A stretch of 64,000 nucleotides of DNA from an uncultured virus (IMG/VR IMGVR_UViG_3300020577_009925) (Duplodnaviria; Heunggongvirae; Uroviricota; Caudoviricetes), in the IMG/VR virus record IMGVR_UViG_3300020577_009925, one strand, 5' to 3'. A program made the translations under genes and the position numbers. The first letter of the stretch is position 1. Each line of letters opens with the position of its first letter. A model generated the notes under the pieces. The model was not told where the DNA came from. It was given only the letters and a program-made list of their open reading frames with translations, and did no database searches. Shown here piece by piece: positions 1 to 64,000 of this stretch.

Positions 1-1603
1 CTTCTACTGTGATATAGCTCATCGAACCGTTGCCGGTTGATTCACCGGCCTGGATTCTCAACGGGGTTCCCGCCCTGTTTGAGTTTCCAGATCCCGCAGT
101 AGCTACCCTTAGAATGTGACCGGATGCTCCAACCCAACTTCCAACTTGCGTGAACCCGTTTCCTACGTAAAACGTGTCCGAGCCAAAAGCGTTAATCGAC
201 ACTTGATTGGTTGAATAGCTGATAATTCCTTTGTTGGCATCGGAACCAACCTTCAAGGTTAATCCTTGCACCTGCCCGCTTGCCGTTAGCCCTGCGAGGT
301 TGAGCGAACCGAGAGCGTTGTTGCTGGTAGTGCCGATCTGTAGGACACCGGCAGAGGCTTCGGAAATCCGAGTAGTACCCAGCCCGCTTGCATCGACAGA
401 AAATACTAACGGCCTCCCATTGGCCATGATGTTTGTGCTGTTGCCGAGCAGCATGGCGACTCCATTGTCACCATATAGTGCCAACCTAGTACCACTACTG
501 TAGAATCCAATTCCGGCTTGGCTAGACAACGTGTTGCCGATTACTACACCACTGAGCCCTGTACTTACAAGTACACTTGCCGTTCCACATTGCATCGCCG
601 CTAACGCACTACCATCAGCATTAGCAACTCTCAGCCCGCCAGCCGCCCGAGTTTCGAGCGTCGGACCTGTGGCGTTTCGGCGAATAGAAGCGTCAATTGT
701 TCCACTTGAAGCTATTGCACCTGAGTTCCAACACAACGCCCCGTTGTTATACAGCCGTGTAGTTCCGTCTGCCGTTAGAACCGCAAAGGCGTCATTGCCA
801 GCGTAGAAAGAACGAGCGGTTCCGTTAAACTGAGCGTAAGTCACGTTGCTCGCGTTCTTTAGGTCTAAGTTGACGGCAATTGAGCCGCCAATCGTTTGAC
901 TCGCACTAAACGTATTCGCCTGATCCCGTCTTGCAACATTCGCACTCAACCGAGCGTCGGGTACTTGGCCGCTGGCGAGATTCGAGGCGTTGGAGGCGTA
1001 GGCTTCGGTGGCTACCGGAAATCCGCCTTTGTCGATGACAGTAGCGGCAATAGTATCGGCATTGAGTATGTTGTAGCCGTCCATGTCGATACTGCCAGCC
1101 ATCGTTCCACCGGCAATTGGCAAGAAGTTTCCTCCTCCAGTAAACGCACCAACGACTATCGATCCAGATCCATGCAGCCACGGCTTCCCGCCGCCCGGAT
1201 TGCTTGTCGGCAATGCGGAGAGATCCGCATCAGGTGTGATCGACTTCCACTTTGTGTCGTCTGCGACATCGACAGCGGCACTGCCAGTGAATTTATACCA
1301 AAGCCCGTTGTCCGACTGAAGCACCTCGTCACCGTACCGAACCTGATCGATTCCAGTACCGAATGGAAGCGAAAGTCTCGCAGACTTATTGGCTACAGGT
1401 GCAAGCGCTTCGACCCGCTTGCGAATCTCAGCGTCCTGTTGAGCCTGCGAAGATTGACCGGCACCATACTTACGAAGTCGACCTATAGCCCAAAGTTCAA
1501 AGTCAGGGGATGCTGACGAGGTGTCGAGCGTCCAGGCCGCCTTATTAAGCTTGCCGATAAAAGGGAAGCCGGAACTCTGAGTTTTGACGTTGATGATCGC
1601 CAC
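1..1603 (-). CDS. Tail fibre-like protein, partial (runs off window start; absent from ORF track)
   Basis: Manual translation from GTG at 1603 is open to position 2 (MAIINVKTQSSGFPFIGK...). It contains fibre-type motifs FLPIAGGTMAGSIDM and NASNLASGQVPDARLSANV and is Gly/Ser/Thr/Asn-rich. Confidence 0.75.
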   Translation of the reverse strand, partial: MAIINVKTQSSGFPFIGKLNKAAWTLDTSSASPDFELWAIGRLRKYGAGQSSQAQQDAEIRKRVEALAPVANKSARLSLPFGTGIDQVRYGDEVLQSDNGLWYKFTGSAAVDVADDTKWKSITPDADLSALPTSNPGGGKPWLHGSGSIVVGAFTGGGNFLPIAGGTMAGSIDMDGYNILNADTIAATVIDKGGFPVATEAYASNASNLASGQVPDARLSANVARRDQANTFSASQTIGGSIAVNLDLKNASNVTYAQFNGTARSFYAGNDAFAVLTADGTTRLYNNGALCWNSGAIASSGTIDASIRRNATGPTLETRAAGGLRVANADGSALAAMQCGTASVLVSTGLSGVVIGNTLSSQAGIGFYSSGTRLALYGDNGVAMLLGNSTNIMANGRPLVFSVDASGLGTTRISEASAGVLQIGTTSNNALGSLNLAGLTASGQVQGLTLKVGSDANKGIISYSTNQVSINAFGSDTFYVGNGFTQVGSWVGASGHILRVATAGSGNSNRAGTPLRIQAGESTGNGSMSYITVE

Positions 1604-1663
1604 GACGGCCTTCGATTACACTTGGAACCTGTTTAGCAAAACTCCAAGTGTAATCAGAGAGGC

Positions 1664-2305
1664 TCACTCGATAGTAATTAACTGGAGCTCTTCAACAGTC
1701 GTGGCAGATTCGATGCGAGACAACAGCTCGTCCCACTTCTGGCGGAGGCTGTTGTACTTAGCGTAGAACACTCCAATACAGCTCGCGATCTCCTGAGCTG
1801 GGATAACCACCGTCTTATCGTTGACGTCATCCAGCGACAGCGCTGTCTGAGTTTGAATGGCAAAGTTGGCAGCAACGCCCATAGCTCCAATCGAACCGCG
1901 ATCCATAGCTAAAACCACGCCAGGTTTGACTTCAATGCCGGGGATGTTGTCCCACCAGGAATTAAGCTCCTTGAGCTTTAGCCTGGACGCCGAATTGAAT
2001 GCTGCTCGCTCGGCATCCTCAGTTGAGGTGAATGGAACCTCCTGAATTAGCGCTAAGGCGTCAGGTCGCAACGCCTCAGGTATCGCTGATTCAAAACTAC
2101 CACGGCTGATGTAACTGCCAAACGCGACAGCTGCGGTCTTGACGTCCTCGGCAGTCAATGGAGTCAGCGAAGCAAACAGCTCGCTCAGTGAGTTATTGCC
2201 AATGACGATGTAATCAGGCGGAAACTCGATTGGTCCGACAAAGAATCGAAGGGGATCAATTCCAGACCGCACCGCAACGAAATACTCTTCACATCTACCG
2301 TTCAT
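1664..2305 (-). CDS. Putative tail fibre assembly chaperone, paralog of 7269..8000
   Basis: C-terminal helical motif ...WDELLSRIESATTVEELQLITIE is typical of fibre chaperones; directly downstream of an adhesin gene. Confidence 0.55.
   Translation of the reverse strand: MNGRCEEYFVAVRSGIDPLRFFVGPIEFPPDYIVIGNNSLSELFASLTPLTAEDVKTAAVAFGSYISRGSFESAIPEALRPDALALIQEVPFTSTEDAERAAFNSASRLKLKELNSWWDNIPGIEVKPGVVLAMDRGSIGAMGVAANFAIQTQTALSLDDVNDKTVVIPAQEIASCIGVFYAKYNSLRQKWDELLSRIESATTVEELQLITIE
1836..1847 (-). repeat. Dispersed palindrome GACAGCGCTGTC, copy 1 (in CDS)
   Basis: gc-GACAGCGCTGTC-tga. Confidence 0.9.
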
Positions 2306-2314
2306 TTTGAATCC

Positions 2315-5300
2315 TTAGTAAGTTCCATCGCGGACTAGACCTTCCGCGAGCAAGTTGTCTTTAGCGATAACGCCCGCCCCAGACCGATTAACGTCTAAAT
2401 GGGCATTGGTGAGGATGCCGCTGTAGTCCAGTCGCATTCCAGCGCCACTGTTGTAGGTGTCAAGCTCGATCAAATACTGATCTATGGCTACTGCAGTCAG
2501 ATTTGTACCTGTGAACGTTGTCCTGGACTCCTTGACACCTGTGTTATAGCGGAACAGGTCTGGCGGCAAGGTCGTCAATGAGGTGCAGCCGTTAAAGGTC
2601 CCGAAAAAGGCGACGTTGACTAGGTTGACATTGTATTGGAACAATCCAGCGGGTATCGATGCCAGCGATGTGCAGCCTTGGAAAGTATTGGTAAACCCTG
2701 ACGAAATAGTCGTCTGATAACGAAACAGTCCCGCAGGTATCGTTACCAAACTTGTGCAGCCGGCGAATGTCGTGTTTAGTGCCGCAGTACTAAAGCCCGC
2801 ATTGAATTTGAATAAGTCCTCAGGGATGCTAACGAGCGACGTGCAACCTTGAAATGTGGCTGCGAATGCCGAAGCTCCAGTTAGTCCAGTCTGCCTGGAG
2901 AACAGCTCCACTGGAATCGACGTTATAGAGGTGCAGTTTGAGAACGTTCCAGCCATTGACGCACTCAACACGTTAACGTTGTACTTGAATAGATCTGGCG
3001 GTATGGCAATTAAACGAGAACACCCTCTGAACGTGTTTTGAAACGCCTGCGTTGTGACGGCGACGTTGTACCGAAACAGATCTGTCGGTATCGTTAACAG
3101 AGATGTGCAGCCATTAAACGTGTTCTGGAACGCGGTAGTAGTCACACCAACGTTGTACTTGAACAAGTCTTGTGGAATGCCAGTCAATCTAGAACAGCCA
3201 TTAAATGTATGCTGAAACGCGGTAGTCGCGACGGCAATATTGTAGCGGAATAGGTCCTCTGGGATCGCAGCCAAAAACGTGCAACCTCTAAACGTACCAC
3301 TGAACGCAGTTGTGGTCACCGCAACATTGCGTCTGAACAGGTCAGCCGGTATCGACGCCAGCGACGTGCAGCCTTGAAAAGTGCTCAGGAATGCTGTGGT
3401 ACTGACTAGCAAGTTGAACGAGAACAGTGTTGACGGTATCGACTGAATCGAAGTGCAGTCTTGAAATGTCTGCTGAAACGCGCCGGTGGATACCAACAAT
3501 TGATTCCTGAACAGGTTAGCAGGTATTGCGGTTAAACCGGTGCAACCTTGGAACGTGCGAAAGAAAGCTGATGTTGTCAGCTTCACGTTGGCAGCGAACA
3601 GGTTTTCAGGAATTGCCGTCAGGCCTGTACATCCTTGGAATGTGCCGCTGAATGCCGAGGCAACGAGGTTAACGTGAGTTGCGAACAAGCTCACTGGGAT
3701 GCTCGTTAGTCCAATGCAATCTTGGAATGTGCCAGTGAATGCGGTATCGGTTAACAGAGTCTGAAAGTTAAACAACGTCGGTGGGATTGATGTCAGCCCA
3801 GCACAACCCATGAACGTACTATTAAAAGCTGGGGTAGTCATTGCTGTGTTGTACCGGAAAGTATCAACTGGAATAGAGATGATGCCAGTTCGCTCAAACG
3901 TTGTCTGAAATGAGCCACTAGAAACCGCGGTGTTGAATCGGAACAGATCAACTGGAATAGTTGTAATCGCCGAGCAGCCAGAAAACGTCCCTACAAATGC
4001 TGAAGCGGCGATCGACGTGTTGAAGTTGAACATGCCAGTCGGAATGCTCGTGATCGATGTACAGTCGGCAAACGTACGGGTGAACGCCGAACCAGTAACG
4101 GCGGTGTTGTAACGAAATAAGTCGATAGGAATGCTGGTTATACCGGAGCATTTTTCAAATGTTGACCTGAATGCGGCAAACGCGACAGCAGTGTTGTAAC
4201 GGAAGATATCAACCGGAATCGATGTAAGGCCGGTGCAGTTAAAGAATGTACTGTCGAACGCAGTATCGCCAGCACTAGTGTTATACCTGAAGAGATCTAC
4301 TGGTATCGACGTAAGACTCGTACAGCCGTTGAAGGTGCTTGAAAATGGCTGGATTGTGATTCCAGTATTGTACTGGAACAAGTCGGCTGGGATTGCAGCT
4401 AGAGCGGTGCAACCGGCGAACGTACCGTTGAATGCAACCTGAGTCAGTGAAGTATTGTATCTAAACAGGTCTGGCGGCAAAGCTGTAATACCAGTACACC
4501 CTCTGAACGTGTTTTGAAACGCCTGTGTTGTGAGACCAGTGTTGTACCGAAAGACGTCAACTGGGATCGACGTAAGGCCGGTACATCCCTGAAACGTCGC
4601 TTGAAAAGCATTGTTAGTGAGACCAGTGTTGTACCGAAAGATGTCAACTGGGATCGACGTAAGGCCAGTACAATTCTGAAATGTGTTGACAAACACTATG
4701 GCGTTGACTGCGGTGTTGTATCGGAAGATGTCAACTGGGATAGCCGTTAATCCAGTACAACCAAAAAACGTACTGGAGAACGCCGTACCAGTGATTCCAG
4801 TGTTGTACTGAAATATACTTGCTGGAATCGCCGTGATGCCTGTGCAGTTTTGAAACGTGGCTTGAAACGCACTTGTCGTGAGGCCGGTGTTGTAGCGGAA
4901 GATATCAACTGGAATACTTGTTAGACCAACACAGCCGCTAAATGTCGCTTGAAAAGCATTGCTAGTAAGACCAGTGTTGTAGCGGAAGATATCAACTGGA
5001 ATACTTGTTAGACCGACGCAACCAGCAAAGGTGTTGTTAAACGCGGTGGAGCTAATTGCAGTGTTGAATCTGAATAGATCCACAGGTATCGACGTCAATC
5101 CGCTAGATCCAAATGTCGATGTAAACGCGTCCGCGCTCACCGAAGTGCAGCTCTGAAACAGTGTTGCTGGAACGCTTCGCAGCGCACTGCAGCCAGAAAA
5201 CGTTGATGCAAACGCGTTGGCGGTGATTGAGGTATTGTACTGAAACAAACTTGCTGGGACTGTCTTCAATGCGACGCACGACTGAAACGTCGTGCCAAAC

Positions 5301-6814
5301 GCGTTGGTTGTGATAGCAGTGTTGTATCTGAACAGGTCAACAGGTAGGTCCTCCAAAAGCGTGCACTGCGAAAACGTCGAAGTGAATGCGGCGGTACTAA
5401 CTGCAGTGTTGTATCTGAACAGGTCAACAGGTAGGTCCTCCAAAAGCGTGCACTGCGAAAACGTCGAAGTGAATGCGGCGGTACTAACTGCAGTGTTGTA
5501 TCTAAATAGATCAGCCGGGACTGATTGTAGCTTCCCACAGCCAAAGAATGTGTTACCGAAAGCATTAGTGCTAACAGCAGTGTTGTACTGAAACAGCGAG
5601 GCCGGTATTGCAGTTATGCCGGTCCCTCTAAATGTGGTTGAGAACGCTGTTGTGTTAATACCCGTGTTGTAACGGAACAAATCCGCTGGAATACTTGTGA
5701 TGCTTGTACAACCCTGAAACGTTGACGTAAATGCATTACTCGTAATTGCGGTGTTGAACCTGAACAGATCAACCGGTATCGCGGTCAGATTAAAACAGTT
5801 CAGGAATGTGCTACCAAACGCACCTGTCGAAATCGAAGTGTTGAACCTGAACAGATCAGTAGGAATCGCCGTCAAATTACTGCAATTACCAAAGGTATTT
5901 GTAAACGCTGACGTTGTTACACCAGTGTTGTAATCAAACAGGTTGTTGGGAATCGTCTTCAGCCTGGTGCAAACAGAGAACGTCCCGTTGAACGCGCTAG
6001 AACTAACCGCCGTGTTGTATCGAAACAGATCCGGCGGAATCTCAGTCAAAGACGTGCAGCCGTTAAACGTACTTGTGAACGCAGTGAGTGTAATTGCAGT
6101 GTTGTATCGAAACAGATCCGGCGGAATCTCAGTCAAAGACGTGCAGCCGTTAAACGTACTTGTGAACGCAGTGAGTGTAATTGCAGTGTTGTATCGAAAC
6201 AGATCCGGCGGAATCTCAGTCAAAGACGTGCAGCCGTTAAACGTACTTGTGAACGCACTGGCTGTGACGGCGGTGTTGTAACGGAACAAGTCTGCTGGGA
6301 TAGATCGCAAGTTTCCACAGTTAGCAAACGTTGATGTGAACGCGTTGGTGGTTAATCCTGTGTTTTTCCAAAACAACTTCGCTGGGATCGTCTTCAAGCT
6401 TGCGCAGTTGGCGAATGTCGATGTAAATCCGTTTGTAGCTGGAATTGATGACGGGAATCGACAACCCTCGTCAATCTCCAAAAGCCTGGTGCAGCCTTGC
6501 CAACTGATAGCAGTGATTCCAGCTAGATCGCAGTTCCAGATCTTAGTAACCAACAGCGCACTGCCTGTACCAGCGAATAAGTGCTGCGTGCAGGTGCCAC
6601 GAATGATGATTCGGTAGGTGCCAGTTGCCGCATACGTGTGCGAAGCCGCTGCGCTGTTCCAAACAGTGACAGTCGTTGTTGGCGTGCCGTCGCCCCAATC
6701 AACCTGACAGTTATAAGTTCCGCCAGCTGTCAGTGGTAGGGTGAACACCGTACCTGCAGCTACGGTTACGTCGTAAGCAAGCATGTTTGGATAGGATTGA
6801 CCGACAGCTTGCAT
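2315..6814 (-). CDS. Giant BspA/TpLRR-like leucine-rich-repeat adhesin or receptor-binding protein with N-terminal PKD-like domain
   Basis: N-terminal VDWGDG...SHTYAATGTY (PKD-like), then about 46 repeats of ~29 aa (CTxLTxIPxDLFRYNTxxxxxAFxxTFxG). Confidence 0.8.
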   Translation of the reverse strand: MQAVGQSYPNMLAYDVTVAAGTVFTLPLTAGGTYNCQVDWGDGTPTTTVTVWNSAAASHTYAATGTYRIIIRGTCTQHLFAGTGSALLVTKIWNCDLAGITAISWQGCTRLLEIDEGCRFPSSIPATNGFTSTFANCASLKTIPAKLFWKNTGLTTNAFTSTFANCGNLRSIPADLFRYNTAVTASAFTSTFNGCTSLTEIPPDLFRYNTAITLTAFTSTFNGCTSLTEIPPDLFRYNTAITLTAFTSTFNGCTSLTEIPPDLFRYNTAVSSSAFNGTFSVCTRLKTIPNNLFDYNTGVTTSAFTNTFGNCSNLTAIPTDLFRFNTSISTGAFGSTFLNCFNLTAIPVDLFRFNTAITSNAFTSTFQGCTSITSIPADLFRYNTGINTTAFSTTFRGTGITAIPASLFQYNTAVSTNAFGNTFFGCGKLQSVPADLFRYNTAVSTAAFTSTFSQCTLLEDLPVDLFRYNTAVSTAAFTSTFSQCTLLEDLPVDLFRYNTAITTNAFGTTFQSCVALKTVPASLFQYNTSITANAFASTFSGCSALRSVPATLFQSCTSVSADAFTSTFGSSGLTSIPVDLFRFNTAISSTAFNNTFAGCVGLTSIPVDIFRYNTGLTSNAFQATFSGCVGLTSIPVDIFRYNTGLTTSAFQATFQNCTGITAIPASIFQYNTGITGTAFSSTFFGCTGLTAIPVDIFRYNTAVNAIVFVNTFQNCTGLTSIPVDIFRYNTGLTNNAFQATFQGCTGLTSIPVDVFRYNTGLTTQAFQNTFRGCTGITALPPDLFRYNTSLTQVAFNGTFAGCTALAAIPADLFQYNTGITIQPFSSTFNGCTSLTSIPVDLFRYNTSAGDTAFDSTFFNCTGLTSIPVDIFRYNTAVAFAAFRSTFEKCSGITSIPIDLFRYNTAVTGSAFTRTFADCTSITSIPTGMFNFNTSIAASAFVGTFSGCSAITTIPVDLFRFNTAVSSGSFQTTFERTGIISIPVDTFRYNTAMTTPAFNSTFMGCAGLTSIPPTLFNFQTLLTDTAFTGTFQDCIGLTSIPVSLFATHVNLVASAFSGTFQGCTGLTAIPENLFAANVKLTTSAFFRTFQGCTGLTAIPANLFRNQLLVSTGAFQQTFQDCTSIQSIPSTLFSFNLLVSTTAFLSTFQGCTSLASIPADLFRRNVAVTTTAFSGTFRGCTFLAAIPEDLFRYNIAVATTAFQHTFNGCSRLTGIPQDLFKYNVGVTTTAFQNTFNGCTSLLTIPTDLFRYNVAVTTQAFQNTFRGCSRLIAIPPDLFKYNVNVLSASMAGTFSNCTSITSIPVELFSRQTGLTGASAFAATFQGCTSLVSIPEDLFKFNAGFSTAALNTTFAGCTSLVTIPAGLFRYQTTISSGFTNTFQGCTSLASIPAGLFQYNVNLVNVAFFGTFNGCTSLTTLPPDLFRYNTGVKESRTTFTGTNLTAVAIDQYLIELDTYNSGAGMRLDYSGILTNAHLDVNRSGAGVIAKDNLLAEGLVRDGTY
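5316..5503. repeat. Exact 87-bp tandem duplication inside LRR gene
   Basis: gcagtgttgtatctgaacaggtcaacagg... repeated with 87-bp period (5316, 5403, partial 5490). Confidence 0.9.
6012..6257. repeat. Exact 87-bp tandem triplication inside LRR gene
   Basis: gtgttgtatcgaaacagatccggcggaatctcagtcaaagacg... at 6012, 6099 and 6186. Confidence 0.9.
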
Positions 6815-7251
6815 TATTTTGCGTCCAGAAGATACGAAACAGTGAAGTCCGTGCCATTGTGACTCGAGATGTAGAACACGTCTCGAGCTGCGGCTGTGCC
6901 AGTTAGAACAGGTGCGATTCCACCAGAGAACTTGTAGGCAGCGTTCCAGGTGAGCGTGCGGTTGCCAACAGCGTCCTGAATGACGTGCAGGATCAAAGTT
7001 TCACCAGCCGGAAAATTCAGCGGCGCGTCCAGCACGCGATTGCTAGCCAACGTCACCCTCGCAGTCTTGCCCAGATTCAAATCGAGCGAGATATTAGCCG
7101 CATCGGTGAGCGTCTGCACCTTAGGCGGACCACCTGTTGCGGCCCAGCGGTATTTGCCGTTTGGGGCATCCAACAGCTCAACAATTGTGTAGATGTCGAA
7201 CGTGTCCCCAACAGATGCGTTGGCCTGAGTGAGCGATGACAATACCGCCAT
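6814..7251 (-). CDS. Tail fibre/adhesin N-terminal adaptor protein
   Basis: N-terminus VGDTFDIYTIVELLDAPNGKYRW matches the N-terminus of 8000..9796; TAATG overlap with the LRR gene. Confidence 0.55.
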   Translation of the reverse strand: MAVLSSLTQANASVGDTFDIYTIVELLDAPNGKYRWAATGGPPKVQTLTDAANISLDLNLGKTARVTLASNRVLDAPLNFPAGETLILHVIQDAVGNRTLTWNAAYKFSGGIAPVLTGTAAARDVFYISSHNGTDFTVSYLLDAK

Positions 7252-7268
7252 TTGATTCTCCGCGATGG

Positions 7269-8000
7269 TTAGCTGATTTCAATTGCTCTGAGTGCTTCGA
7301 CAGTTGTTGCGGCCTCGATCTGAGCGAGCAGCTCATCCCATCGGGCGCGGAGCTCATTGAGCTTAATGTAGAACGTGCCAATTGACTCTTGGATCTTCGA
7401 CACTGGGATGATGACCGTCTTGTCATTGACGTCGTCAAGCGATAGGTCAATATTCATATTATCAGCAACATTGGCAGCTGCAGCCATGGCTCCGATCGAC
7501 GCCTTATCCATCGGAAGAACAATGCCAGATTGGACCTCGATGCCAGGGTGATTGTCCCACCAGGAATTGAGCAAGGCGAGTTTCTTGGCTCGCAACTCTG
7601 CGAGCGTCAGTTTGATCTCGCTATTGAACGCTGGTAATCGCTTAGCTGCAATTTCAACTTTAGGTACAAGAACAGTGGCGATCTCAACCTCGTCTATCAA
7701 GACAGGTGAATCGCCACCTGGCACTGGAGACAACAGCGAGTCAAGTGCCAGCTGGGCTTCGGCAGAGATCGCTGACCGAAACTCCGCTTCAGACATTTTA
7801 GGCGCAAACAGCACTAGCAGTCGTTCGATGTTTGAAGTGATATCAAACCCGAAACCAATCAGTGCTGCAACCAGATCAGCAAAGGCCGTGTAGGTCGTGG
7901 CTGCGTAAATATCGGTGTTGTAAGTACACTCGCCTGAAAACGGCACAGTACTCGTGGATGACTTAAGAATCCCGAAAGTCGCTTCAATCTTGCTGTTCAT
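7269..8000 (-). CDS. Putative tail fibre assembly chaperone, paralog of 1664..2305
   Basis: Shared C-terminal ~90 aa (LNSWWDNxPGIEV...LSLDDVNDKTV...WDELL...ATTVE). Confidence 0.55.
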   Translation of the reverse strand: MNSKIEATFGILKSSTSTVPFSGECTYNTDIYAATTYTAFADLVAALIGFGFDITSNIERLLVLFAPKMSEAEFRSAISAEAQLALDSLLSPVPGGDSPVLIDEVEIATVLVPKVEIAAKRLPAFNSEIKLTLAELRAKKLALLNSWWDNHPGIEVQSGIVLPMDKASIGAMAAAANVADNMNIDLSLDDVNDKTVIIPVSKIQESIGTFYIKLNELRARWDELLAQIEAATTVEALRAIEIS

Positions 8001-9796
8001 TATGTGTAGCTTCCTGAGATGGTCCAGCCTTTTGTGACCAGGTTATTCTTCGCGGTTAACGCCGCCGCGCTTCGCTCTGAATCTTTAGCCATGACTGCGA
8101 GACTCAGCGGGTCCCACATCCAACCATTAGGATCTAACTTGTTGTAGTTCAAACTACCAACGGCTGGTCCGTGTTGATCGAGCCAAATCAAAAAGCTGTC
8201 GATCTCCGCATCAGAAGCATCGAGGGTCACGTAATAGTCGGTAAACGGTAATGCAGTCGAGTTGAAAATGAAGTACAACCACTGTCTGGATATAATGCCA
8301 GAAGGTTCAGCTTGCTGAAAGTCAGTTACGGCTGTACCGAGGTCTGTGCCAATCTTTCCTAAAGTCATAAATGCCCACCCCAGCTCAGGTACAAATCGAG
8401 ACATCGCTATGTTCGAGTACCCGCTTACCTGACCACTACCTAAGAATCCCCGCATATCTGTCACTAGTGGGGCTTTAATATCCGCTACAAACAATTCCCC
8501 GACACCTAAGAACATCGTGTCCATGTATAGCGCAGCCGGTAGTCGAAGCGATCGAACTACCGCACGACGTATACCAGCAAACGCCGCAGTAGCGTTAGTA
8601 ACCAAGCTTAGAGTTCGGTTATCCATGCTTAGACTCAAGTTTCGACAGTACATGGCGAAAAAGCTTATGTCAGTGAAGACGTCGTTGTAGTAAATGCACC
8701 AAGCTATTCTGTCAGATGCCACGTAACACTCCTGGAACATCCTAGACAGGTTAGTTGCCTTTGTCGGTGGATCAGTAGTGTAACCCCAATTAAGAAGCTC
8801 AAACGTACCAGCTCTGCAGAATGCAAACATCGACCAACAGTTCAAAAGCTCTGGACCTTTGAACGTATGCAGCGGGAACTTACCATTCACGCAATACATG
8901 AACATCTCACTTCCGTCGGTCGCGAGCGGGAGATTCAATTCAAGTAGAGGAAACAGCCCTTTACCGCAGTTGTAAAACATACCTGCGACGTTTGTAGCTG
9001 CCGGCGTAAACACCGATGTGATGTTAAACTCACCAATCGAGCAGCTCCTGAACATGTAGTTCGCATTAACAATGTTGTTGACTTTGATTGAAGTGAACGT
9101 GGTTTTTGCAGCGTTGCAAAATCGCCACATGCCCGAGGCGTCAGTCATGCCAAAACCGTCTAGATCGACCACATCGATGGAGACGACTTTCGTTCGATCG
9201 CCTGCGCCATTAAACGCGAATCGCTTAAGCGACGTTCCAACAATATTGATTGCGTGCGTGCCCGCCGCTGCATAGGTATGAACTAACGAGCCAGCTTGCG
9301 TTGTCAGCGTTCCGTCACCCCAGTCAACCGTGTAGGCGTCAGCAGGGTCGGAGGTAATAGGTAGAGTAAAGGTCTCGTTTGCAGTCGTCGTAGCAACTTG
9401 AAAAGCGATGCGACCAACCGATGTAGTTGAGATGGTCTGCTTTGAGACTACAGTTACACTCGTACCCTTTAACGTCAGCGAAACACCCTCTCCTGGCAAA
9501 ACTGAAATTCGCGATGAGCCGTCAGAGAACGTATGGCCCGCACCTGGAGTGAGTACTGCGATAGAGCTCCCAGTGTTGTGATAACTGACTAGTTGTTTCT
9601 CGACTCCTGCGAACGCAACTGTTGTCGGGGCACTGCCAGTGATATCGTTCACCACTACAGCATCTAGACTCGTTGGCGGTGAAAGCTTCCATCGGTACTT
9701 GCCATTGGCAGCGTCGATGACGGCCTCGATCTGATAGCCGTTGTATGTGTCACCAACAACACCATTAGGTGCGTTAAAGTTTGCAAGTGCTACCAC
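8000..9796 (-). CDS. PKD + BspA-like repeat adhesin/receptor-binding protein
   Basis: VDWGDG/HTYAAAG PKD-like motif, degenerate xMFxxC repeats, C-terminal AKNNLVTKGW cap. Confidence 0.65.
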   Translation of the reverse strand: MVALANFNAPNGVVGDTYNGYQIEAVIDAANGKYRWKLSPPTSLDAVVVNDITGSAPTTVAFAGVEKQLVSYHNTGSSIAVLTPGAGHTFSDGSSRISVLPGEGVSLTLKGTSVTVVSKQTISTTSVGRIAFQVATTTANETFTLPITSDPADAYTVDWGDGTLTTQAGSLVHTYAAAGTHAINIVGTSLKRFAFNGAGDRTKVVSIDVVDLDGFGMTDASGMWRFCNAAKTTFTSIKVNNIVNANYMFRSCSIGEFNITSVFTPAATNVAGMFYNCGKGLFPLLELNLPLATDGSEMFMYCVNGKFPLHTFKGPELLNCWSMFAFCRAGTFELLNWGYTTDPPTKATNLSRMFQECYVASDRIAWCIYYNDVFTDISFFAMYCRNLSLSMDNRTLSLVTNATAAFAGIRRAVVRSLRLPAALYMDTMFLGVGELFVADIKAPLVTDMRGFLGSGQVSGYSNIAMSRFVPELGWAFMTLGKIGTDLGTAVTDFQQAEPSGIISRQWLYFIFNSTALPFTDYYVTLDASDAEIDSFLIWLDQHGPAVGSLNYNKLDPNGWMWDPLSLAVMAKDSERSAAALTAKNNLVTKGWTISGSYT

Positions 9797-9797
9797 G

Positions 9798-10445
9798 TTA
9801 TAGGGCTCCCCAGTTGCCGACTAGATCAAGTGATTTGTAAACGCCCACACCATCAAGCCAGAACAACTGGCCAATTCTATCTGCTGTCAGCGGCAAGGTT
9901 GGACCAGAACCAGCGATGACTCCTGGTGGGAGCAGACCAGCGTTTGCGGCGCTAGCCAAAGGAATAGCAGCATCGGTACCAGTACTGCTGAACACAGTTC
10001 CGCCAGTTGGCGAAGGCGAGTATGAAAGATCGGCCGGATCGCGACTATTAAGCCCTGAACCAGATCCAAGCACCGCCCAATTACCAACCAGATCTAGTGC
10101 GTAATGAAGGCCTACACCATCAAGCCAGAACAGTTGTCCAATTCGAGCCGCTGTCGTAGGTAGAGTAGCTCCTGCGCCGGCGAGTAGGCCCGCTGGAAGA
10201 AGCCCAATCTCCGTGTTGGTGGCCGTAACTACCCAGCCGGTGTTGCCTGTACCTGTGGCCTTGCGCCATTCCAGTCCCGTTGACTGATCTAGGCATCTTG
10301 AACCCACAGGAGCAGTGACAACCGATTCTGGCGATGCAGTGCTAAGGAACTGCTTTAGCAGTGCAGAACCCGACTTGATCTCGTAGTACTGACCCGAGGA
10401 GTCAGTGGTGTGCGAAACCAAACCGAGTACGATGTTGCTGGACAT
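9798..10445 (-). CDS. Fibre-like virion protein with internal duplication
   Basis: SPESVVTAPVGS...KATGTGNTGW motif; duplicated RIGQLFWLDGVG...LDLVGNW segment. Confidence 0.5.
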   Translation of the reverse strand: MSSNIVLGLVSHTTDSSGQYYEIKSGSALLKQFLSTASPESVVTAPVGSRCLDQSTGLEWRKATGTGNTGWVVTATNTEIGLLPAGLLAGAGATLPTTAARIGQLFWLDGVGLHYALDLVGNWAVLGSGSGLNSRDPADLSYSPSPTGGTVFSSTGTDAAIPLASAANAGLLPPGVIAGSGPTLPLTADRIGQLFWLDGVGVYKSLDLVGNWGAL

Positions 10446-10474
10446 AGTGGGAAACCTAAAACCTAGGACAAAGG

Positions 10475-11293
10475 TTACACGCGAAGGACGTTGATCTCAT
10501 ACGTGCCAGCAGCGAAAGCCGCCGGTGTGGTGACAACAACAGTGTTGACACCGTTTCGCTGAACAGGCATCACAACAGTGTCGCCATTGGCCGTGTCAAC
10601 AATCTGAACAATCACCTTCTTGGAGTTCAGATTGTGAGTGACAGTGATTGTGCCGCCTGCGGTTCCAACTCCAAGGTCCGCGTTGTAACCTCGTGGCATT
10701 GTGGTGAGCAGGTACGCATTGGCAGCTGACAATAGACCGGCGGTTCCGTCAGTGGCGACAGCGGTGGAGTTAGCAACAGCTGCTGGAATGGTGAAGCCAG
10801 TTCCGTTGCTATTGGTAATCGGCTGAGTTGTCTGAGTAGCCGCGCCAAGTGCCAAGTTGCTTGGACTGTCGCTGTTGTCGAGCTTATGAAGGTTACCAGC
10901 GTTGTCCCGCAAGAGCCAGTCACCGACTTGCCAATCAGTAACCGCTCCGAGGTTGACCGTCGTGACGCTGGTGGTACCAGCTACGCTGACGCGAGCATAC
11001 TGGTTGTTGTTGATCGTCGGAGGAGCGCCAGTGGCGTCCCACGTACCGGCAATCGTCAACCCACCTACCGCTACTCGCTTGACCCAGCCAGTGATACCAG
11101 CACCGGTCTTGTCGTAGATATCGCCGTTTGCGAGGTCGATGTATTCGTTAAGACCAGCTACTGCAGTTATGACGTTTTCTGGTGTGCCAGATCCGGCATA
11201 ACGGGTGATGGTTGCACTGCCGACAGTAACGCTTTCATAAGCACCGGCGGCGATGACCTGATCTACAGGTCCGATAACTTTATTTTTAGCCAT
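10475..11293 (-). CDS. Fibre-like virion protein
   Basis: Thr/Gly/Ala-rich; GTWDA..P, DWQVGDW and C-terminal THNLN beta-sandwich motifs. Confidence 0.5.
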   Translation of the reverse strand: MAKNKVIGPVDQVIAAGAYESVTVGSATITRYAGSGTPENVITAVAGLNEYIDLANGDIYDKTGAGITGWVKRVAVGGLTIAGTWDATGAPPTINNNQYARVSVAGTTSVTTVNLGAVTDWQVGDWLLRDNAGNLHKLDNSDSPSNLALGAATQTTQPITNSNGTGFTIPAAVANSTAVATDGTAGLLSAANAYLLTTMPRGYNADLGVGTAGGTITVTHNLNSKKVIVQIVDTANGDTVVMPVQRNGVNTVVVTTPAAFAAGTYEINVLRV

Positions 11294-11309
11294 GATGTCT
11301 TCTTAGTGT

Positions 11310-12143
11310 CTAACCGAGAACGATTACCGAGCCAACGTCAGCTACGGCTAGAGGGCCGACGGTCAGCGTGTTTGAATCCACAATCTGAACCGGGACTGTA
11401 GTTCGCACGCCGCCGATCCAAACATCAACCAGTGGAGTTGTTGTTCCAAGGTTGTGAGAAACCGTCCACGTTGTAGCAGCAACCGCTTGGTTGTGGACAT
11501 AAGGAGTAGCGCCAGTTGTCGGACTCGAAGGGGCACCCGGACTGAGATACGGACCCGTTTCAATGCCGGATGCACCAATAGACTCGATGCAGTAGAAGCC
11601 AGCGAGGTTTGTCCCATCGTCTTCGGCCAGCAAATACCAGTAACGCTCACCCGAAGGCATGGCCGCTCCAATGGCATTCTTCTCAGCAGCGCTGTGCAGT
11701 GTAAACCGAATCTCTAACCCATCGGTCTTGACCCACTTAAGGCCTGTGTACACAAACTGGTTCTGATTGACGCTGTCGTATCCGCTGTCCCCCGCAGCTG
11801 CTGGAAGAGCATCCCAGGTACTGCCGTTGAACTTGTAAGGACCGATGGCGAAGGCTGTTGTTGTGGAGATGCTTCCGTTGCCAGCCTTGGTGTTGAACAC
11901 CGTTTGCCCAGTTGTTGGCGATGCCGGCTGATTGGCGGTGAAGTCTGCAGACCCAGCCCACACCAGCGAACTAGACTGGTTGGTCGACACCGGGACGATC
12001 TTCTCAAGAAATCGCTGTCGCGTCAGTCGGTGAGTTGGAGTTCCAAGGGTATCTAGCTGATTCCCGGCGAGGTTGATCGCTCCAGACTGAGGAAAGACAT
12101 CAGTTCCAACTGTGCCGTACGTTCGTGTGTCTATGAGTGTCAT
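11310..12143 (-). CDS. Fibre-like virion protein
   Basis: YKFNGSTW carbohydrate-binding-like motif; C-terminal YVHNQ...WTVSHNLG domain. Confidence 0.5.
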   Translation of the reverse strand: MTLIDTRTYGTVGTDVFPQSGAINLAGNQLDTLGTPTHRLTRQRFLEKIVPVSTNQSSSLVWAGSADFTANQPASPTTGQTVFNTKAGNGSISTTTAFAIGPYKFNGSTWDALPAAAGDSGYDSVNQNQFVYTGLKWVKTDGLEIRFTLHSAAEKNAIGAAMPSGERYWYLLAEDDGTNLAGFYCIESIGASGIETGPYLSPGAPSSPTTGATPYVHNQAVAATTWTVSHNLGTTTPLVDVWIGGVRTTVPVQIVDSNTLTVGPLAVADVGSVIVLG

Positions 12144-12205
12144 GACCCGCCTCTGTGATTGCTCGTAAATCTGATTAGGGTGAGCCTAATCTTTAAGCCT
12201 GCTAC

Positions 12206-12240
12206 AGCTAAAAAAAGAGGCCAGGCGTTAACCTGACCTC
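12206..12240 (-). terminator. Intrinsic terminator after tail tube gene, with TTTTTTTAGCT tail
   Basis: Stem gagg.cagg/cctg.cctc followed on the minus strand by T7 and AGCT. Confidence 0.7.
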
Positions 12241-12269
12241 ACAATCCCCCTACACCTTCAATCGGTGTA

Positions 12270-12749
12270 CTAGCCTTCTGTGTACGCCAGGCTTTCAAAG
12301 CTCAGCGTCACGTTGTTGTTGACCAAACCGTCCTGCGCACCAACGTTGAGAGCTAGCTGATTAGCTACAGCCAAGCCGCAAGTGAATCGCTGAGTTCCGA
12401 TGGCCTTACTGGCTTCGCAACCACTCTTAAGCTCGAACTGAAGCTGATTGGCTGCAGCATTGCAGACGTTGCCGTAGGTCGAATAGAACTGCTTCATCGA
12501 ACCATCGGGTGTCAGCACCTGCTGCAAGCTAGCGTTACCTTGAGGACGACCAGAAGCCAGGGCGACCTTGCTTCGGTTAAGTGAATAAATCCGGCTGACT
12601 TGCTGACCGTACTGCATTCCCAGCTGACTGATCAGGTACGGCACGTAAGCGGCGTTGCCTTGCAAGTTTGGAAAGGTCAATAGCGTGTCGTCGGTGCTAA
12701 ACCCACCGGCGAACTCCGCTAATCGGCGACCTAGGATGTCTGTGGCCAT
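12270..12749 (-). CDS. Putative tail tube protein
   Basis: 159 aa, beta-strand pattern, immediately downstream of the sheath gene, C-terminal VTLSFESL. Confidence 0.6.
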   Translation of the reverse strand: MATDILGRRLAEFAGGFSTDDTLLTFPNLQGNAAYVPYLISQLGMQYGQQVSRIYSLNRSKVALASGRPQGNASLQQVLTPDGSMKQFYSTYGNVCNAAANQLQFELKSGCEASKAIGTQRFTCGLAVANQLALNVGAQDGLVNNNVTLSFESLAYTEG

Positions 12750-12781
12750 GGATGACTCCAGTTAAATGTTGAGTTGGTGAA

Positions 12782-15538
12782 TTAGCGGACGGTGCAGTTG
12801 AACTTGATGGAATTGCCAGGACGACCTAGTACCAATTCGCCTTCAATCTCGAGTTCATCTGCTTGAAGAGCCGACGGCTGGATTGAAGTGATGATCAGGT
12901 CCACAATCAGGCCACCAAGTTCAGCGGTGTTGCCTTGGTTGCGGAGTGAATCGCGAACGCTGTTAAGGTCAGCGCGGAGCTGGCTCTTGAGCACCTCCAT
13001 GGCATCGCTGTCATCGCTGATGTTGATTCGACCTGCATAAGGACGAAGGCGATCGGCGATAGCAAACAATGCCACGTGACGAGCTGTAACCATCGACTCT
13101 TCGCGTTTGGCCAAAATCGTTGTGTCGCCAGTTGTTACACCGTGACGAACTTTCACCACCTGATCGAGCTGATCATAACTGATGATCATGCAGCCGCGAG
13201 CAGCCAGGATGTTCAGATCGTTGACAGTCAGAATTCCCAGTCCGCCTACAGCCGAAATGCCTGGAACAACTTGCGTTGAAAGTGGCGCTTGCGGAAGTAG
13301 GTTCGAGCGAAGACCGGCAACCATAGCTGCAGCGTAGTAACCAGGGAGTACCTGGCCACCAACAGTAATGTCAGGAGCTAGAACGAAACGAGTTGTGTCT
13401 GCTGCGTACGCTGCTGCTTGATCGCCATAGTGCTGCGAAAGCTCAGCGGCGTTGAAGACTCGGTGGATCTCCACTCGGCGTCCCACGGTTTCTTGGAACA
13501 GCTGCGAATCGACAATCACGGTCTTGGCCGATCGAACTTCAGTGATCTTGCGCTGCTGGTAAACCTCTTTGCCCCAGGCATCGATTTCGTAACCATAGCG
13601 AAGGTAGTCACCAACACGAATGCCTAGAGTCTGAAGATCAGCGTTGGTACCCAGAAGGCGAACCTGAGTCCACTGAGTTCCAGAAGCCAAGGCGTTGTCT
13701 TCACAAACAGCCAAAGCGATTTGTGAGTCCGAGGTCTTGGTGGCATCAAGAACTGCTGCTCCGTCTTCTCGAGCGCAAGACGCCCAAAGAACTCGGTAGG
13801 AGCTTCGTGACGGATCATTAGCGGTTGCGGTTGCTGCGGCGGCTGAGATAAGGATGTCCTTATCAGTTGTCAGCGGAACGTAGCTATAGACGGCCTGGCT
13901 TTGACCAGCACGCTCAAAAGCGTCTTCCCAGTTTTGCTTATCGCTAGGGTCGCCGATGATGTAGACAAACACACTCTCGCCGCCGCAAGTCAGCCGCGTC
14001 AACCTCGCAGCCTCCTTGAGCGGGTTGACCACGTCGGAAGGACCTGGCAGCGCATCGCCCAAATCGGTACGAGAGTTGATTTCAGTTACTGCGGTGCCTG
14101 ATGGATACCAGGCTCGGTAAGTGACATAAAGCTTCGAGTAGTCTGGGCGAACTGTGGATGCCCAAAGGCTGGCGTTGATCGGATTTCCAGCTAGCGTCAG
14201 GTCCGCAAATGTCATGACGACACTTGAAGACACTCGAATTTGAGTTGGCTCGGCAATGTAGTTGAACACGCCGACGCTTGTGCTCTCAGCGGAGATCTCG
14301 ACGCTCTTCTTACGATAGAACGTTAGGTTCAAAGCGGCACTGGCGTTGAGAGCCACGTTGTTTGGAAGCTCGTCAGCCAGGATCAGCGTTCGCTTGGTAC
14401 CCTCAGCCGAAGCGGTGACGGCAACCGTCCACTTGTCGCCTCGAACAAGACGATTGGCCGGAGCAAAGTTACCAGCAAGACCGAAACTGCCAAGGGTGAA
14501 GTCACCCAGGGAGGAGATTAGCTGAATGGCACCGCTGTCAGTTCCATCTTGACTGGAAACTCGAACTTGAGCTGTTCCCGAAGCAACGTCACCGCCGCGA
14601 GTAACCTCGACGATGTATGTTCGATTGGCGGTACCAGCATAGGTTCCAGAAACCACAAGGTTTCGAGCACTCACCGCCTGGGACATTGATACAGTCCAGG
14701 TTTGACCAGCAGTAAAAGTCGTCACAGCACCGTTGGCTGAGAATGTTACGGCACCACCGCGGGTTGTCAGCGCGAGAGCCGAGCCTAGCGCAACCGATGT
14801 TAGACTCGCATTGTTATCAGTATTTGAGGCGCTTGTAACAGAGAGTATGGCTACTCCCGGCGCTCCACCGACAACACAGCGGATGGTGTACGTTTCGTTT
14901 GGATAACCAGCGATGTCGCCGATGTATGCAGTTTCGTCAGCAGCGATGTTGAGCTGAGTAGCCAGAACAGCGTTCTCGCTATTGCTGGCTGCTTGTGCTG
15001 CAATGTTGCTGGCTGCTGCAACTGGAAGACCTGTAGTCGAAGCAATCAGGTCGCCAGAAGAACCAATGACATAGGTGAGTAGCTCAAACGGAGCCGAGGT
15101 CTGGTCAACGCCGGTGATATGCACAGCGTCACCCCTGGCCACTCCGCCGTCAATGAAGCTGGCCGTTCCAAACCCATTGGAGGCCACGATCTTTCCGGGG
15201 AGCCGAACGAGGTTTCGCTGGGACTGCAAAACCGCAGTTCCCGAGTTGTCTTGGAAGTAGCGAAAAAGACCACTGTCGACGTAAAGCTTAACGAAGCTCT
15301 TGTCGAGGATGTTGCCGCTGATAAGGTTAGGCCATGAGTAGACAGTTTCGCCTACAGCAGTGGGATCAAAGTTACCCAGCAAGCCCAGGTCTTTCTCGGC
15401 GGATTCCGAGTATCGAACAACCTGCGCCAAGGGGCCAAACAGCAGTGCACGCGTGCGTCGGGCGGTTGAAACTGGGCGACCCGCAAACCTTTGATTGATG
15501 ACAAGTTGTGGGGGTACTAGTGGAGTAACCATTCGCAA
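12782..15538 (-). CDS. Contractile tail sheath protein
   Basis: 918 aa; sheath-like C-terminus (GYYAAAMVAGLRS...LNILAARG...VRHGVTT...RPGNSIKF); upstream of the tube gene. Confidence 0.75.
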   Translation of the reverse strand: MRMVTPLVPPQLVINQRFAGRPVSTARRTRALLFGPLAQVVRYSESAEKDLGLLGNFDPTAVGETVYSWPNLISGNILDKSFVKLYVDSGLFRYFQDNSGTAVLQSQRNLVRLPGKIVASNGFGTASFIDGGVARGDAVHITGVDQTSAPFELLTYVIGSSGDLIASTTGLPVAAASNIAAQAASNSENAVLATQLNIAADETAYIGDIAGYPNETYTIRCVVGGAPGVAILSVTSASNTDNNASLTSVALGSALALTTRGGAVTFSANGAVTTFTAGQTWTVSMSQAVSARNLVVSGTYAGTANRTYIVEVTRGGDVASGTAQVRVSSQDGTDSGAIQLISSLGDFTLGSFGLAGNFAPANRLVRGDKWTVAVTASAEGTKRTLILADELPNNVALNASAALNLTFYRKKSVEISAESTSVGVFNYIAEPTQIRVSSSVVMTFADLTLAGNPINASLWASTVRPDYSKLYVTYRAWYPSGTAVTEINSRTDLGDALPGPSDVVNPLKEAARLTRLTCGGESVFVYIIGDPSDKQNWEDAFERAGQSQAVYSYVPLTTDKDILISAAAATATANDPSRSSYRVLWASCAREDGAAVLDATKTSDSQIALAVCEDNALASGTQWTQVRLLGTNADLQTLGIRVGDYLRYGYEIDAWGKEVYQQRKITEVRSAKTVIVDSQLFQETVGRRVEIHRVFNAAELSQHYGDQAAAYAADTTRFVLAPDITVGGQVLPGYYAAAMVAGLRSNLLPQAPLSTQVVPGISAVGGLGILTVNDLNILAARGCMIISYDQLDQVVKVRHGVTTGDTTILAKREESMVTARHVALFAIADRLRPYAGRINISDDSDAMEVLKSQLRADLNSVRDSLRNQGNTAELGGLIVDLIITSIQPSALQADELEIEGELVLGRPGNSIKFNCTVR

Positions 15539-15543
15539 CGCAC

Positions 15544-16239
15544 CTAGTTAGTATTGAACTTGATATTGAGGTATCGCAGCGGCATGCCGCCGGTAACGAT
15601 TTGAACTACGTCCGTGTACTGTAGGTCAGCCACAATCGGCACGGCAAAAAAGTTAGGAAATTCTCGAAGCCTTCCTACCTCCCCTGCTTGACTAACGTTG
15701 AGCACGTTGAGGTCGTACTCTTTGCGAATCACATGACTAAAGTGCGACAGCAGCTGCTCACATTCAGCTCCCAGGTGATCGGCCTGTCCGGCATCACGGC
15801 TCATGGCAAACGTGACGACGCTGAAGGCATAGGAGTGCAGAAATAGGTTTCCAGGAGCACGACGATTGACCGCAGGTGCCATCATCCGGCTATCGCCAAT
15901 GCCGAGCTTGTTCTTGGCTACGGCCCCACGGCGAATGAGTATCTTGGGCAAATCGGTAAGGTTGTCGCCTAAGTACTCGTCGAGCCTTCCGATTTCAACC
16001 ATGTCTGGAAAATCGGCCTCAGTTGGAACTGGCGTTGGCGGAACTTGCTGGTCCCCTTGAGGATCGACGTAGCGAAGGTGAGCCACCGACGGCATCCAGC
16101 GATGATCAGGACCTGGGGGAAGCGAGAAGTACTGCTTGAACAGCGACGACCAGACCGTTGGCATCTGAACGTATCGAACAGCGATTGGGCAGGCTGTCTG
16201 ATCTGGATCGGGAGTTGAATTAAGAACCTTTTCGGCCAT
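15544..16239 (-). CDS. Putative tail completion/terminator protein
   Basis: Position just upstream of the sheath; LPKILIRRG motif. Confidence 0.4.
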   Translation of the reverse strand: MAEKVLNSTPDPDQTACPIAVRYVQMPTVWSSLFKQYFSLPPGPDHRWMPSVAHLRYVDPQGDQQVPPTPVPTEADFPDMVEIGRLDEYLGDNLTDLPKILIRRGAVAKNKLGIGDSRMMAPAVNRRAPGNLFLHSYAFSVVTFAMSRDAGQADHLGAECEQLLSHFSHVIRKEYDLNVLNVSQAGEVGRLREFPNFFAVPIVADLQYTDVVQIVTGGMPLRYLNIKFNTN

Positions 16240-16438
16240 GTTGCCACCCGCCCATTCGCTCTAACGCTTCGTAAGGATTGGCTCCGTAATCAACGCCGTA
16301 CGTCGGAGTGATCGATAGCTCTTTGACTGGAGCTACAGATGCACCCGCAGACTTACAGCTTGGTTTTGCGACAGCGCTGTCTCGACGCTCTAGCTGAAGC
16401 TCAGGCCTTTGAAAGGACCAGTTCTTATTATCGCTCAT
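16220..16438 (-). CDS. Small hypothetical protein
   Basis: Overlaps both neighbours in operon fashion. Confidence 0.4.
   Translation of the reverse strand: MSDNKNWSFQRPELQLERRDSAVAKPSCKSAGASVAPVKELSITPTYGVDYGANPYEALERMGGWQHGRKGS
16370..16381 (-). repeat. Dispersed palindrome, copy 2 (in small CDS)
   Basis: gc-GACAGCGCTGTC-tcg. Confidence 0.95.
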
Positions 16439-17286
16439 CGAATAACCGGGTAGCTGTAAATGACGTGCTTGGTGTTAACTCGAGCTACAGGAGCACTGGC
16501 CATCAGCTCGACCGCTCCGAGTCTAACAGTGGTCGTCATTGGATTGCCAATCACCCATCGCTCATCAGTGTTGGCATCCACCCAAACATCGCCTGGAAAC
16601 ACCTGCGGGATGTGTAGCCAGGTAAAGCGATCGATCGGTCCATCCTGATTCCAGCCGGCCTCGAAAGTGAAGTTCTCTGAGACCTGAGTCTGAGAGCCTT
16701 CAACAAAGAAGCAATTGGTCACCTGCTGAAAACCATCAATGAATCCAGCATCGAAACAAGTCAGGCACTGGGAGCGAATCTTTTGACGACCGTCGCGATC
16801 AGTGCAGTCCGGGCAAAGCTGTCCCCAACGGCTCCGCTTGAGCAAATAGCCCTCCCGAAGCTCACCGGTCTTGCAACGCTCATACCAGCGGCGAACCGCC
16901 TCTAGGTATGGCGTTGTTAGCATCTTGGGAACTGTATCAAAAACGTGCTGAATGGGAGATGCAGTAATGTTACCTAAGGCATCTCGAACATTGATTCGGT
17001 AGTACAGCGTGTAGTTGGAACCCTGAACCAGCTGCTGCGGCACGGTGAAGCTGTTGGCTACTGCTGAAAACGGCATAATCTCGACCCACGACCCAGCTGC
17101 GGACCGTGAATACTCGATGTTGACCTCCAGCGGTGGTGTTAGATTTACCACGCTGGGCATCAACGTCAGATCCCAGGTAATAACTGTTCCAGCTCGCGTC
17201 AGCGGAGTGATCCGCATCACCTTTGACTTGCGAGCGTCGCAAGCGGCATCAGCTGCACATGAAGGCGTTGTAGGACAGTTGCTCAC
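16435..17286 (-). CDS. Putative head-tail connector/neck protein with Zn-finger
   Basis: CPDC...CLTCFDAGF motif; position between head and tail genes; GTG start at 17286 preferred over the overlapping 17340 start. Confidence 0.5.
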   Translation of the reverse strand: MSNCPTTPSCAADAACDARKSKVMRITPLTRAGTVITWDLTLMPSVVNLTPPLEVNIEYSRSAAGSWVEIMPFSAVANSFTVPQQLVQGSNYTLYYRINVRDALGNITASPIQHVFDTVPKMLTTPYLEAVRRWYERCKTGELREGYLLKRSRWGQLCPDCTDRDGRQKIRSQCLTCFDAGFIDGFQQVTNCFFVEGSQTQVSENFTFEAGWNQDGPIDRFTWLHIPQVFPGDVWVDANTDERWVIGNPMTTTVRLGAVELMASAPVARVNTKHVIYSYPVIR

Positions 17287-17287
17287 G

Positions 17288-18379
17288 TTACGCCCCTGGG
17301 ATTGGAATTGGATTAGACAGTGCACCTCGAAGTGCCTCACCAGCTAGTGCTGGAGCGTTCTCCACTGTTTCTTTTGCTACGGCTTTACCACTGGCTCCTA
17401 CGTGCTGTTTGTCGCCATACTTCTTGTCGTAGTAAGCCTTGAACCGCTTCCACTTCTTGGAACCCACAAGCTTCTTGAGCTGCTCCTGAACATCTCGGTC
17501 ATCGCTCTTTTGCCAGGCCTTACCGATTCTGGCTCCACCTACAACGCCCAAGGAACCGCCTAAGGCACTACCGCCCAGCGACAGAGCGATCGGAAGTCTT
17601 CGGGCTAGTACCCTGGATAGCGTTGAATCTGATCCTTCGAGTTTAGTGGCTAGAGCCAGGCCGCCTAGTGCTCCACCTACGCCACCAGCCAGTCCGCCCA
17701 AGGCACCGCCCCAGTATGTTCCCAAGGCTGATGGCTTGGAGTGCGTTCGCTCGTTAAGAACCTCAGCCACAAACTTGGGATCAGCCTTTGTCTTCTTAGC
17801 ACCGCTTATCAGCGCGTCTGTTCCCTTATTCCAGGCCGCGTGCTCCTTCCATAGCGAGGTAAACGGAGCAACTCGGTAGACATCGGCGGCCGTGTTTCGC
17901 AGTGCCCGTCCGATGTAATTCTGAGGAAGACGGTAGTCGTTGTAATCGATCGCGTGGCCAAGCTCGTGCATGCCAACAGAAAGGTTTGCCCACGGGTTGG
18001 TAACACGATCAGTCAGTGAGCTGTACAGCGGCTCAGTGTCGTAGCGATCAGCCTCGTATTTAGAGCCAGCTGCACCCGCCCAGGCCAGAGGTGTTCCGAT
18101 TAGGCCAAGGCGAGGGTTGCTCATCGCTCGGTCGTAGTTCTCGCTGACAGTAGAAAGTCCAGGGACGTAACTGGTGTTGTCCAGGCTTCCATTGGGAGCC
18201 CCGGCGCTCATGATCGCCAGAAGCTTCTTGACCTTGCGAATATCGGGCCTGCCTCGGTTGGGAATGTTAGAAAGCACCGTACCTTCAAACGTGTTGGCGC
18301 TCATCCGCTTATCGTTGACGGTCTGGTAGTTGGGCGACAACGAAGCCGCTAGCTTGCTAACTTTGGCTGGATCTAACAT
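17288..18379 (-). CDS. Zinc metallopeptidase-motif protein with glycine-zipper C-terminus
   Basis: HELGH zincin motif with downstream E (WKEHAAW); GGxxG-rich hydrophobic helices; N-terminal SKLAA. Confidence 0.55.
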   Translation of the reverse strand: MLDPAKVSKLAASLSPNYQTVNDKRMSANTFEGTVLSNIPNRGRPDIRKVKKLLAIMSAGAPNGSLDNTSYVPGLSTVSENYDRAMSNPRLGLIGTPLAWAGAAGSKYEADRYDTEPLYSSLTDRVTNPWANLSVGMHELGHAIDYNDYRLPQNYIGRALRNTAADVYRVAPFTSLWKEHAAWNKGTDALISGAKKTKADPKFVAEVLNERTHSKPSALGTYWGGALGGLAGGVGGALGGLALATKLEGSDSTLSRVLARRLPIALSLGGSALGGSLGVVGGARIGKAWQKSDDRDVQEQLKKLVGSKKWKRFKAYYDKKYGDKQHVGASGKAVAKETVENAPALAGEALRGALSNPIPIPGA

Positions 18380-18386
18380 GAGTGCC

Positions 18387-19643
18387 CTAGAACATTGAAC
18401 GGTAGCCGCGATACGCCGATTGCCCTGCTTTATCGGCCATGCAGAACTTCTTGTATTCTTCCCACAGCGTATTTCCTAGCTGAATGATTCGGAAGTACTT
18501 GTCGCGAGTGTCGTTGGTCAGACCTTGAGCCTGAATGGTCGACTGGTTTCGCATCATCCAGATTCCGGAGGTCACCAGCAGCTTGGCCACTGTGGCGTCA
18601 AGCCAGCGATTGCGATATGGGAAATTAGCTGTGTTGTAGTAAACGCTGTGCGGCGGAGTTTCGTTGTAGTACTCAATAGGCTCGAGCATTGCCGATACAA
18701 TCTCAGCCACTGAGAACTCATAGACCCCCAGCAGGTCGTTAGACTCAGGCCAGTCCCGCATCTTAGTGCGAATGCGACTAAGTGTCAGTGGCCCGTGAAC
18801 GTTGGTTACCAAGGCTCGGTTCAGTAGCGACTGTTCGACCGAAACAATCGATTGTTTCTGATAGGTAATTCCACCCTGGGTCCAAATGACCTCCATGTTG
18901 TAGATACTCGGGTTGACCAGCACCACGTCAGGCGGAACCAAAATGAGCTTACCCGAGCGAATCTGCATGCGACCGTAAACAACAGGTCGGTTACAAAACG
19001 GATTGTTGAACATCACCATTCGGTCAGGTAAACGCGTCAGGTCAACATTCGGATCGTTAGCAGGCGTAACGTCTGCTGGCCAGGTCGGAGCAGCGCCGCC
19101 TGGGAGCGTGAATTCAAGCGCGGAGTCGGAGTTAGCTGGAACAACATAGCCAGGCATCTGAGATCCACTGCCGCTGCAGATGTTGCCCTGCGATGCCTCA
19201 GGCTGAATGATTGATGTGACTGTTCCCAGCGGTCCACCTGGAGCACCTGGTCCACCAAAATCAGAGGTGAGTCCTACACCGCGACCAACAATTGGTGAAA
19301 GCCTGGGAAGTACCGACGTGCGGTTGTCCTGAGTCGTTGAGCTTATGTTAACAAAGCCGTGGTAGAGGATCGCCCCACCAACATCGAGAGTAGTGGACTG
19401 ACCACTGATTTGAACTACAAGCTCGCCACCAGGTCCAACAGTGATAACCCCGCCAGCGCTGACAACGATCACTTCAAAGTCGCCAACAAAGGCATCAGGG
19501 ACGGTAAACCGATAAGGCTGTCCTGCAGGGTCGGTAATGACGTACCCCGCTGGATCAGGAGTCCCAGTGGAACTCTCAAAGGGCATCAGGTAGACCCGAA
19601 CATCCCCGGCTAGTTTGTCTGAATTGATTACGACTGTTGACAT
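18387..19643 (-). CDS. Putative neck/head-tail adaptor protein
   Basis: Helical C-terminal domain (RIRTKMRD...NDLL...YYNETPP); gene position. Confidence 0.4.
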   Translation of the reverse strand: MSTVVINSDKLAGDVRVYLMPFESSTGTPDPAGYVITDPAGQPYRFTVPDAFVGDFEVIVVSAGGVITVGPGGELVVQISGQSTTLDVGGAILYHGFVNISSTTQDNRTSVLPRLSPIVGRGVGLTSDFGGPGAPGGPLGTVTSIIQPEASQGNICSGSGSQMPGYVVPANSDSALEFTLPGGAAPTWPADVTPANDPNVDLTRLPDRMVMFNNPFCNRPVVYGRMQIRSGKLILVPPDVVLVNPSIYNMEVIWTQGGITYQKQSIVSVEQSLLNRALVTNVHGPLTLSRIRTKMRDWPESNDLLGVYEFSVAEIVSAMLEPIEYYNETPPHSVYYNTANFPYRNRWLDATVAKLLVTSGIWMMRNQSTIQAQGLTNDTRDKYFRIIQLGNTLWEEYKKFCMADKAGQSAYRGYRSMF

Positions 19644-19677
19644 AAAGAAACTCCCGCCAGTCAGTCTAGCGGGAGTT
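19644..19677 (-). terminator. Hairpin / weak terminator
   Basis: aactcccgc...gcgggagtt stem followed by TTTCTTT on the minus strand. Confidence 0.45.
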
Positions 19678-19714
19678 CAAGAGCAATCGGTTTTTTGTCA
19701 GCGATATCGTGATC

Positions 19715-20143
19715 TTAGACCCAAAGGAAGCCTGAAGTTCCTCCGCCACCACCACCTCCTCCACCTTGAAATGGCAGAATTCGCGTTCCCTGAACAAAGT
19801 AGTTGTAGATAGCTGCTGGATCAGCTGGAGCCTCAACACGCGCCGAGGCGAACTTTGGAACAACCTTGCTGTCGTACGTCGCCTTGGCCAGCAATGTGAT
19901 GCTCTCACCTAGCTGGAATTCCTTGCCAACAACCGGAGTGATTCGGATGAGGTAAGTTCCTGCGGGAAGGGCAGCGGTGATCGTGACTGTGTAATCAGTA
20001 GTGACAGTCTGTAGCACACCGTCCCGGTGGAGTTTGACGTCAGATGCCAGTGGGGCCGAGTCCGGAGCAACGACGGTGCCCAACTGGGTGTCGATCGCTG
20101 CAAGAGTGTAGACCAGGTCTAAGTTAGTGAAGACTTGAAGCAC
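19715..20143 (-). CDS. Hypothetical Ig-like virion protein with poly-Gly tail
   Basis: Beta-rich sequence; G9 run near the C-terminus. Confidence 0.45.
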   Translation of the reverse strand: MLQVFTNLDLVYTLAAIDTQLGTVVAPDSAPLASDVKLHRDGVLQTVTTDYTVTITAALPAGTYLIRITPVVGKEFQLGESITLLAKATYDSKVVPKFASARVEAPADPAAIYNYFVQGTRILPFQGGGGGGGGGTSGFLWV

Positions 20144-20154
20144 GGTTAACCTCT

Positions 20155-20556
20155 TTAGCTAGCAGTATGAATTTGAAGACCGATCGCCGCCGGAATGGCT
20201 GATCCGTTGGAAATAGCTCGGATCTCCACCTCACCTGCAGGTGTCGTTCCATCAGCTTGCGTGAGCTCATAGAAATAAGCGTCTGAAGCGGTCACTCCAC
20301 CTGTTCCTGCAGTGATGGCTACAGCAATGGTGTCAGCATCGGCCATTGACATTGCTGTTGCTCGCCGCGGCGGCTCCATCTGAGTGATAAACTTCACTGT
20401 CCCACTGTCATTTATGAACATCAAACCTTTGAGAACGCCTGATATCACCAGCGCAACATCGCCAGGGTTGGGAATATCGGTGGTCGTCGGCATGGTCGTG
20501 GTTGTAACCAGACCTCCGCTACTGTTTGCTGATTCATCCCACCACCTGCGTCCCAT
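20155..20556 (-). CDS. Hypothetical protein
   Basis: Co-oriented ORF with GGAG RBS. Confidence 0.55.
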   Translation of the reverse strand: MGRRWWDESANSSGGLVTTTTMPTTTDIPNPGDVALVISGVLKGLMFINDSGTVKFITQMEPPRRATAMSMADADTIAVAITAGTGGVTASDAYFYELTQADGTTPAGEVEIRAISNGSAIPAAIGLQIHTAS

Positions 20557-20627
20557 AACAGTTCTCCAAGTAAATCTTCCAGCTTAAAGCTCGTGAAAAA
20601 CAGAATAGCCGTTGAGATATGGGCACG

Positions 20628-20656
20628 AAAAAAGCCACGGTGGGTGCCGTGGCTTT
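20628..20656 (-). terminator. Intrinsic terminator
   Basis: aaagccacgg/ccgtggcttt stem followed by a T-run on the minus strand. Confidence 0.7.
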
Positions 20657-20677
20657 AATTGGGTCTATCGAGGGAAA

Positions 20678-21712
20678 CTACTCGATAGTTACACAGCCCT
20701 CGGGCGTGCAGATAGTTCTGGACGTGCTCCGCTGCGGAGTCATGGCGTCGATCATGTTGCGAACCGGAGCCATTGCAGTGGCAACCGGAGCAATCTGCAT
20801 CGGAGTGGCATACATCTGAGTTGGAGCACTGTACTGAACTGGAGCCATTGAGTACGGCGAAACGATCGCTCCGTCATTAGCTACAGGCTCACATCCACAA
20901 TCAGGTACGCCAACGCTTTGCATAGGAGCTACCGAATACGATGGGGCTACCGAGCTGACTGGCGAAACGATGCGACTATCACGTCGATTGGCGACTGCTT
21001 TTCGAATAGGACCACGAACAGGAACTGCGACCTGAACGTTGGAGTAACTTCCAGTGCAACCACCACTCTTAACAGCTCGATTAACAGTTCTGTACGGCTG
21101 AGCTCGAACTGCTTGAACAGTCTGAACAGGAACAGCTTGCATTACCGGCTGCGAGTACTGAACAGGAGCAGCTTGCGAGTAGCTTCCGTTACTTCCACCA
21201 CTGCGAACAGCCTGGTTGTAACGAACAGTCTGCGTGTACTGAACTGGGGCGCTGTAGGAGTATTCAACTGGAGCACTGTAGGAGTACTGGACAGGTGCTG
21301 CCTGGGAGTAACTGCCATTGCTGCCACCACTCTTAACAGGTGCTGCCTGGGAATAACTACCATTGCTTCCACCGCTCTTAACAGGTGCTGCCTGAGAGTA
21401 GCTTCCGTTACTTCCACCACTCTTAACAGGTGCTGCTGGCGTAGGTACAACCGGAGTTTCAGTTACTTCAGCTACGACGTCGTCAGTGGGAACCGGTGAA
21501 ACAATCTTGTCGTCATACCACTTGGCGAAATGGAACTGGTTAGACTCTAAACGACCCAGACCGGAGACTACTCCGTCGACGCGGGCGTCAACAATCCACT
21601 CAGATGTATCTGCGGCCTGACGCTTAACGGTTGGTTTTGTCTTGTCGCCAGCTTTCATCATAAACGACGACATGGCCACCAAGGCCAGCACTACGATAGT
21701 AAATCGACTCAT
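20678..21712 (-). CDS. Secreted low-complexity repeat protein
   Basis: Signal-peptide-like N-terminus; QAAPVKSGGSNGSYS repeats; C-terminal CTPEGC. Confidence 0.6.
   Translation of the reverse strand: MSRFTIVVLALVAMSSFMMKAGDKTKPTVKRQAADTSEWIVDARVDGVVSGLGRLESNQFHFAKWYDDKIVSPVPTDDVVAEVTETPVVPTPAAPVKSGGSNGSYSQAAPVKSGGSNGSYSQAAPVKSGGSNGSYSQAAPVQYSYSAPVEYSYSAPVQYTQTVRYNQAVRSGGSNGSYSQAAPVQYSQPVMQAVPVQTVQAVRAQPYRTVNRAVKSGGCTGSYSNVQVAVPVRGPIRKAVANRRDSRIVSPVSSVAPSYSVAPMQSVGVPDCGCEPVANDGAIVSPYSMAPVQYSAPTQMYATPMQIAPVATAMAPVRNMIDAMTPQRSTSRTICTPEGCVTIE
21290..21438. repeat. 45-bp tandem repeats (x3) encoding AAPVKSGGSNGSYSQ
   Basis: Synonymously diverged copies; further partial copies near 21050 and 21180. 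Confidence 0.8.
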
Positions 21713-22086
21713 TGTTCTTCCTTCGCTTTCTTTGAGGCAGCCTTAAGTGCCGCCGATTGAGTAGCCAGCTGCTGTTGCAACTGACCGATTTGAGACATCA
21801 GTTTAGTGTTATTTTCCTCAGCGGCGCTCACTCGAACACCTAAGGAACCAATAACCTGCTTAACGTTCTCCATGATGCCCATCACGTTAACGCTGATGGT
21901 CTGGACGCTATCGAGCACCCCTTGGGCCTTTAGAATCGCCGTGTTGGCGTTGGCCTTAACCTCTTTAACCTCAGCTATTAATGCTTTCGCCTCCCGTTTC
22001 CAGTAAAGGTACTCGCTAACACCAAATAGTGACGCTCCAATAAGGAACATCACTACCAGGCTAATCATAATCTCTTTGAAACTCAT
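21709..22086 (-). CDS. Membrane-anchored coiled-coil protein (spanin/holin-like, putative)
   Basis: N-terminal TM helix followed by a heptad-rich helix. Confidence 0.4.
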   Translation of the reverse strand: MSFKEIMISLVVMFLIGASLFGVSEYLYWKREAKALIAEVKEVKANANTAILKAQGVLDSVQTISVNVMGIMENVKQVIGSLGVRVSAAEENNTKLMSQIGQLQQQLATQSAALKAASKKAKEEQ

Positions 22087-22106
22087 CGCACACCTTCAGT
22101 TCGGGA

Positions 22107-23405
22107 TTATCCCCAAGGCTTCAAGACCTTCTTCCAATCTCCAGGAGTAAAGATTCGAGGCTTGAGGTTCGGCATATCGGACAAGGCAATCATTGTTGTC
22201 CACTTGTGAGCCAGCATCTGCTTAATAGCCGTCGGACTCCAGCATTGCCAGCCAGGATACTTCTTGGAACCCCACTGCTTGCTCCAGGAGTTCATGATCC
22301 ACCAGTACGGATCGCCGTTCTTGTCGGTTTCTTCTCCAAGGCAAAGAGCGCAAATAGCGTGCCCGCCGTTACCAGGCTTGAAGGTCTCGACCTTGTCAGT
22401 ACTCATGGCGTCGCCCCAGGCAACACCCATGTGAAGACCGCCCATTCCAGAACCAAGGAAGATTCGGCCTTCTTCGTACTGCTGAACCGCAAAAGCCTTG
22501 GCCAGCTTATTGAAGGCAGCATTCTGAACAATGGCATCCCAATTGGCTGGTCGCGTTGGGTCATACTTGCCGGTGTATGGCCAAAGCTTCTCTTCGCAAA
22601 GGCCCACGCTCATGACCAGTTCACGGCCGCCATCAATGGTCGAACCGTCGTCCTTGCCAAGGAGCCCATCAAGTCGCTGAGTTTCGTAATAACCCATAGC
22701 GCGGGACAGCTGAGTAACCTTGCCAGTAGCGATTGCCCGGCACCACTCGGTAACACTCGATAGCGAATGCCCCTGACAGTTGTGAACAATGATATCTTCG
22801 CAAAGGAACGAGTTGTCTACAGCAACGTTGAGGCAATGTACCTGCAGGTTAGTAACATTCTCACTCTTAATGTAATCGATGCTGGTCAAACGACCTTCGC
22901 TGCACTGACCGTTGAGCGTTGTGGCCTTGACCAGCGGACTGATGCATCGATCAAACTGTTGGAGCGCGTCAGCCCGAACCCACTGAATGTCTTCAGGTAA
23001 TCCATTGCCAAGCCCCGCTTCCTGCTTGCAGATCCGGATCAGGTGATCTTCGGTGCAGCGGATGATCGTTAGGTCTTCGAGGTAAAGAGTAAACAGCTTA
23101 CCAGTGAAAAGTCGGTTAGTTGGCGCCACAACATTTTGGATCTTCTTGGTGTGGGTCTGAACGCGATCGTCAGCCTCAACCTCGGTGATCGGAATCTTAC
23201 CTTTGTTGAGAGTGTTGACCTGCATGTCAGGCGTGAAACACGCTCCGACGTTGCCCTGGTTTTCCACCTGCATGATTTCCCGAGGATCGAGCTTGACCTC
23301 AGTGTACGTACCCTTGAAAGTCATCAGCTGACTAGCTTTGGGAAGCAACTGAAACTTGCTTTTGTCTTCTCGCTCGGGATTGTATCCAATGAATGGCTCA
23401 GACAT
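22107..23405 (-). CDS. Papain-like (C1-type) cysteine peptidase containing a mini-intein
   Basis: ENQGNVGA|C catalytic motif, GGHAI (His), IMNSWSKQWG (Asn), WPY motif. Confidence 0.85.
   Translation of the reverse strand: MSEPFIGYNPEREDKSKFQLLPKASQLMTFKGTYTEVKLDPREIMQVENQGNVGACFTPDMQVNTLNKGKIPITEVEADDRVQTHTKKIQNVVAPTNRLFTGKLFTLYLEDLTIIRCTEDHLIRICKQEAGLGNGLPEDIQWVRADALQQFDRCISPLVKATTLNGQCSEGRLTSIDYIKSENVTNLQVHCLNVAVDNSFLCEDIIVHNCQGHSLSSVTEWCRAIATGKVTQLSRAMGYYETQRLDGLLGKDDGSTIDGGRELVMSVGLCEEKLWPYTGKYDPTRPANWDAIVQNAAFNKLAKAFAVQQYEEGRIFLGSGMGGLHMGVAWGDAMSTDKVETFKPGNGGHAICALCLGEETDKNGDPYWWIMNSWSKQWGSKKYPGWQCWSPTAIKQMLAHKWTTMIALSDMPNLKPRIFTPGDWKKVLKPWG
22779..23240 (-). mobile_element. Mini-intein (154 aa) in C1 peptidase
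   Basis: Starts CFTPDMQV; block B IRCTEDH; ends IIVHN followed by +1 Cys; no endonuclease motifs. Confidence 0.9.
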
Positions 23406-23438
23406 GGTCTACCTTTACTAAAAGCCGCTTGACGCGGG

Positions 23439-24161
23439 TTACTTCTTTTTCTTCAGCTTCTTGGCTGCCGCGTCGATTTTAGCAGTGGCCCCGTCAACAT
23501 CATAACTCACGCGAGAGTTGGCCATGATGTCACCCATTCGACCCTCAAGCTTTTCGGTCATTACCTGAGAGAGTTCCTCCATGAAAGCATCAGCGGATGA
23601 GTTGAAACGCTCGGCGAACTCCTTGTTGATCCACTCAGCTCGGTCCTCGTCCTTTTCGAACTTCTGCTTACCAGCGAGCTTCATGATCTCCATCTTTGAC
23701 TGCCAATCAGCAGCGTGCAGACGGTAAAGCGCAATGGCTGCAGCGGCGGCGTGATCTTCATTGGTCACAACAACATCAACGGGCGAAACAATGCGATCGT
23801 CACCTGAATCAGTGTCAGGTTCAACCTCGGCCGAGTCGTCACCCCGCCAGTTCTCAATGAACTGTTTGCCGACAAAGTTGTAGATGATAATCAGGCCTAG
23901 GGCAGCGATGACCAACATCTGACCCCACTTCATGATTGCACCAGTGGGGATGGAAAGGGTGACTTGTTTGTTCACGGTAGCAGGTCCTTCGGAAATTGGT
24001 TGCTGCACTGGCTCAAGCTCTGCAGGCTCGACTGCGGTAGTTGGAGCTGAGACAGCGCTGTCGCTGACAGGGGTTGGCTCCACATACACCGGCCTGGCTG
24101 GAGGCTGAGGAAGTGGAGCTGAAATCGGTTGCACACGTTTTGATTGTCTTTTAATGGCCAT
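23439..24161 (-). CDS. Single-pass membrane protein
   Basis: Pro-rich N-terminus, TM helix MLVIAALGLIIIYNFV, helical C-terminal domain. Confidence 0.6.
   Translation of the reverse strand: MAIKRQSKRVQPISAPLPQPPARPVYVEPTPVSDSAVSAPTTAVEPAELEPVQQPISEGPATVNKQVTLSIPTGAIMKWGQMLVIAALGLIIIYNFVGKQFIENWRGDDSAEVEPDTDSGDDRIVSPVDVVVTNEDHAAAAAIALYRLHAADWQSKMEIMKLAGKQKFEKDEDRAEWINKEFAERFNSSADAFMEELSQVMTEKLEGRMGDIMANSRVSYDVDGATAKIDAAAKKLKKKK
24051..24062 (+). repeat. Dispersed palindrome, copy 3 (in CDS)
   Basis: tga-GACAGCGCTGTC-gc. Confidence 0.95.
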
Positions 24162-24172
24162 AGGAGATTATG

Positions 24173-25374
24173 CCGTTCTCTAAAACCTACCTAAATCTAC
24201 CTAAGCAGATCTAGCATTTAGTTCCTGCTTCGACGCAACTTGCCAAACCGAAGTTTGGGCTTACTGTCGCTCCACAGGCATACACTGACGAACTGCCAGC
24301 GTTTCTCAAATTCAGTGCGGCGTTGAAGTCTCGCGACAAGCTGACTCCACACGACTCGCACTCGTAGACTCTTTCCGATAGCTCAAGTCGGTCCTTCCTG
24401 CTTCCGCAATTGGAACAGAGTTTGGAACTCGGAAAGAATCGATCTACTACCACAAGTTCGCTACCGTACCACTCACATTTGTAAGTCAGTTGACGGCGAA
24501 ACTCGTAGAATCCAACGTCTGCAATCGCTTTGGCCAACTTCCGATTTTTGAGCATTCCTTTTACATTCAAGTCTTCAATCGCGATCTTGCCGTGGTTCTT
24601 GGCCAAGTGTGAAGTGAGCCTGTGCAAATGGTCTGCGCGGATGCAAGCTATGCGGTAATGTAAACGTGAGATCTTCTCTTTGGTTTTAGCTCGATTGTTC
24701 GAACCTTTCTTCTGTCTGCCAAGCTTTCGCTGTAGGGCTTTCAACTTGGCTTGGTTACGTCCAGACGCCTTTGGATTGTCAAATGTCTTGCCGGTTGATA
24801 GAGTCGCCAAGGTCGCAATTCCAAGATCAACTCCAACAACGTCTACGGCTTTCGCGGTTGGCTGCGACTTATGGTCAAGCTTGAAACTAACAAACCATTT
24901 GCCGCCTTGTTTGGAAACTACGCAGTTCTTGGGTGAGGAGGTCGGCAGCTTCTCAAAAGTTCGCACCCAACCCAGAACAGGTAGCCTGATCTTCTTGCCT
25001 TTGATTTGGATTGCACCCTCCAGGTAGAACGAGTCTCGCCTGCCCTTCTTCTTTCGCTTTGGAAATCCGCCAAGCTTCTTGAAGAACCGTTTGTAAGCCT
25101 TGTCCAGGTTTCGCAAAGCCTCTTGAGGAGCACGTTTCGAAACGTCGTAGTACCAAGCGCTAACCGTCTTAACCTCGGCAACCAGCCGCTTGTGGAGGTC
25201 AATTGCCGATGGTCGTTTCTCCTTATCTTGATAGGCCTGTCTGCAAACATCCAAAGCCCAATTCCAAGCATGACGAGCTACCCCAGCATGTCGGGCACAT
25301 GCGGTTTTCTGCTTGTTGGTTAAATCCAGCTGCGTCTTAAAGCTTTTCATAGGTAGATTTAGGTAGGTTTTTGG
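24173..25374 (-). mobile_element. Non-autonomous tnpB-only IS607-like element with 22-bp inverted end repeats
   Basis: aaaacctacctaaatctaccta (24182-24203) is the exact reverse complement of 25350-25371; right end reads ...GTAGGTTTTAGAGAACGG; no tnpA. Confidence 0.75.
24211..25350 (-). CDS. tnpB: RNA-guided endonuclease TnpB
   Basis: N-terminal HTH, GFPKRKKK, RuvC residues GVDLG / IEDL / RDFNAA intact, CSNC...CESC Zn finger. Confidence 0.93.
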   Translation of the reverse strand: MKSFKTQLDLTNKQKTACARHAGVARHAWNWALDVCRQAYQDKEKRPSAIDLHKRLVAEVKTVSAWYYDVSKRAPQEALRNLDKAYKRFFKKLGGFPKRKKKGRRDSFYLEGAIQIKGKKIRLPVLGWVRTFEKLPTSSPKNCVVSKQGGKWFVSFKLDHKSQPTAKAVDVVGVDLGIATLATLSTGKTFDNPKASGRNQAKLKALQRKLGRQKKGSNNRAKTKEKISRLHYRIACIRADHLHRLTSHLAKNHGKIAIEDLNVKGMLKNRKLAKAIADVGFYEFRRQLTYKCEWYGSELVVVDRFFPSSKLCSNCGSRKDRLELSERVYECESCGVSLSRDFNAALNLRNAGSSSVYACGATVSPNFGLASCVEAGTKC

Positions 25375-25689
25375 CTACTGTTTCTCAGCCTTCCACGCTT
25401 TCCACACATTGTATAGGGTCATCAGGATCTTGATGACCATGATTATTGTAATGATTGATCCGTAAGTCTGCTTGGCTGTCGGAGCCTGAAGCGAGGTTTG
25501 CAGCTCTTGGTCATCCTGACACTTGGGGAAGCGGTCCTCGGCGATCGACATGATCTTCTCATAGTTCTCGTGGAGAACCTTGAGCTCTTCCTCGGAAAAC
25601 TTTGACTCGTCAACAATACTTTCCAATGCTTGCTGAACCGTACCTCGTCTGGCGATCTTGCTTTTGCGACGGTTTCTCAGTAATCCCAT
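25375..25689 (-). CDS. Small membrane protein (holin-like, putative)
   Basis: C-terminal hydrophobic helix YGSIITIIMVIKILMTLY; first gene of the cassette. Confidence 0.4.
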   Translation of the reverse strand: MGLLRNRRKSKIARRGTVQQALESIVDESKFSEEELKVLHENYEKIMSIAEDRFPKCQDDQELQTSLQAPTAKQTYGSIITIIMVIKILMTLYNVWKAWKAEKQ

Positions 25690-25735
25690 GAGTGAGCTCC
25701 TACGGTATTTATGGCTTTAGTTAGGTGAGTGCAAG

Positions 25736-25762
25736 AAAAAAGGGCACCCAAAGGGCGCCCTT
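25736..25762 (-). terminator. Intrinsic terminator
   Basis: aagggc.ccc/ggg.gccctt stem followed by a T-run on the minus strand. Confidence 0.65.
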
Positions 25763-25782
25763 AAGTGGCTTCGGCGACGAGT

Positions 25783-26163
25783 CTATCGATGAAGATTGAC
25801 CAGGGCGGAGCTGAAAGTCAGTGGGTCAGACAACAGGCCTTGAACCATCTCCATCGCAGCTTGCTTGCGGCTTTGATCGGCTGCTTGAGCTTGATCAGCT
25901 GGGCTGCTGGCTTGCTTGCTTCCAAGGATCAAGCCTAGAGCCTGGTTGACTGGATCATTGGCTGCGGTGTACTGGGCTGTCTTCTGTTCGAGTCTGTCAG
26001 ACGCTTCAAGCATTGCCTGGGCGTGCTGTTCGTTTTGAGGATGGATGCCGTAAGCAGCCAATCGCTCGAAGAATGCGCTTTTGCGAACTTCTGCTGGGTA
26101 GTGCTGAGCGACGTCAGGATTCATGCCCAGTGTTTCGCAAAGGTCAGTGTAAAGATTTGACAT
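25783..26163 (-). CDS. Head-associated protein (KxA-rich)
   Basis: Follows the MCP; contains RKSA, QKTA, SKQA and RKQA. Confidence 0.5.
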   Translation of the reverse strand: MSNLYTDLCETLGMNPDVAQHYPAEVRKSAFFERLAAYGIHPQNEQHAQAMLEASDRLEQKTAQYTAANDPVNQALGLILGSKQASSPADQAQAADQSRKQAAMEMVQGLLSDPLTFSSALVNLHR

Positions 26164-26202
26164 GAGTTTCTCTCTGTGCTCAGTGCGGTTTTGTTATTGG
26201 CG

Positions 26203-26244
26203 AAAACTGGGGGTCAGGCGAGGTGAATCTCACCCAACCCCCGG
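26203..26244 (-). terminator. Long hairpin after major capsid gene
   Basis: gggggttgggtgag...ctcgcctgaccccc stem followed by TTTT on the minus strand. Confidence 0.55.
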
Positions 26245-26257
26245 CTACGCGTGAGAA

Positions 26258-27220
26258 TTACAAGCTGAATCGGCTCTTGCTGACCGCAGCTTGGTTGATG
26301 ATCATCATACCGAAGACTTCGAAGATCTCGAACGAGATCTTGAGACCTCGGTTTTCCACTAACATCGTGGGTTCGTACATGTACACGTAACGACCCAACT
26401 GATTTTCTGGACCGAAGAAGTAGTAGTGACCTTGCGGTACCAGCTTCTTCTTGATGGTGGAGATCATTTGCAGGCTATCGCCAGGCATTGTGATTTCCAT
26501 GTCACCGTCGCGGAAGACCTGAGCAGCGATTTCCGATGCTGCGAAGTCTTGGCGGATTTGATCCTTCATCAGACCGATCATCAGGTGGTTGAACAAGCAG
26601 GTTGCTGGTTCGATGGCGTTTGGAGTTGAACGCATAACGTTCAGCTGTCGTTGCCATGTACCGTAGTTCCAACTTGCGCCAACGTTGACATCGTTCGCTA
26701 CGCCGGTGTACAGAAGCGGTGTGCTGCTCATGCACTTATCAGCAGTAGCAAGCAGCTTCTGGTCCTTGATGTAAGCCAACTGAAGGCTCAGCAAGTCGGT
26801 GAGTACAGTTCGGAAGTTGTACTCATAAGCTGCTAGTTCGGTGACGTTCTTGACGATTCGCTGTGTAGCGACTTCGGTCAAGCTCATGACCACTCGCTTA
26901 CCGTATGGATAAAACGTTTCAGCCAAGTTGCCGAAGTCGACCTGTTCTGCACCAGCGGTGTCAGGTTCGATTTCGATCATGATCATTGGATGATCCGAAT
27001 CCAGAGCCTTGGTACGCTCAGCTTCGTTCCAGCTTGTCGGTGTCAGGATCTTCGACGCAAACGACTGTTCGTAGTTGTTTGGGCGAAGGTAGTCAGTCAT
27101 GTCAATGGCTGCTTCCTTGACCTGACCTTCGTCACGACTCATGAGCCGGTCAACAATGGATTTTGACCATTGCTTGGACTGCTCACGTGTCATACTGGTG
27201 TAATCAATTTGGTCGAGCAT
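26258..27220 (-). CDS. Major capsid protein (HK97-fold, putative)
   Basis: 320 aa; order protease-scaffold-decoration-MCP followed by a terminator; C-terminal FEVFGMMIINQAAVSK pattern. Confidence 0.7.
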   Translation of the reverse strand: MLDQIDYTSMTREQSKQWSKSIVDRLMSRDEGQVKEAAIDMTDYLRPNNYEQSFASKILTPTSWNEAERTKALDSDHPMIMIEIEPDTAGAEQVDFGNLAETFYPYGKRVVMSLTEVATQRIVKNVTELAAYEYNFRTVLTDLLSLQLAYIKDQKLLATADKCMSSTPLLYTGVANDVNVGASWNYGTWQRQLNVMRSTPNAIEPATCLFNHLMIGLMKDQIRQDFAASEIAAQVFRDGDMEITMPGDSLQMISTIKKKLVPQGHYYFFGPENQLGRYVYMYEPTMLVENRGLKISFEIFEVFGMMIINQAAVSKSRFSL

Positions 27221-27285
27221 TTTGGTTATTTTCTCCCGTATGGGTTTGTTTGAAAGTTAAAGCGGACGGGCCGCGAAAGCGAGAG

Positions 27286-27945
27286 TTACAGTGCCAACGG
27301 GGCAGCCGCAGCTGGGATAGCGTTTGAAAGCTGACCAATTGCTGGACGGTACAAACTGTAGAACACCAGCATGTCGACACGGTGAGGCTTGCGGAACGCC
27401 ATTTCACTGACGATACCAACGATAGGATCGCGACCGTAGACAGGCTTAACTGCACCGACTTGATTGGTGACCTTACCAGCGTCAGTCTTGCCGTTGGTAA
27501 TCGCCAAACCAGCAGCGGCAACAGTTGGAGCAACTAGGAAGTCGTTGAGGGCGTAAGTGCCAGCCACGAATTCAGTTGTTGCCAATTCAAGACCTTCGAT
27601 ACCTGCATAGCACAGTACCTTGTGGTCAGCGTCGCTCTTCCAAGTAACGTGAGGCGCTAGCTGGACAGGCTGAGGATCGGATACTGCACCGGTTGATGGC
27701 TGGGCAGATCCGCGGAAAGTGAAGTAAGGAACGTTGTTGCCCTTACATCCCAGTGTGGTCTCACCGTTAACACCTGTGCGGCTAACGCATCGACCAGCAG
27801 GAACGTTCTGACCCAACAGCGACTGTTCTTGAGTGGAATCAGGGGTCAAGTTCTTGATCAGCTCGTGTTCAAAGCCGTCCAGACCACGAAGCACGTCGAG
27901 CTTCTGTGAGGTCATGTCCATGCCGCGAGCAATGAAATTCGTCAT
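27286..27945 (-). CDS. Putative capsid decoration/stabilising protein
   Basis: Beta-rich; ELATTEF...YALND...VGIV pattern; directly upstream of the MCP. Confidence 0.5.
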   Translation of the reverse strand: MTNFIARGMDMTSQKLDVLRGLDGFEHELIKNLTPDSTQEQSLLGQNVPAGRCVSRTGVNGETTLGCKGNNVPYFTFRGSAQPSTGAVSDPQPVQLAPHVTWKSDADHKVLCYAGIEGLELATTEFVAGTYALNDFLVAPTVAAAGLAITNGKTDAGKVTNQVGAVKPVYGRDPIVGIVSEMAFRKPHRVDMLVFYSLYRPAIGQLSNAIPAAAAPLAL

Positions 27946-28010
27946 TTTCTCTAATCTCCTTGAGGAGTTAATTGGTTATCGGAAATTGCACCCTACACGA
28001 GTGCCCAGTG

Positions 28011-28409
28011 TTAGCAGCGAGGCTTGGAAACCTGCTGTTTGTCTTTTGGAGTCGCGGAGGTCTTTGGCTCGACGACGGAACCCAGTGTGCTTGCCGATGC
28101 AACCTTAGGGCTGCCAGCAGCAACGTTGGAGCTGATCATGTAATCCAGAACCTTGCACGCGCCCGAAAGAGCGTTCACGTGGTTCGATGCAAAAGCATCA
28201 GCGTTGGACTGAATGATTGGCTTGGTATCTGGTACCAACATGGCAACCTTGCTTGAAAGGCTTAGTGCCAGGTCAGTAATCAGCTTTTGATCCTGCGCTG
28301 AAACAGCAGGAGCTGGTGCAGCGGCAGTCTTGTTCGCGGCGTCCAGCGAAGCGATCTTGCGAAAGCCAGCTTGAAGACTGCGAATGAGAGTCAGGTGATT
28401 ATTGGACAT
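28011..28409 (-). CDS. Head morphogenesis protein (KxA-rich)
   Basis: Contains RKIAS, NKTAA, SKVAM and PKVAS. Confidence 0.45.
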   Translation of the reverse strand: MSNNHLTLIRSLQAGFRKIASLDAANKTAAAPAPAVSAQDQKLITDLALSLSSKVAMLVPDTKPIIQSNADAFASNHVNALSGACKVLDYMISSNVAAGSPKVASASTLGSVVEPKTSATPKDKQQVSKPRC

Positions 28410-28484
28410 GAAAACCTCAGTTTTGATTTCGTGGTGTAGTCGGTCACTGGGTTAAGCAGTGACCAACATTAGTAACTACAAGCC

Positions 28485-29693
28485 TTAGCAGCTCTTGGCT
28501 ACCTGAGCTGGCGTCTTGCCAATTTCAGTTGCCAACAGTTGAGCAATCTTCTTGCGAACTGTTTGTTGCTTTGGTGTACCTGGAAAAGCCGCAGACTTCT
28601 CTTCTGGTGGTGGCTCGTCAGGAGGTGCACCCGATCCGGCACCTTCGGCGCCTGGAGGAGGTCCGCCTGCATCCGGAGGTGGTCCGCCTGCATCGCCGCC
28701 TGGAGGCATTCCACCGCCGCCTTCACCACCGCCACCCTCTTGAGCTAGAAGTTGCTCAAGAATCGCTTCTGGTGGTTGACCGGTTTGCTGAGCGATCTGC
28801 TCGATGAGCATGATAATCTGCTCTTCAGGGCTTCCACCGCCCTCACCACCTGGAGGCATTCCACCAGATGGGTCTCCGCCTGGCATTCCGCCACCCATCG
28901 CTTCAGGAGGCATTCCGCCACCCATCGCTTCAGGAGGCATTCCGCCAGCGGCTGGATCTCCACCCATCATCTGAGCAGCCATTGCTGGATCGTCACTGGC
29001 AAGTTTGATGAATGTAGCAAGCTTGTCAGCGCGACTGATTCCGTCAAGAACCAGCGGCTCAAGGAACGAGGCAACCTTTTGAGCATAGATTTCTCGCATG
29101 TTGCCTTCTTCGGGAATGATCTCGCGGAGAACGTGAGCAACCTTTTCGCTTTGACTGGCGTTTGCAGGTGGCTCGTTGGACTGCACGGGTGCAGGTGTTT
29201 GAACTGGAGCAGAAGCTTGCTTGATCGATGCTTCAACCGATGCAGCTAAGGCATCGAGATCCTTAAGCATGATGTTGCAAACATCAGAAATGGTTGTGCA
29301 GCTTGCGTACTTCTCTTCGCCAGCCTTTGCAGGGTGACCAGAATCTTGCCCGCTGACGTCTTCAACCTTGTCAGTTGGCATCAAGCCGCTGATCTCCGAG
29401 CCGTCCTTGCCCGTTTCGGTGTTGACGCTCTTGGCCTCTTTGTCCTCAACAGCAGAATCACTTGGCTGAACACCAGTGGTTGGAAGCGCGTCACTTGTGA
29501 AGCTGTCGGCCTTCGAAGGAATATCGCCCGATGGCACAGGTAAGTTACCGCTATCAGCACCTACGCTAGCTGGATGACTTGAATCCGGACCTGGATCAGA
29601 AACGCTGCCCTCGGCAAGCTTGCTCGTTGGCGCTGAGGCCAACTTGGACATGAAGGAACCCACCGTTGGGAACCTGGTATTAACTTGACTCAT
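28485..29693 (-). CDS. Putative scaffold protein
   Basis: Acidic and disordered; G/P/M-rich repeats (GGMPPEAMG x2); about ten KxA motifs; lies between protease and MCP. Confidence 0.55.
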   Translation of the reverse strand: MSQVNTRFPTVGSFMSKLASAPTSKLAEGSVSDPGPDSSHPASVGADSGNLPVPSGDIPSKADSFTSDALPTTGVQPSDSAVEDKEAKSVNTETGKDGSEISGLMPTDKVEDVSGQDSGHPAKAGEEKYASCTTISDVCNIMLKDLDALAASVEASIKQASAPVQTPAPVQSNEPPANASQSEKVAHVLREIIPEEGNMREIYAQKVASFLEPLVLDGISRADKLATFIKLASDDPAMAAQMMGGDPAAGGMPPEAMGGGMPPEAMGGGMPGGDPSGGMPPGGEGGGSPEEQIIMLIEQIAQQTGQPPEAILEQLLAQEGGGGEGGGGMPPGGDAGGPPPDAGGPPPGAEGAGSGAPPDEPPPEEKSAAFPGTPKQQTVRKKIAQLLATEIGKTPAQVAKSC

Positions 29694-32246
29694 CTAATTC
29701 CCTCCGGGGATTGAATAGTTCTTTCTACGAACCAAACCAAAGGCACGTAAATCGGATTGTGGTGAATGGTGTGTCAGGCAAAGTTCAATGGCTGCAAACT
29801 TCATCACTACTTCCGGTAACGATTCATGCGTTGCAGCTGTTTTGAGTGTTTCGAAACTTTGCTCATTAGCGGCGGCAAGCAGTGATGCTCGGTTGATTTG
29901 TTTCAAATCTATAGACGCCACTTTCGCCGCGGCAAATTTTCTTGCAGAATTCTCAATTAAGTGTGCGAGCTTTTCGGCCTGAGCAACAGCATAGGGAAGC
30001 TTACCAGTGAGCCGAAGCCTCTGATAAAGGTCTGGAAGGAACATCGCGTACTTCTGAGCCTGACCCTCGCTGATACCTGAGTGCTTGCACAATCGCTCAA
30101 AGCTGATGTAGCTACCGTTTCGAAGAGCTTGAGACAGCGCTGTCGCGGTAACTGTGTGATTGACCGAATCGAGATCCCTGGTATCGGCGTACGATGCGCT
30201 GGCAATCTTGCAGAACCCGAAGTCATAACCTGAGAAATCGCCACGCCGGTGAGCGGCTTCCATTTCGGCCAGCTTATTTGCCAAACAGAATAGGCTTCGT
30301 GACAGTGGCGATTCCTCAATGTTAGGAATTTGATCAAACGCAAACTCGGCGACCTTGGAGTTACTCTTGAGATCACGATAGAAGTCGCCAACAGGAAGAA
30401 GAACTCCGTTGGCGATTGGGTCTGCTCCGGTCTTTACCTTGGAGATGTCGTAGAACGTGTTGTGAGGATTGTCGACGTACTGAAGCTGTCCGCTGGATGC
30501 CATCTTGAGCATTCCGTTGAGACAACCAAACATGTTGCAACTGCCGCCCTCTTTCTTGGACATGCAGCGATCTTTAGGCTTTGGGGCTTTGTGATTACAG
30601 GTACTACAGTTATGCACTGCAATACCCTCGATAACATAGCTCTCATCATCTGCAACCGAGATGTTGTAAACAACAGTAGAGTTGACTTCAACCTGTCGCT
30701 GCCTAACTGGATAAGCAATGTAATTCGCGCCGTCATGCGTATACCGCAAAGCACGAGGAGCTGGACTACGAGTATCAAAACCTTTAGCCTTAACGCTCTC
30801 GGCAAGCTGCCACAGCTCACTACAGGCGATGTTTACCCAGAAAACCTCTCTAAGTTCGCCCTCACTATATGTAGACCTCGCCCACTCAGACCTAAATGGA
30901 GCCGGTAAGCCAGCAGACAGACACAACAAATGGAGTCCATGCAGCAAACCTCGGTTTGTTCCGGTTATTCTCGCGCTGCCCTTCTTGCTATCTACACTGC
31001 CGTCTGTATCTAGCATTCCAGCAACAAACGCAAGCTTTTCCTCTTTAGACGCGGTAAACAAGTAGTCTGGTATTCGCTTTGAGTTGCCTGCTTCTCCGCA
31101 AAGCGATAAAACCTTACTGGCGAATTCTCGATCATATACGTTCAACGCTACGTAGTTCTTTGCCTGTTCGCTGTATCTCCTAGGTTGGTTTTTCGCAAAC
31201 TTAGCAAGATATAGCTCTAGTCGCTCAACGACACTCAACAAACGACGGTCACAAGCGAATCCCAAACCCATCACTTTGTAATCGCCGTTCTTCTTTCTCC
31301 CACTTCGTTGACGAATACGAAATCCGTCGCCACAGAACGCACCTAGCAAATACGCCCACTGCAGCCTCTCTGCGTTATCACATTCCGCTGTAGATTCGAC
31401 TGGATACAGCAAATAATCCCCAACCTCCACCTCAACAGCCGGTATCCATAATGGCTCAGCGTTTCTCCAATACTTTCGCAAACGCCCACTCGCATCTCTA
31501 ACGCTATCGGCGGTGAGAACCAGGTACGGGTGCTCCCGTGTTGATCGCACACCCGACAAAGACGCAGCAGAAAGCGTAACCATCTCGCCACAATATTTAC
31601 GCCGCATCGTACAAGTGACTGGCTGCCACTGCGCTGTGTGTGTTAATACAATATCTCCCAGTCGCACGTCAGCAATCCTCCGATAACCTGCCGCGGTCAG
31701 TATTAAGCGGTCGGCCTCGAAACAGACGTCGAACGGAACAAGACTACCCATCGAAACTGGGAAGTATCCGTGCTTGAGAAGTTCTTGGATCTCCTCGTCA
31801 GCCTCTTTGGCGCCTTCACCGCCTAGAGCAGCAGCGACCTTGGCACTGCCGTAGTACTCAGTGATTAGCTCAACGATCCCGTCGGAATCGCGATACCTGG
31901 CTAGCTTGACACTTCCGTAGTGTGGACCTTTGGATTGGTGCTGACGATAGGCCTTTGCGTGCCGTTCGAATGTGCCAACGTCGTTTCTCAACGCCTTCTC
32001 ACTGAAACCGTCGCCCCAACGATTGGGTCCGTACCTTTCAGAGCACCCCATCGCTAGCTTGTGGACGTAGAAGCAATCAGGGTGCAGAGACAACTTGGAA
32101 AAGAAGTGAGCTGTCTCAGGAGACATGAACTCCTCTGCCGCCTTGGCATCGGCTCTGCCTAGTCCAGTTGAAGCTACTTTTATCTGATGCTGGGAGCCGC
32201 TGACGCCCGACCAGCAATCAGGAGCGAAGATCTTTGTTTGTGTCAT
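29694..32246 (-). CDS. Putative prohead (capsid maturation) protease with intein
   Basis: GPNRWGDGF, QHQS, VSMGS..PFDV|CSTC and FYDISKV...AD motifs resemble large-myovirus maturation proteases; position upstream of scaffold and MCP. Confidence 0.65.
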   Translation of the reverse strand: MTQTKIFAPDCWSGVSGSQHQIKVASTGLGRADAKAAEEFMSPETAHFFSKLSLHPDCFYVHKLAMGCSERYGPNRWGDGFSEKALRNDVGTFERHAKAYRQHQSKGPHYGSVKLARYRDSDGIVELITEYYGSAKVAAALGGEGAKEADEEIQELLKHGYFPVSMGSLVPFDVCFEADRLILTAAGYRRIADVRLGDIVLTHTAQWQPVTCTMRRKYCGEMVTLSAASLSGVRSTREHPYLVLTADSVRDASGRLRKYWRNAEPLWIPAVEVEVGDYLLYPVESTAECDNAERLQWAYLLGAFCGDGFRIRQRSGRKKNGDYKVMGLGFACDRRLLSVVERLELYLAKFAKNQPRRYSEQAKNYVALNVYDREFASKVLSLCGEAGNSKRIPDYLFTASKEEKLAFVAGMLDTDGSVDSKKGSARITGTNRGLLHGLHLLCLSAGLPAPFRSEWARSTYSEGELREVFWVNIACSELWQLAESVKAKGFDTRSPAPRALRYTHDGANYIAYPVRQRQVEVNSTVVYNISVADDESYVIEGIAVHNCSTCNHKAPKPKDRCMSKKEGGSCNMFGCLNGMLKMASSGQLQYVDNPHNTFYDISKVKTGADPIANGVLLPVGDFYRDLKSNSKVAEFAFDQIPNIEESPLSRSLFCLANKLAEMEAAHRRGDFSGYDFGFCKIASASYADTRDLDSVNHTVTATALSQALRNGSYISFERLCKHSGISEGQAQKYAMFLPDLYQRLRLTGKLPYAVAQAEKLAHLIENSARKFAAAKVASIDLKQINRASLLAAANEQSFETLKTAATHESLPEVVMKFAAIELCLTHHSPQSDLRAFGLVRRKNYSIPGGN
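30133..30144 (+). repeat. Dispersed palindrome, copy 4 (in CDS)
   Basis: tga-GACAGCGCTGTC-gc. Confidence 0.95.
30609..31724 (-). mobile_element. Intein (372 aa) with LAGLIDADG homing endonuclease
   Basis: Starts CFEADRLI; STREHP block B; YLLGAFCGDG and FVAGMLDTDGSV; ends IAVHN followed by +1 Cys. Confidence 0.92.
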
Positions 32247-35200
32247 TTACTCACCTCGCATCCAGTTAACTAGGGCTGGCCCTCCCCAAGTCAATCCAGC
32301 AGCAGCTAGACCGGGAAGCGATCGTCGAAACCCGCGACCCGCTGCAAAGCGTCGAGCACCAGTTCCAGCATGAATGTCCTTGGTTCTCTTGGTGATCAGA
32401 TCGCCAATCTCAGAAAGAGTTTTGGTCTGTCCGCCGACGCTAGCCGTGCCGCCACCTCTTTGCGCTGCGGCGAACAACTTTTGAAGCTCTGCCATCTGTG
32501 GGTCGTGGGCCAGCTCTGTCTTGTTGACAAAGTTCTGCAGTAACGGGTTGTTACGAGTTCCGTAATGCACAGCCGCCCCTACACCTGTAGAAGCCAATGC
32601 TGGCGACTCATCGTAAAGTTCACCCACGAGCTTCCCGGCGTTTTGCACTGGTCCTGGTGTTTGACTTTGGACAGCCTTATCCAACTGTTTAACTCCGCCA
32701 GGCGTCTTGAGGATGTTGGCTTCTACTTCACTCAGATCTCGGTCAGGAACGCCGCCTGAAGATAGATTGCTGAGTTGACCCAGGCCACCACCAACAGCAG
32801 CACCACCAAGAGCTCCAGTCAACGCAGCGTTCAGATAGCGGCGACGCTTCTTATCAGGAGACAGCGCTTCGGCGCCAAGCATGCCCAAACTTCCAGCTGC
32901 AGCACCGCCAGCGGCTCCCATCATGGCTCGGTTGGTTGGATCAGCCCACTTGTCGCTAATCCACTTGAGCATTCCGCCGTCAGCGATCTTTGGCATAGTT
33001 GGCGGTGCGGGCATGCCGCCAATGCCTGTTGGAGCTGCAGGTGTTTGTGTTACAACCGGCGTTCCATTTGGATTGAGAATCATTGGACCAGGCATTGATG
33101 GCGCAGGAGCCTTGGACTCCTTTGGCTCTTTGGGTGGAGGAACTAACTTCGCAACTCGCTCGGTGTAACCCTTTCCAAGTGGGCCACTGAGTGAGGCAAA
33201 GCCAGACTGCTTATCGCCTTGCAAGTATCGGCCCAGAAGATATGTACCAGCCGCAGTGCCTAGTCCAGCAATTGCACCTGAAGCGCCTCGCCCAACAGTT
33301 CCGTTAAGCCTGCGTCCGACCCCTGTTATTGCCTTACCAATCGGTGCAACCCGTGAATGCATGTTCCCGATAAAATCACCGACATGGCCAACGCCGTGAC
33401 CAAGATGCTCATGACCCAGTCCAGCTCCAATAGTTCCAGCCAACCCCGCAGCTCCCATCGCCGTCGTTGGGTGTCGCAAAATTCTTTCGGCAACATGAGG
33501 ACGACCCTCAATCGCTACGTTTGGATCAACAACCGCTGGACCGTCCTTGGTGAACTTGCCATAGATCCCGCCGCCTAGACCTCCGATTCCAGCTCCCAGG
33601 ATGGCCGATCGAAGCACTGACCGATTCTCAGGGTCATCCATCAAAAGGGACTTGGCCGCCCCACCAACAGCACCTAGACCTGAACCGATCAAGGCCGTAG
33701 CGTATGGCCTGGTAGATGGATCAGCCAATGTTGCTTTGATGTTATCGAGGATTCCAGCAGCCTGAACAGCTCGCTGATTCATCACGATCTCGATAGCATC
33801 TGCTCCAGCCTTTTGAAGCAATGCCCGAACAGCAAGCTTGGTCGATAACTGCGAGGCCTGTTTGGGCGTCAGCTGACAAATGTGGTTGACGACATTGTCA
33901 AGCGAAGCTGCCTTTCTAACACGAGGTTTGCGAACTCTCTCTGTGTCAGTCTTCTCGCGAATAAGCTCGTTCTGCGACTCTAAATTTCGAAGCTGCTGCT
34001 GCTCAATCTTTCGTCTAGTACGATTCTGCAAATAGTTGTAAAGCAAATATCCAGTGCCTGCTACTCCAGCGCCGGCCAGTGCGTGAGGAGCATACTTCAC
34101 CGATTTTTCAGCAGCGTCTGCAAGTCGATCTAACGGCGATCGCTCGACAGCCTGCTCCGACAGCGAGTTTACGTTGGCCATCATCTTGTTAAGACTATCC
34201 AGCGCACCTCCTTCACCTGTAAGCTCCGTCGCCCGATCCTTCAGTGCTGACATAGGGCCACCTGGGCCGTAAAAGCTGTCTATGCCCTTTGTGACATTCT
34301 TGGTTGTATTAGCGATGTCCTTAGTAACGCTCTCAGTCGCATCTGCATACGCGCCCGTACTTCTTCTCGCATCCGAAACTACGTTGTAGCCCGCCGGAAC
34401 CATCGCTAGACCAGCAAACAGCGCCTTGTTCTTAACCTGGGGCATCAAATTCTGGACGAACTGACTAGCCATTGCCTTAGAGCCGGGCCCTGACTTCATT
34501 GCTCGCATTGCATTGTAATAATCTCTAGGCGAACTCATCGCAGCAGCGGCGGCTCCCATTAAGCCCGCCTCACCCCAACCAGCACCGTTCTCGTGCATTT
34601 GATGAGCCGTATAGCCACCAACCGCTCCTGGAATGGCGACATCGGTTACACCTCTACTGAGATAGTGTCCGAGGTTCTTCATGAACTTACCGGTTCCAGC
34701 TGCCCGCTTTGAAGACTGCTGCTGGAGGGCCTGCTGTAGCGCATCTTTAACTGTAATGGTCCCTCCTCCGCCGAGCTTTTGCTCTGACGCAGGCTGGTAC
34801 ATCAGCTTCAGTAGTCGCCGAGTTGCCTCATACTTCTCAGCAATTCCGTTTTCAATCACAGGATCTGAATTAGCTAGCTGCTTAATGCCATAACCTGCAC
34901 CTGCACCAATGCCCGCACCTAGTAATGCTCCGCCTGCGTAGTCACGTTCTTCCTTGGGCTTTAAGACCTGTCTGAGCATTCCAGCTCCCGCGCCGACACC
35001 TGCACCCAGAACGGCAGAACCTGCAGACGTTGAAGCTAGGTTCTTGATTAAGTCGCTGACCGCGGCTGTCTTTTGCATGGTGTCCAGTCTTCTAAGCTGT
35101 AATTGGCTGAGCTTGATGGCCCAGTGAACTTTGTCTTTGTAAACTCTGGCCAATTCACGGCGAATGACCGGATTACCCTTGATATCCTTTGGCTTCCACC

Positions 35201-36542
35201 AAGCCACAATTTCGATATTGTCTCGATCGGGATCGTCAGGATTGAGAACTCTTCGACCTTTGTTGTTGATCTTGAGATCTTTCTCTGACGGTATCGAACC
35301 AACGTAACCAACATAGACGCCTGAACGCCAATCTACGTGGATCTGAAGGTGAGCTGGAAGCCTGCAACCGACCTCTTCCTCCCACTCTCGCTTGGCAGCC
35401 TCTAAGGGAGTCTCGCCTCGTTCGATGTGACCACCAGGGAACTCCCACTTGCCTGATGCTGGGTCAGTGTCGTCGAAAGCCCGCTGAAGCATGAGCACTC
35501 GGCCTGTGTCAGCGGCCAGTACGCATAGACCTGCAGCGACCAGTGGAGAAGCGGCTTGTTTAGCGGATGCCTGTTGAAGTAAATTCACTATGGCCGACCT
35601 TGCTTCGGGTGACAGCGTGTAGTGCTCTGGTCCTGGTTTTGGTCGCATTTCAATGGGTACTTCTGCGATTGACTTATAGCCGTGTTGTTTGAAAAGCTGG
35701 TTGTACGCTTCTCGCTGGGAAGTTTTTGTTACTGCTGGCTCAAAGTCATCCAGTCTAAGCGTATTAACGCCTGCAGGAGCAAACCTAAGCCTGTCAGCAC
35801 CGCGGCTGTGCCCAAGCCATATATCGCCATCTGGCACAGTACCGCTCAACCCTTCGTCAAACTTAACCGTAGCACCCTGCTGTCTGACAATATCAGCAAC
35901 AGTGCTATAAAAGTCTTCATACTTGGCCGCGTTGTCTGGGTCGGCGTCTGGGTTGCCTTTGATAATACTTACAACGGCAGCCAGCTTAGGAAGCTGTAAC
36001 TTAGCGATTAACTCCTGCACATCCGACCTGGAATTGTGCAGCACAGTCCCGGGTACTTTAGACACACGTCTGAACACCTTAGCGTTGTCGTCGTATATTC
36101 TTCTACCGGCAGCTTGTCTCTTCGCCGCTATCTGGGCATCCCAAGGCTTACCCTTAGCAATAGCCTTGTCTCGAACTCTTTCCAGTCGCTGTCTAAGTAA
36201 TTCCTTCAAAGGAGTTGTAACCATGACACGGTTTGGGTAGCTCGCCAGTTCACGATTTGTTAGACCAGCCAGCTGCGTGCCTTCAACAATCGTCGGCTGC
36301 GTTAAACCGGTCAAAGACTCCAGCGCGAGTCTTCGTCGCAACTGGATAAACTCTCTTCGCTTGTCTGTACCTGGAATCAAATGCTCGTCGTCTGGGTCGC
36401 CTCTGAAAAGATCTCCCCACTCAGAACGAGAGTCGATGGAATATACAGGCATACCTAGTCGCTGAGACAGCTGAGAAGCTGTTGTTGACTTACCAGCACC
36501 ACTGTGCCCTGTCACCAGGATATGCGGTTGTAGGGACTGCAT
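32247..36542 (-). CDS. Multidomain internal-virion-like protein: P-loop kinase + GxSxG hydrolase-like + Nudix + glycine-zipper domains
   Basis: ILVTGHSGAGKST Walker A; WLGHSRG; Nudix box GGHIERGETPLEAAKREWEEEVG; many GAxxGAxxG helices. Confidence 0.75.
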   Translation of the reverse strand: MQSLQPHILVTGHSGAGKSTTASQLSQRLGMPVYSIDSRSEWGDLFRGDPDDEHLIPGTDKRREFIQLRRRLALESLTGLTQPTIVEGTQLAGLTNRELASYPNRVMVTTPLKELLRQRLERVRDKAIAKGKPWDAQIAAKRQAAGRRIYDDNAKVFRRVSKVPGTVLHNSRSDVQELIAKLQLPKLAAVVSIIKGNPDADPDNAAKYEDFYSTVADIVRQQGATVKFDEGLSGTVPDGDIWLGHSRGADRLRFAPAGVNTLRLDDFEPAVTKTSQREAYNQLFKQHGYKSIAEVPIEMRPKPGPEHYTLSPEARSAIVNLLQQASAKQAASPLVAAGLCVLAADTGRVLMLQRAFDDTDPASGKWEFPGGHIERGETPLEAAKREWEEEVGCRLPAHLQIHVDWRSGVYVGYVGSIPSEKDLKINNKGRRVLNPDDPDRDNIEIVAWWKPKDIKGNPVIRRELARVYKDKVHWAIKLSQLQLRRLDTMQKTAAVSDLIKNLASTSAGSAVLGAGVGAGAGMLRQVLKPKEERDYAGGALLGAGIGAGAGYGIKQLANSDPVIENGIAEKYEATRRLLKLMYQPASEQKLGGGGTITVKDALQQALQQQSSKRAAGTGKFMKNLGHYLSRGVTDVAIPGAVGGYTAHQMHENGAGWGEAGLMGAAAAAMSSPRDYYNAMRAMKSGPGSKAMASQFVQNLMPQVKNKALFAGLAMVPAGYNVVSDARRSTGAYADATESVTKDIANTTKNVTKGIDSFYGPGGPMSALKDRATELTGEGGALDSLNKMMANVNSLSEQAVERSPLDRLADAAEKSVKYAPHALAGAGVAGTGYLLYNYLQNRTRRKIEQQQLRNLESQNELIREKTDTERVRKPRVRKAASLDNVVNHICQLTPKQASQLSTKLAVRALLQKAGADAIEIVMNQRAVQAAGILDNIKATLADPSTRPYATALIGSGLGAVGGAAKSLLMDDPENRSVLRSAILGAGIGGLGGGIYGKFTKDGPAVVDPNVAIEGRPHVAERILRHPTTAMGAAGLAGTIGAGLGHEHLGHGVGHVGDFIGNMHSRVAPIGKAITGVGRRLNGTVGRGASGAIAGLGTAAGTYLLGRYLQGDKQSGFASLSGPLGKGYTERVAKLVPPPKEPKESKAPAPSMPGPMILNPNGTPVVTQTPAAPTGIGGMPAPPTMPKIADGGMLKWISDKWADPTNRAMMGAAGGAAAGSLGMLGAEALSPDKKRRRYLNAALTGALGGAAVGGGLGQLSNLSSGGVPDRDLSEVEANILKTPGGVKQLDKAVQSQTPGPVQNAGKLVGELYDESPALASTGVGAAVHYGTRNNPLLQNFVNKTELAHDPQMAELQKLFAAAQRGGGTASVGGQTKTLSEIGDLITKRTKDIHAGTGARRFAAGRGFRRSLPGLAAAGLTWGGPALVNWMRGE

Positions 36543-36562
36543 AGCATTGAACCCTGTAGGAA

Positions 36563-37900
36563 CTAAACTTCGTTTCGCTCTGGCTTGGAATCTCGTTCAA
36601 GCTTGCGAATGGCTGCTAGGTCCATCGCCGAAGCGTTGTTCTGAAGATACTGACGAAGCACGCTTCGCATGGTTGCTGGATTCTCCAGTGCCCGAGGAGC
36701 ATAGTTCGCTACCTCGTTGTAGGCTCCAAGAACCTCATGTTCTGGTGTTGTGGAGATGACGGGATCGTCGACCATCAACTGCTGAAGGGCGGTTCGACTG
36801 CGAATCGCTGATAGATTGGCCTCGTGCTGCGGAGCGCCCAGCTGAACCATAAATCGGTCTTCATCACTGCTACCGGGCGCCTTCTTGTCTTCGGCTGGTT
36901 TGGAGAGATTGGCCAGTTGTGAGGTCAAGAACATCGAGGTGACATTGGCAACCTTCTCGACATGCTCAGCCTGCTGGTCAGCCAAACTTTGCGAACCAAC
37001 AACCAAAGCTGCGTTCTTGACTCCGCCGTCGACAAGGCATGTCTTGATGATGTAAGCCAGCTCCCTGCATCTGGCACTTTCGGCTCCAAGTCCGGGAAGC
37101 TGCTCATAGAGCTCTTTGGCAGCTGCTGCACTCTTGGCGAACAGTTCAACCGCGTGATGCGACTCTTGAGACAGCGCTGTCGGAAGCTGCTCTACCTGGC
37201 CAAACGAAGCCTGCTTGTGGGTAGGTAGGAATTGTGTTGCCCAACCAACAGCCTCTTGTGCTGCGTCAGAAAGCTGCGGATGTTGTGAGGCGACAAAACG
37301 GAACTGCTGCAAGAACGACTCACCCATGGAAGCTGTCTTCTTACGAAGCTCTTCAGAGGCACAACCGCGGGCGATCTGATAGTTCATGACCAGGCTCGCG
37401 ACCTTTCGCTGGGCCACCTGATACCGCTGGTCGATGTGTTCGAGTTCTCGATGAGCCGCTTCGAGGTCTAGCCCGTGATAAAGACCATGTGACGGATCTT
37501 TCGTTGGAGCAACAGGAGCGGCGGCGACCTTCTTGGCAACCGGGATAGCGGCTGTCGGAGTGCTAAGCAGCTTTTCAACCATCGGCATCGAAGCAACCTT
37601 AGCGGCCGACGCAGCGGCGCTACGACCTTCCTGAAGCTCAGCTAAATCCTTCTTGACCAAAGCCGGATCAACAACATTAACGCTCGAAAGCTTGGTAACC
37701 AGATCATCGGCTCCAACTCGCTCTCCAATGGAAGCTGTTCGGTTGAATAACTGACAAAGGCGATCGATTTGATCGGGCAAGAGCGACTGAGCAGCAGCGA
37801 CCTTGACAATAGCCGTACGCGGGAGAGTCCCGCTTTCGGTGAGGCTCAATACCTCATTGACCGCTCGAGCAAGAAAATTTGTAGACATTTGCGCCGGCAC
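36563..37900 (-). CDS. Helical head-module protein (KxA-rich)
   Basis: Ala-rich helical sequence with about nine KxA motifs. Confidence 0.55.
   Translation of the reverse strand: MPAQMSTNFLARAVNEVLSLTESGTLPRTAIVKVAAAQSLLPDQIDRLCQLFNRTASIGERVGADDLVTKLSSVNVVDPALVKKDLAELQEGRSAAASAAKVASMPMVEKLLSTPTAAIPVAKKVAAAPVAPTKDPSHGLYHGLDLEAAHRELEHIDQRYQVAQRKVASLVMNYQIARGCASEELRKKTASMGESFLQQFRFVASQHPQLSDAAQEAVGWATQFLPTHKQASFGQVEQLPTALSQESHHAVELFAKSAAAAKELYEQLPGLGAESARCRELAYIIKTCLVDGGVKNAALVVGSQSLADQQAEHVEKVANVTSMFLTSQLANLSKPAEDKKAPGSSDEDRFMVQLGAPQHEANLSAIRSRTALQQLMVDDPVISTTPEHEVLGAYNEVANYAPRALENPATMRSVLRQYLQNNASAMDLAAIRKLERDSKPERNEV
37170..37181 (+). repeat. Dispersed palindrome, copy 5 (in CDS)
   Basis: tga-GACAGCGCTGTC-gg. 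Confidence 0.95.
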
Positions 37901-37963
37901 CTGAACAACGTTGTAGGAAATTCACGTCGTTCAAAATACCGGTAGGCACAAGCGGGCAAGAAA

Positions 37964-38929
37964 TTAAGAGCGATTTAGGACTTCGCCGCCCAAATGAATT
38001 TCAGGGAATTGTTCAATGACGGCTGAGGCCGATACCTTGCCATCGATAACGTCTTGCTTCTCCGACGCCCGAGGTTCGAAGCGATACTGGGCAACATCAA
38101 GTCCTGTCTGCTCGATGTACGCCATAGACCGCTCATCACTTCGAGCAACGCTCTGGAAGCTCTTCATAGCTGTAACAACCTCGTCGATCCATCGCTGTTC
38201 CTTAGGTCCGCTATCGCCCTTTTCCGCGCTGCGGATAGCAGTGTAACCCTCTAGGATTCCCCGAGCGTCAAAGCGTGTTGGCTGGTGGATGGTGGCGAAG
38301 ATAGCCGCCTGGGTTGTGATATTGCGTCTGGTAGCAGCTTCAAGGTATCCAAGCACTTCATCATCAGTTTGAAGCGGAATACTGCGACTAAGTCCGTGCA
38401 CAACCTGATGCAAGACCTTAGCACCGCCGAAGTATCCAAAATAGCGTGCCAGCAGCGCCGGGTTGAGGCTATCTAAACCCGATTGGAATACTGGGCCCAA
38501 AACGTGAGTTGAGATGTACTGAATGTTTTCCAATCGATCGCGAACATCAAAGCATAGATCGCTGAAGACAGTGACTTCGCCGGTTGTGAGCCCAAACTCC
38601 TGGGCCACCTCTTCGATGGTGAGTTCTGTAAGGAGATACGCCTGAAGCGATATGCCCGATAGATTGTTTCGGTTTCTCCAAAACTCCATCGGTCTAGCGA
38701 TATCAGGGAATCGCTCCATCAGAACAAGATCAGCATCCACATCAGTGTAACCTGACTGGAGCATTACGGATTCGGCTCGAAGATAGGTAGCTAGTCGAGC
38801 TACAAGAGGATCTCGCATCTTGGCCCGACGGCTAACGGATTGACCGTCAGCCATGCGGGTAGCCAAGTTTACTCTCCAGTGCGGATCTCTGTGCCAACGA
38901 TCTCGCTGACTAACTTCTACTTTGGACAC
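37964..38929 (-). CDS. Hypothetical protein with HTH-like segment
   Basis: LTIEEVAQEFGLTTGEV resembles a helix-turn-helix. Confidence 0.45.
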   Translation of the reverse strand: MSKVEVSQRDRWHRDPHWRVNLATRMADGQSVSRRAKMRDPLVARLATYLRAESVMLQSGYTDVDADLVLMERFPDIARPMEFWRNRNNLSGISLQAYLLTELTIEEVAQEFGLTTGEVTVFSDLCFDVRDRLENIQYISTHVLGPVFQSGLDSLNPALLARYFGYFGGAKVLHQVVHGLSRSIPLQTDDEVLGYLEAATRRNITTQAAIFATIHQPTRFDARGILEGYTAIRSAEKGDSGPKEQRWIDEVVTAMKSFQSVARSDERSMAYIEQTGLDVAQYRFEPRASEKQDVIDGKVSASAVIEQFPEIHLGGEVLNRS

Positions 38930-38941
38930 TGTCCACCGCCG

Positions 38942-39142
38942 TTAAGCCTCAGATTCTCCAGAAGGAGCTTCAATGAGGCCGGTTACTTCATCTATCATCG
39001 CGCCAGGAAACATTCTCTCCAGCAACACCAGCCACTGCTGACGCTCGTTCTTCGCCTTCTCGCCGTCGATAATCGCCTGGTTGCACCTTTGAAGGGCAAC
39101 ACAAATAGGCTCGGGGATTTGGACTACTTTATGTGCTGGCAT
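38942..39142 (-). CDS. Small hypothetical protein
   Basis: Co-oriented and tightly packed. Confidence 0.45.
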   Translation of the reverse strand: MPAHKVVQIPEPICVALQRCNQAIIDGEKAKNERQQWLVLLERMFPGAMIDEVTGLIEAPSGESEA

Positions 39143-39828
39143 CGTGCCACCGCAACTTCTGTTCTTGCCAACACACCGTCACAGTAGATCCCGCCTGGGT
39201 CTTTGGTTGTTAGCTCAACCAGCTGTCCGAGCTTGCCAACGTCACTAACCAGCGGGAGCATCCAGTTACCGTCTCGCTCTCGCATACCATCAAACGCCGC
39301 GTTACCAGCAGCTACCTTACAGCTTCGGAAAGGCATCGTCCGAACTATCTCGGCGTAGCTAGTCCAGATCTCATCGTCGCGGTACGGCAAGGCATCAACG
39401 AGTGTTGCCTTTGGTTCTTCAGCGTGCCAACCATGTGGAACAAATATCAAACAGCTTCGGTCAATTTGATCAGCCCTCACCCAGTGCGGCGCTGAATAGA
39501 GCCGCACTGGTAGTGGCTTGAGATACGGCATCGGCAATTCCATGGACGCGATCCGACGGCGAATCAAAATCATCGCCGAGCATGGAGCAAGCGTCGACCA
39601 GGAAACACCTGGGTAATTGAACTTCAAACCCTTGACCGAGCGGTCAATCAGGTTCACCCTCAAAATCTGGTTGAGCCCCAAACGTCCTTCAACAAATACC
39701 GGCCTGTTCTTATCGAAATCCTTCAGCACCGTCTCAAGGGTCATAGACTGAGTCTCGCCCTTGCCATTGGTCATCTTAACGTCACAGTTAATCCAGCCAG
39801 TTACGTTCTTTACAGATACTTGGGTCAC
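39124..39828 (-). CDS. Hypothetical protein
   Basis: Co-oriented ORF. Confidence 0.55.
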   Translation of the reverse strand: MTQVSVKNVTGWINCDVKMTNGKGETQSMTLETVLKDFDKNRPVFVEGRLGLNQILRVNLIDRSVKGLKFNYPGVSWSTLAPCSAMILIRRRIASMELPMPYLKPLPVRLYSAPHWVRADQIDRSCLIFVPHGWHAEEPKATLVDALPYRDDEIWTSYAEIVRTMPFRSCKVAAGNAAFDGMRERDGNWMLPLVSDVGKLGQLVELTTKDPGGIYCDGVLARTEVAVARCQHIK

Positions 39829-39855
39829 TTGAGCAGTCCCTATGTGTAGCGTTGG

Positions 39856-40224
39856 TTACAACCCGCATCGAACTCTGACCCGAATGTTTCTGGCACCCTT
39901 GGTTCGTAGGACAAACTTCCACAGAAGATCGTTGGCGATGACGTTGTCTTCGACAGGCTCGGCCTGAGCAGTAAATGTTTTGTAAACCTGCCAGGAGAAG
40001 CCGCCGTCGATCGATCGCATCATGTCCAAGGCAAAGCCGCCAGCCGGTGCTCCACCTTCTTCAGCAATCGACAAGGCAATGCTTCTCGCACTACCCGCAC
40101 CAGGAAGAAACAGTGTTGGATCTGTTTCAGCACCGGCGGCCGAGAGCAACTGATTGATCGAGGGCATTGACGCCTGGAGAATCGAATCGGTTGCTGGGTT
40201 GTGGGGTAATTGTGCTGCCACCAT
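39856..40224 (-). CDS. Hypothetical beta-sandwich virion protein
   Basis: RSIDGGFSW Asp-box-like motif. Confidence 0.45.
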   Translation of the reverse strand: MVAAQLPHNPATDSILQASMPSINQLLSAAGAETDPTLFLPGAGSARSIALSIAEEGGAPAGGFALDMMRSIDGGFSWQVYKTFTAQAEPVEDNVIANDLLWKFVLRTKGARNIRVRVRCGL

Positions 40225-40225
40225 G

Positions 40226-42592
40226 TTAGATATCCGCTGAAGCTGTCATACGAAGGTCAGTGCCCACCGAAACACTTCGGTTAAAGAGCTGAACGAGTAG
40301 TTTCCCTGCACCTGACAATTGCGTCAACAACTGCTCTTCCATTTCATCAGCGTCATCTACCCCATAACTCTCGGAAAACTCCTCTCCGTGAGCCAAAAGC
40401 AAAAAGCGTGCCCGTCCTACGGTATCGCAAGATTTTAGTAGTCCGCTGAGCAGTCTTTCTCGTTCAACCGAGGTGTTCACGTGATTTACCATCGAAGTGA
40501 ACATCTCATTGTCGAAAATATAGTGCGGATCTTCAGCCATTTGCTCGGCCTCAGCCTTCTCTCGGTGGTCCATCACTTTAGGCTGGGTATATGGCGATTC
40601 CTCACTGCTCCAAGGTGCTTGGTGCTGATTGGCGAACTGCATTGTGTTCGAAGGGATCTCTTCGTTGACGCCGTGCTCGGACTGAATCGGAATGTGATAG
40701 CCTTCTTGCCCGTCAGCTGGACTACTTGGTTCAGCGAACGAGTAATCCGGATCTCGAAGCGAGTAGGCCTGCTTGACCCCACTGGCGATATCCAGCGGAG
40801 TTGTTCCCGGATCAATGATGGCAAACGTCTTGGCCACTCCACTGGACGAATCAACGATCTCCATGGCAGCGGTCTTAGATAGTCCGCTGACCATCAAACT
40901 CATGACGGCGTTACCCTGCTCAACGATCTTGCCGTTGACTTCCAAGTGCTTGCTGCTGATTCGGCTAACAGTGAAAGAGGCCTTCTTGGCCAGCGATGAA
41001 AGATCCAGTGAAGACAGCGGCATTACCGTTAGTGTCTTCACATCCTTGTACTCGCTTCCCTCTTCGGATGTGTAACCAAGCGGGTAATACTTGGTGTCCT
41101 TGGGAACGCGGAGGATGTCGGCGTCTGGTCGCTTGATAATGCGGTTACTGGTCAGCTCGCCAGTTGTGTCAACGCTCACCTGATCGATGTTGGGCTCATT
41201 GTTCTTCTTGGCTGAGCTTCGGTGCACCATTCGCTCAAGCTTGCCCTGAGTTGAGAGGTGCAGGTAGCGAACATTGAACACCATACCCTCTTCGTCTCGC
41301 TCCAAACGACAAGGCTCACTGATCTTTCCGTTGGCATAAACAATGATCGCTGGAACAGCCTTGTCACCAGGCTTGATACTCGAAAGCAACTTGAGCTTCT
41401 CACCAGATAGTAAGTGCTCTTTGAATTCCGATGGGTCCAGCAGCTTCTCACCCTGCTTAGCTGCCAGTTCAGAAGTGGCCACACAAGCAACTGCGCCGCT
41501 GCTCGAATCGATGACAATACAGCTAGTCGCAGATCCGCTGAATGGCTGAATATCCTCAGGGCGATAAACAATCAGCTTCTTCTCAGTTCCGTCGACCATC
41601 GCAACATCGTAGGTGCTTGAGAACACCGGCGACATGTACGAACGTGTCATGTCCAGCACGCCCATCGCCAGCTTTGAGACAGCGCTGTCGCGATAGTCCT
41701 CAATGCAAAGCCCGTACTTGGCTATTTCTGCCACCGCCTGTGAAAGGTCAGTCCGAGTAGCCTGAGAAGCCAATTTGAATGCTGCAACCTTAGGTGTTGC
41801 AACTTGCGACTGAGAATGCAGTGAAACATTGTCGGTGATGGATAGATCCAGCGATGGCCGAGAGGCTGTCTTGAGATTCTGAGCCAGCGACTGTTCGAAC
41901 TTCTTGAGGTTATCGTCCCAATCAGAACCTAGAGCAGCAGCCATCTTAGCTGCGAACTTAGGGCTATGTGCAGCAGCTGCGCGGACAAATGCTCGGGCAC
42001 CATCATGTGCTAGAAGCTCAACCCATTTAGGAGCTGGAAGACTAGCCTTCTTGGTTCCGTCATAGAGTGCTGAAGTCCAAGGATCGTCGATGATCGATTT
42101 GAGGATATTGATCGCCGACTGCTTGGTCATGAAACGGTTTTGATCCGAGAACGGACGAACATTCATAACGGTCTTGCGATTACGACTGGTGCTGGTCAGC
42201 GGTCCTTCCTCGCCTAGGCGAACGCCTCGCTGACGAAGAATGAACTCAAAGACTTCGGGTTCGGCCGGAAGAAACAGTTTGGCGTCTCGAAGGAACAGCA
42301 TTTCGTGTCCCTTCACCTTGCCGTCAATAACAAACATGGGTACGTCAACAATGGTTCCGTTGACATTGAAGACAAAGAAACCAGCTACGAACTTGCCGTC
42401 TTCGCTCTTGTCCAAAAGCGATAACCCAGCGAAGTACTGCATGGCGTCAGGAAGCTGCTCCTGTAGGATACTCATACCTACCTTGGCCAAGACCTGTTCG
42501 TAACCTCGCTCGCTCGTTGGACCGCCAGCGGTCTTGAGGGTGTTGCGAATAACGTCAGAGTAGTCCTTGCGGACGAGTGCAATTGTTGCCAC
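40226..42592 (-). CDS. Large head-module protein (KxA-rich)
   Basis: 788 aa with about a dozen KxA motifs; function not recognisable. Confidence 0.6.
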   Translation of the reverse strand: MATIALVRKDYSDVIRNTLKTAGGPTSERGYEQVLAKVGMSILQEQLPDAMQYFAGLSLLDKSEDGKFVAGFFVFNVNGTIVDVPMFVIDGKVKGHEMLFLRDAKLFLPAEPEVFEFILRQRGVRLGEEGPLTSTSRNRKTVMNVRPFSDQNRFMTKQSAINILKSIIDDPWTSALYDGTKKASLPAPKWVELLAHDGARAFVRAAAAHSPKFAAKMAAALGSDWDDNLKKFEQSLAQNLKTASRPSLDLSITDNVSLHSQSQVATPKVAAFKLASQATRTDLSQAVAEIAKYGLCIEDYRDSAVSKLAMGVLDMTRSYMSPVFSSTYDVAMVDGTEKKLIVYRPEDIQPFSGSATSCIVIDSSSGAVACVATSELAAKQGEKLLDPSEFKEHLLSGEKLKLLSSIKPGDKAVPAIIVYANGKISEPCRLERDEEGMVFNVRYLHLSTQGKLERMVHRSSAKKNNEPNIDQVSVDTTGELTSNRIIKRPDADILRVPKDTKYYPLGYTSEEGSEYKDVKTLTVMPLSSLDLSSLAKKASFTVSRISSKHLEVNGKIVEQGNAVMSLMVSGLSKTAAMEIVDSSSGVAKTFAIIDPGTTPLDIASGVKQAYSLRDPDYSFAEPSSPADGQEGYHIPIQSEHGVNEEIPSNTMQFANQHQAPWSSEESPYTQPKVMDHREKAEAEQMAEDPHYIFDNEMFTSMVNHVNTSVERERLLSGLLKSCDTVGRARFLLLAHGEEFSESYGVDDADEMEEQLLTQLSGAGKLLVQLFNRSVSVGTDLRMTASADI
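41678..41689 (+). repeat. Dispersed palindrome, copy 6 (in CDS)
   Basis: tga-GACAGCGCTGTC-gc. Confidence 0.95.
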
Positions 42593-42612
42593 GGAGCAAA
42601 TCCTTGAGCGAG

Positions 42613-44265
42613 CTACGACTTTTTGACTAATTGGTCTAGGAAGGAGCCGGGTTGGAACTCCGCTAGAGCCATTCGGTACGGTGATGATATTCCATCCTTG
42701 ACAGGTGAGGATGGAATTCGAGGTGCTGGAGCCGGTGCAGGTTTAGGTGCGGCGGCTAGTTGCTGCGGCGCAGGTTGTGCCGGCGCAGGCGGTGCTACCG
42801 GCTGAGGCGCAGGTGGTCGTGGCGGCTGAGCATAAAACTGCTGCTGAGGGACCGGCATCTGAGGCTGCATGCCTACGTTGGCGGGATACGCCGACTGCAG
42901 GATCTTGTCACCTATCACATTGGCACCCAAGTTCGCTGCCTGGTCTGCACCGAGTCTAAGTGCCGCCGGGCCATACTTTCCAAGGATCTTTGCTCCCTTG
43001 AACGCATCACCAGCAAACGGTATCGCAGCAACGCCGTTAACGCCAGCTTCAACCAAGTGCCGAGTTGCTTCGGCTTTGTCACCCATCGCGTAGTTAACAC
43101 CAGAACGGGCAAGCGATACACCTGAGTTCACTAGGTCAGGGATGGCGCCAATACCAGGGATGAACCCGGCTACATTGAGTCCATTCTGAAGCCAATCCAT
43201 TGCTGTCGAACCCCAACCAGCTTCTTTAGCCAACGCCTGCGCCATCTTCCTTCGCATTGACGCAGCGTTGCTCATGAACGCTTGAGGATTAGCTTGCGGT
43301 GAATTGGGATTCTGAACGCTTGAGCCAATGAACTGCGAAAGCGTTTGTCCGGCCATAGCTGGGTTCATGCTTGTAGCGTGCTGATGCTGAGCCTGCACTC
43401 GCTGAGCAGTCTGATTGACCGTATCGAGCGTGAGATCTGCGTCGGGGTTCTGCTGCTCAGCCAATCCAACAACAGCAGCGCCATCAGGCGTGCTCTTCAT
43501 ACGCTTGATCTCAGCCTTTTGCTGATTTTGCTCCCAGTCCATCATCTTGTCCTGAGCTTCAGCATGCAGAAGCATCTTCTGAGCTTCACGAAGCTGGTTG
43601 TAGTCGGGACGAGTGAATTCCGGAGCTGTTCCACTAACCTGCGGGGTCTGCGATGGTTGAGGCTGCGCTGGTTGCGGTTGCTGCGGCTGAGGAGCTTGCG
43701 GCATCCCTGCTTGCACGTTTGCGAGCTTGAAGAAAGCACCGGCCTTGTAACTCATACCTTCAATCGCAGGATCAACGTTGGGCCGAGTCGTCAGCGGAGC
43801 ACTGGTGTAGAAGCCCTGTGGAGCTTGCGATTGCGGCGAGCTGGCACCCATTCGACCAACAAAGTCGAATAACGGCTGAAGCATACCACCCCCGCCACCC
43901 CCGCCTTGTTGCCCCTGTGCCATTAGCTGATCATTGAGCAAAGCCTGCTGCTGGTTGGCCATCATCAAGTTCATGTGATCGCCTTGGAGCTGATTGATCT
44001 GCTCCTGATTACCACGATTCATAAAGGCAGCACCGCCCAAACCCGCACCGGCAGCAAGTACCGGCATCTGAGCTTTTCGCAGTCCCTTGTCGACCGCCTT
44101 AGAAACTTCTCGGTAGCCACGAATAGCCTTCCGTCCGCCAATCGCATTGAGGCCCGCGTTGAACGTTCTTGAGGCGTTGCCCATGATGCCGCGACCAGAC
44201 TTCCAAATGCTTCCAGCTACCTTTTGCGTCAGCTGGCGGCGAACACTTTCAATTTTTGTCGTCAT
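42613..44265 (-). CDS. Gln/Pro/Gly-rich protein with pre-toxin-TG-like segment
   Basis: GLNVAGFIPGIGAIPDLVN...AAIPFAGD resembles PT-TG/pre-toxin hydrophobic hairpins; preceded by AKEAG. Confidence 0.5.
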   Translation of the reverse strand: MTTKIESVRRQLTQKVAGSIWKSGRGIMGNASRTFNAGLNAIGGRKAIRGYREVSKAVDKGLRKAQMPVLAAGAGLGGAAFMNRGNQEQINQLQGDHMNLMMANQQQALLNDQLMAQGQQGGGGGGGMLQPLFDFVGRMGASSPQSQAPQGFYTSAPLTTRPNVDPAIEGMSYKAGAFFKLANVQAGMPQAPQPQQPQPAQPQPSQTPQVSGTAPEFTRPDYNQLREAQKMLLHAEAQDKMMDWEQNQQKAEIKRMKSTPDGAAVVGLAEQQNPDADLTLDTVNQTAQRVQAQHQHATSMNPAMAGQTLSQFIGSSVQNPNSPQANPQAFMSNAASMRRKMAQALAKEAGWGSTAMDWLQNGLNVAGFIPGIGAIPDLVNSGVSLARSGVNYAMGDKAEATRHLVEAGVNGVAAIPFAGDAFKGAKILGKYGPAALRLGADQAANLGANVIGDKILQSAYPANVGMQPQMPVPQQQFYAQPPRPPAPQPVAPPAPAQPAPQQLAAAPKPAPAPAPRIPSSPVKDGISSPYRMALAEFQPGSFLDQLVKKS

Positions 44266-44273
44266 TGGAATCC

Positions 44274-45659
44274 CTAGGATCGTCGACTGATTGTCGCAGG
44301 ATTAGCTGCTAATGTTGGTACGCCTGGAGCAGGTGCTGGCGTCGGCATTCTAACTTGTGGCGATGTTGGAGGACCGCCACCTAGCTGAGCCCTTGGCATC
44401 GAACCTGTTGGCTGCGGAGGTGCCAGCGTTGGTGTTCCACTTGCTGCAGTCGCTGCGGTTGGTTGTGGAGGTGCCAGTGTAGGCGTTCCTGTCTTGGGTT
44501 GCTCCAAAATCGAATGTAAGCCCGGAGTCTCAGGAAGCGGCTGCTCCAAGATCGATTGTTCCGGTCCTGGTGCTGGAGCAGCAGGGATTGGCGATGGTGG
44601 AGCTACCTTAGGTGGCGACTGAAGAATCGATTGTTCCGGTCCCGGTGCTGGCGCAGCAGGCATTGGCGATGGTGGAGCTGCTGTCGGAGCCGGTGGTTGT
44701 GGAAGCGAGCGACCTACTGTTGGGGCTGGACCTGGAGTGTTACCAAACAATCGATCCCAGAATCCTCGATAACCCTGACCAAGGCTCTTGGCCCCGTTGT
44801 ACATGTTCTTGGCCATTCCAAGCGCACTGAATGGATTAGACGGTCCGAATATGGAACCCAGCCCACGTCCAAGAGCACCTAATCCGCTGCCAGCGGCACT
44901 ACCTAGGGCACCTAGCCCGCCAAGACCCATCGCCGTTCCAGCTACACCAGGCACAGCCTGAGCAGCTGCGGTTCCAAGTGCATTCCATCCAGCGGCTGGC
45001 ACATTACCAGCTACACGACCAAGCTGGCTACCAAGGGTCTTGATACCGTCAACACCGTTGGCGACACCGTTGGCGACACCGTTGGCTAGACCCATCGCAC
45101 CTTGACCGATGGCGTTATTAGCGGAGTTACGCAGGCCCTGATAACCGTTGTACGCATCCATAGCACCATTACCCAAAGCCGTTCCAGCAGAGTTCAAAGC
45201 ACCGCCGACAGCCTTCGCACCGCCAGCAACATTGTTGACCAAACCTTGAGCACCCTGGCCAATCGCCTGTGTAGCCTGGTTACCTAGATTCTGAGCACCC
45301 TGATACGCATTAACCATTCCGTTAGATAGGTTGCCAACCATGTTGTTGTAGCCCTGGCCGACTTGGCTCCCGAAGTTTTGCGCTTTCTGCAGTGCCGCGT
45401 TAGCCTGGGCACCGACTTGGCCTGCCCGCTGGAAAACTGGGTCAACAACATACTGATTGGTCGCCTGACCTGCGTCACCCATCGCCTTGTTGCCCAGCTG
45501 ACCTAGAAGATCGCCATAACCTACTTCAGCCTGCTTGCTATTCATGTCACGGCGCATAGCTGCAAGGGTGATTCTTCGAGCAGCCTCTCGAACGGCCGGA
45601 TCGCTTGTTCGGCACATAACACGAGTAGCTGCAGAGGCGATTTTTACATTGGATTGCAT
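44274..45659 (-). CDS. Gly/Ala/Asn-rich amphipathic protein with Pro-rich tail (internal virion/ejection-like)
   Basis: Low-complexity helical repeats; duplicated PAAPAPGPEQSIL and GTPTLAPPQPT. Confidence 0.5.
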   Translation of the reverse strand: MQSNVKIASAATRVMCRTSDPAVREAARRITLAAMRRDMNSKQAEVGYGDLLGQLGNKAMGDAGQATNQYVVDPVFQRAGQVGAQANAALQKAQNFGSQVGQGYNNMVGNLSNGMVNAYQGAQNLGNQATQAIGQGAQGLVNNVAGGAKAVGGALNSAGTALGNGAMDAYNGYQGLRNSANNAIGQGAMGLANGVANGVANGVDGIKTLGSQLGRVAGNVPAAGWNALGTAAAQAVPGVAGTAMGLGGLGALGSAAGSGLGALGRGLGSIFGPSNPFSALGMAKNMYNGAKSLGQGYRGFWDRLFGNTPGPAPTVGRSLPQPPAPTAAPPSPMPAAPAPGPEQSILQSPPKVAPPSPIPAAPAPGPEQSILEQPLPETPGLHSILEQPKTGTPTLAPPQPTAATAASGTPTLAPPQPTGSMPRAQLGGGPPTSPQVRMPTPAPAPGVPTLAANPATISRRS

Positions 45660-45667
45660 GTTTTTTC

Positions 45668-48184
45668 TCAGGTGGCAAAGAGTGATTTGGATAAATCTAC
45701 AGCGCTGGCTCGAACAGGAACAAAACTTGTCGAAGCCTCATCGCTCTCGCCGGACTGGTGAGTGGAGTCCATGAAAGTCTTTTGAAGGTTCGAACCCATG
45801 AAGCGGGTCATGTAATCAGGATCAGAACCCAGCAGATCAAGAGCTCGAGTTACTCGTGGCTTAAACGGCGGAGGCTCGGCGTGTGTGATGATGTCTTTGG
45901 CACCGAGGTCCTCGAAGTCACGGGCGATTCGAGGAGTCACCTTGGTTCCGATGGTGTAGTGCGCAATCGGCGATTCGAGGTATCGACCGATCGACGAACT
46001 GGCATTTCCTGCGACAGCGCCGTCTCGAGGCTTCCAAAGCTTTTCCAACCTGGAGTAAGGAACTAAGTCGCCCGGAAGGAATTCGTTGTACTCGTCCTCC
46101 ATTTCAACCCGATCGATCGCCCCGCGGGAAAGTAGCTCGATGTTGCGGCGATTAACCGGGAAACCAGCTTCTTTGAGTCCCTTTCGAACAGCATGCGTAA
46201 GTGCCAGGCGACCTTCACCAATGCCCCTGAATCGCGTTACCTCGGCTGGATCGATGTTTCCACCAGTTAGTGCGTCGCCAGCTTCAACAACGTCACCAAC
46301 TTTGACTGTTGGCTCAAAGTCTGGTCCGGCATAACGCTCTTGGCCTTGTCCGATTTGGATGTACCAGCCTCCCTGAGGAGCTTCGCGAATTGAATTGACC
46401 TTTCCATCGTCATGAGCGTGAATGGCCAATCCAGAGCCTTCTTTGGGTGGACTGATAAGGCGTTCGATGAGAGGGAAACCGGCAAGTCCTGGGGTGCCTT
46501 TTCGTTTGCGAGTGCCGGAACCATGCTTGGCCGAATTCGAAACAATAAGTCCATTAGCCAGCACAAACAAATGATCCGGATTGTCGACCTCGATGTCGTA
46601 GCAGTGTAGCTCACCAACGGGTGTAACCGATCGTCGCTTGTACGCCTGCACAGACTTGCCCGCTGTTGAAAACCGCGTCTTACGACCCTCTTGCCACAGT
46701 GAGTTCAGAGACTCCGCCCTGGCACCCTTCTCCCCTGGAATGCCAACCTGGTCAAGAAACTTCCTGACAGCAGAACGATGTGAAAACTCAACTGAATACA
46801 GCGGTCGTTTTCTGGTATCTCGACCTAAATAGGAAATAGACTGCGGTATCATTGCATACACTCTATTCCCAACCTCTCCGCAAGGTCTAGCAGAGAACTT
46901 CCAGTTATCTTTGTCCGACTTCTGGGAGCTCGTTACCCGCGTTGACAAAATCTTGTGATTCTCCGTAGCTATAAGCTCCACCTGACAATCAGACTGCTCA
47001 GACCACTGATGCGAATACAGTACGCTCACGCACGGCTTTACACCTTGGTCGAACGTACTAATGACTCTTACCGGCTTGCAGTGACCAGCTACATCCGCAC
47101 CCAGCACCCAATCGCCAACCTGAATATCCTGAATCTCCTTAATTGAACCGTCTGCCATTCGAACAAGCGTACCCTCTGATAAGCAAAGTAGGGATTGGGT
47201 AACCTGCTCACTGATAGCCTGCGCACTGGGAAGCCCAACGTGCTCACCCCGAGCAGCCAATCTTCCGTTCTCTCTCAGTCCAACGTCCTTGGCGTAAACA
47301 CCTGAATCGATCGATGAAGATGAGATCGGCGAGCGAACGAACAATCGATTATCTCGGACCTTGTCCTTGAGGGCAGCAAGGATTCTCGGAGTGATGATGG
47401 TGTTCTTCTTGTACGGTCCGTAGTCACGAGCTAGGAGTGCTCCGACGTTGTCTTTGTCATCAGCATCAACAAAGACTCCACGATGCTGACCTACTGGTTC
47501 ATCGTCATCGTCACCCACAACAACAGCCCGGTGAGCAGACTGAGCTAGGAGCTTGCCAATGAATCCCCCCTGCGCCACGCCCAACTTGGTTGTTACCACC
47601 CCAACACGATTTGAATAAGCGTCTGCCAGGTATTGGGACATGCGAAGTCCCTGGGAGTATCCGCGGGTCAATGGAATGGGAATCGGTCTACCCGCACTAT
47701 CCGAAGCCATCATGTCGCCAGCTAGCATTCCGGCCACGCTCTTGGCATTACCTCGGCCAGCACCTTTGAGCTGAAGGTTGAAGCGGTTGTTTCGTTTGTC
47801 GCCAATCTGTACCACCTTGTCTGGTACTTCAATGGCGGCGTCCTCAAGCACCTTGGCGATAGCCGCCTTTCGCTCCGGACCCCTGGGCATGGTGTCCAAA
47901 AGCTGCTTGACCTTCATGTTGACACCATGCTGGTACTGGCGAATCTCATCAGGAGTGCGAAGGTCTTCGATGCTAAACGACGCTCCACCCATGGCCTCAC
48001 CAGACTTAAGTCCCAAACGCGTGAGCTGGTAGGAGATGTCTTGATATCTGTCAGGATAGCGGCGACCAATCTCAGTCATGACCCGCTTAATTCCCTTCTT
48101 ATCTAGCACATCGCCGGGACGATAAACGTCCTCGGGAAGGATCTGACGAAGCATGTGCTGGCCAAAGGTTTCAGGTTCTGACAT
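45668..48184 (-). CDS. rpoC: Multisubunit RNA polymerase beta' subunit, C-terminal half, with intein
   Basis: Bridge-helix-like LGVAQGGFIGKLL; RSP; GEHVGLPSAQAISEQVTQ...H trigger loop; GFPLIERL; VKVGDVVEAGDALTGG; RNIELL. No NADFDGD motif. Confidence 0.85.
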   Translation of the reverse strand: MSEPETFGQHMLRQILPEDVYRPGDVLDKKGIKRVMTEIGRRYPDRYQDISYQLTRLGLKSGEAMGGASFSIEDLRTPDEIRQYQHGVNMKVKQLLDTMPRGPERKAAIAKVLEDAAIEVPDKVVQIGDKRNNRFNLQLKGAGRGNAKSVAGMLAGDMMASDSAGRPIPIPLTRGYSQGLRMSQYLADAYSNRVGVVTTKLGVAQGGFIGKLLAQSAHRAVVVGDDDDEPVGQHRGVFVDADDKDNVGALLARDYGPYKKNTIITPRILAALKDKVRDNRLFVRSPISSSSIDSGVYAKDVGLRENGRLAARGEHVGLPSAQAISEQVTQSLLCLSEGTLVRMADGSIKEIQDIQVGDWVLGADVAGHCKPVRVISTFDQGVKPCVSVLYSHQWSEQSDCQVELIATENHKILSTRVTSSQKSDKDNWKFSARPCGEVGNRVYAMIPQSISYLGRDTRKRPLYSVEFSHRSAVRKFLDQVGIPGEKGARAESLNSLWQEGRKTRFSTAGKSVQAYKRRSVTPVGELHCYDIEVDNPDHLFVLANGLIVSNSAKHGSGTRKRKGTPGLAGFPLIERLISPPKEGSGLAIHAHDDGKVNSIREAPQGGWYIQIGQGQERYAGPDFEPTVKVGDVVEAGDALTGGNIDPAEVTRFRGIGEGRLALTHAVRKGLKEAGFPVNRRNIELLSRGAIDRVEMEDEYNEFLPGDLVPYSRLEKLWKPRDGAVAGNASSSIGRYLESPIAHYTIGTKVTPRIARDFEDLGAKDIITHAEPPPFKPRVTRALDLLGSDPDYMTRFMGSNLQKTFMDSTHQSGESDEASTSFVPVRASAVDLSKSLFAT
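46013..46024 (-). repeat. Dispersed palindrome, 1-mismatch copy (in RNAP gene)
   Basis: gc-GACAGCGCcGTC-tcg. Confidence 0.75.
46535..47185 (-). mobile_element. Intein (217 aa, endonuclease remnant only) in RNAP trigger loop
   Basis: Starts CLSEGTLVRMADG; ATENH block B; CYDIEV; ends LIVSN followed by +1 Ser. Confidence 0.9.
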
Positions 48185-48206
48185 GACTTAACTGGCTGAG
48201 AATTGT

Positions 48207-48232
48207 GGCTATATGAAGTACGTGCATGTTAA
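48207..48232 (+). promoter_or_regulatory. Candidate phage promoter GGCTATATGA-N10/11-GTTAA
   Basis: The same motif occurs at 50167-50191 (minus); each copy precedes a monocistronic gene. Confidence 0.4.
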
Positions 48233-48256
48233 CTAACCTCAGAAAAGGAAAGCAAA

Positions 48257-48547
48257 ATGGGATACGTCAAAGTTGAAGAGTTCACGGTCCAGGAGAAAAT
48301 TAGTGATCGCAATGTGTACTACAAGTACGCGTGGAGAGCCAACGCTCGTAAGGTCGACGGCGTCTATCTCGCTGGGTATCTTCCAGTCCCGAGCGAAGTC
48401 CGCGTAACTATGAGTTATGACGAGGCGATTGCTCTACGAGATGACGTCAGAGCTAGAGGAGGAGACGCTCGGGCATTTCGCACGGAGACGGTTGAGTGGC
48501 GAGGACCTATGCCTGCGACGCAAGACGCAGACTCGGAATACTGGTAA
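48257..48547 (+). CDS. Small hypothetical protein (only convincing plus-strand gene)
   Basis: Fills a gap between minus-strand genes; AAGGA RBS; followed by a terminator. Confidence 0.7.
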   Translation: MGYVKVEEFTVQEKISDRNVYYKYAWRANARKVDGVYLAGYLPVPSEVRVTMSYDEAIALRDDVRARGGDARAFRTETVEWRGPMPATQDADSEYW

Positions 48548-48549
48548 CC

Positions 48550-48583
48550 AAAAGAGGCTCTGGCCTCTTTTTTTAGCTACCAG
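48550..48583 (+). terminator. Terminator (possibly bidirectional) with TTTTTTTAGCTACCAG tail
   Basis: aaagaggc/gcctcttt stem between convergent genes. Confidence 0.75.
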
Positions 48584-49694
48584 CGACAGCGCTGTCTCGA
48601 AGCGAATTTCCCTGCTGTCGTTCCTGCCACTGTAAGCGATTTAACCGTTCTCGCGTCTTAGGATCACGAAGAAGCGTTGCCAGTTGCCTTTCAGTAAGCC
48701 GCGACTTGGACTTTCGCTTAGGCTTAGGCTTCTCGGGCTGCTCCTTTCCAAATAACGACTGGAACAATTTCCCGCCACCATAGAATCCGCCTGCGGCCCC
48801 GAGTGCTGGAAGAGCTGAAACCATAGCTAGGTTACTAACACCTGGCCTGCCGAACGCCGATCCGGCTTGTTGTGCTCGTCTCTCAAGAACATTGCTCAAG
48901 GCGTTGCCGCCTAAAAACCCTAACGACGCACCTGTGCCCTTAGCTACGTTCTCCGCCTTACCAGTAGCGGCGCCGTAGACGCCTCCTAAAGCTAATGAAG
49001 ATGCTAATCCCCTGGACACCTGATCAGCCCTGGCTCTAGGTGCGACGTGCCCACTCATTCGCTTTTGAAAGCCGGGCTCGCCAGTCATCGTGCCAGCGAT
49101 GTAGTTGATGTATCCAGGCACTCCCTCGAACATCACGTGAGGTGCGGCATCAGTGACCGCCGACTTTAGTTGAAACTTCAGCACATCCATCGCTGACGCG
49201 TTTGGATTGTCCTGCTTAAACTTAGCTACCTGCATAGACAAGCTTGGCCAGTTGTCCTCGTGGAAAATCCACTCTTTGCCATGGCGATGTAAATGCATGC
49301 CGACCTGCGGATGCCGCCATGTCCTGATTTGCGTCTGACCCCTTTCAGGAACCGCCACGTAAGATGGGAGAAAGCCTATCTGCTTGAGCTGCTCAGGGGT
49401 TAAGTCTTGGGCTGGAATTGCCGACCTAGGTAGCGACGCGGAGGAAAAGCCAGGCGATATTCGATGTTGCTCAAGTGCACCGAGGACAGCATCAAGCTTC
49501 GTGGTTTGCGGATCAACGCCTTGCTCATTGAGTCGTCCAACAATCTTCTCTCGAAGCGTAGGTAGCGGCACGATCTGAGGCTTAACCTCAGGCATCTTAA
49601 CTGGGAGCCCGACACCGGTCATCACGGGACCATCGGGAGCCAAAGCCTCGGCGGTCTTTTGAAAAAACGGACAAGTGTATCGGTGCTGCGACAT
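48573..49694 (-). CDS. Glycine-zipper protein, probably virion-associated
   Basis: N-terminal QKTAE; C-terminal Gly-rich hydrophobic helices; ATG at 49694 preferred. Confidence 0.55.
   Translation of the reverse strand: MSQHRYTCPFFQKTAEALAPDGPVMTGVGLPVKMPEVKPQIVPLPTLREKIVGRLNEQGVDPQTTKLDAVLGALEQHRISPGFSSASLPRSAIPAQDLTPEQLKQIGFLPSYVAVPERGQTQIRTWRHPQVGMHLHRHGKEWIFHEDNWPSLSMQVAKFKQDNPNASAMDVLKFQLKSAVTDAAPHVMFEGVPGYINYIAGTMTGEPGFQKRMSGHVAPRARADQVSRGLASSLALGGVYGAATGKAENVAKGTGASLGFLGGNALSNVLERRAQQAGSAFGRPGVSNLAMVSALPALGAAGGFYGGGKLFQSLFGKEQPEKPKPKRKSKSRLTERQLATLLRDPKTRERLNRLQWQERQQGNSLRDSAVAGS
48585..48596 (-). repeat. Dispersed palindrome, copy 7 (CDS end, next to terminator)
   Basis: gc-GACAGCGCTGTC-tcg. 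Confidence 0.95.
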
Positions 49695-49751
49695 GATTAA
49701 CCACTGCGACTGTAGGCTCGTAAGGTCCTCAGCATAACAAATAACCAACCC

Positions 49752-49788
49752 CTGATAGCTAAAAAAAAAAGCTACCTTGTGGGGCAGC
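49752..49788 (-). terminator. Terminator with T10-AGCTATCAG tail
   Basis: gctgcc/ggtagc stem, T10, then AGCTATCAG. Confidence 0.7.
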
Positions 49789-49797
49789 CTCTCAAAC

Positions 49798-50124
49798 CTA
49801 GCGATCGATCCGCCGAGGTTTCCATGTTTCGCCGAATAGGCCTACATGGAACTCTAAATCACCAGGCTTCGCATTCTTTGGTCTAGCGATCTTAGCAATC
49901 CCAATATCAGTGAACTCGTAATCGGTCATCGACACTTTGATTGCCAGTGCTGAGTTCTCCAGCCAGCTGTTACCGGCAGGGCCCTCGATGTGATCCAGAT
50001 CGAACGCCGGCATCTTGCTTCGACCAATGGCGATGATTCCAACTATCAACAAAAGCATCAGGATCATTCCGCCACTGATACTAACCCCACCAATAACCAG
50101 AAATGCCTTTTTATTCTTGTCCAT
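49798..50124 (-). CDS. Small signal-anchor membrane protein
   Basis: Basic N-terminus followed by a long hydrophobic helix; AAGGA RBS. Confidence 0.65.
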   Translation of the reverse strand: MDKNKKAFLVIGGVSISGGMILMLLLIVGIIAIGRSKMPAFDLDHIEGPAGNSWLENSALAIKVSMTDYEFTDIGIAKIARPKNAKPGDLEFHVGLFGETWKPRRIDR

Positions 50125-50166
50125 CTTGGCTTCCTTCTCGGATTGAGTTTTGAATTCGCGTCAGGA

Positions 50167-50191
50167 TTAACGCGTTACACCTCATATAGCC
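50167..50191 (-). promoter_or_regulatory. Candidate phage promoter GGCTATATGA-N10-GTTAA
   Basis: Second copy of the motif at 48207. Confidence 0.4.
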
Positions 50192-50206
50192 CGTGATGGA
50201 CCTCGA

Positions 50207-50896
50207 TTAAGCTCCGACAAGATACGGATTGCCGCGGCTCTCAAACGCATGGCGGCTATGCTTCCAGCCAGTCGCGTGCATATCCAAATGCTCCGGGTGC
50301 AGGGTACTCCCAAGTTCTATTCGCGAGATCGCAAACGGGTAGCCACACAGGTAAGACCTGTGCATGCAGTACACGTAAGAGTCTGCCACTAGCAGCCCAT
50401 GCTTAACATGAGGAAGCGGATGGTCCAGATAGTACTCCAGCGGATGCTCATAGATGCCTGTTGCCGATAGTACCTCCCGAAGCCTTTCACAGTTGACCAG
50501 GTATAGCTGTGTTCCGTAGTACCCATTAGTTGTCGGTCGCCAAAGCGGAGCGTCGTCGTAAGCCCCATGAGCGAGTGTTGCTAGTTGCAACAGCGTCGCA
50601 TCCTCCGGGGCATCGGCAACCAACTTCTCAACGTCAATGACTCCGAAGAGCTCTATGTCATCCTCACCAACCAGAGCCCACTTAGGCCAAACCGATGTTG
50701 CCAGTCGCAACTGAACGCCAATATGAGAGAGCAGACACGCGTAGCCTGGCTTGGTGTAGGGCGGCTCGAACGTGATCCGCTGATGCTCTATCGCAGCAAA
50801 TCTCGTAGAGGCGTACCCAGTCCGCCCAAGCATGGACTCCATGTGAGTTCGCCGTTCAATGTGCCCATGACAGTTGATCCAATTAAGTGCAAGCAT
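50207..50896 (-). CDS. Glycosyltransferase family 25-like protein
   Basis: WIN...ERR..M, RFAAI, ACLLSH, LVGEDD and YGTQLYLV motifs. Confidence 0.7.
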   Translation of the reverse strand: MLALNWINCHGHIERRTHMESMLGRTGYASTRFAAIEHQRITFEPPYTKPGYACLLSHIGVQLRLATSVWPKWALVGEDDIELFGVIDVEKLVADAPEDATLLQLATLAHGAYDDAPLWRPTTNGYYGTQLYLVNCERLREVLSATGIYEHPLEYYLDHPLPHVKHGLLVADSYVYCMHRSYLCGYPFAISRIELGSTLHPEHLDMHATGWKHSRHAFESRGNPYLVGA

Positions 50897-50904
50897 ACCA
50901 ATCT

Positions 50905-50944
50905 CTGATAGCTAAAAAAGAGGTCCGGAATTAACCGGACCCCT
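50905..50944 (-). terminator. Terminator with T6-AGCTATCAG tail ending the accessory operon
   Basis: gtccgg/ccggac stem, T6, then AGCTATCAG. Confidence 0.75.
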
Positions 50945-50947
50945 GTT

Positions 50948-51595
50948 CTATTTCTGACCTACTGGAACCGTCAACAAAATCTTGTGAAGTCCCGCTGCGC
51001 ATCTAGAAACAAACCGTCGACAACCGTCGCTATCTGGCTCCCAAATCTCAACGTTCTCCAGCCAATGCGACTGTTGAAAACCTAACGCCTCAACAGCCTG
51101 TAAAGCCGTCTTGGCAATTGGTCCCCGTCGCAAGTAACACCCGACAAAGCAATGGGTGTAACGATTCTCATCCGCCACAACAAACTCGCCCTCTTTTGGA
51201 ATCCCAACGAGAACAAATGGAAACGTCGTAGCAACGCCCTCGTGGCTCATCGAAAGCGTGAGCTTGCTAAGAACTCTCTCGGCGTCGTCGATCCGAGTTT
51301 TAAGTTTCTTGGCGTAGTTACCCAAGATGTAGTGCAGGTCGTTTTTGTTTACGCACACTCGGTTGAGCCACAACTGCACGTCTTGAACGGCCCTGTTTCG
51401 ATGATTAGCAACAAATCGCGTTACAGCCCCATCCGCCAATCGATCCTTCCTAAACTCAAGTAGCCCTGGAAGGTCTCCTGGACAAGCGTCCAAAACGTGG
51501 ATGAGAAAGTCATCCTCTTCGAGCAACTCTTTGCAAACGATTGAATAGTCAACCACAGCTTGTTCCTTAATCAAACACAATGGTCGAGGCAACAT
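50948..51595 (-). CDS. Hypothetical protein (start uncertain)
   Basis: Co-oriented ORF. Confidence 0.5.
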   Translation of the reverse strand: MLPRPLCLIKEQAVVDYSIVCKELLEEDDFLIHVLDACPGDLPGLLEFRKDRLADGAVTRFVANHRNRAVQDVQLWLNRVCVNKNDLHYILGNYAKKLKTRIDDAERVLSKLTLSMSHEGVATTFPFVLVGIPKEGEFVVADENRYTHCFVGCYLRRGPIAKTALQAVEALGFQQSHWLENVEIWEPDSDGCRRFVSRCAAGLHKILLTVPVGQK

Positions 51596-53720
51596 CGCCT
51601 TGACACCACTTACGGATTAGCTCCTGCTGGTTCTGCAGTCCCAATGCCCAGACCACATACTTGGTTTGGTAATCAACTGCACCCCTTCCAACTGGAATGC
51701 TAACAGTCACATCAGCCACTGTACCAGGTGTAGCTTTGAGTGAGTGCCCGAAACCGTACATTTGCTTCATGCCGTGAAGCTTGAAGTAAATGTATTGACT
51801 AAGCACTGTCGGCCTCTTGACACGGAAGCATGTCCGGTCGCGGCTGACCAAAAACGGCTCAGTATGATACTCCAAGTTTGCTCCAGCACTCCCGTCACCG
51901 TTGGCGGCAAAAGAAATAACTGGCTCACTGGTGCTCGCACGAATAAGCTTCTCAGCAATCACACTGGTGTCGACTCGCTGGGCGTCGATATACGCCAAGA
52001 TATCCTTGCCCGCACTGTAAAGCGGATAACCATCACTAGGTCGCACGCATCGCATGCCCCACCAAACAGTCTTAGCCCAGCCAGTCTTGTGATGGATGAA
52101 CTCAAAGTACTCGTCGTCGCCCAGGCATACGTCCTGAAACTCCAACTTTTTACCGTCTGGTTTCTGAGACAGCGCTGTCGTTCTGATGACATCCGTCAGT
52201 TTCCTGACCGCATCCGGATACTCCGAGGCGGCAATTGTTGGACTGTCGTCGACAACGTCTAGCTGTCGCAGCTCGTCCATAGTCCAGAATCGCTGCGGCG
52301 ACCAATCACCCTCTAGGAATCTTTGAGCCGGCACAACCTTGACGCCTGCGCTACATGGGGTCAGGCCCTCGTAGTACCAGCTATTAAACGCCTGCACCAC
52401 ACGAGAAAGATCATTTCGATCGATCGGAAGTCGATACAGATCGCGACTCTCGCCAATCTCCGCCACAACAGCGGTGAACACTGGGCTGGTTTGTACTCTT
52501 GGCTCAAGTCCAACCTTCTTGCTGACGATCAGAATGCACGTCTTCTTGTCCGTGGCGTAGAACGTTCGCGGCGGCAAGGCAATCACGCCGTTAACCTCCA
52601 CTCGCTGCGATAACTGCTCAAGATACTTAGTCTGCAGCAGCAGCCCATCAGGAACTACAACAATCGCCTGTCCACCTGGGGCTAAATGTTCGGCGATCCA
52701 GTCCATAGCTAGAGCTTCAGTGCCTCGGCCGTGATGACTGTAAAAGGCATCGATCTCACCGGCCTCGAGGGATTCGCGAACTACGGCCGACCCCCGGTAG
52801 TTGTAAGGAGGATTAGACACAATGAGGTCAAACCGCATCGCTGGGAATTCGCCGAAAGTTCCCAGCGGCGTGCGGACGAGCTTGAACATGCTATGCGCAA
52901 GAGCTCCGAGTGAGGCAATCGATTCTTTATTGACATGACTAGCCAGATGAACGGCCAGATTGAACTTGGCCATCGCAATGGTTTGGTAGTCATCAGAATC
53001 TTCGCCGCCTCGATCCATGCCAAACAGCGAGATCTTCGGCAAGAACGTCGGACCCTTGGGCGTGTAATCGGCTTTGGCGACCTCCGAGCGACTGAGCGTC
53101 TCAAGAAGTAGTCCGCCAACGCCGCAAAACGGATCACATACTTTGTACTTCTGACCCGCTTTGAACAGCTTCACGCACGACATGTCGAGCATAGCTCTAA
53201 CTACAACCCGCGGGGTGAAGAACTGACCCAGCAAACGACTCTCAGCACTTTGCCTGAGGAACATCTCGTAAAGTCTTGACTTGTCGTAGTCGCCGTCACT
53301 AAACCAGTTGGGCGGCACTTCTTTGAGCTGGACGATCAACTGAGCAAACAGCGGAGCATGCACAATACTAGGCCCGTCAGGACCAACAAACAGCGACTGC
53401 TCTGACACAATCGCTTCACCAATGATGCTACGACCAAAACAATCGATCATCTCTGGTCGGCACTTGCGAACATAGTGCGTCAGCGCCGCTGTTTGTGAGC
53501 TTTCCAGGTGCTCACGCACTGAATCGAAGTTGCAGTACTTACCCAGAACCTTGGTGTCACTGAGAAACCGAAAGAGCATCAGCTCCATCACGTTGTACAG
53601 GCATTTCTGCGGCTGTTTGCCTGTGTGCTCCCAAATCACTTGCCACAACGATTTAGCCCAACTCTCCATCCGTCCGTCACCTTGCCATCCGCGATTCGAA
53701 ATGTGGCCACTAATTCCCAC
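51567..53720 (-). CDS. N6-adenine DNA methyltransferase (HsdM/type IIG-like) with fused specificity-like C-terminal domain
   Basis: GQFFTP, DPFCGVGG (SAM binding), SNPPY (catalytic), VVPDG; C-terminal TRD-like region. Confidence 0.85.
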   Translation of the reverse strand: MGISGHISNRGWQGDGRMESWAKSLWQVIWEHTGKQPQKCLYNVMELMLFRFLSDTKVLGKYCNFDSVREHLESSQTAALTHYVRKCRPEMIDCFGRSIIGEAIVSEQSLFVGPDGPSIVHAPLFAQLIVQLKEVPPNWFSDGDYDKSRLYEMFLRQSAESRLLGQFFTPRVVVRAMLDMSCVKLFKAGQKYKVCDPFCGVGGLLLETLSRSEVAKADYTPKGPTFLPKISLFGMDRGGEDSDDYQTIAMAKFNLAVHLASHVNKESIASLGALAHSMFKLVRTPLGTFGEFPAMRFDLIVSNPPYNYRGSAVVRESLEAGEIDAFYSHHGRGTEALAMDWIAEHLAPGGQAIVVVPDGLLLQTKYLEQLSQRVEVNGVIALPPRTFYATDKKTCILIVSKKVGLEPRVQTSPVFTAVVAEIGESRDLYRLPIDRNDLSRVVQAFNSWYYEGLTPCSAGVKVVPAQRFLEGDWSPQRFWTMDELRQLDVVDDSPTIAASEYPDAVRKLTDVIRTTALSQKPDGKKLEFQDVCLGDDEYFEFIHHKTGWAKTVWWGMRCVRPSDGYPLYSAGKDILAYIDAQRVDTSVIAEKLIRASTSEPVISFAANGDGSAGANLEYHTEPFLVSRDRTCFRVKRPTVLSQYIYFKLHGMKQMYGFGHSLKATPGTVADVTVSIPVGRGAVDYQTKYVVWALGLQNQQELIRKWCQGDVASTIVFD
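52168..52179 (+). repeat. Dispersed palindrome, copy 8 (in MTase linker)
   Basis: tga-GACAGCGCTGTC-gt. Confidence 0.95.
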
Positions 53721-53729
53721 TAAAGTCTC

Positions 53730-54125
53730 CTAATTAACACTGGGATCGAAATCCTTCGGTACACCGTCGGTCGGTAACATCATCTTGATTCCTACTGACT
53801 TGCACTGCAGTAGCTTCTTGGCGAACTCGGCAATCGGCTCGCCTGGTTCACGAATCCACAGATAGTTCCGCACAGCATCAGGAAATATCGTCTCTCTAAC
53901 GCTAGCGATGTAGCCCTTGAACCGCTCCAAAGATACTTCCAGCGGCTCCTCACCACTGCGATAGTTGTATGCACTATCGTCGGCTGTTAGCTCATTTCCA
54001 GCTTCCACCATGAACACCGCCAACAACATACTCTCTTCTTTGACCTGCGTCAGAGTTGCCATGAAAGTGAATTTGGTGCTCATGAGCATTGCTATAGCCC
54101 GCACCTTTTCAGTAACTGGTAACAA
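53730..54125 (-). CDS. Hypothetical protein, paralog of 54365..54757
   Basis: Shared C-terminus LPTDxVPxDFDxSxN. Confidence 0.6.
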   Translation of the reverse strand: MLPVTEKVRAIAMLMSTKFTFMATLTQVKEESMLLAVFMVEAGNELTADDSAYNYRSGEEPLEVSLERFKGYIASVRETIFPDAVRNYLWIREPGEPIAEFAKKLLQCKSVGIKMMLPTDGVPKDFDPSVN

Positions 54126-54137
54126 ACCTTCGCCCTT

Positions 54138-54440
54138 TCACTTTGGAGGAGGTGGGAGAGGTTTGAGCCTCTCCCATGGATAACTGGCGTTCATCCGATG
54201 CAGCAGCGGCCACTCTACTGGCACACGTACAACCTTGTCATCTCTAAGTTCAATGACAAACGGCTTGTGCAGATCGGCTATGTCCCAACTTCGGATGTCC
54301 TCAACCCTGCCATGGATTAGCGGATGTAAGGCAAGCCAAAGAACTAGATCAAATAGCCACACGATTAGTTCATGCTCGCGTCGAAATCTTGAGGCACGTA
54401 ATCCGTCGGAAGCGTCGGCATCATCGATAGGTACTTGCAC
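54138..54440 (-). CDS. Small hypothetical protein (true start probably near 54362)
   Basis: Fills the gap between the paralogs. Confidence 0.4.
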   Translation of the reverse strand: MQVPIDDADASDGLRASRFRREHELIVWLFDLVLWLALHPLIHGRVEDIRSWDIADLHKPFVIELRDDKVVRVPVEWPLLHRMNASYPWERLKPLPPPPK

Positions 54441-54757
54441 TCAGAGATTCGCTTGGCGAAATCTTCAAATGACTCCCCGTCTTTTCGTATGCAGCCAAAC
54501 ACATACTCCGGATCAGGCATTAGCCCTTGAATGACCTTAACAACACCCTGAAAGGCCTCCAAAGCATATACTAGCCCACCCTTTGATGACATCGCTCTAG
54601 CTGCGTCAGCAATCTTCTGAGGCGAATCCAGATGTGGGCCCAGATTCACAAAGTTGATCACCTGTTCGTCACCAAAGTCATGCAGGACGCCAAAAAATCC
54701 CATGTCTGCTGCGCAGTGGTAGTAAAGGGCGACAGTCTCATTTCCTATATGAAGCAT
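54365..54757 (-). CDS. Hypothetical protein, paralog of 53730..54125
   Basis: Shared IRxxGExxxxFAK and C-terminal motif. Confidence 0.6.
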   Translation of the reverse strand: MLHIGNETVALYYHCAADMGFFGVLHDFGDEQVINFVNLGPHLDSPQKIADAARAMSSKGGLVYALEAFQGVVKVIQGLMPDPEYVFGCIRKDGESFEDFAKRISECKYLSMMPTLPTDYVPQDFDASMN

Positions 54758-55128
54758 CAGCGGCTCTCTTTCTCAGTTTTATGCGGCTCTTCTCCGGCTC
54801 TACTTTTCGCAACCGCCATCTGGGCAACGACCTGACCGAGTTGGCGAATTTGCACCTCATACACGTCAAGAATCCCCATCAGCTGAAGCTGCAGCGAGTT
54901 GCTTCGCTTAACACTGGTTGCGTAGCAGCCGATGATAAACAGCAAGAACGCAATCGCCGCTGTTGAAGCCCATGTCGCCAGCGACTCACCTTTGACGATT
55001 TGACCTACAGTTGTCAGCCCTTCAAACGTCCCGGCCGCAACCGTCACCATAATGACAAAGTTCTGTGCTGCACCGTCAATCGCTAGCCGTCTGCGAACTC
55101 GAGTTGAAATTGGTTTTGGCATCTCCAT
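54757..55128 (-). CDS. Two-TM membrane protein
   Basis: Two hydrophobic segments. Confidence 0.55.
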   Translation of the reverse strand: MEMPKPISTRVRRRLAIDGAAQNFVIMVTVAAGTFEGLTTVGQIVKGESLATWASTAAIAFLLFIIGCYATSVKRSNSLQLQLMGILDVYEVQIRQLGQVVAQMAVAKSRAGEEPHKTEKESR

Positions 55129-55152
55129 AAAACTTTCCTATGTCTAAAGTTG

Positions 55153-55488
55153 TTAACCTTCTAGTTCAATCCCCAACATCTTGGCGTACTTATCGTAGTC
55201 AATGTCCGCGGCCACGTAAGGCAGTATGACCTCGAAAAAGCTCTTCAACGGCAGCGGCCAGCAGTCCACGATCTCGAAAAAGATCAGTGCCGCCAGCAAC
55301 ATCGCGTCTTTAGCGGCAGGCAGATCCTTTGCTACCTCCGCCTTGAAAAGCAGAATCGCCTCTTGAGAGCGTACGTGGGTGCAGCTGAACTGCTCTCCGC
55401 CGTCTTCGACGAAGAATCCATAAAACACTTGCGGGGGCTCATGGAATCCTGCGAAGTAAACCTGCTCACTGGCGTAATAAGCCTGCAT
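55153..55488 (-). CDS. Hypothetical protein
   Basis: Co-oriented ORF. Confidence 0.55.
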   Translation of the reverse strand: MQAYYASEQVYFAGFHEPPQVFYGFFVEDGGEQFSCTHVRSQEAILLFKAEVAKDLPAAKDAMLLAALIFFEIVDCWPLPLKSFFEVILPYVAADIDYDKYAKMLGIELEG

Positions 55489-55514
55489 GTCACGTTCTTT
55501 CGTTTTAAGTTTGA

Positions 55515-55526
55515 GACAGCGCTGTC
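55515..55526 (+). repeat. Dispersed palindrome, copy 9 (intergenic)
   Basis: tga-GACAGCGCTGTC-gc. Confidence 0.95.
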
Positions 55527-55527
55527 G

Positions 55528-56028
55528 CTAAGCAGATAGCTCTCTACCAACAATCAGCTGCCCGTCGCGGACTAGCACATAGTAAAGAGGCGACCAGCCA
55601 TTATGCTTGAGGAAGTTTCTGAAATCACCATACTTGATGACCATACTGCGATACTCCTCAAACGGCGATGGACAAATCACCTTGGCGGCGTACTCAACGT
55701 CCTCAACACTCAGTGATCCGACTTCCCGCTTAACGGTGAACCCAGTTCCGATTCTCTGATGTGGAACGTGCTTGGTGCTCAAGGTGAATCCCCAAATATT
55801 TAGCTCCACGTAAGCGAAGTTGCCGTCTTTGTGAGCCTGGAAATAGCGGGACTTACCAAAGGGCGGCTTTCGCCAAAACACGTCCCAGCCTGCAGCGATC
55901 AGCTCCTTAGCCAAGCTGTCTAACTCAGGCTCTTCGAATAGCTGCGTAGCGCGAGCTGCAACTTCTTCATCCGTCAAATCCCTAGTCGGATCTCTGTAGA
56001 ACTTATCGTCAGGTGGTTGTTGGCTCAT
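55528..56028 (-). CDS. Hypothetical protein
   Basis: Co-oriented ORF overlapping its neighbour. Confidence 0.55.
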   Translation of the reverse strand: MSQQPPDDKFYRDPTRDLTDEEVAARATQLFEEPELDSLAKELIAAGWDVFWRKPPFGKSRYFQAHKDGNFAYVELNIWGFTLSTKHVPHQRIGTGFTVKREVGSLSVEDVEYAAKVICPSPFEEYRSMVIKYGDFRNFLKHNGWSPLYYVLVRDGQLIVGRELSA

Positions 56029-56434
56029 TTGTGCTCTCGCCTTGCGTAGAACCGCCTCGAAACTTCGCCTGCAGCTCCACGTACTCTTTGATCATCGGGA
56101 TAATTGCCTCACGATCTTTGTCAGTCATGAACTGCATTGTCATGAACATCGGATATCCGTTGATGGCTCTGGGACCAGCCTGATTAACGTACTCGTAAAT
56201 ACCGCCGATATTTCGTGGCAACTGCGCTGGACCACAAAAGGACAGCGGCAAGAATACCAGTCGCACTGTTGCGTCGTCGTCAACTTGCCAATCTCCAAAG
56301 ATCTTTCCTTCAACCATCTCAATGGCCAGCTGTCGTAGTTCCGCCTCACTCTTGTCTGGTTGAGGTGGCCCCATCTTGTTTAACCGCTCTTCCAGCTTTT
56401 GCTCGTCAGTTAGCTCTACCGTTTCCTCACTCAT
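56009..56434 (-). CDS. Hypothetical protein
   Basis: GGAG RBS; IYEYxxQAGPRAINGYPMF motif. Confidence 0.6.
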   Translation of the reverse strand: MSEETVELTDEQKLEERLNKMGPPQPDKSEAELRQLAIEMVEGKIFGDWQVDDDATVRLVFLPLSFCGPAQLPRNIGGIYEYVNQAGPRAINGYPMFMTMQFMTDKDREAIIPMIKEYVELQAKFRGGSTQGESTNEPTTT

Positions 56435-56651
56435 TTAGATTCTCCTGTGCAACTCGCGGCGGCTGCTCTATTAGTCTGTCACTCGACACATACATCTGAT
56501 AAAGGCCCTCACTGAAACAAACTCCCCAAGAAGATTGCACCAACACTGGAGCCCCGTCGCCTACCGTACCCACTAGGATCTCCACCCACAGGTAGATGCC
56601 GTAGACATGATCCCAAAGCATCCACTGAGGTTTACGCCTACTCGGACTCAC
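56427..56651 (-). CDS. Small hypothetical protein
   Basis: 4-nt overlap coupling with the upstream gene. Confidence 0.4.
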   Translation of the reverse strand: MSPSRRKPQWMLWDHVYGIYLWVEILVGTVGDGAPVLVQSSWGVCFSEGLYQMYVSSDRLIEQPPRVAQENLNE

Positions 56652-56905
56652 TCAACCTCATCCGCGTCAAATGCCGTAGCCTCTATGCCTGGCTCATTGG
56701 CCTTGGACTTCTCAAGAACCTCGTAAGTCCGATCAGTTACTCCTTGGCTAGTCTGATCAGACTCTTCACCGTCGCCTATCCACCGATGAGCCGCACCCTT
56801 CGCTGCTGAAAGTTCACCGGAGGCAGTAACGTCGTAAATTCGAGTTTCGACAATCGTTTCGATGATCTTGACCTGGAATGTCCTGAGCTCGCGTTTCTTA
56901 GCCAC
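56648..56905 (-). CDS. Small acidic hypothetical protein
   Basis: GTG at 56905 overlaps the upstream stop. Confidence 0.5.
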   Translation of the reverse strand: MAKKRELRTFQVKIIETIVETRIYDVTASGELSAAKGAAHRWIGDGEESDQTSQGVTDRTYEVLEKSKANEPGIEATAFDADEVE

Positions 56906-57797
56906 CGAGCTTATCTCCAGGATCGAGACCGTGAACGAGTCCAACACAACCACCGCTGTTGGGCATCACCTTTACTCCGCTGGAATCAATCGAAGCTACC
57001 CAAGCTTCAATCTCGCCTTTCTCCGCAGCCAAACCAATGTGCAGTACATCCTTAGTCATTCCGAGGACAACGTAATTGCCGTTTGGAAGTTCAATTGCAG
57101 TGCCCTCATTAGAGATATGGTGAATCTGCACATAGTCACCTTGCGGATGAATCACTGGAGCAACAGGTAGCTTGGTGATCGAACCACCGTAATTCTCAAC
57201 CATCTTTCGAGCGTGAGCGAGGATCTTGTAGTAGTCGACGTCGTAAGGGATTCGCTTAAGCCACTCAAGACAAACATCAGAATGTGCTCCCCGTTTTTGA
57301 CCTTCGACGGTGTTATTGGTCAACAACATCGACACCGCATACGACACACCCTCAAGCACGAACTCAAAGCCCTGTGCGTTGTCGCTACGAAGTTCGTTGT
57401 CATAATGCTCGTTGATGAAGTAGCACTGCTGGGCGATCACCTGCGCCAGCTGCTCGTCATTCCACTTAAGAGGATTCGCGTCCTCAGGTGGGAAGTCTGG
57501 GTCTTCAGGACAGTAAATATCCACCCCGAGCTTCTCCCATCGCCGAGCCAATAGCTCGATCTCCTCAGCGTCTCTATGAACATCCATCCCATGAAGCTCA
57601 AGCATTGCCGCGGCCTCACCGTTACCCCGGATGGCCTGCAGTCTCACCTGGTGAACCGCGTCGTCGTCACTCATCGTATCTGGAGCCGTCTCATCACACT
57701 TCTGAATCCGCAGCTTACCACTATCTGTGCAGAACAGATCTGCGTGATATGGGTGAAGTGCGATGAACGCTTTGATCACTCGTTTTTTCTTTGCCAT
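56898..57797 (-). CDS. Hypothetical protein
   Basis: 299-aa co-oriented ORF. Confidence 0.6.
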   Translation of the reverse strand: MAKKKRVIKAFIALHPYHADLFCTDSGKLRIQKCDETAPDTMSDDDAVHQVRLQAIRGNGEAAAMLELHGMDVHRDAEEIELLARRWEKLGVDIYCPEDPDFPPEDANPLKWNDEQLAQVIAQQCYFINEHYDNELRSDNAQGFEFVLEGVSYAVSMLLTNNTVEGQKRGAHSDVCLEWLKRIPYDVDYYKILAHARKMVENYGGSITKLPVAPVIHPQGDYVQIHHISNEGTAIELPNGNYVVLGMTKDVLHIGLAAEKGEIEAWVASIDSSGVKVMPNSGGCVGLVHGLDPGDKLGG

Positions 57798-58199
57798 TTA
57801 TCCCTCAACCAGAAAGAAGTTAGGTATCTCATCGGACAAGAATAGCTCTACTACCTTGCACATCATCTCGGCTAGCTCGGGCGTAACCAGCACCAGATCA
57901 TAGTCCACCATCGTTTGCCCGTACTCGGTCCACGTGTAAGGTCGCAGGACCCCGTAGGCAGATCTGGTGCCCTCTCGCTCACCCCTGAGCGTCTTGATTT
58001 TGTACCACTACCTGACGACTACAACAGCCACGCCGAACTTGCCGCCAAACTCTAAGTACCGGTCGTCAATAACCTCATACTCCTCACCACTGAGCTTGTA
58101 GCTAGGCCAGGAATCCTCATGGATCTCCACCTTCAGCGAACTGGGCCAATACTGTGCTCCAGCGGCGACTGTCTTTGCGTCTTCAAGGTTGATCGGCAT
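57798..58199 (-). pseudogene. ORF interrupted by a single in-frame TAG (58008-58010)
   Basis: The frame of 58008..58199 stays open for 69 more codons to TAA at 57798, filling the otherwise empty gap. Confidence 0.4.
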
Positions 58200-59424
58200 G
58201 TTGCTCCCTGTACTCTAGTCCGATATCGATACATCCAGCCACCAAGTCAGCTATCGACCCGTATTGATACTGACTGATCGCCAAATCAATAGTCGCTTGA
58301 TCCAGTCCCTTGAGCATGCGGTGACATACTTCGCGGGCGATCGTTTCATCGACATTCTTAAACTCCACGATTTCCCCGGCGCGGCCTGGCCGCCTCACCG
58401 CTGGGTCAATCTTCTGATAGTCGTTGGTTGTCACAAACACAGCAACACCGTCAACCTCCGCAACGCCGCTAAGGCACTGCAAGAACGTGTCAAACGACAA
58501 ACCGTTATCGAGGTGAACGGGTGTTCGACCATCAAACACGTTGTCGAGGTCTTCGAACAGGGCTATGCAAGGAGTATTCGCCAGTACGATCTTCCAGTAG
58601 TTAGTCAGCTCGTTACTGCTCATCGTTCCCAAATCAAATTGGAAGATCGGTAGGCCGTAATCCATGGCGATCGCGCGGACCATCGAACTCTTACCCGTTC
58701 CTGGAGGACCGTAAAGACAAGCTCCGAACTTCCAAGGTATGTTTCGCTCCAGGTACCAGGCACGGCCGCGGTACCAATTCCTAAACTTAGTTACCAAGTT
58801 CTCGAGTTCGTCGGTTGTCATCGTCTGCAGAAGCGTCGGCACGCCCTTACCGGACTCGCCGATATCCTCCTGCTTGCAAGTGATAAATCTGGTTCGGCTC
58901 TGTAATGGGCCCATCGCAGGCTTAGCAGTCTGATCTCCAGGTGGCATGACATCGACGCTCTTGTCTCTCCCCTGAAACACTGTTACGCCATACCGATGCT
59001 GCCTGTCATCAGTGTTGACTGAGTAATCCCTGGCCAGCGTCAGAAGCTCATCCCGGTCAAACGTACCTCGGATGAAACTGAGCATCTTGAAACCGCTCTG
59101 GGGATTGCCCGCATTCGCGCACGCACCAAGCCAAACAGGCCAGATACCTAGCCACCAAAACCCTCCCTGCTCCGGCATTTCGAACATCTGTAGTTCCCAT
59201 TTGTTGGTTCCCTTCATCTGGTAGATCCCACCACCAACGCTCGTCACCCCGTGCCTAGCCTTCTTGCCGTACTTGGCGAAGTAAAGACCTAGGGCCTTAG
59301 CGGAATTCCAGTCCAGCTCAACTCGCACGATTGCGTAGCTGGAGATGCTGATCCAAAACGACTTGACCTGATTCCAGGCCATGGCCAAAGCAGCAACAAC
59401 TGCACCAATCCAAACTGTGTTCAA
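58183..59424 (-). CDS. BCS1-like membrane-anchored AAA+ ATPase
   Basis: N-terminal TM; WYLERNIPWKFGACLYGPPGTGKSS; FEDLD; TTN...IDPAVRRPGR. Confidence 0.85.
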   Translation of the reverse strand: MNTVWIGAVVAALAMAWNQVKSFWISISSYAIVRVELDWNSAKALGLYFAKYGKKARHGVTSVGGGIYQMKGTNKWELQMFEMPEQGGFWWLGIWPVWLGACANAGNPQSGFKMLSFIRGTFDRDELLTLARDYSVNTDDRQHRYGVTVFQGRDKSVDVMPPGDQTAKPAMGPLQSRTRFITCKQEDIGESGKGVPTLLQTMTTDELENLVTKFRNWYRGRAWYLERNIPWKFGACLYGPPGTGKSSMVRAIAMDYGLPIFQFDLGTMSSNELTNYWKIVLANTPCIALFEDLDNVFDGRTPVHLDNGLSFDTFLQCLSGVAEVDGVAVFVTTNDYQKIDPAVRRPGRAGEIVEFKNVDETIAREVCHRMLKGLDQATIDLAISQYQYGSIADLVAGCIDIGLEYREQHADQP

Positions 59425-59570
59425 CGTACTCTCCTAATTGAAGCGATTGCAGACTCCGGACATCCCTCGGTCTTCATGGTTAGCTCAACTGCACTAGCGA
59501 TCGAACGAGCCCATAACGTCAGAAAACACTCGCCACGGTCATGCCTGAGCAGGACCTTGTACTTGTTCAT
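59421..59570 (-). CDS. Small hypothetical protein
   Basis: AGGAG RBS before ATG 59570 (MNKYKV...). Confidence 0.5.
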   Translation of the reverse strand: MNKYKVLLRHDRGECFLTLWARSIASAVELTMKTEGCPESAIASIRRVR

Positions 59571-59597
59571 GGAAACTCTCCTAGATAGGTAAACGCA

Positions 59598-59628
59598 AAG
59601 AGCCGGGCACTTGTGATGCCCGGCTCTT
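59598..59628 (-). terminator. Strong hairpin / terminator
   Basis: 12-bp stem aagagccgggca/tgcccggctctt. Confidence 0.6.
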
Positions 59629-59659
59629 CTATTAGTCAATCGACGCGTTTAACTACAAT

Positions 59660-60187
59660 CTATCGCTGATACGCAGCTGACCAGTACCAACGTCCATCAG
59701 TACCCTGAGCACCCGCCCTAGCAATCAGTCCGTGACCTACACAGTGACTCGGGTCGCTCGGTGAGTGACTCATACCAACTCCAGCCATACGTGCACCCGG
59801 GGCAACACCAAATAGGTGACCATGGCGTCTATTGGCAGCTTGAGCCTGCGCCTCTGCCAAACAGTGCTGATAAGCTGCTGTTCCAACTCCGACGTCAGCC
59901 AAACTTCCTCCGCCTGTTCCTGCATAGCTGTAAGCCTGATATCCGCCGTACTGCTGTGGCTGAGCTGTCTGATAGCCGCCGTCGCTGTACACCACGGTCT
60001 GACCGTAGTTCTGCGAATGTGCCCCACGAGCATGCCCAAAGATGATTCCCGGTCGAGCGTTGTTGACTGCGCGAGCAAGTCTCCGCAAGGGTCCGTCAGC
60101 ATTAAGCGGGCTGAGGTTGAACGACAGCAATGCTACCACTGCCAAAACGATTGTAACTGGCTTCTTCATAAAGCTCTCCATGTTCAC
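59660..60187 (-). CDS. Secreted protein with a reduced CAP/SCP-like C-terminal domain
   Basis: Signal peptide ending ...LNA-DGPLRRL; C-terminal GH...GVG...C...GTDGRWYW. Confidence 0.5.
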   Translation of the reverse strand: MNMESFMKKPVTIVLAVVALLSFNLSPLNADGPLRRLARAVNNARPGIIFGHARGAHSQNYGQTVVYSDGGYQTAQPQQYGGYQAYSYAGTGGGSLADVGVGTAAYQHCLAEAQAQAANRRHGHLFGVAPGARMAGVGMSHSPSDPSHCVGHGLIARAGAQGTDGRWYWSAAYQR

Positions 60188-60190
60188 GCA

Positions 60191-60934
60191 CTAGGGCGTT
60201 GTAGTGACCGCCGGCTCTGTGCCGACAAGAAATTTACCTAACTCAGCCGCACTGTAATCAACACTCTTGATCACTTTCGCGTCTGAGTTCCGCAATACTC
60301 GGTAGTAGCGTCTCTCGTTGATTTCGCACTGCTCGAACCGACATGGAACTCCAAGTCGCTCCTGAGCAGCAACAGTTCTTTCAGCTTCTTCCTGAGTCTC
60401 GCACAACTTGCTCATATTCGAGCGGTGCACCTCCTCAAAGGCATCAGCAAGTACCGGCAAAAAGCCTGTAAACACAGCAATGTGTCGCAGCTGTATCAAC
60501 ATGTCTTCGAATGTGATTCGCAGTCCAATGTTGACAACCGTCCCTACTTCATCACCCGGCCTGTTCGTCAGAGCCAAGAATCGGGACATAATCCTGTCCC
60601 ACTCTGCCTTCCCAATATCCCACTTGTAAGCGAACACCGGCTTGGTGCTAGCGAGTAAGACGTCGATATTGGGGAATTTCTTCGAGTTGACGTAACCATA
60701 CGACAACATCGAACCGACAACGACATAAAAACTGTCGCAAAGACCATCCAAAATCTCTCGGCGGTTGCCCGTCTTAAATCCTGTCGTCAACTCTTCAAAT
60801 TCTTCCGTCATCAAATTCACCCGAAGCTGGCGAACTTGCTCAGACTGCAATGTTGGGGTCTCAGCCTGGGTAACACCAAATGCTGAATGAAACTCCCGCA
60901 AAGCCGCGATCATGCGGTTAACAGTCAAACTCAT
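60191..60934 (-). CDS. MazG/PRA-PH-like nucleoside triphosphate pyrophosphohydrolase
   Basis: EEFEEL...EILDGLCD and AFEEVHRSNMSK...KVIKS motifs; ATG at 60934 preferred. Confidence 0.8.
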   Translation of the reverse strand: MSLTVNRMIAALREFHSAFGVTQAETPTLQSEQVRQLRVNLMTEEFEELTTGFKTGNRREILDGLCDSFYVVVGSMLSYGYVNSKKFPNIDVLLASTKPVFAYKWDIGKAEWDRIMSRFLALTNRPGDEVGTVVNIGLRITFEDMLIQLRHIAVFTGFLPVLADAFEEVHRSNMSKLCETQEEAERTVAAQERLGVPCRFEQCEINERRYYRVLRNSDAKVIKSVDYSAAELGKFLVGTEPAVTTTP

Positions 60935-60969
60935 CGAATTCCCTTTGTTAAGTAACAAGGGCGGGTTGA

Positions 60970-60981
60970 GACAGCGCTGTC
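60970..60981 (+). repeat. Dispersed palindrome, copy 10 (intergenic, within a 30-bp extended inverted repeat)
   Basis: gcgggttga-GACAGCGCTGTC-gcaacccgc. Confidence 0.95.
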
Positions 60982-61029
60982 GCAACCCGCTCACTTGCTT
61001 CTGGACCGCCTGTGGCGACCATCCGTTTG

Positions 61030-61614
61030 TTATTGGTCCGACCTACGGCTAGGGTGACCAACTGGATAATCAAATGCTCCGCAGTTCTCCTGCCAGCACA
61101 GAGGTATCCTACCGCTGATTACCTTATCGTAGCTTTCGTCGAAGTGCAACGCCTTGACCCGCCCTAAATAGCCTGTTGCGGTCTGACAAACCGTAAACTC
61201 TACCCTTCCTAACTTTCCGTCAGGACGCCTAAGGGTGACTACGGCCGCCGTAAATGGCGTATCCATCTTGTCAACGTGCAAAGTTACAACATAAGTGGGC
61301 GGATTATGTTTTCCGTCACTGAGAACCCCGGTTTCAACCAGGTGTGGATGCTTATCCAGCGGTGCAGCTTCCTGCGGCGAGTATTCTCTTAGCGGGAAAC
61401 CGTCATCAACAACCTCAGTTGTCGCTTCGTCAACGATCAGAACAATTCGAGGATCGGTCATTCCAAGTTCGGGCCTGGCCTCCCAATTCTGGAACAGCTC
61501 ATCCTTCTCGTACATCAGCTTGACCTTGGCAGCGCATTCCTCAAGCGAACTGGCGCTAACCTCCGTGGTTCCATAGCAAGAACAGTCAAATGCCCAATCA
61601 ACTAGGAACTTCAC
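61030..61614 (-). CDS. Hypothetical protein
   Basis: GTG at 61614 overlaps the upstream gene end. Confidence 0.5.
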   Translation of the reverse strand: MKFLVDWAFDCSCYGTTEVSASSLEECAAKVKLMYEKDELFQNWEARPELGMTDPRIVLIVDEATTEVVDDGFPLREYSPQEAAPLDKHPHLVETGVLSDGKHNPPTYVVTLHVDKMDTPFTAAVVTLRRPDGKLGRVEFTVCQTATGYLGRVKALHFDESYDKVISGRIPLCWQENCGAFDYPVGHPSRRSDQ

Positions 61615-62134
61615 TGCTGCCACCTTTGCCAATCTCGATCTTCTCCCAGCCGCAGAAACCCGTCTGATCGATGTAGACCTCACTAAGCAAGTCAGGTCGG
61701 CCAATCTCAGCAGCGAACTCAGCTACAACCTCAATGGCCTTGCCCTTGCTCAGCGGCTCGTCGTCATAGTGAGTCCAGATCTTCTCAGTGAACTTCTGAC
61801 CATCGGGACGAGCAGCATCAATACACCAGCCATCACTATCCTGCTCGAAGATGCGAATACGCGTTGCCTCCGATGGTTGGATGTAACAGTCGAGGCTGTT
61901 CTGAAGCTCGTCGTTCATCTCCTGCAGGAACATCTCACTGGAGTCTTTGATCAACTTGTTGAAGTCGATCCGTCGCTGCGCACACCAGTGAATGCAGTTG
62001 GTCAGGAGATCGGAAACAACAACCTTTGGATTGTGCTCTAGATCTCCTGCCACGTCCGCCTTAGTCACCTTCGCAAACGTCTCTAGGGCCTGGGCGAAAA
62101 ACCCAGCCCTGTCCTGATTGGTTATCTCACTCAT
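61598..62134 (-). CDS. Hypothetical protein
   Basis: Co-oriented, overlapping ORF. Confidence 0.55.
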   Translation of the reverse strand: MSEITNQDRAGFFAQALETFAKVTKADVAGDLEHNPKVVVSDLLTNCIHWCAQRRIDFNKLIKDSSEMFLQEMNDELQNSLDCYIQPSEATRIRIFEQDSDGWCIDAARPDGQKFTEKIWTHYDDEPLSKGKAIEVVAEFAAEIGRPDLLSEVYIDQTGFCGWEKIEIGKGGSSEVPS

Positions 62135-62993
62135 TGCTGCTTTCCAAGGTTTTGACCTTCAAGAGTCTTTTCTGAATCACGGCTGCCTGCTCCTTGCGAA
62201 GCTCAATACTGATACTCGACCGTCCGTGCTTCTTAGCCATAGCTGCCGTTGTACCTGATCCTCCAAAGACATCCAGGACGATGCCGTCCGGGGGACAGTA
62301 AATCTGCACCATCTGCTCAGCCAGCCACTCTGGATACGGAGCCTCGTTTTCATTGGAGAGCTCGTCACCCATGTGGCCGCCGCCAACTGCGCCACACCAG
62401 AAGATGTTGCCTACGTTTACCTTTTCCGGTGGCTTGTAGTCGGTCTCGGAGATATTGCGTCCGCCGTCTTTACGCCTAGGTCTGGTTCTACCTCCAGGTG
62501 CGAACTTCGGCGGTTCTCCTGTTGCAGTAGGGTCAATCCACGCTGTTTTAGGATCGCCAACTGCGCAGATAATGAACTCCCAATTGTTGCGGAGCACCTT
62601 GAAGCGACCAGGAAGCGAGTACCGGCCGTAGATGGCGGGTTTACACATCTTGATCCCCATCCGCACAAGGTCTGCATGCAGTAGGATAGGTTCAGATGTG
62701 TAATGCATACTCTGCATTCCAGCGCCTTCAATGACCCAGCAGACCATTCCTCGAGTTACTCGCAAGCACTCGAGGAATCGCACTTTAGCCCATTCAACCC
62801 ACTCCTCGCCTTTGAGGTTCCACCCGATGCCTAGGTCCCGCTGAGCCGCATAAGGGGGACTACAGATCGTTGTCGACACGCTTTTGGATTCTCGCTTCTT
62901 CAGCCAGTTCAAGCAGTCGTCAACAACGATTTCGTGTATCTGCACACCTTCTAACTTCGTTCCCTTGCCAGCTCTCGATGTCGGTTTACTCAT
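62127..62993 (-). CDS. Beta-class N4-cytosine/N6-adenine DNA methyltransferase
   Basis: CSPPY catalytic motif precedes the VLDVFGGSGTT SAM-binding motif. Confidence 0.88.
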   Translation of the reverse strand: MSKPTSRAGKGTKLEGVQIHEIVVDDCLNWLKKRESKSVSTTICSPPYAAQRDLGIGWNLKGEEWVEWAKVRFLECLRVTRGMVCWVIEGAGMQSMHYTSEPILLHADLVRMGIKMCKPAIYGRYSLPGRFKVLRNNWEFIICAVGDPKTAWIDPTATGEPPKFAPGGRTRPRRKDGGRNISETDYKPPEKVNVGNIFWCGAVGGGHMGDELSNENEAPYPEWLAEQMVQIYCPPDGIVLDVFGGSGTTAAMAKKHGRSSISIELRKEQAAVIQKRLLKVKTLESSNE

Positions 62994-63190
62994 TCTCGCA
63001 TGAACCCCAGAAAGTAATGTTCCTTGGCGGGCCCAAGTCTAAACGATGCAGACGGACTGCCGCAGATCTCTTGAGCCTCCTCCAATGTATACGTCTCTTC
63101 TCCGAATCGCTCCCGCGGCTTGCCAGACTCGGGCGACCAGAACTTCATGATGATGTAGCGGTCCTCTTCGTCTTCATCGTAGTCACTCAT
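62990..63190 (-). CDS. Small hypothetical protein
   Basis: ATG 63190 (MSDYDE...), YTLEEAQEIC motif. Confidence 0.5.
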   Translation of the reverse strand: MSDYDEDEEDRYIIMKFWSPESGKPRERFGEETYTLEEAQEICGSPSASFRLGPAKEHYFLGFMRE

Positions 63191-63662
63191 CGCTGGTATC
63201 CACTTGATGCAATGACTGTTCCTCCAAAAATGTCCGCACGTGTGCAGGTCCATACTTTGCGGACAGCGCTACTGCTGTCACCATCGCGAGTACCGCATCG
63301 GGATCTTCCCACTCAGTGGACTCCCACATGCAGACCTCACCCTCGCCGTCGATAACGTGCACCGATTCATGGGTCGTGAAAACCCCTGGAACCAACTCAT
63401 GCAGGCCGTTAATGAACTCCCATACCTCAGGGTCAGTAACAATGACCACATTCTTCGTGCTGAGGTAGTTAACGATATCCGTCTGCATCTGGCCTGCAGC
63501 GTGGGCATCAACAACCAGGGAGCTATGCAAGCATTCCATCAAACCTGAGTTGATAGCTACAACGTGCCCCGTTGATGTTGGGTAAGTCTTGACCTCAACT
63601 CGCTTGATCCCGTCATCAACCATCTGATCGAGCATCAGACAAATGTGATTGGCTAGTGCCAT
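63183..63662 (-). CDS. Hypothetical protein
   Basis: AGGAG RBS. Confidence 0.6.
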   Translation of the reverse strand: MALANHICLMLDQMVDDGIKRVEVKTYPTSTGHVVAINSGLMECLHSSLVVDAHAAGQMQTDIVNYLSTKNVVIVTDPEVWEFINGLHELVPGVFTTHESVHVIDGEGEVCMWESTEWEDPDAVLAMVTAVALSAKYGPAHVRTFLEEQSLHQVDTSDE

Positions 63663-63677
63663 AGATTCTCCTATTGC

Positions 63678-63689
63678 GACAGCGCTGTC
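63678..63689 (-). repeat. Dispersed palindrome, copy 11 (intergenic)
   Basis: ttgc-GACAGCGCTGTC-tca. Confidence 0.95.
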
Positions 63690-63694
63690 TCACG

Positions 63695-64000
63695 CTACCA
63701 GTCAATGTTGATTAGATACTCACCGGCTTCGAGCTTGCCCTGAGCGTGCAGGTCATTGGCCACCATCTCTAACATCGGATAGTAGTTCCGCTGCCAAAAT
63801 ATGGCAACCTGCCAATCCTCAAGGCCTTCCCCGACACTGGCCGGGTCGCAGTTTTTCCAAACGTCAAACTTCACACCCATTTCATCGCCATTAACTTCGA
63901 TTGGAATCGACTCATTCTCGTAGTCTTCGGCATCGGGGCATGGAACCGTCAGAGTCACCGTCCCTCGCTGTTTACATCCATCTTGCTGCTGCAACGCGTA
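63695..64000 (-). CDS. Hypothetical protein, probably 5'-truncated by the window end
   Basis: Open to the window edge; C-terminal GEYLINIDW. Confidence 0.5.
   Translation of the reverse strand, partial: YALQQQDGCKQRGTVTLTVPCPDAEDYENESIPIEVNGDEMGVKFDVWKNCDPASVGEGLEDWQVAIFWQRNYYPMLEMVANDLHAQGKLEAGEYLINIDW

Follow-up and report, generated by a model that had tools for sequence, protein, structure and literature searches.

Binding-site arrays are known on mobile genomes, and their binder is normally encoded by the element itself. The IncP plasmid RK2, for instance, carries 12 OB sites, and the stoperators of cluster A mycobacteriophages such as L5, Bxb1 and TipsytheTRex are oriented with transcription. 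KorB, a ParB-family CTP-dependent sliding clamp that acts with KorA and IncC, is described as loading at OB sites and sliding to distant promoters, one global protein acting at a distance (PMC11790492). Stoperators, which are asymmetric 13-14-mers bound by a monomer, are described as "numerous binding sites distributed across the phage genome" at which elongation is blocked (PMC9283540). The sites of a host regulator may also occur on phage DNA: T4-like cyanophage genomes are reported to carry 1-16 scattered NtcA sites each, which are read in that account as exploitation of a host nutrient signal (PMC3037559). Finally, synthetic decoy or "DNA sponge" arrays, which are engineered and tandem, are described as using repeated high-affinity sites to titrate a regulator and shift its regulon (PMC7826281, PMC7686491). 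Our literature search brought up no natural counterpart in which a phage carries a dispersed decoy for a host repressor.

The window analysed here, the whole 64,000-nt stretch of viral DNA, contains the 12-mer GACAGCGCTGTC exactly at 1836, 16370, 24051, 30133, 37170, 41678, 48585, 52168, 55515, 60970 and 63678, plus a one-mismatch copy at 46013, which bears out every position listed in the first-pass annotation. The 11 exact copies correspond to a density of 172 per Mb. With up to one mismatch the 12 matches compare with a mean of 0.24 and a largest count of 2 in 100 dinucleotide-preserving shuffles, and this word family is the sole dispersed over-represented k-mer family in the window. The array consensus is YGAGACAGCGCTGTCGC; aligned in one orientation the copies give YYGAGACAGCGCTGTCGC, and conservation is absent outside ~18 bp. 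A search with the 16-mer at up to three mismatches added only three weak sites (12006, 32858 and 45696), so the motif family is sharply bounded. From 16 kb onward the gaps between copies measure 2572-7681 bp, in line with the ~2.6-7.7 kb proposed earlier, and the copies are over-dispersed: they lie more evenly than random points, both by the smallest gap (P=0.0009 for at least 2572 bp among 12 random points) and by the coefficient of variation (P=0.05 for 0.61 or lower).

Several near-identical 13-16-bp palindromes on one replicon, tolerated within genes, are thus present, as in ParB-parS and KorB-OB systems. The array resembles that of RK2 in that short palindromic sites are distributed over a mobile genome of ~60 kb, some of them far from promoters, but the OB core is a sequence other than the phage word, and a search of the 60 ORFs of the window, past which the genome extends, turned up no ParB-family or SMC-loader gene. 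With stoperators it shares many near-identical sites in both genes and gaps; the phage core differs in being a perfect palindrome, and 7 copies are oriented one way and 5 the other, on genes that share a single direction. The stoperator class does not fit this mixed orientation, and neither an immunity repressor nor an integrase was found in the window.

By the ORF calls, eight exact copies lie within ORFs and three in gaps. Four copies, including the one-mismatch copy, encode DSAV[SA] or its variant. They are found at 24051 (24048..24064, plus strand; DSAVS in the Pro-rich N-terminal part of gene 23439-24161, ~146 nt past the tnpB stop codon), 41678 (41675..41691, plus strand; DSAVS in gene 40226-42592), 46013 (46011..46027, GAGACGGCGCTGTCGC on the minus strand; DGAVA in the RNA polymerase beta'-like gene 45668-48184) and 48585 (48583..48599, minus strand; DSAVA in gene 48573-49748, 12 nt short of its stop codon and directly followed by a terminator-like hairpin). 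Another four are read in the frame xTALS: 1836 (1834..1850, minus-strand reading TCAGACAGCGCTGTCGC; QTALS in the tail-fibre chaperone gene 1664-2305), 30133 (30130..30146, plus strand; ATALS at residue 701 of the intein-bearing gene 29694-32246, 155 residues past the intein end), 37170 (37167..37183, plus strand; last base G rather than C, PTALS in gene 36563-37900, within a region that is variable and indel-bearing among relatives) and 52168 (52165..52181, plus strand; ending in GT, TTALS in the 717-aa N6-adenine methylase gene 51567-53720).

The copy at 60970 (60967..60983, plus strand), at the tip of a 30-nt hairpin (-21.4 kcal/mol), encodes RQRCL within a GTG-extended ORF, but it more likely belongs to a 5'-UTR, since a better ATG with a ribosome-binding site, the likely start of a MazG-like gene, lies 32 nt downstream. 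The remaining copies are intergenic: 16370 (16368..16384, minus strand) between genes 16435-17340 and 15544-16239, which are 195 bp apart, with the start codon of the downstream gene 131 nt further on; 55515 (55512..55528, plus strand) in a 39-bp gap upstream of gene 55153-55488; and 63678 (63676..63692, minus strand) in a gap of 32 bp, with the ribosome-binding site of gene 63183-63662 a few bases downstream. Four copies are in 5'-UTR-like gaps and six deep within genes. The earlier split of eight ORF and three intergenic copies stands apart from the probable 5'-UTR position of 60970, while its two reading frames become three with RQRCL.

The array is maintained at the DNA level. Codons are identical at every copy, which under phage codon usage has a probability of ~0.009 per DSAV copy, and at the two sites examined the motif-encoded residues are not kept in relatives at 37-56% identity. 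A 92%-identical relative keeps the DSAVS of gene 40226-42592, and 47% relatives have other residues there, with no indel. The two chaperone paralogues are 40% identical, and the second has NIDLS where the chaperone at 1664..2305 has QTALS, as the first-pass annotation had observed of a paralogue lacking the site. Its proposal of selection on DNA rather than protein is accordingly upheld by the identical codons, the three frames and the residues that relatives do not conserve. Together with the over-dispersion and the lack of an RNA fold of the core, this selection makes a protein-binding site array the right class, again as first proposed.

Comparison with characterized operators bears on the identity of the protein. 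DNase footprints of GntR, the LacI-family gluconate repressor, in P. plecoglossicida are given as CAAAGACAGCGCTGTCTCGACA, GCGAGACAGCGCTATCTTACCC and TAAGGTAGCGCTGTCTCAGGACAC, with the published motif AG-N2-AGCGCT-N-TCT (PMC12195362); the P. aeruginosa GntR operators are reviewed in PMC5902321, according to which gluconate and 6-phosphogluconate release the repressor. The half-site YGAGACAGC, present in all three footprints, is the left half of the phage word. The phage sites are 16-bp near-palindromes centred on CG, of the type bound by LacI-family GntR; 11 of the 12 copies fit 11 of the 12 specified bases of the motif (the 46013 copy fits 10), and the word matches 15 of 16 bases of the host operator, including the 9-nt half-site. 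The 12-mer was found in 117 of 151 Pseudomonas genomes of 3.3-8.7 Mb, at 0-5 copies each, and in one named genome (G001) three of its four copies are located at gntR-gnuK, gntP and gap. The 14-mer GAGACAGCGCTGTC occurs in 112 of 401 Pseudomonas genomes, versus ~19 for a reversed control word, and in 7 of 401 genomes of a class-wide sample, two of the seven being Pseudomonas. Of 30 Pseudomonas loci fetched, 26 lie at oprB (16), gntR-gnuK-gntP (6), gcd (3) or gnd (1). In Pseudomonas this word marks the glucose/gluconate regulon, so the binder may be a host repressor rather than a phage protein; the initial description of the word as phage-specific is not supported. The refuting condition set in the first-pass annotation, an equal frequency on the host chromosome, does not hold for the Pseudomonas genomes, with 0-5 copies each versus 11 in 64 kb.

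The phage and host sites also differ. Host operators, 0-5 per genome, are at promoters, whereas the 12 phage copies in 64 kb are mostly intragenic and adjoin no cognate repressor gene. While the 12-bp core and the YGAGACAGC half-site are identical, position 7 of the second phage half-site is C in all 12 copies (top strand ...GTCGC), versus A in 64 and C in 4 of 74 Pseudomonas half-sites; the phage copies do not carry the host-consensus A at this position in both half-sites. The word is therefore asymmetric in a fixed way, with G where host operators have T.

We favour the reading, at a probability of about 0.4, that the sites are an array of GntR-type operators which the host repressor binds and which serves as a decoy or a nutrient-gated roadblock. 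The 60 main ORFs of the window yielded no LacI or other DNA-binding family, and LacI-family genes are practically unknown in phages, which makes the host's own GntR dimer the most likely binder. Upon infection, host GntR would bind the phage DNA. As a decoy, the strong sites, a few dozen on each genome and more once it replicates, would outnumber the 3-5 host operators and could draw GntR off oprB, gcd, gntP, gnuK and gnd, opening the route from glucose through gluconate to 6-phosphogluconate and supplying NADPH and pentose for phage DNA synthesis. As a sensor, GntR would, when gluconate and 6-phosphogluconate are lacking, occupy the sites in 5'-UTRs and long genes and slow transcription, so that phage development would be gated by the host sugar supply. 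The two consequences are not mutually exclusive. Synthetic decoy arrays resemble this arrangement in their repeated high-affinity sites, and the NtcA sites of cyanophages resemble it as sites of a host metabolic regulator in a lytic phage. In the account of PMC3037559, however, the NtcA motif, GTA-N8-TAC, is loose, serves an activator and was called in intergenic promoters alone, whereas the sites of the phage array are of a repressor-operator type, carry ~30 bits and are mostly intragenic.

A bolder form of the decoy idea, which we consider doubtful, is a protein-free "auxiliary metabolic element". Here dozens of GntR operator copies written into phage genes and gaps would titrate GntR and switch on the host regulon, namely the OprB porin, glucose dehydrogenase, gluconate permease, gluconokinase and 6-phosphogluconate dehydrogenase, and carbon would be directed to 6-phosphogluconate and the pentose-phosphate route for nucleotide synthesis. 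Cyanophages reach a similar result with genes that they carry; the element envisaged here would consist of DNA words alone.

Several observations argue against host GntR. A symmetric dimer offers no reason for such strict asymmetry, a plain decoy does not predict even spacing, and six copies are deep in genes, where repressor operators do not normally act; a phage that protects its DNA against host proteins would keep GntR out altogether. Moreover, some of the operator likeness could be chance, since CG-centred 12-bp palindromes have only 1024 forms and LacI-family motifs are many; with flanks and taxon taken into account, we judge, rather than compute, the probability of a chance likeness to a known operator to be 0.1-1%. 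A binder encoded by the phage outside the window, KorB-, ParB- or stoperator-like and serving global silencing, partition or organisation of the phage chromosome, is a serious though tentative alternative, in which the likeness to GntR operators would be coincidence. It follows the established pattern of an element-encoded protein on arrays of near-identical short sites, and a dedicated binder with its own specificity would explain the strict 17-bp conservation with almost no degenerate copies. The phage-specific base at +7 in 12 of 12 copies, the even spacing and the apparently lineage-specific nature of the array, the encoded residues being absent at two sites examined in relatives at 37-56% identity, likewise favour it. 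On the other hand, the match to 15 of 16 host operator bases, 9-nt half-site included, would have to be chance, and the 7 versus 5 orientation on co-directional genes is unlike that of stoperators. Nor did the window yield a candidate gene: neither the 60 ORFs nor a laxer Pfam re-scan of 37 (35 of the 60 plus two plus-strand ORFs) produced a ParB, KorB, HTH, RHH or, in the re-scan, LacI match, save for a weak match to sigma-70 region 4 in 37964-38929, and the Atlas offered no clue to either of the two small genes directly following intergenic copies.

The operator likeness and the deviation at +7 would both be accounted for by a LacI-family GntR homologue captured by the phage, its specificity host-inherited and slightly shifted. 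Such a gene could be located elsewhere, as an identical protein on a contig of 87,978 bases indicates that the window is only part of the genome, yet we regard it as improbable: bona fide phage records contain practically no LacI-family genes (the phage collection yielded 102 LacI-like matches, all in short unannotated or bacterial records and none from a phage of Pseudomonas), viral_contigs gave no close relative of GntR, and a symmetric dimer would still leave the asymmetry unexplained. Rather improbable, too, is the target of a DNA enzyme, whether a T5-type site-specific nickase, a long-site methylase or nuclease, or a system for recombination and module exchange. The very strict conservation of the copies suits such a target, as do two methylase genes and a LAGLIDADG intein in the window, and the population comparison, made on assembled contigs from metagenome runs, gave two further hints: the likeness of one run X9 contig to the window ends exactly at a copy (55511), and in an X10 variant an intergenic segment near 50191 is replaced and contains the half-word GCGACAGC. 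However, only one of 14 loose ends falls at a copy, for which we estimate a chance probability of ~0.1 from contigs only, and methylase and restriction sites are far shorter. Recombination among 12 copies in two orientations within essential genes would be destructive, and the inteins end 155-170 residues before the nearest copies. In another X9 contig the 55515 copy is unaltered, with four substitutions directly beside it; among the 40 of 800 differences listed, conservation of the word in diverged relatives is seen for this one copy.

We consider it highly improbable that the copies function as an RNA element, a small transcript hairpin or terminator. Every copy would be transcribed if the co-directional genes are, the 60970 copy is in a strong hairpin (-21.4 kcal/mol, z -4.0) and a terminator-like hairpin follows the 48585 copy. 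Nevertheless, four of the five sites folded are no more stable than shuffles (z -0.73 to +0.99), the copies show sequence identity only, without covariation, the two orientations give different RNA flanks and Rfam returned no match; an intrinsic terminator or other structured RNA was rejected on the folding and Rfam results.

Other identities were set aside. A mobile mini-repeat (REP, MITE or Rickettsia-type in-frame palindromic element) does not fit conservation that stops at ~18 bp, nor the absence of an indel relative to relatives in gene 40226-42592. The TnpB omega-RNA guide or target does not fit the 24051 copy, which lies inside the gene after tnpB, nor the missing conserved flank on the GC side. 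Promoters of a phage RNA polymerase were rejected on the mixed orientation and the 6-8 intragenic copies, and sigma-70 promoters on a scan that placed no promoter-like site at any copy and found fewer of them than in shuffles, although phage promoters may differ. A link to inteins or homing was rejected on the distance between the intein ends (residues 546 and ~550) and the copies (residues 701 and 721), and an assembly artefact on the coverage of the region by independent assemblies from four studies.

IMG/VR contains five single matches to the phage-type 16-mer and one to the host-type perfect palindrome, with no other arrays, and one metagenome scan gave only a 1291-bp contig without a site. 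The window has no DNA match in the phage collection, and its 788-aa protein has none there or in viral_contigs; ORF 2-1603 has no phage match and ORF 8000-9796 only weak ones. This host sugar repressor operator word is at least 150 times as dense in the window as in any of the Pseudomonas genomes searched. If host GntR binds it, the phage would read or manipulate host central carbon regulation through DNA sequence alone, a mechanism that, if true, escapes any annotation of auxiliary metabolic functions based on genes. Should the binder instead be a phage protein, the array would be a new global system akin to KorB or stoperators, in a highly divergent phage that has a multisubunit RNA polymerase of its own.

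In both cases the predicted host of this uncultured phage lineage, judging by the motif, is a fluorescent pseudomonad. The habitats (river, wastewater and sludge, in eight studies) and protein matches to phages of Pseudomonas, Vibrio and Aeromonas are compatible with a pseudomonad host. Against it stand the weak identity of TnpB to Pseudomonas copies (33-38%), the chaperone, which had no match in 301 Pseudomonas genomes, and tail-fibre matches to phages of Klebsiella and Escherichia. As for Pseudomonas itself, the genome data suggest that oprB, gcd and gnd belong to the GntR regulon in addition to its published members gntR, gnuK and gntP.

The dispersed word in the window comprises eleven exact copies of the 12-mer GACAGCGCTGTC and one with a single mismatch, at the positions recorded in the first-pass annotation; dinucleotide-preserving shuffles give a mean expectation of 0.24 copies and a maximum of 2. 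When all are set in the same orientation, their sequence is YYGAGACAGCGCTGTCGC, with information content at background level beyond about 18 bp. The motif is a 16-bp palindrome centered on CG with a single fixed asymmetric position, 7 bases from the center, where all 12 copies have A in one half (GAGACAGC) versus C in the other (GCGACAGC). Relaxing the 16-mer to three or fewer mismatches gains just three weak candidates in the window, and the array therefore lacks a halo of degenerate copies. The copies avoid one another (smallest gap 2572 bp; P=0.0009 versus 12 random points), and they point either way along the co-directional genes without pattern (7:5), all substantial ORFs being on the minus strand. 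No other over-represented dispersed k-mer family was found in the window.

A full-text literature search found GACAGCGCTGTC in three papers, one of which provided the lead to GntR, the LacI-family gluconate repressor of Pseudomonas, which is released by gluconate and 6-phosphogluconate according to a published account (PMC5902321). The left half of the phage word, YGAGACAGC, is present, read on the appropriate strand, in all three DNase footprints reported for P. plecoglossicida GntR (CAAAGACAGCGCTGTCTCGACA, GCGAGACAGCGCTATCTTACCC and TAAGGTAGCGCTGTCTCAGGACAC; PMC12195362). The 12-mer occurs in 117 of 151 Pseudomonas genomes (a tally that counts the unpublished genome G100) at 0-5 copies per genome; Pseudomonas sp. 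JUb42 has four: a pair within the gntR-gnuK-gntP cluster, a third upstream of gap and a fourth elsewhere. The 14-mer GAGACAGCGCTGTC is found in 112 of 401 Pseudomonas genomes (counting the unpublished G375) versus about 19 for the reversed control word. In an even class-wide sample of 401 genomes, it is limited to seven, of which two are Pseudomonas; control hits there number three. Among 30 Pseudomonas loci fetched around the word, 16 have it where an OprB-family porin gene begins, six in gntR-gnuK-gntP, three at gcd, one at a gnd-like gene and four elsewhere. Footprints, genome counts and regulon loci together identify the word, by sequence match, as the operator of the Pseudomonas glucose/gluconate regulon, and not as the phage-specific element proposed initially. 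Its presence at oprB, gcd and the gnd-like gene suggests a GntR regulon wider than the published gntR, gnuK and gntP.

The GntR operators of Pseudomonas, the putative host, share an identical word with the phage array but differ in number and placement. Of the 16 bases of the host consensus GAGACAGCGCTGTCTC, the phage site matches 15; half-site position 7 is A in 64 of 74 host cases and C in 4 of 74, and the odd base of the phage is invariant. Among the matches listed from a 17-mer search of 185,579 species genomes (80 of at least 120 stretches), no bacterial contig has more than one copy, and viral contig searches returned no contig with an array of the word. Besides the host GntR operators, the nearest known systems are KorB-OB, stoperators and the NtcA sites of cyanophages, as described in individual reports (PMC11790492, PMC9283540 and PMC3037559, respectively). 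In the literature searched, we found no phage reported to carry a host repressor's operator as a dense array, which is not proof of absence.

That selection acts on the DNA rather than the protein, as originally suggested, is upheld by several observations. Eight exact copies do lie within ORFs, in three frames (DSAV[SA], xTALS and RQRCL) rather than the two first described; the RQRCL-frame copy probably lies in a 5'-UTR. Across 20,348 translated residues, TALS occurs exclusively at motif copies and DSAV only once elsewhere, with different codons; the chance of DSAV being spelled by the motif's four codons is 0.0094 under this phage's codon usage. In the gene at 40226-42592, DSAVS is kept in a 92% relative and replaced by EAGEH or EPGTH, without an indel, in 47% relatives. 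In the gene at 36563-37900, the motif falls within the most variable, indel-rich part, and none of four relatives (37-56% identity) has TALS there. The tail-fibre chaperone paralogue (7269-8000) indeed lacks the site carried by the chaperone gene (1664-2305). Non-coding sequence is 5.2% of the window yet holds 3 of 12 copies (P=0.021), or four with the 60970 copy included (P=0.0025). Frames, codons, relatives, paralogue and non-coding excess fit sites placed at least cost.

We give a probability of roughly 40% to the array being bound by host GntR. No LacI-family or other DNA-binding domain was found in the window, and genuine phage records contain essentially no LacI-family genes; a host protein is thus the likelier binder if the specificity is truly GntR-like. 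GntR drawn onto the array would derepress oprB, gcd, gntP, gnuK and gnd; alternatively, GntR on the array could form gluconate-gated roadblocks to phage transcription. Caution is warranted mainly because of the fixed asymmetry and even spacing, which a simple symmetric-dimer decoy leaves unaccounted for.

A somewhat less probable but serious possibility is a phage-encoded global protein of the KorB/ParB or stoperator kind, for which the domain searches of the window returned no candidate. A captured LacI homologue, a target of an enzyme or of recombination, or an RNA element would each be unlikely. As to RNA, stability above that of shuffled sequence is absent at four of the five copies folded, and the motif matches no Rfam family; the 60970 copy alone has extended symmetry, forming the tip of a 30-nt hairpin between two genes (60955-60996, minus strand; -21.4 kcal/mol, z -4.0).

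The source of the window is a large, very divergent phage, with no DNA match among 50,697 phage records and only remote protein matches. All of the following genes with coordinates are on the minus strand. The 1499-aa tail-fibre gene (4188-6229) matches phrog_9915 and Klebsiella and Escherichia phage tail proteins at 30-38% identity; its 87-bp periodic coding repeats are the only other repeats in the window. Inteins occur in a papain-like gene (22107-23405; mini-intein, HNC at residue 208), an 850-aa gene (29694-32246; LAGLIDADG intein, residues 175-546) and an RNA polymerase beta'-like fragment (45668-48184; residues about 334-550). A complete IS605-type TnpB (24211-25350; HTH_OrfB, OrfB_IS605 and Cas12f1-like TNB domains) has no TnpA nearby and is only 33-38% identical to the best Pseudomonas copies. 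A 321-aa protein adjoining polymerase-like genes (37964-38929) has a weak sigma-70 region 4/HTH match (E 0.014-0.067) and may be a phage sigma-like factor. The window also encodes two DNA methylases, a NUDIX/kinase giant protein and an AAA ATPase.

Eight metagenome studies, of river, wastewater, activated sludge and digester samples, have runs with near-identical DNA. The 44-64 kb stretch was assembled independently in four studies, so we reject a single-sample assembly artefact as the origin of the array. Among the 40 of 800 differences listed for contigs of the metagenome runs (X7, X9 and X10 among them), an X9 contig spanning 54889-57129 (2241 nt) has exactly four, all at 55490-55507 and also seen in X7; these four substitutions within 18 nt adjoin the copy at 55512-55528, which is unchanged. 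In a second X9 contig, likeness to the window ends exactly at 55511. An intergenic hot spot lies at 50026-50206, where X7 has a 127-bp stretch replaced and contigs of X9 and X10 diverge at 50148-50191; the replaced segment in X10 carries the half-word GCGACAGC near 50191, where the window has no copy. Separately, three gene ends have a terminator-like hairpin with TTTTTAGCTA after it (48570-48579, plus strand; 49756-49765 and 50909-50918, minus strand). With three exact occurrences in the window, and nine at one or fewer mismatches versus 2.65 expected, it may be a shared junction word of this phage's terminators or promoters.
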